A DNA stretch of 60,983 nucleotides, filler included, from Dimargaris cristalligena (taxonomy: Eukaryota): assembly GCA_003614675.1 (NCBI GenBank). It is 14 parts of 14 records of this genome, joined end to end, with 100 filler letters (N's around TTAATTAATTAA, not from the genome) between each part and the next. Parts side by side here need not be neighbours in the genome. Positions count along the whole stretch, not along the records: positions 1 to 4,296 come from ML003802.1; positions 4,397 to 8,690 come from ML003803.1; positions 8,791 to 13,075 come from ML003804.1; positions 13,176 to 17,447 come from ML003805.1; positions 17,548 to 21,812 come from ML003806.1; positions 21,913 to 26,176 come from ML003807.1; positions 26,277 to 30,538 come from ML003808.1; positions 30,639 to 34,895 come from ML003809.1; 6 more parts are not named here. One strand, given 5' to 3'. The notes under the pieces are model-generated. The model did not search any database. It was not told where the DNA came from and saw nothing but the letters and a program-made list of their open reading frames with translations. Of the stretch, positions 1-60,983 are shown one piece after another. The stretch's first letter is position 1. Each line of letters opens with the position of its first letter. Made by a program: the position numbers and the translations under genes.

Positions 1-55
1 ATCTATCTTTTCAAATAAAGTTCAGTTTTCAAGGATTTGTATTCAGTTCTTTACA
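1..55 (+). mobile_element. 3' end of putative LTR family C at contig start
   Basis: Near-identical (2 mismatches) to 39351..39405. Contains AATAAA and ends TTTACA; the flanks diverge shortly after. Confidence 0.6.
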
Positions 56-324
56 GTAGGGCAATGGGGATATATTTCTATAATATTAATATTAATTTAC
101 CCATCTATTGGTATGGGTTTTTACTTATATGGCTGGTTATTCTTATGGTTCAAATTAACTAGTCATGACAGTGGAGTAGACATTAGAGTCAAGGGTAATG
201 AGGGTGGGTTTCATCTCCATGCTGAGGCCAGTGTCACAGGGTGGTGGTGTCAGGCCACTAAAATGAGCAACAAAAATATATCAAAAGGGCAGGGTAGCTT
301 CTCCAGGTGAACTGGTTTGTCACT

Positions 325-905
325 TATTACCCAGGTTATCCACTCTTAATCCATCAAGTGTCCCGGGGATAGGCTTCTAATAGTAGGTGGGGCTTTAGAC
401 TCAGCTAAGCATGCTACTAGTGTTAGGGAGGGGTGTAGTGCTAACCAAATAAAGCAAGTATGGATAACTAGGTAAGGGATGTGCAGTGATGCATACTTAC
501 AGTTAGTACAAGAGGGTGAGCATATATAAGTGTTTATTGGGGGTAAACTAAGGGGTAAGAATAAGCTGAGGAAACTAACTGGTCCCAATGGGTCCAGTTA
601 TATATATATGGGGGACTACTCCAGAGGGGGGTCCCAAGGGAAGAATTACATAACTAAACTATGGATAAGTAAGCCAGTCAGCTAGTCCTTGTATTAGGAA
701 GACTTCCATGGGAACCAGAAGACTCCACAGATTGACAGTGGAGTGATTAGTACAAACTCAGGGGAGCCCAACTGGGGGGTTTATAAGCAATAGGTGATAA
801 CCCCATAGTACTGGGGGTGACTATGGGGGATTTAATATGGTGCTATAAGGCCTACTATGGTGGCCAATCATTCACCTGGATTAGGTCAGATTAGAAGGGG
901 TGACA
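325..905 (-). mobile_element. Solo LTR, family A (about 580 bp), TSD TCACT
   Basis: Termini TATTAC (mutated TGTCAC) ... TGACA. TCACT flanks both sides (320-324, 906-910). Homologous to copies at 2978, 22025, 25899, 28666, 39406 and 56745. Strand is given relative to the other copies only. Confidence 0.9.
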
Positions 906-1641
906 TCACTCGAATGAAAATGTTAATAAAACTAACTATATAAAGTTTTTAACTAAAGTAATCTAATATGAAAAATACTTATTTGGAAGCTCAAAAGGTT
1001 GGTCCTTGGCAACCACAACTTGAAATATATAACCCAACTATCCACAGTAGTTATAGAGGTAGTTTTATTATAAAAGAAAGATAATAGAAAAATAATACCC
1101 AATAATACAATACTAAAAAAATGACACAGAAAAAAAGAGGGGAAAAAGTTTCCCTTATATGCAAAAATATGTGCACTAATGCATTATTGATTGCTTGCAT
1201 GCATAGCCCAATCAAGTGCATCAATGGTGCATATTTAATCTAAAAAAAATCCAAGACTTTTTGCTCTATAGCCAAGAGTGCTAAACCATTCTCAGTATAA
1301 GGCAGAGAATTATTAAAACCAATAAAAGGAAAGTAAGCCTGCATAATTAATAAAAAGTAAATAGTGAATTCACATAGTAAAACTAATAAAAGAAGGGAGA
1401 GAATAAAATCAAATAACTACTAGCAATCAAGTATGAATATGCATATCCAATTATAGGGATAGCATGTATCCACCAATAGAAATATAAATAAAATTAAAGG
1501 AAAAATTCATATGGAAGAAATGGGTTAAAAGGGAAGGGAAAAAAACTGGATATACCAGATAAAAAAGGTGCTTCATACCTTGTATATAAATATAATAAGT
1601 AAATAATAATAGTGCATACCTGTGGCAATCAAGGGGATACT

Positions 1642-2977
1642 TTACCTTGCCACACCAGACCCACACAAGGAGAAGGATGGCACCTGGTTGGCTTTGGGAT
1701 TTTTTAACACCTGATAGCTGTTAGTGGAAGTGATGTGGGGGGTCCATCCTTTGTCATACATTTTAATAAACCCATCACCAGTTACTTTACTCACATGCAA
1801 TATAGGAATTGTGTTGGGATTTGTAATAAGTGGGGGTTCAATTGGTACATCTTTGATGTTATACACAACCATGGCCATGGCCCTGGCTGCTGCCACATTA
1901 GTGGCCTTGACATTGAGGGTACACTCATCTGCTTGGACAAGGGTAATATTACTGGTCTGTACAGAATCAATAGTAGAACAATTGGTCAGTGAGCTGGATG
2001 TGGTTTTGGCCTGGATAACCTCCACATTGGTGAGTGCAAACAATTTGAAGATACCCTAGGTACTAGACTATATATGAGGTGACAGACTTATGGGGTTAGT
2101 AAACATGAGTCTGCAGCCAAATATTGTAGGTGGTTCCATACTTCCTACTGTGATGACCAACTGCCCTGTAGCAGGGGATCTGGTCATCCAAAATGAAAGC
2201 TGACCTTTGTTACCTGCAGCTGCAACTATAGCAACTCCCATGGTGGCCAAAGAGTTGCTACAAAAGGCATCTATATCAGAATTGAACCCCAATGGAGTGG
2301 AAATGAAAATGTTAGTGACCTTCATGCCATCAAGGTAGGCCATCTGCAGGGCTTTTATAAGGATGGTGCTGTTGGTCATGGTAGAGCAGCCCATGATGCA
2401 ATACACCCCCAGAGTTGCACCCAGTGCCATGCCCTTGAAGCTACTGTTGTTTCCTGTAATAATCCTGGCAACATGGGTGCCGTGGCCATTACATGTGTCC
2501 AAAGGATTGGCCTGGGGTTGAGGGGTGTTATATCTATTAAAGGCATCACCCACCAAATCATAGCTGTAGCACACCTTACAGTTGGTAGTATTGAAGCAGT
2601 TACCAAATGCCAGATGGGTATAGTTGATGCCACTGTCAATGATTCCAACTTTGATGCCCACACCTGTTAACCCATAGTTGGATGTCAGTGTGTTGACTCC
2701 TGTATGGTTGTGGCTGATTTGGACCAGCCTGATATTGGTAGTCTATTAGCAGGACCTCAAAGCCACAACACTGTCTTGCATTATGATCTGCTTGGGAATG
2801 ATACTCTCTACTAAATCAAATATAGAGATGACAGCTTGGTAGCAATCATCCACCACAATATGCAAGCCTACAAACACATCACTGTAATTGGAGGCTAGCA
2901 TAAATGTAATTGAGGATGCCTTTAAGTCATTCACCAATAAAGTCCACTGATCAGTTGTTTCAGACAGATTATATGTT
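1642..2977 (-). pseudogene. Decayed subtilisin (S8, PA-domain-containing, pyrolysin/C5a-peptidase-like)
   Basis: GIKVGIIDSGINYTH (catalytic Asp), NGHGTHVARII (catalytic His), AAAGNKG, PA domain (NITLVQADECTLNVKATNVAAARAMAMVVYN) and a propeptide remnant at 2746-2937. Broken by stops, no GTSMA Ser region seen, 5' end abuts an LTR. Confidence 0.9.
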
Positions 2978-3561
2978 TGTCACCCAGGTTAACCTCTCTT
3001 AGTCCATTAAGAGTCCTGGGGGTAGGCCTCTAATGGTAGGTGGGGCTTAGGCTCAGCCAAGCAGGCAACTAGTATTAGGTAGGGGTATGGTACTAACTAA
3101 ATAAGGGCTCAAGCCATTGGATTTGATGCAAGGGACATGCAGCAGGCACACTTACTGGTTAGTACAAAGGGATGAGTATATATAGTGATTATTGAGGATA
3201 AACTATGGAGGTATGAATAAGCTGAGGCTTCTAACTGGTCCCAATGGGGGCCAGTTATATATACATGGGGGACAGCTTTAAAGGGCAGTCTATGGAGGAA
3301 GGTACTACTAAGACTACTAAGGATAAACTAGCTAACCAGATAATAGAGGGTATAGAAGACTTGGTTGGGAACTGGAAGAGTTGTTAGATCAGCCCAGGAG
3401 TGATTAATGGAACTCCAGAGTCTGGAAAGGGAAGGGTTATATGATATAGGATGATCATATAGTACTAGGGGTGACTATGGGAAGGTAAATATAGCACTAT
3501 AAGGCCTAATAGGGATGGTCTATTATTATACCTGGATTAAGCTAGGTTAGAAGGGCTGACA
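2978..3561 (-). mobile_element. LTR family A copy truncating the subtilisin pseudogene
   Basis: TGTCACCCAGGTTAAC ... GGGCTGACA, full-length homology to the other family A copies. No matching TSD (ATGTT vs CAATA). Confidence 0.88.
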
Positions 3562-4296
3562 CAATATATAAGTGGTTAAAATGAGTGATCACAGGTAGAC
3601 TAGATAAACTAACATAATTGGTGGAAACAGAATAGAATAAAAAACCTATTAGGACATATTTTCTAACAGTGATATTGATATATATTTTCATAGAAGGGAA
3701 CCTTAAGCCCAATATGATATTATAACCAAGTAGGCTGAATAGGGCTGAAATAGTAATATTAAACAACCAAGGATCACTAAGTAGGGTAGGAAACTAAAAG
3801 ATAGGTGAAGTAGTGCTCATAAAAATAGTACCAAAATTAATATTTTATTCAAAGACAGGGTATAATAGTGGGCCGCTTGGGGAGATACACCTTATCCCTC
3901 AGAGATGAGTTGTTGTTCTTGTGCCATTGGTTTAAGGTCGCCTTATTCTGGCGGGGGGTTGAGTAGGTGGCGCCATAGTCCCGGAGACCTCCCTAATTCG
4001 GGTGGGGAGTAGAATGGGGGGGATCGGTCACTCACCTCTGAGTGGGAGCAGCCTCCCCTGGTTGCAGTATTATGCCCTACACAAATGGCGCCCTAGAAAA
4101 AATGGAAAGAAAGAGGGAAATAAATATAGAGCAATCGCTGATGTGCAAGCCAGTTGGTTCCATGGGGTTCATTTTGAAAAGGGAGGAGCGAGGAAATTCT
4201 TGTTGGACTAGTCAGGCTAGTGCCCAATCCGACTTGAGGCACTTGTGTAACGAAAAAGTCTTCGTAATTTATATCCATTTTGAGCGGCGTTAGGGA

Positions 4297-4396
4297 NNNN
4301 NNNNNNNNNNNNNNNNNNNNNNNNNNNNNNNNNNNNNNNNTTAATTAATTAANNNNNNNNNNNNNNNNNNNNNNNNNNNNNNNNNNNNNNNNNNNN
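4297..4396. other. Artificial contig-joining spacer (N-run + TTAATTAATTAA + N-run), first of 13
   Basis: Identical 100-bp spacers with a six-frame stop linker at 4297, 8691, 13076, 17448, 21813, 26177, 30539, 34896, 39251, 43604, 47956, 52304 and 56645. Intervening contigs shrink monotonically from 4296 to 4239 bp. Confidence 0.98.
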
Positions 4397-5367
4397 ACAA
4401 GTCGCAGAGTCCCAATCCACAATACCGGCTAATTTATTAATAAAAGGGGTACAATTGCCAGCATTTAGTACTATTGGTGGGGTGATATCTATCAGATGGT
4501 ACCAATACTGTTTTGTTTCACATCTCTTCTTCGCCCACCGCCTATGGAATTATTGTCAACCCCACTTTTATAAATTTCTACAGTCCCTCATTCTTGTATG
4601 AATATCAGCGCTACCTCTCATTGAAAACTGTTGGACGGGGAGTGCAGCACTTGTATCAGATATTAATTGGCAATAGCCCAAAGCAAAATGGAATGCGGCC
4701 CAGAAGATAAGGCCCGTGTGAGAAGAAAGGCTCGTAATGTGCTCGATTACTTGGCCCTCCGCTGTTGGATCCATCTCGCGTACACTCCCATCATAGCCCC
4801 AGTCGACCCAAACCAATATTGCCCCTGGTTTAAAGTGATACCGGGTTATTGCTACCCATCCCTGTGTTTGGTCAATGTCGCAACAAGTCGGGACCAGCCC
4901 CTTTCTGTCGTGCGGCATACTGACTATTCTTTATAAAGCCAAGTCCCACTGTTCAATCGATTCATTAGTTTGCTGAAATATCGTTTATTCTCGCTGATTT
5001 GGAGTTGGCCCGTGGTCAGTCCTAGTTTACAACTATGTCCTTTAATAGTTAATAATGCCTTTCTACTCTTATAAATAAGATTTTTTTCTTGCTCCATCTC
5101 ACCCGTTCCAAATGTGTAATTTAGAAATTTATCTGGATTCAGTTAGCCCGGTTTAGTGTACCATTACTCCTTTGGTTTCATCCCAGTGGTCCCTGACGCT
5201 ATCATCACATCACATACTTTGTCTTCGCTTAGTCTCGATATTTTTCAGCCTCCTACTATAATTATTTGATCAATTAAATATACTCCTCCAAGATCCACCC
5301 GGCGTCTACTTACCACCTAAACTCCGAGCCTTCAGGCATCGGAGCCAATGTACTTGGCCTTATTTTC

Positions 5368-8300
5368 ATGGACCGAGCCACCTCAACAACAGATTATACT
5401 CCGTCTCGGTCACCCGCACTCTCTCCCATTTCAACTCCGCCCGGCTCGGCCCAGGAAACTCCGCATGGCTCTCCTCCACACTCCCTTAGACGCCGTCCGA
5501 AGGCCCTCCCAGACCGCCTACGCCCTCACCGCTCCCGGTTAGTATTTCGTCCGCCCAGCTGTACCCCGTGGCACAACTCTCCGGTTCATCATTCCCCAGG
5601 TACCCACCGGAAGCCCCGGTCGGTTCCAGCTCATTCGGCGCACTCGTCCATGGATTCCACCAGTGCCCACCCCATGTCGTCGGAATCACAGTCCGGTTAT
5701 TTTGACAAGTCCACCCAGCCAGCGGGCGTGTCGTCGTACAACCGGGAGGGATCTTGCCACTCGTCCGAGGGCCGCAAGTCCTTAGAACGTACCCATTCTT
5801 CTTGGGCGCCTCAAAATCCCCACTCAACGGGTCAGTTATCGGGCCACGCGGAGAATCCCACGGACTCCTGCACCTACGGCACATCTCACTATCCGACTAG
5901 TTCTGTAGAACGCATAACCGAGCAGTATCAGGAACCCAGGTCCTCCCTTGGGGAACCAAATCGATTTTTCAGGCACAACCAGACGCCCCCCTTTCGTTCG
6001 CATAGTCCTAGTCCGGCCCACTCTTGGTCCTGGCGGCCGTCATCCGATTCTAATCATTCGGATTCGTCTTCCCGATCCTCATCATTGTCTTCCCCACCAC
6101 TAACATCGCCACCACCACCCCCACCAAGGTGCTGGGCCCGGCTGCGGGCCTCTCTGTCTGCAGAAGCCCAGGTCGTAATTGCTCGTCTGCGCTCCCCGGG
6201 GGCCATGACCAGGTTGATCCGCTCCGTTTTAACCTTTGCTATATCAACTCTCTTCATCCTGATCAGTAGTATTGAGAAATGGATTGGCAAGTATTCATAC
6301 CTTTTGCCTTTTTCCACTATATTTCTCTGTTCCGCTCCGACTTTCGGAGCCCACGTGGAAGCTATGGTCTTGGCCTATATTGGCCTGGCTCTTTCTTTCG
6401 GGTACACCCTGTTGGGTAGGTTTGCCGCTGAGGAATGTAACCGCCGTTTTCTACACAGTGGTGACCACGGGGCTCGGGCCATTTTGGCCGTTTGGCTTTT
6501 TGTAGGGTTATTCCTAATGAGTCTGGTCCGGGTGCGTAATAAGCGATACTCCACCCCAACTGTCTTATTTTGCTTCCCCCTGATTCTAACGATGACTGCT
6601 AAAGTGGACAACACTACCGGAGCCGTGGCCTTCGTATGGGCCTATTTTAAACCGCTTATATTTGGCGCCAATATCGCTTTGGTTTCCGGTATCGTCTTCT
6701 TCCCCGTTTCGGCCATTTTCGTCCTGGAGAAGCACGTTCTAACTGTCATGTGCCGGGTTCTCAAAGTGTTAGATATCACCACCAAAGCCTTCCTACTGCG
6801 GGACTCATCTGCCATCCTGACACCCCAGCAGTTCAGTTCCCACATGGCCGAGGTTCGGCAAGCCATGTCGGCCTTAAAGGAAGCGACCCTCGAAGCCAAG
6901 TACGAAATATCCTACTCCAATCACAAGCCCGAGGATTTTGACGCCATCCAAAAGACCCTGCTCCTCATCTCGCAGCATCTAGGAAGTATGACACTATCGG
7001 CCCAAAATGAGCGCTATTTGACGAATGCCCGGGACTATTTGGACCAGCGCCAGCCGCCTAGTGGAACTCATCCATACACCCCGGTAGGCACCGTCCCCAT
7101 CTCCATCTCTAGACCTTCGGCATCCCAGTCGGAGCTTGGTCCACCCTCACCTTTAGCCATGTCCTTAAGAACCACCCAGTCTCTGGACCAACCTGTCTTG
7201 GCTTGTCTGAACCACTGCGTGCCAAAGGAGCTGGCCAAAGCCGATCGGAAAATTTTCATGCAGCTTTTGCATAGCTTCGGGCCGTCCATCCAGGAACTTT
7301 CCTACCTCTGTGAATTGACGCTTGACCGGTGCGTTCACCGGTTTATCAAAAACTGCGAGGGTCTCACTCAGTCTAGCGTGACGGTGCGCATAGTGAACGA
7401 GTTGCCAGACGACCTACTGATTCACAACTACTCCGTTATCGAAGCCAGGTACCAGAAGCGGGCCGGGGATCAATCCCACGGGTTTTTTGTGAATCTCTAC
7501 CGTTATCTCATAGGGTTACATACGGAGTCAAAAGAGGCGAATGCATCGTCGACGGAGGTACCCCATCATGGAAAACCGCCCCCCCCCTGCGGCAGAAAGG
7601 GGAAGTCCTCGACCCGAACCCGGGTCTCCATCGGCCCACCCGCGAACCAGTACCAGCAGTGTATCCATTGAGATTGATGACCAGGGGAATTTCAATCGGG
7701 TTGGCCGGCCCCGACGCCTATCCCAATTGTTTGCGGGACCGAGGATGGATGTCCCAGAGAATCCAGCCGTCCCTGGGGGCGAGAAGGCCGCCGAGACAAC
7801 ATCAGGTGGAGAAGGCTCACCCACCTCGGCCCCAGCGCCAAATCCAACCCACCCTGGGCTCCGGGATGATCAAATCCCCCATCCCGTTCGGTCCAACGAC
7901 CCCCTATCCGATGCGGATATGCAGGAGTTTGTCAATAAGATTCAGCGAGCCATCGCCCGATTCGATAAATTGGAGGTAACGGCCATTCGCAAAGTATACC
8001 GACACACCATGAACGTGGTGGACCCTACTGGGCCTCGTGAATCACATCGGGAACCCGGGGGTACTGGGGATGGCCATTCCGACTCGGGCAACCTCGCCTT
8101 GCCTTTCGAAGAGCCACGAGAGGAGGCCTTTCTGATTTTCTTTTTTCTATTTAGTCTACGCGAAGTGGCCCTCCTTCTTTCCACCTTAGTAAAGCAGATT
8201 CACACCATGCAGCTCGCCCGTTCCAGAACCAAGCGCCTGTGGGTACGCTGGAACAGCGATGCCCTAGGGATTCTCCGCCATTTTGTGCTCTACATGGTTA

Positions 8301-8690
8301 GCCACCTGTTTATTACCAAACCGCGACCACCCCCTAAAAAACCCAAAACCTATCTGGGCAGAAAATCCCAACCCTCCGAGTCACAGGGAACGTTTCGTCG
8401 ACGTCTTTCCGGCCGACATCGTAAAACGCCGAATGATAAGAAATATGACAGGGGGTATGGAAAAATGCACGTGGGTACCGTGTATGGACGGTCCACTGGG
8501 GTCCTGGCCCGGCCCGCTCAACCCCGCCCGCCGAATGGCTCGTCCGGCGCCGCTTCGACTGTCCGCCGCCGCCATCACGGCCGTCGCACAGACCACTTGG
8601 CGGTGGGGAATGACGAACTCTACCATGACTACCAGGAAGCCGTAAGGCAGGTGTTCGATGAAAACATCGACGATACTAATTCCGAAAGCG
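5368..8690 (+). CDS. ArAE/FUSC-like (BRE4-type) multi-pass membrane transporter, 3'-truncated, one apparent frameshift
   Basis: Ser/Pro-rich N-terminus, about 6 TM helices, EAKYEISYS motif, later EEAFLIFFFLFSLREVA segment. ORFs 5368..7671 and 7541..8690 join if one C is removed from the C9 run at 7579-7587. Confidence 0.75.
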
Positions 8691-8790
8691 NNNNNNNNNN
8701 NNNNNNNNNNNNNNNNNNNNNNNNNNNNNNNNNNTTAATTAATTAANNNNNNNNNNNNNNNNNNNNNNNNNNNNNNNNNNNNNNNNNNNN

Positions 8791-11512
8791 GGAAGTCCTA
8801 TCTCGCCTCAGAAAAGCCTCCTTATTTGCCAAATTAGACAAATGTGAATTCCATAAATCAAGTGTGGAGTTCCTTGGTTACATTGTCACAAACTCTGGTA
8901 TTGAAATGGACCCATCTAAGATTGATTCAATCCAATCCTGGCCAATTCTCCGCAGTGTTAAGGATATCCAGTCCTTCCTAGGTCTTGCCAACTTCTACCG
9001 CTGATTTGTTCGAAATTTCTCATCAATTACAGCACCACTCACTCGCCTCCTTCGTAAGGATACTCCATGGGATTGGTCACCCGAAGCCCAAGCCGCCTTT
9101 GATGCCCTTAAATCTGCATTTACATCAGCCCCAGTTCTTCAATACTTTGACCCGTCCCAGCCTATAACTATTGAAACTGATGCCTCTGATTTTGCCATTG
9201 GTGGAGTCCTCTTGCAACCAGATAATGATGGTCTTCTCCACCCTATTGCATTCCATTCTTGCAAATTCACTCCTGCAGAACTGAACTATGAAATTTATGA
9301 TAAGGAAATGTTAGCAATAGTGGAGTCTTTCAAGGTATGGTGTGCCTACCTTGAGGGTGCTCATTTCCAAATCACAATGCTCACCGACCATAAGAACTTG
9401 GAATATTTTACCACTACAAAATCCCTAAATCGCCGCCAAGTCCGTTGGGCCCAACTTTTGGCTAACTATAACTTTGTTATTAAGTATATCCCTGGCCATA
9501 AAAATGGCAAGGCTGATGCCCTATCTCGCCGCCCTGACTTTTTCCCTAAGGAGGGGAGTGACACCTTGTGTAATAGTTCACAAGCACTACTAAAGTCCAA
9601 CCAATTTATTATTTGTGCACTCGATACCTTAACCTCCTCCTCCCTTCTTATTGATGATATATGCACTAGTTATACATCTGATCCTGCCCTAGCCAAAGTA
9701 TTAGCCTCTTTACGTGAACCATTACTCAATTCCCCAACCGAAAATACCAATAACCTACTACCTTTTTCCCTGGTTGATGATATTATTCTTTACGATGGAC
9801 TTATCTATGTCCCTGATACTACCAGTATCAAATTATGCTTACTCCAAGATCACCATGTCTCCCCAACTGCTGGCCATTTTGGTCGAGCTAAAACCCTTGA
9901 ATTGCTATCCCGGAATTACTACTGGCCCAAAATGCGCCAATTTATGGAAGAATATGTATCCTCTTGTGACCAATGTAATCGCTGCAAACCAGTTCGCCAC
10001 AAACCTTATGGACTACTCCAGTCCCTTCCAATCCCTGAAGGCCCTTGGAAATCAATCTCTATGGATTATATTGTTGGCCTTCCAGCCTCCAGCGGCTTTA
10101 CTGCACTACTAGTAGTTGTTGACCGCTTTACTAAAATGGCACACTTTATTCCAACCACTGATAATGTTGATGCCCCCACTACTGCCCAATTATTTCTAAC
10201 CCATATCTATAAATACCATGGCCTCCCTATTGATATTGTTTCAGATCGAGGCTCCACCTTTACCTCCCATTTCTGGTCTGCCCTGATGGAACTCCTTCAT
10301 ATCAAGTGCAACTTATCAACTGCCTTCCACCCCCAATCAGATGGCCAAACAGAGCGAGTAAACCAAGTCCTAGAACAATACCTTCACCTCTACTGTGACC
10401 ACCTCCAGGATAATTGGGTTGATCTCCTTCCCCTTGCTGAATTTTCTTACAATAACTCAAAGCACTCAACTACCAAAACTAGCCCATTCTTTGCTAATAC
10501 TGCCCGTCACCCAATTGCATTACCAATGTCTGCTGCAGTTGCAAAATGTAATACACCCGCAGTAACTGATTTATCCTCAGAACTAATTGAGGTTCATAAT
10601 TCTTTAGTTAAGAATATTGAATCTGCAAACCACCGGTATGCTACCTTTTACAATCGTAAACACCTGCCTGAGCCTGACCTGTCTATTGGCTCTAAAGTCT
10701 GGCTCCTTCGAAAACACATCAAGACCACCCGACCTAGCTCAAAACTTGACTACAACCGCTTAGGTCCTTTTACCATCCTTGCCAAAGTTGGCCAACGGGC
10801 CTATCGCCTAGACCTACCACTATCAATGAGTATACACCCTGTATTCCATGTCTCCCTCCTTGAACCCCTTATTGGGAATACTATTCCTGGTCGCACTCAA
10901 GTTCCTCCACCCCCAATTGAGGTTAATAATGAGTATGAATATGAGGTTGAGGATATCCTAGATAGTCACCTCCATTATGGAAAATTACAGTATCTAATTG
11001 ACTGGAAAGGCTATGATGCCAGTGCTCGCACCTGGGAACCTGCTACAAATATTGTAAAGTCCCCAGACCTTGTCCATTGTTTCCACCACCTGTACCCTAA
11101 CAAGCCAGGACCTCGCAGAGCTCGGCCTTCAAAGGGGGAGCTACTGTCATGACCGGTAAATTTGAACTATATAAATAACCCACCATATAAGTAAAAAAAC
11201 CCATATCAACAAATGGGTAAAATTAATATCCAATATTACCAAGATATATACCCATCACCCTACTATGTTTTATTTCCCAGTGTTTATTCCTCATATTATC
11301 TAGTTACTGATTTGTATCTATTAGTTATTATCATTCTTCCCCTGCCCCTTGGGTTGGGATATAACCCCAACCATTTTCCCTTAGCTTGCTCTTCAGCTTG
11401 CAACTCCTCTTTGTTTTCCTTTTCTGTTATCTAGTTTAATAAATCCTAATTCCATCCTTCAAAGTCCCGCCTGTCTTATGGTACCTGGCCTCATCTTTAG
11501 CTCATCATAACA
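8791..11512 (+). mobile_element. pol: Ty3/gypsy chromovirus, 3' half (RT C-term, RNase H, integrase, chromodomain, PPT, 3' LTR)
   Basis: Frame from 8792 reads [42 protein letters not shown] zinc finger, VVVDRFTK/SDRG/QSDGQTER integrase core, GPF module and chromodomain EYEVEDIL..YLIDWKGY..TWEP. Premature TGA at 9002 within GLANFYR*F. Confidence 0.97.
11145..11512 (+). repeat. 3' LTR of the chromovirus (368 bp) preceded by a polypurine tract
   Basis: PPT AAAGGGGGAG at 11131-11140. Termini TGTCATGA ... TCATAACA form an imperfect inverted repeat. The pol stop codon lies inside the LTR. Confidence 0.8.
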
Positions 11513-13075
11513 GTTCAACACACTAGGGCTCCCAACCATGACCCTCCATACACAATGATATCTGATTACCTCCAATGGTAGTAGAAAAGGCATGTGCAAA
11601 TGTGGCCAGTAGTAAATCTTAAGGGGTAACTCACCATTGGGGGGCTAGCTGGAATAGAAGAGTATTGGTAGACTTAGAATCAAACTCCAAAGACACAAAG
11701 AGGTGAGCCACTGGATATTCCTCAGTTCTTATATCCAGTGGAGGCAGCAGATAATAAATATCAGCAATATGTTGATCTGGACATATCTGCATAGGCCAAA
11801 TGTCTGCAGAGAGAGTACTGCAGTAATCAGCCAATTGAGTAGCCCAGGTTTGGAACAACATTATCTTTGATGGAAGGGGCTTACCAAGTAATAGTGAATT
11901 TAAATCCTCAATGAGTATCCTCCAGGAAACTAAGTCCACCAGAATATGGTGAATAGTGAAGAAGAATTGGGTATTGAGTAGGTCAGCTGGGTTGTGGATA
12001 AGTGCTGCAGCAACTACTGGGCCAATAATTAGATTGAGACTCAATTGGACTTCTAGAATAAAGGCCAAATAGTCATCAGGGTCCAGGGTCTTCTCCAATA
12101 CCAGAAGATCAGTGTTTGTGGCTGTTTCAGTAGGGATTGACTGAGTACATTTCTGTCCATTTTTACCAAGTTGGAACCTTGCCCAGAGAATATCATGGTG
12201 GTTAAATAAGGCAATAAGAGCATCAGTGAGAGTGGATTGGGATAGGGGGAAATATGGACCAGCCTTGAAAGAAAATGATTAGTTGAAATAGCAGGGATTT
12301 TTAAAGTGAAGATTAGCAAACCAGTGCTGAATGGGGGTGAGAGCTACATCCCCTGTAACTTGGCCCTGTCAAGAAAAACCAGTGCCCAAAATGGTACTGG
12401 TTTCTTGCAGGATGTACAGAACCTGTTGATTTAGTTTAGGGTACTGGTAGATCAAAGGGACAGTAATCTGGTAACCCAATGGCTGATACTTGGATACAAG
12501 TAGAATGGCTAAGATTGAATCTCCACCAATCCTGAAGAAATAGTCTAAACATCTAATTTGATCTGCAGTCTTCTGCAGTACCTGGGCCCAGGCCTGTTGG
12601 AAGCTGTGTTCAATACTATTCAGTAGTTGATCTTCTGAATCACTTGGGGATGGTTGGTCTAAAAGGTGGTTGATTGGTGGAAGGGCTTTATGATCTAGGT
12701 TGGTTGGGTAGGCATACAGACAAGGGTATCCTGTACTATCTTTGCCACATGATTTTTCAGCCCAGTGAAATAGCCTACAACATTTTCTATTTCCCCGAGC
12801 TCAATGCAAAACCCACACAGTTTAACTTGGTTGTCAATCTGGCCCAGGAATCCAATTATGCCTTTGTGGAGCCATCAAACATGATTACCGGTCTGGTAAA
12901 CTTTCCCAGGACCATGGGGATTATTGATGAATTTAGCTCGCGTTAGTTCGGGTAGGTTTTGGTAACCTCAGGCAAGACCAATTCCCCCAATAAGCAACTC
13001 ACCAGGGACACCCACCGGCGCCAATTGAAGCTGGTCATCCACCACTGAGTTGGTCACATTTTGAAGAGGCCGGCC
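11513..13075 (-). pseudogene. NRPS pseudogene fragment, adenylation-thiolation-epimerization (A-T-E)
   Basis: Minus strand: GLA*GY (A6), VYQTGN (A7), LGQIDNQVKLCGFCIELGEIE (A8), PCP DYFFRIGGDSI at about 12516-12545, E-domain HHILVDLVSWRILIEDL. Stops and frameshifts present; cut by the gypsy LTR. Confidence 0.92.
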
Positions 13076-13175
13076 NNNNNNNNNNNNNNNNNNNNNNNNN
13101 NNNNNNNNNNNNNNNNNNNTTAATTAATTAANNNNNNNNNNNNNNNNNNNNNNNNNNNNNNNNNNNNNNNNNNNN

Positions 13176-15686
13176 CAACGCGTTGAGGAACGGAAAAAAC
13201 AACCCGCGGTCCCGGTTGGGGAACTGGTGGGCGGTCCGCTACAGTCGCTGGCTGGGCCAACAGCGGTTCCCCTAGACCGGGCACCTGGCGCGCATCGAGG
13301 TCGGGATCCGCTACCCCCCGCCCAGGGACGCTACAATCTCCGCGCCCACGTCACTTCACCCCGTCGGATGCAGTACAACGCAAATTTCGAACTCGAAAGT
13401 ATGGAAAAGGTACCCTACCACCGGCAACCCGTCGAGGCCTCCGGGTTGAAAGATTCGTTTCTACTGACTAGTGGGGGAAGTTCGGCCGATAGCCCCTTTT
13501 TCACGCAGCTGGCCGCCACATCATTCGAAAAGAGTGGTTTGAGCCCGATTAACCCCCACGATCACTACATGGCAACCACCCCTCTCGGCGGGCCCGCCCG
13601 AGGCCCTGCGAACCATAGGAATATGGCCACCATGACCCCGGGGCTGATTGATTTGGCCGACGAAAATATTCCTAATATCATGGATATGAGCCCCTACCTG
13701 CATAGTCAAAGTGTTTTGCATACCCAGAACGGCGCTCCATTACCGGACCAGCCCTTGTGGCAGGAACCCCAGTGGATGCAGCCCCCGCAAGTCGAGGCCA
13801 ACCTTAACTCGATACACAACCCCAACCTCAACGCACATCCCAACCCCGCTGAAGGAATCCAAAATGGCTACGGTCTCCCTAATGATATCGATAATGACTC
13901 GGCCGCCCCTACCGTGGTGGACGGATCGGACGGAGAGCCCGAGCCAACCCCCACCTATCCTCATCCCCATATCCAGCCCCCACCGGCGGTCATTCCACCT
14001 GGATCCAGTTTGCGCCGGCGGAGGGGTCTGGGCTCAGTGACCGACAATATGAGTTACGGCCACATTTCGCATAGCAACCGGTTCTCCGAATTCCGGTCCG
14101 ATTACCCCCAAATCCGGCTCGCCCATTATGGTATGGGTTATTTCCTGACGGACACCTACCTTCTCTGCAAATACCACGCCGGCTTCGTCTGGCGGACCGC
14201 TGCCTGGCCCCTCTACCAACTGGCCCGCCTTCTGTATAATCTCGCGGCGCTGACCCTTCGTCTATGGCTGGTGCCCCCCCTGGCATGGCTCATTATGGTG
14301 GTTTGTCTGGTGGTTAATCGACTGGCCCGGGTGGCCGGACGGACCCGCCCGGGACCTATGCCGCTTCTACCGGCTCAGCACCGCCTCCTGGCCTACGGGA
14401 TATTCATGTTTGCCATACTGCTCGGTGGCCATCGGCCGGCTTCACAGGCTTGGCAATCGGTTAACCAATGGGGTCCCCCCTCTGCTCCCAGTAACACCGG
14501 TTCCTGGTCGGACCGCTGGTGGCCTTGGGGGCCCGGTGCCGAAGATGTGGACAGCTCCATGGGTCAGCCCTTCCTACCATCTGTGCCCACCCTGGCCGAA
14601 TTACCCGGTAGCCTCAAGGGTGCCTTGGATGACCTATTGGCAGTGATTCAGAAGCGCCTGCTAAACGTCGAACGCCACACCCGAAACCTACTGACTATGG
14701 AGCCGAGGTTACAATCATCGATGGACAACCTTAAGCAGGACCTGGAAGCCCAGCGTGGTGCCCTAGAGGAGCAGGCCAAGCAACTGGGGGCCACCCAGGA
14801 CCGATTGGAGCGTGATGTGAAACAGGTACGAGAGGCTCAGGAACGGATCGATCAGCTTACCAAGGGTGTCACAGTGGACCCCGAGCAAATCAGCTTGGAA
14901 ATCCAGCGAGCGTTGCGTACTTTCCAGGCCGATATTCTGGCTCGCCCCGACTACGCCCTATTCGCGGCGGGGGGTCGCGTCATCCCTCTACTGACTTCCC
15001 CCACCTACGAGCCGGGCACGGACGCCCAGGGTCGGCCCATTTCCGGCTGGCGTTCAGCTCTGGCCGGTTTGTTTGGTGTGGGCACCTCGTCCCTCAGTAA
15101 CGGTCCCTCGGTTGTCCTCGACGCCGATACAACGCTAGGTAGCTGCTGGCCCTTCCGGGGTACGGTGGGTCAGCTGGGGGTGCGGCTCTCTCGCCCGGTC
15201 ATCCCGGCCGCGTTTACCGTTGAACACGTATCCCCCAAGGTGGCAATCGATATCAGTAGTGCCCTCCAGCAGTTTGAGGTCTGGGCTATTTTTGATCACC
15301 GGGACTTGCGAAAGACAACCACGACAGTGTCCATTTCGGCGGATAGTAGCGCTTCGCCGACCACCGTAGCGGAGCATATTATAAACGAGACGGACAGTAA
15401 TGATCTTACCGACCAGTCGCTGCCCCTAACATTATTATCCCCGCCGCCCCCTGTCAACTCAGCCGCTGGGACCGCCGGCCACGAGCGCCCCAGTATGCTC
15501 TTGGGAACTTATACATATACTCCCAACGCCGATAACCCAATTCAGACCTATGCTATCGAATCTACCGTACTGGCAAGTCTTAAGGATCGTGTAAGCCAGG
15601 TTCGGGCCGTGCAACTTCGTGTCCTCTCGAACCATGGTCATAACCAGTACACTTGTTTGTACCGTTTCCGGGTCCATAGCGAATAG
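13176..15686 (+). CDS. sad1: SUN-domain (Sad1/UNC-84) inner nuclear membrane protein, 5'-truncated
   Basis: Frame open from the contig edge. TM segments, coiled coil, then PDYALFAAGGRVI, GSCWPFRG..GQLGVRLSRPV, FTVEHV and VLSNHGHNQYTCLYRFRVH. Confidence 0.95.
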   Translation, partial: QRVEERKKQPAVPVGELVGGPLQSLAGPTAVPLDRAPGAHRGRDPLPPAQGRYNLRAHVTSPRRMQYNANFELESMEKVPYHRQPVEASGLKDSFLLTSGGSSADSPFFTQLAATSFEKSGLSPINPHDHYMATTPLGGPARGPANHRNMATMTPGLIDLADENIPNIMDMSPYLHSQSVLHTQNGAPLPDQPLWQEPQWMQPPQVEANLNSIHNPNLNAHPNPAEGIQNGYGLPNDIDNDSAAPTVVDGSDGEPEPTPTYPHPHIQPPPAVIPPGSSLRRRRGLGSVTDNMSYGHISHSNRFSEFRSDYPQIRLAHYGMGYFLTDTYLLCKYHAGFVWRTAAWPLYQLARLLYNLAALTLRLWLVPPLAWLIMVVCLVVNRLARVAGRTRPGPMPLLPAQHRLLAYGIFMFAILLGGHRPASQAWQSVNQWGPPSAPSNTGSWSDRWWPWGPGAEDVDSSMGQPFLPSVPTLAELPGSLKGALDDLLAVIQKRLLNVERHTRNLLTMEPRLQSSMDNLKQDLEAQRGALEEQAKQLGATQDRLERDVKQVREAQERIDQLTKGVTVDPEQISLEIQRALRTFQADILARPDYALFAAGGRVIPLLTSPTYEPGTDAQGRPISGWRSALAGLFGVGTSSLSNGPSVVLDADTTLGSCWPFRGTVGQLGVRLSRPVIPAAFTVEHVSPKVAIDISSALQQFEVWAIFDHRDLRKTTTTVSISADSSASPTTVAEHIINETDSNDLTDQSLPLTLLSPPPPVNSAAGTAGHERPSMLLGTYTYTPNADNPIQTYAIESTVLASLKDRVSQVRAVQLRVLSNHGHNQYTCLYRFRVHSE

Positions 15687-16361
15687 AGTGGGACAGGAGG
15701 GGTATACAACGGGCCTTTGGGGATATGTGTTCTCCTTTATCCTATTTTGCTTTGCTACAATTGCCCTTTGAAGACCCGTTCTTCTAATAATTCGATTATA
15801 TTCGTGCTATTTTTTGGCGTTGCATATTGCTTTAGCCGGTGCCTTAAATTTATAACCCTCCTTTAATCCACCCCATCTGTTGGAACGCACACAGTGTCAT
15901 TGTACTATTTCTACCCAACTAATCATCTGTTGACGATCAGTTAGTATTCTATTTTAATTTTTTTAAAGGTTAAACACTTTACCTGACGCTTGATTATCTT
16001 GATCATCATACAGTTTTATATATCCCTTTCACGCTTGACATCAATTAAATTAGTAAATTATCGATTTTTTTTATAAAGCAATCTATATAAAATACATTAA
16101 ATGGGCCTAATTTGGTGGAATAGTTTGTTAATGGGGAATACTATCGTTGGAGCCAATAGGTTGCCGCTCCTTACCTTTTTTTTTATATAGAATAACTCGA
16201 ATTTGCCTAACCGGGCTGGTTGGTGTTGGCCATAGCTTGTAGTGCAAGTGTCATTGCACTGATTCAACTCATTTCACTGGGGATTCAATACATGCCCCAC
16301 TACCATTCTCCACCTCGTTCTAGCCTTATATTATTATTACCTATTTCTCAATTTTTTTGAC

Positions 16362-17447
16362 ATGCTGCGTTATTGGCCAAGCACCGTCGTCCGGATTCCC
16401 GGTTTGCCCTTGGGACCCACCACTGGCTCTAGTTTTCGTTCGAGGGAAGGTCGACAGGTCATCGCTAATGTCACTAGCTTGCATTCAGCACGCACCCTCT
16501 TCCATTCACTTTCTCTACCGGGCGAAGGGGGATCAACTCGTCGGTGCCATTCGCCTGGCTTCAATTCCCAGCATTTCCTTCAACAGCGGTGCATTACTCT
16601 CCCGCCCATTCCGCCTCTCCCCAATTTAACCGCGCGGTATTCAAACCCGGGAAATAATCCCAATGGCGTCAACCTCCATGTGGCCAAGGGCGAATTTCTG
16701 CGAACCATTTCGGAGGCGGCGACCACGACCGGACTATTGAACCTCTACGACCAAGTAAAAGGGTCTGATATAGGGGAACTGCTTTATTCGCCCGATCACC
16801 GTAGGGTAATTAAGGCCCTATTACAACTCTATCTTCAGGAACAGGCCCAGCGGCGAAATCAATCATCACCATTGCCATCACCCCGGTCGCGGCAAACGAC
16901 GCCCGAACCACTGGAACCCCAACCCGCTTCATTGCCCGCCCGCCATAGACTGCCTCCGGTGGTATCCGAGGGGGCCTCGTTAAAACGGCTGGCCGACCGT
17001 ATCGAAGAGAATTTGCTCCATTGGCTCGGCCACGCGCGCGGTATTAACGGCAATGCCCACGAATGCGCCGTTTTCCAGGATTTCGATTACAACAGCGTGG
17101 TGTATACGCTGATCAAGCTAGGCCGTCTCGAAAGGGCCTGGGAAGTCTTTCAATCGGCCTCCCTGAATCAGGTCGCCCTTACCCCCCAAACCATCCTGGT
17201 CTTTTTGCTAGCCAACCGAGGCCGAGCCGATTTACGGACCGCCCAACGAGTGGCGGCGTACGGAATTGCCCACCAGATTATTCTCCCCATCACCGGTTAC
17301 AATCTACTTCTAGAGACATTTTACAAACGCAATAGTGGGCGGGACTTGGAGAGTTTGCATGGGTACATGGTGAAGCACGCCGTGGCCCTGGACGACTATA
17401 GTTACGGATTGCTGATGCGCCACTTCGCCGACCACGGACGGCGGGAC
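16362..17447 (+). CDS. Pentatricopeptide-repeat protein, probably mitochondrial, 3'-truncated
   Basis: Arg/Ser-rich acid-poor N-terminus. About 35-aa PPR-like units (YNSVVYTLIKLGRLERAWEVF, YNLLLETF, DDYSYGLLMRHFADHG). ORF runs into the gap. Confidence 0.8.
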
Positions 17448-17765
17448 NNNNNNNNNNNNNNNNNNNNNNNNNNNNNNNNNNNNNNNNNNNNTTAATTAAT
17501 TAANNNNNNNNNNNNNNNNNNNNNNNNNNNNNNNNNNNNNNNNNNNNCTCATCAAAGTGATTAAACCGGCACTGACCACTTGTGAAGTACTGGATTACCA
17601 TCAAACGCACATGTGATGTTTATGAAGTTTACGGAAATGTGACTGCGCTCTGTGCTAGTACTTTGATCTTTGATTCCATAGGCAAAGCGACCTTGTATCG
17701 CCTGCATGGGCCTCATCAGCAGCGGGTCGCCCATTTCTAGACTTTGAAAGAAGTGGCTTGACAAG

Positions 17766-17776
17766 CATATAAAAAG
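17766..17776 (+). promoter_or_regulatory. TATA box of the NmrA-like gene
   Basis: TATAAAAA about 165 bp upstream of the ATG at 17932, which sits in a CACCATGG context. Confidence 0.55.
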
Positions 17777-17931
17777 CAGCCCTCGCCTCCCCCAATGGAC
17801 TCTTCAGTCCGACTTGAATCATTCCATCATCACTACAGTCCACCCTATTCCCTCTAAGCCGCTTCAATTCCCAATCCTATTACTTTTACTACACTTTTTT
17901 CATTTCACTCCCTACCCATCCCACCACCACC

Positions 17932-18957
17932 ATGGCCTGCCTCCGCTCTAACAAAATCACCCTCTGCGTCACCTCCTGCGACCAGTGGATCGGCTTCAGC
18001 TTCTGCTATGGGATGCTGCATGGTAAGGCCCGCGACTGTATCGAGAGAATCTACTGTGGTGTGACCGATGAGAACCGCGAGTGGGCCAAGATGCTCCGCA
18101 AGGAGGACCGTGTGCACCTGTTCAAGTACAGCGAGGACCACATGCAGGATATCGGCAAGTACTTCAAGGAAGCTGATGCCGTGATCCTGGTGCCCGTCCA
18201 CCAGCACCTCTCCCAGTCCGGCGAACAGCATGTTCCCAACCTGTGGAAGTGTTTCCTGGAGTGCGCCATGGAAGTCCAGGTGCGGTGCCTGACCATGCTG
18301 TCGGTGCTTAATCTCGACAAGGCCGAGGGCCAGCTCCTGAAGATGCTCCACCACATGGAGAAAATGTTCAAGGAGTGCATCGAGGGAGGCGGCCACGGCC
18401 AGCACCGCGGTCACCAGATGCACGGCCTGGTCCTCCGGATGGCCCTGCCCATGGAACACCTGTACTTCTTCCAGGACCGCATCCAGGGTGAGAGCCAGAT
18501 CCCCCTACCCCTCAAGGACCATAAGTTTGCCCCCATGGCCATGTTCGACTTGGCCACCGGGTACCTGCGTCTGGTGGGTAAGCACATGAAGCAACATGAG
18601 GTAATCTGCGGTGTTGATGAGCAGGATATCTGGCTGTCCAAGGGCAAGATGCACCTAATCTGTGCCACGGGCCCTGAGAAGGTGACCGGCAAATGTATTG
18701 CCGAGGAGGCCAGCAGTGCCCTGGACACCAAGTTCGAGTTCAAGCGCATTTCCATGGACGAGCTCAAGCACTGCCTCAAGGAACACGGCTACCTGCGTGA
18801 GGAGGAGATTTCATGTATGGTGGAGATTTTTGAGCACATCAACAAGGGCCACATGGATGAAGTGACCAAGGACCTCGAGAAGATGCTAGGCCACAAGCCC
18901 ACCACAGTCAAGCAGTTCTTCCAGCACTACGAGAAGGACTTCAAGCCCCAGCACTAG
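17932..18957 (+). CDS. Atypical SDR/NmrA-like Rossmann-fold protein, His/Cys/Met-rich
   Basis: Intronless 341 aa with extreme C/G third-position bias. NmrA-like C-terminus (TGPEKVTGKCIAEEASSAL, VTKDLEKMLGHKPTTVKQFF). No canonical GxxGxxG. Confidence 0.8.
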   Translation: MACLRSNKITLCVTSCDQWIGFSFCYGMLHGKARDCIERIYCGVTDENREWAKMLRKEDRVHLFKYSEDHMQDIGKYFKEADAVILVPVHQHLSQSGEQHVPNLWKCFLECAMEVQVRCLTMLSVLNLDKAEGQLLKMLHHMEKMFKECIEGGGHGQHRGHQMHGLVLRMALPMEHLYFFQDRIQGESQIPLPLKDHKFAPMAMFDLATGYLRLVGKHMKQHEVICGVDEQDIWLSKGKMHLICATGPEKVTGKCIAEEASSALDTKFEFKRISMDELKHCLKEHGYLREEEISCMVEIFEHINKGHMDEVTKDLEKMLGHKPTTVKQFFQHYEKDFKPQH

Positions 18958-20211
18958 GCAGCTGGAGTACAATGATCTTATTGACTTGGGTATACCGGGT
19001 TACTGTCACATCTTGTTGCACCCCAAACTACTCATTACTTTGTTTTTCTAGTCCTTTTTGCATGATTATCTGGACCATTTATCCTACGGTTTGTTGCATG
19101 TAGCCTTGCTTGATTCGAGATCCGTAAATTGCACCTTAGTGAATGCCAATAAAAATAAAATCAGCCGCAATAGCTACAACAACTGATGGCCCTAACAGCA
19201 ATGCGAACGATGATTCATTGGGTTATACAAATAATATAAAAATGACTAATAGCTAATTTGAGCTTGTGTCAGGGTGTCCGTTACATATATATCGTTGGAT
19301 CGGGTGGGGGAATTCATTATAGGATAAAGCGGCATTATCATAGATCCACTGTCGATTTCGGTTTGAACTTGCGAGCGACTCTTTCGCTGGTGGTGAATCT
19401 GAATTGGTCCCCGAAAATAGAATATACCATGTTCTTGTAGGTAAAGCAAAAGACGGTGGCGGCCTTCGATAAAGCTAAAGTGGACGAAAAGGATAGTCGA
19501 CATTCCCATAATAGGGCCATAAATCGGTTATTAGAGTGTCGTTCAAAATATCCTGTTATTCAGTACTTGCGTCTATACTGGGCATATTGTAATCGAAGCG
19601 ACTAGGTAGGGACTATTCTAACTTACATTTCAGCTCATCGTTTTTAGTTATAACTTTAAACATATTTTTCGTTTCCTGAACAACGATTCCCCGCTGGCCC
19701 ACCAGACTTGGGCACTTGGATTTGACGACTGATGGAGATGGGTAAGAAGCGTTGTTAAACGTTATTTAGTTTTCTATTCGGCCAAAAAAAAACCCACAAA
19801 TTTAGATCGGAATACTTGCCGAACCACGCGCAGGCCTGCCCTTGTCTAACTCGCCGACGGAATTATAATCCCAACTTAAACTTACCTGTTAGGATACAGC
19901 CGTGAAGATCGGCTTTAAGTATTTTTTCCAGTGAAGCTTGGCTAGTGCCCGTGATATTCAAGGCGCCCATGTACTGGTTCCACAGCTCATGTAGCGGTTC
20001 GAATAGGGCATATCTGGTATGAGGCAGTGAATTGAATGTCGGGACATCGGATTTAGCAATGGGTAAGTATCGTATTTACAACAGCGCTCTATCTAGGTGG
20101 CTTATACCATAGGTCCCATTGAGAACGAATTCTAACTACACCTCCAAGGGGAATATCACCATCGAAAACAATCGACGTCTATAAGATATTAGAATAAAAT
20201 AAAATTTAAAC

Positions 20212-20610
20212 CTACTTTTGACTGGCCTTGGGGATATCGTATACCCGTAAAAGCTGTTTTTGTCTATTAGATATTTGCTTGGATTTCCAGCCCGGAGGCA
20301 GTTTCAAATGAGCAAGTTCACCTCCTTTACTTTCTAAAGCCTGTTGGGCCAGTCGCTTCTGGGTGTTCGAGCTTCTACTTGGAGGGGCCAGCAGTACATG
20401 GCCACGGTGAAGAAGCTCTTGGAAGCTACTCTTAGCATTGCCTCGTTCCAACGCAGCTTCAACGAAGAACTGGTCGAGAAGCATGCGTTGGGCGACGTTC
20501 ATCACCTCATTTTGCATTGGTACGACTGGGGCATCCCAAGTGGACGGGGAATCGTTGGACCCGCGTGACACGTCCGCGATGGACGAGTAGTCGCTAGGTT
20601 TGGGCGACAT
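20212..20610 (-). CDS. Hypothetical protein (132 aa)
   Basis: ATG-initiated ORF with plausible composition and an AT-rich 3' flank; no recognisable motif. Confidence 0.35.
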   Translation of the reverse strand: MSPKPSDYSSIADVSRGSNDSPSTWDAPVVPMQNEVMNVAQRMLLDQFFVEAALERGNAKSSFQELLHRGHVLLAPPSRSSNTQKRLAQQALESKGGELAHLKLPPGWKSKQISNRQKQLLRVYDIPKASQK

Positions 20611-21385
20611 GATCGTGGCAGGTGAGAGTCTGTCGGATTAGGGTAGAATGATCGTGACGGGCGAAGGGGGAAATGCAAGGTAAGAAAGTCGTTGGATTAA
20701 AACGTTTAATATATTGGGAAAAGTTCGACCTAACTGCATAGCGAAGATTCCACTGGACAAGGCACAAATGAGTCTCCCACCTGTTTGCCCATACACATCC
20801 CAAAACCCTCTACAGTTGTTGGACAGAATTTCACCCATATCGAGTAACTCCAGTCTTTCGATAGGTGGTTGTTTATTCTCTCGTTTTACTTGTTTTAATT
20901 ATAACTGGGTAGTGCAACTGCCAAACGGACGGAACAGCTGTGAAATGAACCGACCACGTGACCCGTTATCTCAGGAGATCCCCCGCCCAGCGATGAGCAA
21001 AGTTACCGACCCGATCAACCCTGAAACCGAACCTAAGGTATAGACCCGGAAATATTACCTGAAAATCAAGATTCAATAAATTTTAAATAAAATCATGATT
21101 TAATTATGTACACTAACCGGGTGGTGCAATGGGGGCCGAGGGGGGTTTGACTTAACTATGGGTAGTTCGATTGAGTTGGAACTATGAGTACTCACAATTT
21201 GCAATAAAGGTTAATTTAGATATTTATTTTATTGACACATAGCAAGCTTGAGGTGGTGCAGGCGCCTTTTTCTTTTATCACTCTGCTCCGATGCGTGGGT
21301 CGGGTGGGCTGACTACCATTCACTGGGCGTGTCGAGGTCCTGCTCTGTCGAGAAATCTGGCGACTTGTCGGTCTCCCAGTAGTTG

Positions 21386-21812
21386 GCCTCGGCCAGCAGT
21401 TGCAACAGTCCCCATTTTAACTCCCCCCTTGGATCCAAGCACACGTCAAACCCCCCGGTCTCCTTCGACTAAATTGGTAGACTATGGTTGAATACACCTG
21501 GTGCTTACTCGAAGGTGGAGGGGTATGTGTGTGGGAGTGGACTTATTCATTCCTATACAATCTGTACATGTTCGGGCGCTCTGTTGATCATCCGCATTTC
21601 ACATTCCTCTCCCTTATGACAATATGCTCTTTATTAGAATAAATCGCACCATAGAGGGAACGAGAAGAGTAATCTGCCGTTTGGTGCATCTACGGGGTTG
21701 AACCAAGGCAGTCACAATGATGACGGTTCATCGTTTAATAAAGCAGGTAAATCAACGACCGGCATGCGGGGGGGGGGGGGAAATGGGGACTGTTGCAACT
21801 GCTGGCCGAGGC
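21386..21812. repeat. Perfect 32-bp inverted repeat (MITE-like TIRs or chimera)
   Basis: GCCTCGGCCAGCAGTTGCAACAGTCCCCATTT at 21386-21417 and its exact reverse complement at 21781-21812 (contig end, after a poly-G run). Confidence 0.75.
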
Positions 21813-22024
21813 NNNNNNNNNNNNNNNNNNNNNNNNNNNNNNNNNNNNNNNNNNNNTTAATTAATTAANNNNNNNNNNNNNNNNNNNNNNNNNNNNNNNN
21901 NNNNNNNNNNNNTGGGTGTGCGTGTACAACTGCCACCTGCCTACCTCAGCCATCCCTTGAAAATATGGGGGGAACTGGCATTCCTCCCCAACTGCTGTGC
22001 ACTTTCTTCTGCTACCTTACACTC

Positions 22025-22604
22025 TGTTGGCCCTCCTAATCCGACTTAATCCAGACCTAACAATTACACATCCATATTAGGCCTTATAGTACCCTATTAA
22101 CCCACCTATAGTCATCCCCAGTACTATAGGATCCCACTTATTATTAACCCCACTCATTCTGACCCTAACACTTGCACTCCAAGCACTCAACTTTCTGATC
22201 CAAGACTCTTCCAGTTCCCATGAGAGTCTTCCCAATGTGAAGCTATCCAGTTGTATCCTTTACCTATCCATACCTTAGTCTTAGTAGTATTTCCCTTGGG
22301 ACCTCCCTCTGGAGCTGTCCCTGTATATATATAACCAGGCCCTCCTGGGACTGGTTTAATCCCTTAGCTTTATTCATATCCCCCAGTTTACCTTAATAAA
22401 CTCTATATACACTCACTCCCCATCTAACCAGTAAGTGTGCTGCTGCACATCACTTGCATTTGTCTGCACTTATCCTTTATTAGTTAGTACCCTGCCCCCT
22501 ATCCTAATGCTAGTAGCCCACTTGGCCAAGCCTAAGCCCCACTTTCCATTAGAAGCCTATCCCCAGGACTCTTAATGGACTAAGAGTAGTTAACCTGGGT
22601 GACA
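22025..22604 (+). mobile_element. Solo LTR, family A, TSD CACTC
   Basis: TGTTGGCCC ... GGGTGACA, with CACTC at 22020-22024 and 22605-22609. Confidence 0.93.
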
Positions 22605-22939
22605 CACTCCTTATCTATTGCAACCCTGTATTAGGATGGATAATCCAACTTACATGTAGTTCAATTAGTCTTTGGAGAGAAGTAGGCTAGGATTACTGTG
22701 TAGTTTGTGACTCTGCCCTAAAAACCCAAATCAATTTCGGGTCATTAGGACTAACTATATAGTCTCTAGTCATTATATTATTGAAGTAAGTCGTTAAACA
22801 AGTTTATTGTGCCAAACCCTTTCATCCCAAAGAGTGCCCATCTTATAGAAGTTATGATGGCCGCAATTGAGGGGTTCCAAAAGAACGTTTGTAAAGAACA
22901 AGACAGGGTTAAAGTGAGGGCAGGAAGAGAGAAGTAGCG

Positions 22940-47955: not shown

Positions 47956-49909
47956 NNNNNNNNNNNNNNNNNNNNNNNNNNNNNNNNNNNNNNNNNNNNT
48001 TAATTAATTAANNNNNNNNNNNNNNNNNNNNNNNNNNNNNNNNNNNNNNNNNNNNCCTGGTGTTATATCTGAGAGAAAAAAACGCGACTTTCGATACTAA
48101 ATTGATCAGCTGCGCTTGCCATTTTTAAAGTTTGGGATACGAGTGCTCCCAGTTCAATCTTTTGGTGTTCCCAGCTACAATCTCTGGATGACCATGAGCC
48201 GGCCGGTTGTTCGTCACTCATACCATTGATAAATAGTGGTTTCTTCATTCAGATGACCTTATAGATAACATGGGGAAGTACTACTTTACCACCAGTGAAC
48301 CTTTACGGCCTAGGTAATCATCGACATGGTACAATTTTAGAGATACGCCTTGATCAGCAGTTCAATATCGATTTTACTGTGGGTTCTGGGAATACTATAC
48401 AATTTGATTAGTCGCCGTTATAAATTGGCAGTAGGTGCGATGTCTATTACATGGCTAGCATACTCGCAGTCTGTTCAATCTCCACCATCACTTTTAAAGT
48501 GCATTTACTATGTCGCCCCTTTTTTTACCACTTGGAATTGGTAAATTAGGCTGTTGGCTTTGTGCCCACTGTTATTAGATAACGCAGCTCCATAACAACT
48601 TTAGAATGAGGTGTCGGTAACTTTTATCGAATTAAGCGATAGTTTCCCAGTGTTGTAACTTAATGTATCGACACTTAGATACCACGCAATCTTCCCATTA
48701 GGAAGCACCAGCCATCATTATCACCAGTCGGGCGTGTTCAACGGATATCAATGCAAGTGTACTTTAGATCCCAAAGTACCCCACCCCCTGTGGATCTAGT
48801 CGATATAATTCTCGAAGTGGAATGTAGTGTGTATCGTTGAAGGATTTAAAAGAAGTATGATCAACCTGAAAGTAAAGATAGTCTTAGGGGATAGTCGGGC
48901 CTAGATTTGTTAAGAAGAGCAGCGGACTTTCCGTTTGAGCGACCAACTGGGATTACGCCCTATGTAGCCCAATCCACGATTCGATACCTAGGCAGCTGAT
49001 AAACTGGCCAACCCCCCAATATTCATATGCTCTTGCCAGGTATCCGCGGTTACCCTATACTATAGGGTGGTGTATCGGGCCTTGGCCTTTTTAATATATC
49101 CACATAATATTACACTCCAATTAACTACCAGCATGGAACCGGACCTGGTTCCAGATATAGCAATGTGATTTTAGCTACGGAGTGAATACCTAATGCCTCA
49201 AACTGCACACTATCTTCCAAAGAATGTTCCCTGGGACTGCCTTGATAGGCCAAGCCTTTCACCCTTCGCCTTCTTTAGTCTTCGGTGCGGGGGAGGCCGC
49301 TGGATAGGCGTCATTGGTTATGGTTGCCGACGACTAGTCCCGCACGAGTGTGGGGAAGGGGTACTTGGCTCTATCCACTACTCGACCTACCCCGCCCTAT
49401 ACCATATCCAACAAACGCTGCTAATGTCTAAATATCCATCACAGGATCTAGTCATTAAGCCAACTGTGAAGCAATTTAGGCTGGGTCTGCATCAATGATA
49501 GTCTGGCTATTTGGCCGGCTGCATGGCGGAAGTCCGCTAAACGGCGGGCATCCGTATGATCTTGGCCTGCCCTAGGGCTTTAATCGGCTGTTTGTATTAG
49601 TGGAATGCCGCTTTGGGGAAAGGGCCCAAACCACTCCATGGCCTGATTGGTCTTTTGGTGTTACTCTATTGGTGGGAGACGACGTAACCCCGACATTAGA
49701 TGTCCCCTTTCCCTCAGTTCCTTGAGGCCCTTAAAGGCGGTGCTATCCGCTGCCCCCACTTGGCCGGTACTCTATACTACCTCACCTTGCTCTCCCCTTT
49801 TGGCTGGTTAACTCTTTATCCGTTCCACTTTACTCTACTCTTGCCCATTATTGTACGTCGACTGCCCCCGTCCCATTCCCCCCGTTTACTAACCCCTCAC
49901 CCGTCCACC

Positions 49910-50705
49910 ATGTCTGCCCAGCGTGAGTTCCTTACACTGACTTCTCCCATTGCTCCGGTCAGCGAGTTTCTTCCACCCCTTTGAAGTGCCCAGTCCACTG
50001 GTGGTAATGAGCGCCTGGGCTAACCATATTCTTATCGTATATTCATGTACACTCCTACTAACTGTTAGCCGCCACTGTCTCCAACAACGCCCCTTCTCAG
50101 CCTAAGGAGCAGAGCAATGAAGAGCAGGGTCGTTTTATGGTAGTGTTCAAGCCCGATACCCCCGACGAGGTCGTTAAGCAGTCTATTGCTGACGTTGAGA
50201 AGCAGGGTAAGCAGTCCCTCACCACACAGGGCGGTCTATGTTTACGAGTGGTATTATAGCCAAGTGCCTGAGTTCTCCCCACCATATCCCCCCCCCCCAA
50301 TCCATTGTGCTATTGCGTCCGTTGGCATTAGATATTACACACATCTCTAATACCATGCTTGCCCTATGTGTTTTTCGGTTCATTTATATTCACATGGTCT
50401 TAGGCGGTACAATTCACCATGAGTTCAGTAGTTTGATGAAGGGCTACTCCGCCACTCTTCCCACCGGCTTCTTTGGTAAGTGCAGTCTGGCTAGTTATAC
50501 CTAGTGGCTTTGTCTGTTGCCCCCATCGTAGTTCCCTCAGTAATCTCCCTTTGCTTAACCCTCTTACTCACCTTGTAATTTATATTGAATCTACACCCCT
50601 GTCTTGGTGGCTATATATGTTATCCCCTGCACCTCACTAGCCCAACTCCAGGGCCACGAACACGTCAACTTTATCGAGCCCGACCAGACGGTGACCACCC
50701 AGTAG
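49910..50705 (+). CDS. Peptidase inhibitor I9 (subtilisin-propeptide-like, POIA1/Pbi2 type), 4 exons, 95 aa
   Basis: Exons 49910-49922, 50069-50206, 50404-50475 and 50641-50705, donors GTGAGT/GTAAGC/GTAAGT, TAG acceptors. Product MSAQPATV...RFMVVFKPDTPDEVVKQSIADVEKQGGTIHHEFSSLMKGYSATLPTGFFAQLQGHEHVNFIEPDQTVTTQ. Confidence 0.92.
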
Positions 50706-51698
50706 ACTCCCAGGCAATCCAATCAATCGCTGTGTCTTTTGAACCTCTAATAGGAAACTGGCCCATGACCTTCTCTCCCAATATGGTGTCTTGATTTCCA
50801 CATTAGATATTTTGCCTATAGCTTTACCGAATGAGCCTGGTTTCCGGACGGCCTCTTTTTGTTTTTATTATCCATACGACTTCCTTGTACCATTTAAAAT
50901 GTATCTCCATGTATCAGTGCCCAGTGCCATTTGGCGTATACATACATATAACACTTGAAAAAAATGTTGAATATTTCTCGCTGCTATTTGCTAGCTTTTG
51001 GGGGGTTGAATTGGGCCACTGGCTATTGCACTCTCACCTGCTGGTCACGCCTTCACCCCCACGAGCTATATACCGTTCGGAATAAAGTGCCATCTATCCC
51101 CTCTTCTCTTGTATCCCAGAATCTTCGGTGGGGAATATTGGCCAGTGAATATCCTCTATGTGAGTGAGGCCACCCACTTGTTCCAGCGGAATCGTGGTGG
51201 TGAGCTACAATGGGTAGTATATCCCCCGGAATGGGGGGTTCTTGCCAAACAATACGTCACGATGATTAATTCAACGGGGACACAGCCCACCCCGCGTGCC
51301 AAGACGATTTTGTGCACATAACTATTGATTGTAGCAGCAGCATATACGCAATGCCTCGTAAAGCGGGGCGGTGTTTCTGGTCCAAAGTTGACACTTGCAC
51401 AAGTCCTAACTGCTGGACCAGCCATGTAGGGACCAGCGCTGCTATTTCCCTTTGCTGCCTGTTCCTTTAATACTCCGAATTCCTTTATCCAATAGCGGCC
51501 TGAACTGAATCGTGTCTGATTTTGGACAATACCTCTGAATTCCCTTAGAAATCGGGGCACCGAATTTGTCGGGTCCACTGGTCTAGTCCATTTCTCTCGT
51601 GAATTCCCTCATCCGCCTAGTAGTCTCCACCACCACCGCCGCCTCCTCCTCTCTACTGGCAGGTGATACCCCCCATTTCGCTCCAGCTTCATTCCCAG

Positions 51699-52210
51699 AT
51701 GGGTGACCCACCGGCGGCTTCTTCACCCTCCGTCCCTCGACCCAGCCCATCCGCCACATTCACCGATGCCGCGTCCGGCCGATCCTCGCCTTTCCGCGGG
51801 CAGCCCCCCAAACTGCTGGCCACCCATAGCAGCTCCAGCAGCACCCTGGCCGAACCTGCGGTGGGCACCACCGTAGTCCATGCCCAAGGCCGGCCATTGA
51901 GCCCGACCAATCGCCCCCCCGAGTTTGGTAAAATGCATCTCTTCGCCCTTCGGCTGTTACTCAATGTACCCGTCAAACGACCGTATCTTATCCTTACTCT
52001 GGGTGACCAGGTGTTTCAAACCTCCGTATCGGACCGGGCCACCGGGGAGTGGAACGAAGGGTTTGAATTCCTCATTACCTACCACACCCAGCTTTTCGGA
52101 ACCTGCCAGCTCGACCTGTGGGACTCGGTCACCCTGCTGCCTGACCGCCACATTGGGCGGGCCGAAATTAAACTGGCCCTTCTCGATGGGCTACCTGCGG
52201 ACTTTACTAG
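51699..52210 (+). CDS. C2-domain protein, first exon, truncated
   Basis: RPYLILTLGDQVFQTSV..GEWNEGFEF..QLDLWDS..DRHIGRAEI, followed by a GTAATT donor at 52211. Confidence 0.8.
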
Positions 52211-52403
52211 GTAATTCAACCATGCTCATGTTTTATACCCATTGTTAACCCTTATGTATACTGGTACTTGGTGGCGTGTGGGAATACCTCTTGCTTAGAA
52301 AGGNNNNNNNNNNNNNNNNNNNNNNNNNNNNNNNNNNNNNNNNNNNNTTAATTAATTAANNNNNNNNNNNNNNNNNNNNNNNNNNNNNNNNNNNNNNNNN
52401 NNN

Positions 52404-53438
52404 AGCAGCGGTTCCCAGAGCTGGACCAGCGTCGGATGGACTTGTAGATCGGGGTACGAGGAGCGCTCCAGTTTGGTCAAAGGCACTAGGTAGCCGGTCT
52501 CCAAAAGAATGGGGATCAGCGATTGGTTGATGACGTCGGTGGTCAGACTTTCGGCAATGGCCTGGGCGGACCGGAACGCTTCGGCGCTCCCTTCGAAGTA
52601 CGCTTCCTGGGAGCGGGTGGTGGCGGCGTCGGGGTTTTCCATAAAGGCCAGCTGGTGTTCCCGGTAGGTGTCCAGCAGACCCCGTAACAAGGCCCGGTCC
52701 TCGGATATCGAGCGGGGCATCTGGCATTGCCAGTAGTCCGTGCGTAGCCACTCGAGGGCCTTGAGGCAGCCCTTGCGAAGCTGGAACAGCGGCGGTAGTT
52801 CCTCGTGGGTGGCCGAATGGCGCAAATCGACGAACCAGTTGGGCATCCCCAGCCGGATGGAAATATTGGCGGTGGACTGGGCGTAAAGGCCCTTTTGTTC
52901 GGAATCGACCACTCCGTTGAAGAACCGCACAAAGGTCATCGCGTAGAGGTGGCGCATTTGGTCCCCTGAAGGTGCCCCGGGGCCGGGGTGGTCGTGTAGT
53001 TGGGCCTCGACAAGGCTAGCGGTGGCTTCTACGGCGAGGGGCAGTCGGCAGCGGCTGGCCCAAGCTTTCACCTACCAAGATAGAAGGTGGTATAGATCAT
53101 GTCGGTTAGAAATAATTGGTTATATATTGAAGTTGAATGGTGAGCAAATGGCTAAGACGTTAAAAACACCGCGGCTTTAGTAGTTGCGTATAAACTGGGT
53201 ATATATTATCACTGAAGCAAAAGCAAGGTGCGCCTGGCGTTAGTCACCTCAACTGGAAATGCCGTGCTGGTACCTAGGGTCGACATATCCCTCCAGTTCC
53301 AGGCCTGTGGCCCCTACTTACTCGTTTAACCCCGAGGGCCTGCTTTTGGCGACACGGGGGGGTTGGGTAGAGCCATTCGTACACGTTCATGAGTTCCTGG
53401 TTAGTGGTCCAGGGTACCACCCGGGCTGACTGCGACAT
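52404..53438 (-). CDS. LAS1: Las1 pre-rRNA ITS2 endoribonuclease (HEPN), 3'-truncated
   Basis: Exon 1 at 53438-53322 (MSQSARVVPWTTNQEL..KR) with GTAAGT donor; exon 2 from 53071: VKAW..LPLAVEATA, YAMTFVRFFNGVVD, PNWFVDLRHSATHEELP (RxxxxH). Confidence 0.95.
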
Positions 53439-55879
53439 GCTGGATGCTTAACAACTAAGGGGAATTGGGAATGAGAGTCGGTTCGTCAAGAATGAGCACC
53501 GGAAGAAATTAGACGGGTAATTCCGAACCCTTCTAATTCGGCTAATGCCTATCTGTTGGTTTTTTTTATGTTCACTATAATTTGATGGTTGTGGTATGAC
53601 TTGGATATAAAATACCCCGCCTAAAGTAGAGTCTAAGTGGGCGAACTAGGGGAAAGCGGATTTGTCCAATCCAATGACATAAGAGTAAAGTCTATGATTT
53701 AATAATGTACGCGAAGCCGCGCGGATCACGTGACCTTTAGTAACCTAACCTTAAGGCCCTTGAACTGTGCCCATTACCAGTTACTTGGTAGCGCATTAGT
53801 ACAGTGTGGGTTAAGCCCATTTCATAAAAGGTTGGGACTGATGAAAAAGACGGCAGAATGTTAAGGACCAGGGTTAGGACTGGGGATTACGATGATGATA
53901 TGGGCATTCCTATTATCCAATTGTGTCTGGGTTTAACCAGTGTGGCAAAGGTGCTTAGCTATTGTTTTATAACCATACTATTGCTACCTAATTGTTCAAC
54001 CCCAAATACTACCCCGCTTGTGGGGAGAGGGGACGCGCTACAATGCAGCAATAGAGGTACGCGTGCCCATTTATATCTGGTCAGCATAAGAGGTTGTGCT
54101 ATATTCCAGCACTTAAGCTAGACGAGGGGCTGGGCGGAATGATTTGAATATATCGCCAACCACAAAAGCAAAGTCAATGATGTCACCCCGCCCCGGCGCC
54201 TGACCAACTCGGCCCAAACAGCCAAAGAGCAGAGTGGCCCAGAAGTGGGCCCCTTAAATAAAGCGGCAATTGAAGAACTCCGAACCCAATTAATTCAACA
54301 AAGGCTAAATTGCTAATAATCTTCAAACAATAAACCGACGTCTATTCCTTTTGATTAATTTTTAAGGGCCAGCCTGGGGCCTAATGTAAGACTGATAGTC
54401 AAAGTCACCCAGTCCAATGGAGACTGTCCCGCCCAAATAGCCTCCGGTATAAAGGAAGGGGACAGGGCAGATATTATATTAGGAATGGTGCTATAGCGCC
54501 ATCACCCCAAAACTCAGCATTAGATCCTCATGAACTTTGAGCTGGCCTAAAGTTGCCAGCCAGACAGCAACCCTTCAACCTGCAGGGATTTCTTAAATGA
54601 CGGGCTGGGAAGAGCCAAGCAGGCCTTGGTAATCCCCCAAAGAAGGGGGGTTAGTAGTGTGGCTTTGGGCCGGCCGGCTACACCGCTCTCCAACGCACGC
54701 GCCTTGGCCCGGATGTTGAAATCCCCTAGAACGCCAACTAATTGTAGTGGGACGCTGACACCACCCCGCAGGTCCTGCCTGGCATGAACCGCCTATTCAG
54801 CCACTTACTTGGTTTGGCGTTAATAGATGGGAACTACCCATTCGCTGCTTTACACCAGGCGCAGCCTCTCTGGCCAGTTTTAATCGAACCATCGGGTATG
54901 CCATAGATACCTACTGGTAAGTGCAGAGTGGTAGGCACACCGGGTATACTAGTTGGCTCGCGAGTTGGTGGGTCCGGGGCGATTAGTTCAAAATAGACCG
55001 AGTGACCCGTGAACTGGTCCGGTAGTAGCCTCTCCCCTTCTACCCATGGACTAAGGGTTACAGGGTGCCGCTGAACTCGACGCGGGGCCCAGAGCCCGTT
55101 GGATGAATGGCGGCCATTCGCGGAAGCCTGTTGAACCCAAAGCATTCTTTTAAAAATAAACAATGCAAAGGAGATGGGCATCCTAGACATCCTAAACCAC
55201 TACCACTCATGACTAATATTCCTGAGCGGAGGTGTCAGGTTTTGGGAATGCTAACAGCAGAAGAGCCCACTACATTAATAGGCGGCGTGGTGAACATCGT
55301 AAGGAGGGACTATGAACTGTAATACATTTATATTTATATTTAGCCGTCGCTCATTCTTTTACTGGTTCGGTCTCTACTTTGTTCGTTAGTGGCTAGGGCT
55401 TCTTTGGAATCCCCTTCCGCTGTTGTTTTGTTTCGAACTTTCTCTGTTCTCTCCTTCGGCTCTTTCAGGGTTAATGATAAAGTAGCCTGTAGTACTACCA
55501 CTACCTCCCACCAGTTCCGCTGTAAGGCACAGCCAACACTCTCTCGCATTCCTATTGTATTATTTTGACCCTGGTCTGGTCTGACTTGAACTGGCTGGTT
55601 CTCCCGCCATTCCGCGACTCTCTCTCTCTCTTTCCCCCGGTCTTTTATTTACCCTTTTCAATCTCTCTCTCTCTCTCTCTCCCTCTCACCTTCACCCTCT
55701 TCTTTCCCTATATGCACCGGCCTCCAGACATTCCTTTGAGTCTTCTCACTGCTTTCCTTCCCCCTTTTCCTTCCGCCTAGCCGACTGTTGCTTTAGTCTT
55801 GTCCATTAGCATATACTCCTTGGTTTGTTTCCCCCTTTTCTCACTTCCCATATTCCCTCCCCTTCCTCGCACCGTCACC

Positions 55880-56635
55880 ATGGGCGACAGCCCCAAGCAC
55901 AAAACCATGCTGACCCAGCTTACCGACCTGGACGACCACGACTTGGACGAACAGGCCGGCCTCTTCCTGCGACCCAACGACGTTACTCCAGGTCAGGCCT
56001 ACTCCGTCGAGTCCGACCCGAATGCCCCACTAGCCGCCCGTGAGGACGGCGGGGCCCACGACGACTACCAGCGCAGCAGTGCCTCGATTCCCGCCTCCCA
56101 GCCTAACGCCCGTACCGTGCACGCTACTCCCTTTTTCCAGCCCTCGCAGGTCTTCCCTGACATGATGGACATTGCCTCCATGGTGGACCGTAGCGCTGGT
56201 CTTTATAGCCCCAACGCCAGCCACCGGCTGTCCCGTCTCTCTACCTACGGCTGGAACGGCACCACCGCCTCGTCCATGTGCCTGAATCAGTATGCTCCGC
56301 CGTCCGTACCCGCCACACCGTCCACCACTCTTCCCCCGTCCGATCCCCCGCTCTTCCCACGTGTGACTTCCGTGCCTCAGTCCGAGGAGTCCCCCCACGA
56401 CAGCCCCTCCGACGATAAGACCTCCCAGTCACCCACCCCTTTTGAGCGGGACAGCTCCGTGTCCCTGGTCCAGGGCAAAATGGCCCTCTCCGACAATGAA
56501 AGTGCCGCTACCCTTATGCCCCCCTCCGAGGCCCCCGTCATTATTTCCTCGGCCCTGTCCCGGACCCCCGATGTCACTGGCAAGCGCCCCGGCCTCCACC
56601 CGCAACTGACGATTGGGATCGATGGGTTTGACTGA
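55880..56635 (+). CDS. Ser/Pro-rich hypothetical protein, probably incomplete
   Basis: CACCATGG start after long CT tracts, C-rich codon usage, stop 9 bp from the contig end. Confidence 0.55.
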   Translation: MGDSPKHKTMLTQLTDLDDHDLDEQAGLFLRPNDVTPGQAYSVESDPNAPLAAREDGGAHDDYQRSSASIPASQPNARTVHATPFFQPSQVFPDMMDIASMVDRSAGLYSPNASHRLSRLSTYGWNGTTASSMCLNQYAPPSVPATPSTTLPPSDPPLFPRVTSVPQSEESPHDSPSDDKTSQSPTPFERDSSVSLVQGKMALSDNESAATLMPPSEAPVIISSALSRTPDVTGKRPGLHPQLTIGIDGFD

Positions 56636-56744
56636 CGCTGCCATNNNNNNNNNNNNNNNNNNNNNNNNNNNNNNNNNNNNNNNNNNNNTTAATTAATTAA
56701 NNNNNNNNNNNNNNNNNNNNNNNNNNNNNNNNNNNNNNNNNNNN

Positions 56745-56848
56745 CCCTAACACTAGTAGCCCGCTTGGCCGTGTCCAACGCCCCGCCTACTGTTAGAAGC
56801 CTACCCCCGAGACTCTTGACGGACTAAGAGTGGTTAACTCGGGCGACA
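56745..56848 (+). mobile_element. 3' end of LTR family A, CpG-retaining copy
   Basis: ...GACGGACTAAGAGTGGTTAACTCGGGCGACA aligns with the other copies but keeps most CpGs. Confidence 0.88.
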
Positions 56849-59800
56849 AACCTGTTGACAGAAATGATAACAAGGGTGGCATAAAATAACTAGTGAATAC
56901 ATTAATGGACTGGGTGCTAAGATTGAGTAAATGGTAGATGAATCAGGATTAAAGCCAATTCCCTTAAGTATGGCCAATAACTGTGAGTGAGAAGTCTGTA
57001 AGATCCCTGGAGCCAGTATGTTCTGAAAAGTGGACACTCTTCACCAAGCCCACTCCCACAATGATAGTCTGTAGGCTGATAGTGGTGAAAACCATGTAAC
57101 TAGGAGCTCATCCCATATACTACCTGTAGAGTATCCAGCACAAACAAGTTACTACTCAGTGCCATATGATAGAAAATCATAGCAATGTTACCTCTGACAA
57201 TATTCTCCACACTCAGCAAGCAAGCATAGTGACCCAAGACCACCACACTAAAAATTAGGTCAGCAGGCCCTGTATGGTAGTATAATACTGTTGCTAACAT
57301 TACTCACAGAAGGGTTGAAAGGGCAACCCCATAGTCACCAACCAGTCTATTGATAAGGCTGGGGATGTGTACAGATTGCTCAACTGATCTACCAATCCCA
57401 GTATCACTTAGCTGCATATTGCGGAAGGTAGGGTAGTGATGTGCTTGCATGAATAGACTTAGCTCCTCAAACCTTGGGAAATAATAGGTGCCAAATGGCA
57501 CAATCTCACCATGATTGAGCTCAAAGGTATGGCCAAAGGATATGCAGTATGTTACAGTGTGAGGTAGCAACTTACCCGAATAGTGACAACAGATGCTTTT
57601 AAGTAGCAGCCCGGCAGACCAACCATCGAGCAAAGCATGGTGGACCCAGATTAGTCATTTGTGTATGTTTGGGGCCTTTCAGAAGAGTCCAAACCATATC
57701 CACAGCCAGTCTAAGGTGAATCCAGAATTTCACTCCTGAATGAAAAATTGGCCATATAGGAAGTATAAGTATGGTTGTCTTTCTAGCTTCTAATTGTCCA
57801 GTGCGCAGCAATGTCCTTAGTTATGACCTGTAGGATTTTTCCGGCATTGCATCAACTGGCAGTTAAGAAGTGAGTGCATTGGATGGAATTACCACAGACA
57901 GTTTGATTCCAGGCTCAATGGAGGTGACCAGCATGAAGACAACTATGAATGTTAAACCCAGTTGGATCATGTAAGTGGTCGGGTCCTGGAGGGTAGCAAA
58001 CAGTGGATCTTCCTGAGCTTGTAAACAAGGGCAAATATACCCTTAATCCCAACTAAGTTTGAAACTCAACAGGGGTAGGTTGTCCCGAACCCACTTGGAA
58101 AAATCGGAGTTAGTTAGTCCAGTCAATGAGCGGCCACTGGTTATCACAATGGATGATGCAGGAATGGACTTACATTAAAAAACGAGCTTATCAAAAAAAT
58201 GATGCCACTGACTAACTAGCTGTTGGATGGTATTCATTTGGTGTAGTTCATTGGAGTATATTACACTAAGCACGAGGCCCCTGTTGGCACTCTAGTTGCA
58301 GGCCATACTGAGTGCTCAGTTGAAGAACCCATTCTTGTTTCAGGAATTGGCCCACCCCATTTCAACCTGGCGAGGGTACCAAAGCACGTCCTGGGGCCTT
58401 CGACGGTTTGAACTGTCCAGAGAATCTGATTGTGATGTGGTTCCGGTCATTAGACAATTTCCTCAATGCTTCTGGAGAAGCCTGGTCAATTGAGGGCAAT
58501 CGTGGAGGCGGAGGGCCGCTGAGGTAGCACTGAAGATTATAGGGGAAACCATAGGCAAGGATTGAGTACATGCGCTGATTAGCAAGGGCCAGGGCATAAA
58601 GGGTGTTGTAATTCGCCAAGTAGGCTGATGTCAGGATTCAGGTCACACAAGGCTGAACAGGTGGAAGTAATCTGACCTCCCATATGACTACCATCAATAG
58701 CACAGACCCGGGTGCAACGACCAGGTCCTTTGCAATCGAACAGAAACACAGAAATTCCGAAAGTAGCTTATAGAGAGAGTAAATATGAAATTATTAGGAA
58801 TTCTTGAGGGGAGGTTCCCATAACTGGGGCTGCCGCAATATACTTGAAGTGGCAGGCAGAGCGGGGCGAACTGATACTAACTGAGTTTGAAATGTACGGT
58901 AGGTCATGGGGGGATATATCCATGTTGGTCACTCGTTGATGAGAGTGCATAGTGTAACGATATAAGGGTTTAGAGAGAACCTCACTTCGTTCGACGTCAA
59001 TGTTGTTGCTAAGACGAAGGTTTATTCAAAGTATAAGAAAATAATAGGTAAAAATAGGGAAATAAGTAGAAGAACTAAAATGGTGATGATGTAGAATGTT
59101 GAGGATTATGATGATTGTTGTTTTTCAATGTCCACCGAGGACGGTCTTTTTATAGGAATGGATATAGTTACTGAAAGCGAGACACGATTATGGCATGTTG
59201 TGGTGGGGCTGGGATACCCCGGAAGGATACAGAGCAGCGATGACTCAGACTGCTGAACAATAATTAGGGAGACGCGAAGGGACACATCAATAATATTATG
59301 TGCGTTAGACAAGGGGCGTAAAGCGTCACACATAGTCTAAGGGAATGGGATCAGCCAGCGTGGGTGACTCTGGCCAAAAGGAGTCAAATGAAGCCTGTGC
59401 AAAGAGGAGATTGGCCGTGTAAACATATTACTCACTATCCAGGGTCAACAAACCACATGACACTATAGACCCGTGTTAAATAGATATAGTATGCTGCTAT
59501 TGGCCATGGGCGAGTTCAAGTTGAATTCCAAGGACGTCCTGGTGGGCCATCAGAGTAAACAGGGCTTGGGTTGGAGCAATACGGGTCAAAGTTTAGCAGT
59601 ACTTGAGGATTATGGACTGGCAGGAATGGTTGATAAAATAATACTCCTACAAGGCAATGCGCTACGCAGTAGTAAACAGAATTGCTCCAGCAAGAACTAG
59701 GTACTGAATAGACGCCCGTATTTTCCTATTCGGTCAAATGGGCATAGTGTCATATCGTCGATAGCCGGGTATGCTTGAGAAAACCAGCTTTCAAAAGCTG

Positions 59801-60983
59801 AAGGCCCAGTCATTTACAACTGTCGAAAAACTGGATAGCTGAAACAGAGTCATCATCTAATCGGAGAAATGATGCAAATAGTGTGATGTTCTGGGCATCG
59901 ATCTTGAGGGTGTTGGCCAAGGTCTCTCGCATAAGTAGTAATATTGGACATAAGGTGACAATAGCACCGGTTTCGTCTGTGGCGCCCACTGGTAGAGGCC
60001 GAAACCTGAAGTGCCTTCTGATCGGCCTTACCCATTGCGGTTGTTGGGATACGATCCATTGCAACGGTAAAATTAGGTACCAAGTAATGGATGAGTTTAG
60101 AGTAGAGATGGTTTTTAAGGGCCATTGTACCAACCAATTTGGGGTATATATAGAGAACGAGTCATTGGAGGAATACGTAGGCCACAGTGTGATTAGTCCT
60201 CTATCACTGATGAGGCGGTGGTTTCAAAATTTCCCAGTTCGACATGATAGTTGCGCCATTTCACCCATAAGTCTTTTCACGAAATGAATTAAGCCTTGCC
60301 ACTGGTGAGTTAGCTCACCAGTCCGATGCAGGCAATTGTGGTCAACCAGATTGGGAATAAACAAGTTGACAGCAAGCTCAGGCTGTTTCTAGTACCCAGT
60401 GCTAACTCCAATACCGCCGATACAGAACTCACCGGGGACACCCATGGGAACAGGCTGAAGCTGACTGTCGAGAATATAGCCTGGGATATTGGTAATTGGG
60501 TAACCAGCGGATACAGGTGAATTTATTCAAATTTGACCAGTGTGGAACCCAGCTGTAGCTTGAGCCGGCCCTTAGTAACATAATCGGGTAACATGTGCAC
60601 ATCACTGATATACGACATGTGTCGTAAGAGCCTCACCAGTAGCAAACACTTTAATGGTATTCGGATACCTGTATGAATCAATGGTAGACAGGAGAGAAGG
60701 TAAGGGAATGCGGGTATTTGCCCTAGTAACAGTATACTCGAAATTTCCATCTATCAGTACCAGCGTGCCATCCGAGTGAAAGACACAGAATATTTAAATG
60801 AGATATTCATCAAAGGAAATATTCGGAAGTCGTAGGAATCAGCATTCAGAACCGAGGTGGATGATCACACAGCTAGTTAGTATGAGGTTGGCTAGTGATT
60901 CATGCCACATATGAATATCCTTGGGCCGACCGGCAGTTCCCAAAGTGATAACAATATAGGTCGAGTCATGAGGGGTGCAGGTG
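56849..60983 (-). pseudogene. Heavily decayed NRPS (A-T-E-C)
   Basis: Minus strand: LHRTGEL (A7-like, about 60320), IPTTAMGKADQKAL (A10), PCP remnant LDDDSVSAIQF (about 59840), C-domain WVHHALLDGWSAGLLL (57601-57648). E domain inferred from spacing and weak remnants. Many stops and frameshifts. Confidence 0.85.
58953..59330 (-). mobile_element. Solo LTR, family D (378 bp), TSD CATAG, inside the NRPS pseudogene
   Basis: TGTAACG ... CGTCACA termini; CATAG at 58948-58952 and 59331-59335. Minus-strand TATAAAAA and AATAAA. CpGs retained. Confidence 0.92.

Follow-up and report, generated by a model that had tools for sequence, protein, structure and literature searches.

Which process has stripped CpG sites from the repeats of Dimargaris cristalligena: the deamination of methylated cytosines, or a genome defence that resembles RIP? 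The question arises from a family of LTRs, here called family A, in which sites that appear to descend from CpG now read CG, TG, CA and also TA. D. cristalligena, a dimargaritalean mycoparasite, is an early-diverging fungus (Kickxellomycotina, Zoopagomycota), and not a Dikarya species with known RIP, a possibility that a preliminary description of this DNA had raised. In protein comparisons, the best match is a D. cristalligena protein, and those ranked after it come from other Dimargaritales. To our knowledge, RIP and RIP-like defences are regarded as confined to Dikarya, and very little work has been done on 5mC in Zoopagomycota. In the main texts of the literature on methylation or RIP in Dimargaris or Zoopagomycota, we found no analysis of D. 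cristalligena repeats.

The family A LTR and its insertions

The window, that is, the whole 60,983-nucleotide stretch analysed, consists of 14 small contigs (c1 to c14) of ~4.3 kb with linkers between them (Table 1). The LTR copies sit on different contigs, and the range 325–56848 given in the preliminary description is not a single locus. Because they are on separate contigs, we regard the copies as independent insertions.

Family A consists of old, mostly solo LTRs from a high-copy LTR retrotransposon family. The LTR is ~580 bp long and is present in the window as four full and three partial copies with 69–81% identity; nhmmer and sensitive blastn found no additional copies there. Hundreds of copies exist genome-wide, and in sequencing reads for contig 1 the summed word depth is 9,000–142,000 on the LTR vs ~140–185 for single-copy contigs. 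The termini read 5′ TGT... and 3′ ...ACA, and two copies (c1a and c6a) have 5-bp target-site duplications, perfect in c1a; the flanks of c1b hold no recognisable duplication. The tree of copies is near-star, with terminal branches of 0.14–0.27 and internal branches of 0.02–0.07. A search for the coding part of the element returned no Pfam families in the 3.3 kb after c6a (six frames, stops as X), and the chromovirus pol, compared with all contigs by tblastn, matches itself only. The different repeat that follows the partial LTR on c6 is also present at 26277–26375, in reverse orientation.

Table 1. Positions of the linker, LTR copies and pseudogenes in the window.
Feature	Position	Strand	Description
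Linker N44-TTAATTAATTAA-N44	4297–4396	.	First of 13 identical linkers
LTR copy c1a	325–905	-	Solo LTR, TG...CA-type ends (nhmmer, blastn); target-site duplication AGTGA at 906–910 and 320–324; CpG o/e 0.04, TpA o/e 1.48
Subtilase pseudogene	1615–2760	-	S8 + PA domain, single-copy (Pfam, translation, paralogues P0121–P0124)
LTR copy c1b	2975–3556	-	CpG count 0
NRPS pseudogene fragment	11559–12950	-	PP-binding + condensation domain; CpG o/e ~0
LTR copy c6a	22025–22604	+	Solo LTR (alignment); target-site duplication CACTC at 22020–22024 and 22605–22609
Family A LTR, partial	25899–26010	+	Only 5′ ~100 bp, then a different repeat (25996–26094)
LTR copy c7	28666–29250	+	Most TpA-shifted copy; TpA/ApT 1.77, composite RIP index 1.05
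LTR copy c10	39399–39739	+	3′ ~340 bp
LTR copy c14	56745–56848	+	Last ~105 bp only, at contig start; retains 8 CpG

CpG decay in repeats and single-copy pseudogenes

We find that CpG o/e is 0.00–0.3 in repeats vs 0.7–1.0 in genes. By contig, it is 0.11–0.29 in c1, c3, c6 and c7 and 0.70–0.95 in nine others, with c14 intermediate (0.51; its 5′ 2 kb at 0.24–0.39). The CpG-poor segments outside the LTR have a reciprocal excess of TpG and CpA, with (CpA+TpG)/(ApC+GpT) at 1.3–1.5. In a young repeat pair of 94% identity, CpG and TpG are exchanged in 4/5 differences.

All four sites that the preliminary description had offered as examples of CG, TG, CA and TA are found when the final ~107 bp are aligned for six copies: GGCGACA at 56842–56848 vs GGTGACA (three copies), GGCAAC and GGTAATA; AACACT, AATGCT and AATACT; GCCAAG, GCTGAG, GCTAAG and GCCGTG; and ACTGTT, ACCATT and ACTATT. 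Over the whole LTR, where each column holds 4–6 copies, there are 78 pairs of neighbouring columns in which all copies have a pyrimidine followed by a purine. We scored a pair as CpG-type, and thus as an inferred ancestral CpG, where CG was present or TG and CA co-occurred. This applies to 21 of the 78 pairs, whose 108 cells read CG (9), TG (37), CA (35) and TA (27). The other 57 pairs comprise 28 invariant TA, 6 invariant CA or TG, and 23 polymorphic CA/TA or TG/TA.

Two pseudogenes provide polarised controls for the substitution spectrum. The subtilase pseudogene lies between c1a and c1b, has premature stops and a CpG o/e of 0.02, and is single-copy: the depth of its own contig is ~157, and its paralogues are only ~83% identical at the DNA level. 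In this pseudogene and the NRPS fragment together, C→T/G→A accounts for 72/119 single-step changes. The mutated fractions are 40/43 visible cytosines at CpG (31/32 in the subtilase pseudogene alone), 15/170 at CpA, 9/179 at CpC and 8/107 at CpT. The LTR sites, the CpG o/e values and the comparison of contigs agree on CpG-directed hypermutation of repeats, as originally proposed. CpG-specific decay is the main process, and its pattern in the sequence fits 5mC deamination.

A further flux towards TpA in the LTR

TA occupies 27/99 mutated cells, where 5.5–7% would be expected if the second step ran at the CpC/CpT rate. A star-tree likelihood gives per-copy rates of a = 1.39 at CpG, b = 0.41 for CpA→TpA and c = 0.082 at CpY, with reverse rates of 0.03–0.06, and equal rates (b = c) are rejected by a likelihood-ratio test (2dLL = 31, p = 2.5e-8). 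For this single family, with 4–6 copies and 78 + 198 sites, the bootstrap estimate of b/c is 4.9 (CI 2.8–7.7). With c14 as the ancestor, a role that we gave it because it is the least decayed copy, mutated CpA stands at 19/40 vs CpY at 14/180. In sequencing reads for contig 1, the 22 best-supported of 805 variants are private to the reference and fall at sites that are not hypermutable, and they are uninformative on CpA.

TA thus reflects real second hits, which are ~5 times as frequent as C→T in the CpC/CpT background, and its frequency does not match the background transition rate. In the comparison that the preliminary description had suggested, CG→TA does not exceed the product of the single-hit rates: the product, 0.34, predicts 36.7 cells, and 27 are observed. 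The preliminary description had also explained the second hits by CpA/TpG targeting or by two-strand deamination. These two are inseparable here (0.8 log-likelihood units); a model without a CpA excess, in which direct CG→TA has the single-hit rate, fits nearly as well (-lnL 327.8 vs 326.9).

On balance, and with modest confidence, we favour CpG decay by 5mC deamination together with a faster CpA/TpG→TpA step that would stem from LTR-focused non-CpG methylation or deamination, and not RIP of the Neurospora type. Near-saturating, CpG-specific C→T/G→A decay extends across the repeat-rich compartment, including single-copy pseudogenes adjacent to LTRs, and spares the gene contigs. It would proceed by deamination of 5-methylcytosine at sites of maintained CpG methylation. 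TA then arises when the TpG or CpA that remains after the first hit undergoes another transition. Within the LTR family, this step, and CpA/TpG→TpA generally, has ~5 times the rate of C→T at CpC/CpT and is several-fold slower than at CpG, with the same rate on both strands and no dependence on the 5′ base. Strand asymmetry is indeed absent (11 TG/TA vs 12 CA/TA sites, and near-equal TG and CA cells at CpG-type pairs), and the 5′ base has no effect at CpA (ACA.24, CCA.29, GCA.25, TCA.28). We would attribute this extra component to methylation or deamination of cytosines outside CpG (at CpA), at a lower level and concentrated on the LTR itself. In one report (PMC11258239), 5mC is described as almost exclusive to repeats in Linderina pennispora (Kickxellomycotina), and non-CpG 5mC as existing in Phycomyces.

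Several results count against this explanation, among them the fit of the direct CG→TA model and the CpG-free segments without a TpA shift (c1 900–1600 and c7 26277–28665). CpA methylation tied to heterochromatin generally would be expected in the pseudogene between two LTRs, where the CpA excess is at most 1.5–1.7 fold and not significant, and the contrast in CpA excess between LTR and pseudogenes is itself borderline (z = 1.95, p = 0.051). Plain CpG decay with background mutation might be considered instead, the TpA excess being peculiar to one TA-rich family through site constraint, hidden subfamilies or small sample size. Every other CpG-poor segment has the classical signature without a TpA shift, and the reconstructed ancestral LTR was already TA-rich (TA 59 vs AT 41). 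Furthermore, CpA and CpY do not differ significantly in the two pseudogenes (8.8% vs 5.9%; OR 1.53, p = 0.26). Only 2/9 “CpA” changes in the subtilase pseudogene are unambiguous, and the remaining 7 could be former CpG sites. We nevertheless find this simpler account rather unlikely. The excess persists in all seven subsets and alignments, including the 5′ half, the 3′ half, the last 107 bp, a second alignment and the set without c14 (b/c 3.7–6.2), whereas 120 null simulations, in which the estimator was unbiased, gave b/c of 1.0–1.2 and a 2dLL of at most 6.5. The near-star tree also speaks against it. Intermediate-frequency patterns are commoner at polymorphic non-CpG pyrimidine-purine sites (10/23) than at polymorphic pyrimidine-pyrimidine sites (9/57), which indicates recurrent hits rather than shared ancestry.

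RIP and other known systems

On both classical RIP indices, the LTR copies score as positive (TpA/ApT 1.41–1.77, (CpA+TpG)/(ApC+GpT) 0.72–1.01), and the composite RIP index is positive in the five copies tested (0.39–1.05). These values are largely inherited, because the ancestral LTR was already TA-rich, and we rejected the composite index as evidence of RIP for the same reason. In six other segments (c1 900–1600, c7 26277–28665, the chromovirus pol, the c6 internal stretch and both pseudogenes), the index is negative (-0.20 to -0.67). The first two of these, of which c1 900–1600 is another high-copy repeat, are CpG-free and high in CpA+TpG without a TpA shift. Among the segments tested, high TpA/ApT with low (CpA+TpG)/(ApC+GpT) is a property of the five family A copies only, and not of repeats generally.

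Repeat-focused C-to-T mutagenesis outside Dikarya, hitting CpG first and CpA second on top of ordinary CpG methylation, seems to us a doubtful account, whether RIP-like or through siRNA- or homology-directed non-CpG methylation and deamination. If it took the form of a RIP-like defence that deaminates cytosines in repeats and prefers CpG to CpA, it would explain why the CpR-biased C→T excess is, as far as visible, limited to a family with hundreds of copies. An eLife 2024 report (PMC11105155) gives an index-based hint of RIP for Entomophthorales, also outside Dikarya. Such a defence is equally improbable on our data, as CpG saturation is the same in single-copy pseudogenes, no TpA shift is seen in another repeat of high copy number, the LTR owes most of its index values to its ancestor, and no burst-like differences are evident among the LTR copies. 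Large recent gene-family expansions, which efficient RIP would prevent, are moreover retained: PMC6784888 reports 27 NRPS genes and many subtilases in D. cristalligena, and our own comparisons show paralogues at 76–88% protein identity. In a recent k-mer screen of the whole kingdom, no group but Ascomycota had RIP-like signatures (PMC12543289). An APOBEC-like deaminase that edits retrotransposon cDNA before integration is very improbable, for although the excess occurs in a retroelement LTR and is absent from host pseudogenes, such editing is strand-asymmetric while TG/TA and CA/TA sites are balanced, there is no 5′ neighbour preference, and the mutated states vary between copies on a near-star tree.

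The closest likeness to our preferred reading is found in Basidiomycota, animals and plants, where deamination depletes methylated transposons (DNMT1/DNMT5-type CpG methylation) of CpG. There, too, repeats have a CpG o/e close to 0 and genes a normal one, TpG and CpA are in reciprocal excess, the great majority of polarised changes are C→T/G→A within CpG, and decay extends into adjoining unique DNA. The comparison differs in that methylation of D. cristalligena repeats is deduced from sequence, and strict CpG methylation does not predict the ~5-fold CpA/TpG→TpA rate over CpC/CpT in the LTR family. RIP in Neurospora crassa and other Pezizomycotina, which depends on RID/DIM-2, shares the C→T/G→A load on repeats, some CpA→TpA bias and the positive composite index of the LTR copies. 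In D. cristalligena, however, CpG is hit much more than CpA, whereas Neurospora has the opposite preference (a = 1.39 or more vs b = 0.41 in the LTR; 93% vs 8.8% in the pseudogenes). Mutation is not restricted to duplicated DNA, since the single-copy subtilase pseudogene is saturated at CpG; other repeats are index-negative, gene-family expansions are kept, and the host lies outside Dikarya. Of the two options in the preliminary description, our data favour the methylation-driven one, and they do not support the “RIP-like” label in its Neurospora sense.

Pucciniomycotina show a CpG-biased, “RIP-like” hypermutation of transposons, with TpCpG as the target in Microbotryum. The likeness lies in CpG-centred transitions in the retroelements of a fungus without classical RIP, but the 5′ T preference of Microbotryum is absent from the family A LTR (ACG.64, CCG.50, GCG.57, TCG.62). 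The Entomophthorales signal (PMC11105155) rests on composite-index values and comes from the same phylum-level group (Zoopagomycota), with positive indices in part of the repeats; in the D. cristalligena LTR, by comparison, the index is largely ancestral and the spectrum is CpG-dominated.

If the TpA excess fails to replicate genome-wide, the finding reduces to ordinary methylation-driven CpG decay. The window shows a D. cristalligena genome of two sharp compartments, with normal CpG in genes and none in repeats. Genes from the expanded subtilase and NRPS families are among the decayed sequences, so that the decay may shape the turnover of both families. For an early-diverging fungus, the extra flux to TpA in this high-copy LTR offers a concrete and inexpensive handle on cytosine methylation outside CpG or on deamination directed at repeats.

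LTR family A and its host

The 60,983 bases are several loci and not one single locus: 14 small assembly contigs (4,296 down to 4,239 bp) lie end to end, split by 13 identical linkers, so that any feature running across a linker is an artefact. On contig 8, a 561-aa prolyl-hydroxylase-like ORF best matches a Dimargaris cristalligena protein (95% identity over 98% of the query), followed by Tieghemiomyces, Dimargaris xerosporica, Dispira, and D. verticillata (52-57%), and then by Basidiobolus and Mortierellaceae. The nearest protein atlas clusters are from Zoopagomycota and Mucoromycota. Protein matches among Dimargaritales thus identify the host as a dimargaritalean zoopagomycete outside Dikarya, the early-diverging fungus supposed in the preliminary description.

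Using blastn and nhmmer, we delimited one LTR retrotransposon family of ~580 bp (LTR-A; termini 5' TGT and 3' ACA) in seven pieces. The flanking 5-bp duplications of copies c1a and c6a show these to be solo LTRs from independent insertions. The copies share 69-81% pairwise identity, and their maximum-likelihood tree is close to star-shaped (terminal branches 0.14-0.27, internal 0.02-0.07). At a likeness of 80% or more, contigs from two public runs of this organism placed 3,359 and 2,825 pieces on contig 1. Summed word depth is 9,000-142,000 for LTR-A versus ~140-185 for single-copy contigs, which indicates hundreds of copies. Positions 1-1700 reach 16,000-190,000 in public contig sets; they are mostly very high-copy repeats beyond the LTR, none with a second copy in the window.

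Features of the window
Feature	Position	Strand	Remarks
LTR-A copy c1a	325-905	-	duplication AGTGA on both flanks, perfect
LTR-A copy c1b	2975-3556	-	
LTR-A copy c6a	22025-22604	+	duplication CACTC on both flanks, perfect
LTR-A piece	25899-26010	+	first 100 bp only
LTR-A copy c7	28666-29250	+	
LTR-A copy c10	39399-39739	+	3' 340 bp only
LTR-A copy c14	56745-56848	+	last 105 bp only
Subtilase pseudogene (S8 + PA domain)	1615-2760	-	single copy between two LTRs, premature stops
NRPS fragment (PP-binding + condensation domains)	11559-12950	-	several stops, CpG o/e near 0
NRPS fragment (PP-binding/condensation domains)	57307-57654	-	several stops, CpG o/e near 0
Chromovirus-type Ty3 pol	9005-11152	+	intact 715-aa ORF; RNase H, integrase, SH3, chromodomain
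Short shared repeat	1-57 / 39351-39407		at/near contig ends, 96% identity
Short shared repeat	55-172 / 11143-11264		at/near contig ends, 81% identity
Short shared repeat	25996-26094 / 26277-26375		at/near contig ends, 94% identity
First linker	4297-4396	.	N44-TTAATTAATTAA-N44; 12 further places

The five longer LTR-A copies (334-587 bp) hold 0 or 1 CpG apiece (observed/expected, o/e, 0-0.07). The c14 piece retains 8 CpG in 107 bp, which shows that the ancestor was CpG-normal. Lying beside 2 kb with CpG o/e 0.24-0.39, c14 appears to have inserted recently into older sequence that is poor in CpG, and the family may therefore have been active recently. The Ty3 element (CpG o/e ~0.4) is possibly younger and still coding, and may be either separate from LTR-A or tied to it. 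Contig breaks fall inside repeats. An array with 9-bp and 63-bp periodicity (35181-36486), inside long ORFs open on both strands of a CpG-normal contig, may be repetitive coding sequence.

Compartment-wide decay of CpG

CpG-directed hypermutation of repeats, as first proposed, is borne out by the older LTR-A copies and by CpG-poor contigs. CpG o/e is 0.11-0.29 in contigs c1, c3, c6, and c7, intermediate in c14 (0.51; 5' 2 kb at 0.24-0.39), and 0.70-0.95 in the remaining nine. Outside the LTR, lost CpGs persist as TpG/CpA: CpG-poor DNA has (CpA+TpG)/(ApC+GpT) of 1.3-1.5 and TpA/ApT of 0.8-1.0. In the young repeat pair with 94% identity, four of five differences are CpG<->TpG. The 81% pair has a CTAG versus CCGG difference, a further CG/TA pair.

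Paralogous proteins from this species served to polarise the changes in two pseudogenes. For the subtilase pseudogene (P0121/P0122 at 76-77% protein identity; P0123/P0124 more distant), 88 of 329 polarised columns differ, 78 of them by unique single steps (G>A 31, C>T 18, A>G 6, T>C 5, transversions 18), and mutation has hit 31 of the 32 CpG cytosines that are visible. The longer NRPS fragment, compared with P0163 and backed by P0164/P0165, has 41 single steps among 66 differing columns. Counting only cytosines whose change shows in protein, the pooled mutated fractions are 40/43 (93%) at CpG, 15/170 (8.8%) at CpA, 9/179 (5.0%) at CpC, and 8/107 (7.5%) at CpT, with no significant CpA excess over CpY (CpC/CpT) in these two pseudogenes (odds ratio 1.53, p=0.26). 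The closest annotated paralogue of the NRPS fragments, P0162 (88% identity), carries some identical CpG-type replacements, and some annotated NRPS "genes" may thus be decaying copies.

The dominant process acts specifically at CpG and throughout the CpG-poor compartment. Its pattern is that left by deamination of methylated CpG, which would imply methylation in D. cristalligena. In Linderina pennispora, also of Kickxellomycotina, 5mC is known to lie almost exclusively on repeats (PMC11258239).

Excess TpA in LTR-A

All four motifs that had illustrated CG, TG, CA, and TA outcomes recur in our alignment (GGCGACA at 56842-56848). In LTR-A, all copies agree on a pyrimidine followed by a purine at 78 pairs of neighbouring columns, of which 21 are CpG-type (CG present, or TG and CA co-occurring; cells, copies x sites: CG 9, TG 37, CA 35, TA 27), 28 invariant TA, 6 invariant CA or TG, and 23 mixed CA/TA or TG/TA. 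TA makes up 27 of 99 mutated CpG cells versus 5.5-7% predicted with a second hit at the CpY rate, so an excess over background is real within LTR-A. The proposed test of whether CG->TA exceeds the product of single-hit rates comes out negative (36.7 cells expected, 27 seen); loss of CpG does slow the second hit.

A four-state likelihood model (CG, TG, CA, TA; star tree, ancestral state unknown) was fitted jointly with a two-state C/T model of 198 columns with consecutive pyrimidines on either strand. Fitted rates per copy are 1.39 for CpG C->T per strand, 0.41 for CpA/TpG->TpA, and 0.082 for CpC/CpT->T, with reverse rates of 0.061 (T->C at TpY) and 0.029 (TpA->CpA/TpG). Equality of CpA and CpY rates is rejected (2dLL=31.0, p=2.5e-8). 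The bootstrap ratio is 4.9 (2.8-7.7), and it stays at 3.7-6.2 in the 5' and 3' parts taken separately, in the last 107 bp, with a second alignment, after removal of c14, and in the four full copies alone. In 120 null runs, simulated from the reconstructed ancestor with the same coverage pattern, the ratio came out at 1.0-1.2 and 2dLL peaked at 6.5; simulations at the fitted value recovered 4.6. With c14 as ancestor of the last 107 bp, where some CpA sites are former CpGs within c14 itself, the five older copies show C->T in 35/76 cases at CpG, 19/40 at CpA, 9/95 at CpC, and 5/85 at CpT. The effect is strand-balanced (11 TG/TA versus 12 CA/TA sites), with no 5' neighbour preference and no obvious concentration in one LTR-A copy. 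Its odds ratio is 3.45 (2.36-5.03) in the LTR versus 1.53 (0.74-3.15) in pseudogenes, a borderline difference (p=0.051).

CpA/TpG targeting or two-strand deamination had been offered as the cause. Second hits above background agree with this, but a model lacking the CpA excess, in which direct CG->TA change is as fast as a single hit and more CpG sites are hidden, gives nearly as good a fit (-lnL 327.8 versus 326.9), so targeting and tandem conversion are not separable. By our reasoning, one round of deamination on both strands cannot alone give TA in one daughter duplex; either reading would thus need a hit at a non-CpG cytosine.

Relation to RIP and other systems

LTR-A decays much as transposons do under methylation-driven CpG loss. 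cDNA editing is expected to be strand-asymmetric, and such asymmetry is absent from LTR-A. Microbotryum-type hypermutation follows a TpCpG rule, which also fails here. The RIP-like label, in the Neurospora sense, does not hold: CpA is not the preferred target, mutation is not confined to duplicated DNA (single-copy DNA is also hit), and repeats as a whole show no index shift. Classical RIP indices (0.39-1.05 in LTR-A copies) are misleading for this family, because its reconstructed ancestor was already TA-rich (TA 59 versus AT 41, few CpA/TpG). All other CpG-poor segments have negative indices, among them a different high-copy repeat (900-1600). Efficient RIP would also be incompatible with the large, recent gene-family expansions that D. 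cristalligena keeps, which include 27 NRPS genes, most of them the sole gene of a short contig, and an enlarged set of subtilases (PMC6784888). Two reviews assign RIP signatures to Ascomycota and Basidiomycota (PMC13297926, PMC7862722), a kingdom-wide k-mer screen gives RIP-like enrichment in Ascomycota only (PMC12543289), and for Entomophthorales there is an index-based hint of RIP, published with caveats (PMC11105155). Our literature search found no analysis of Dimargaris repeats.

The initial observation is therefore confirmed, and its interpretation survives in part, as CpG-directed decay with TA above background. Most of the signal represents ordinary CpG decay, here in a new host. The ~5-fold extra CpA/TpG->TpA flux in LTR-A, as measured in six copies of one family, is statistically solid.
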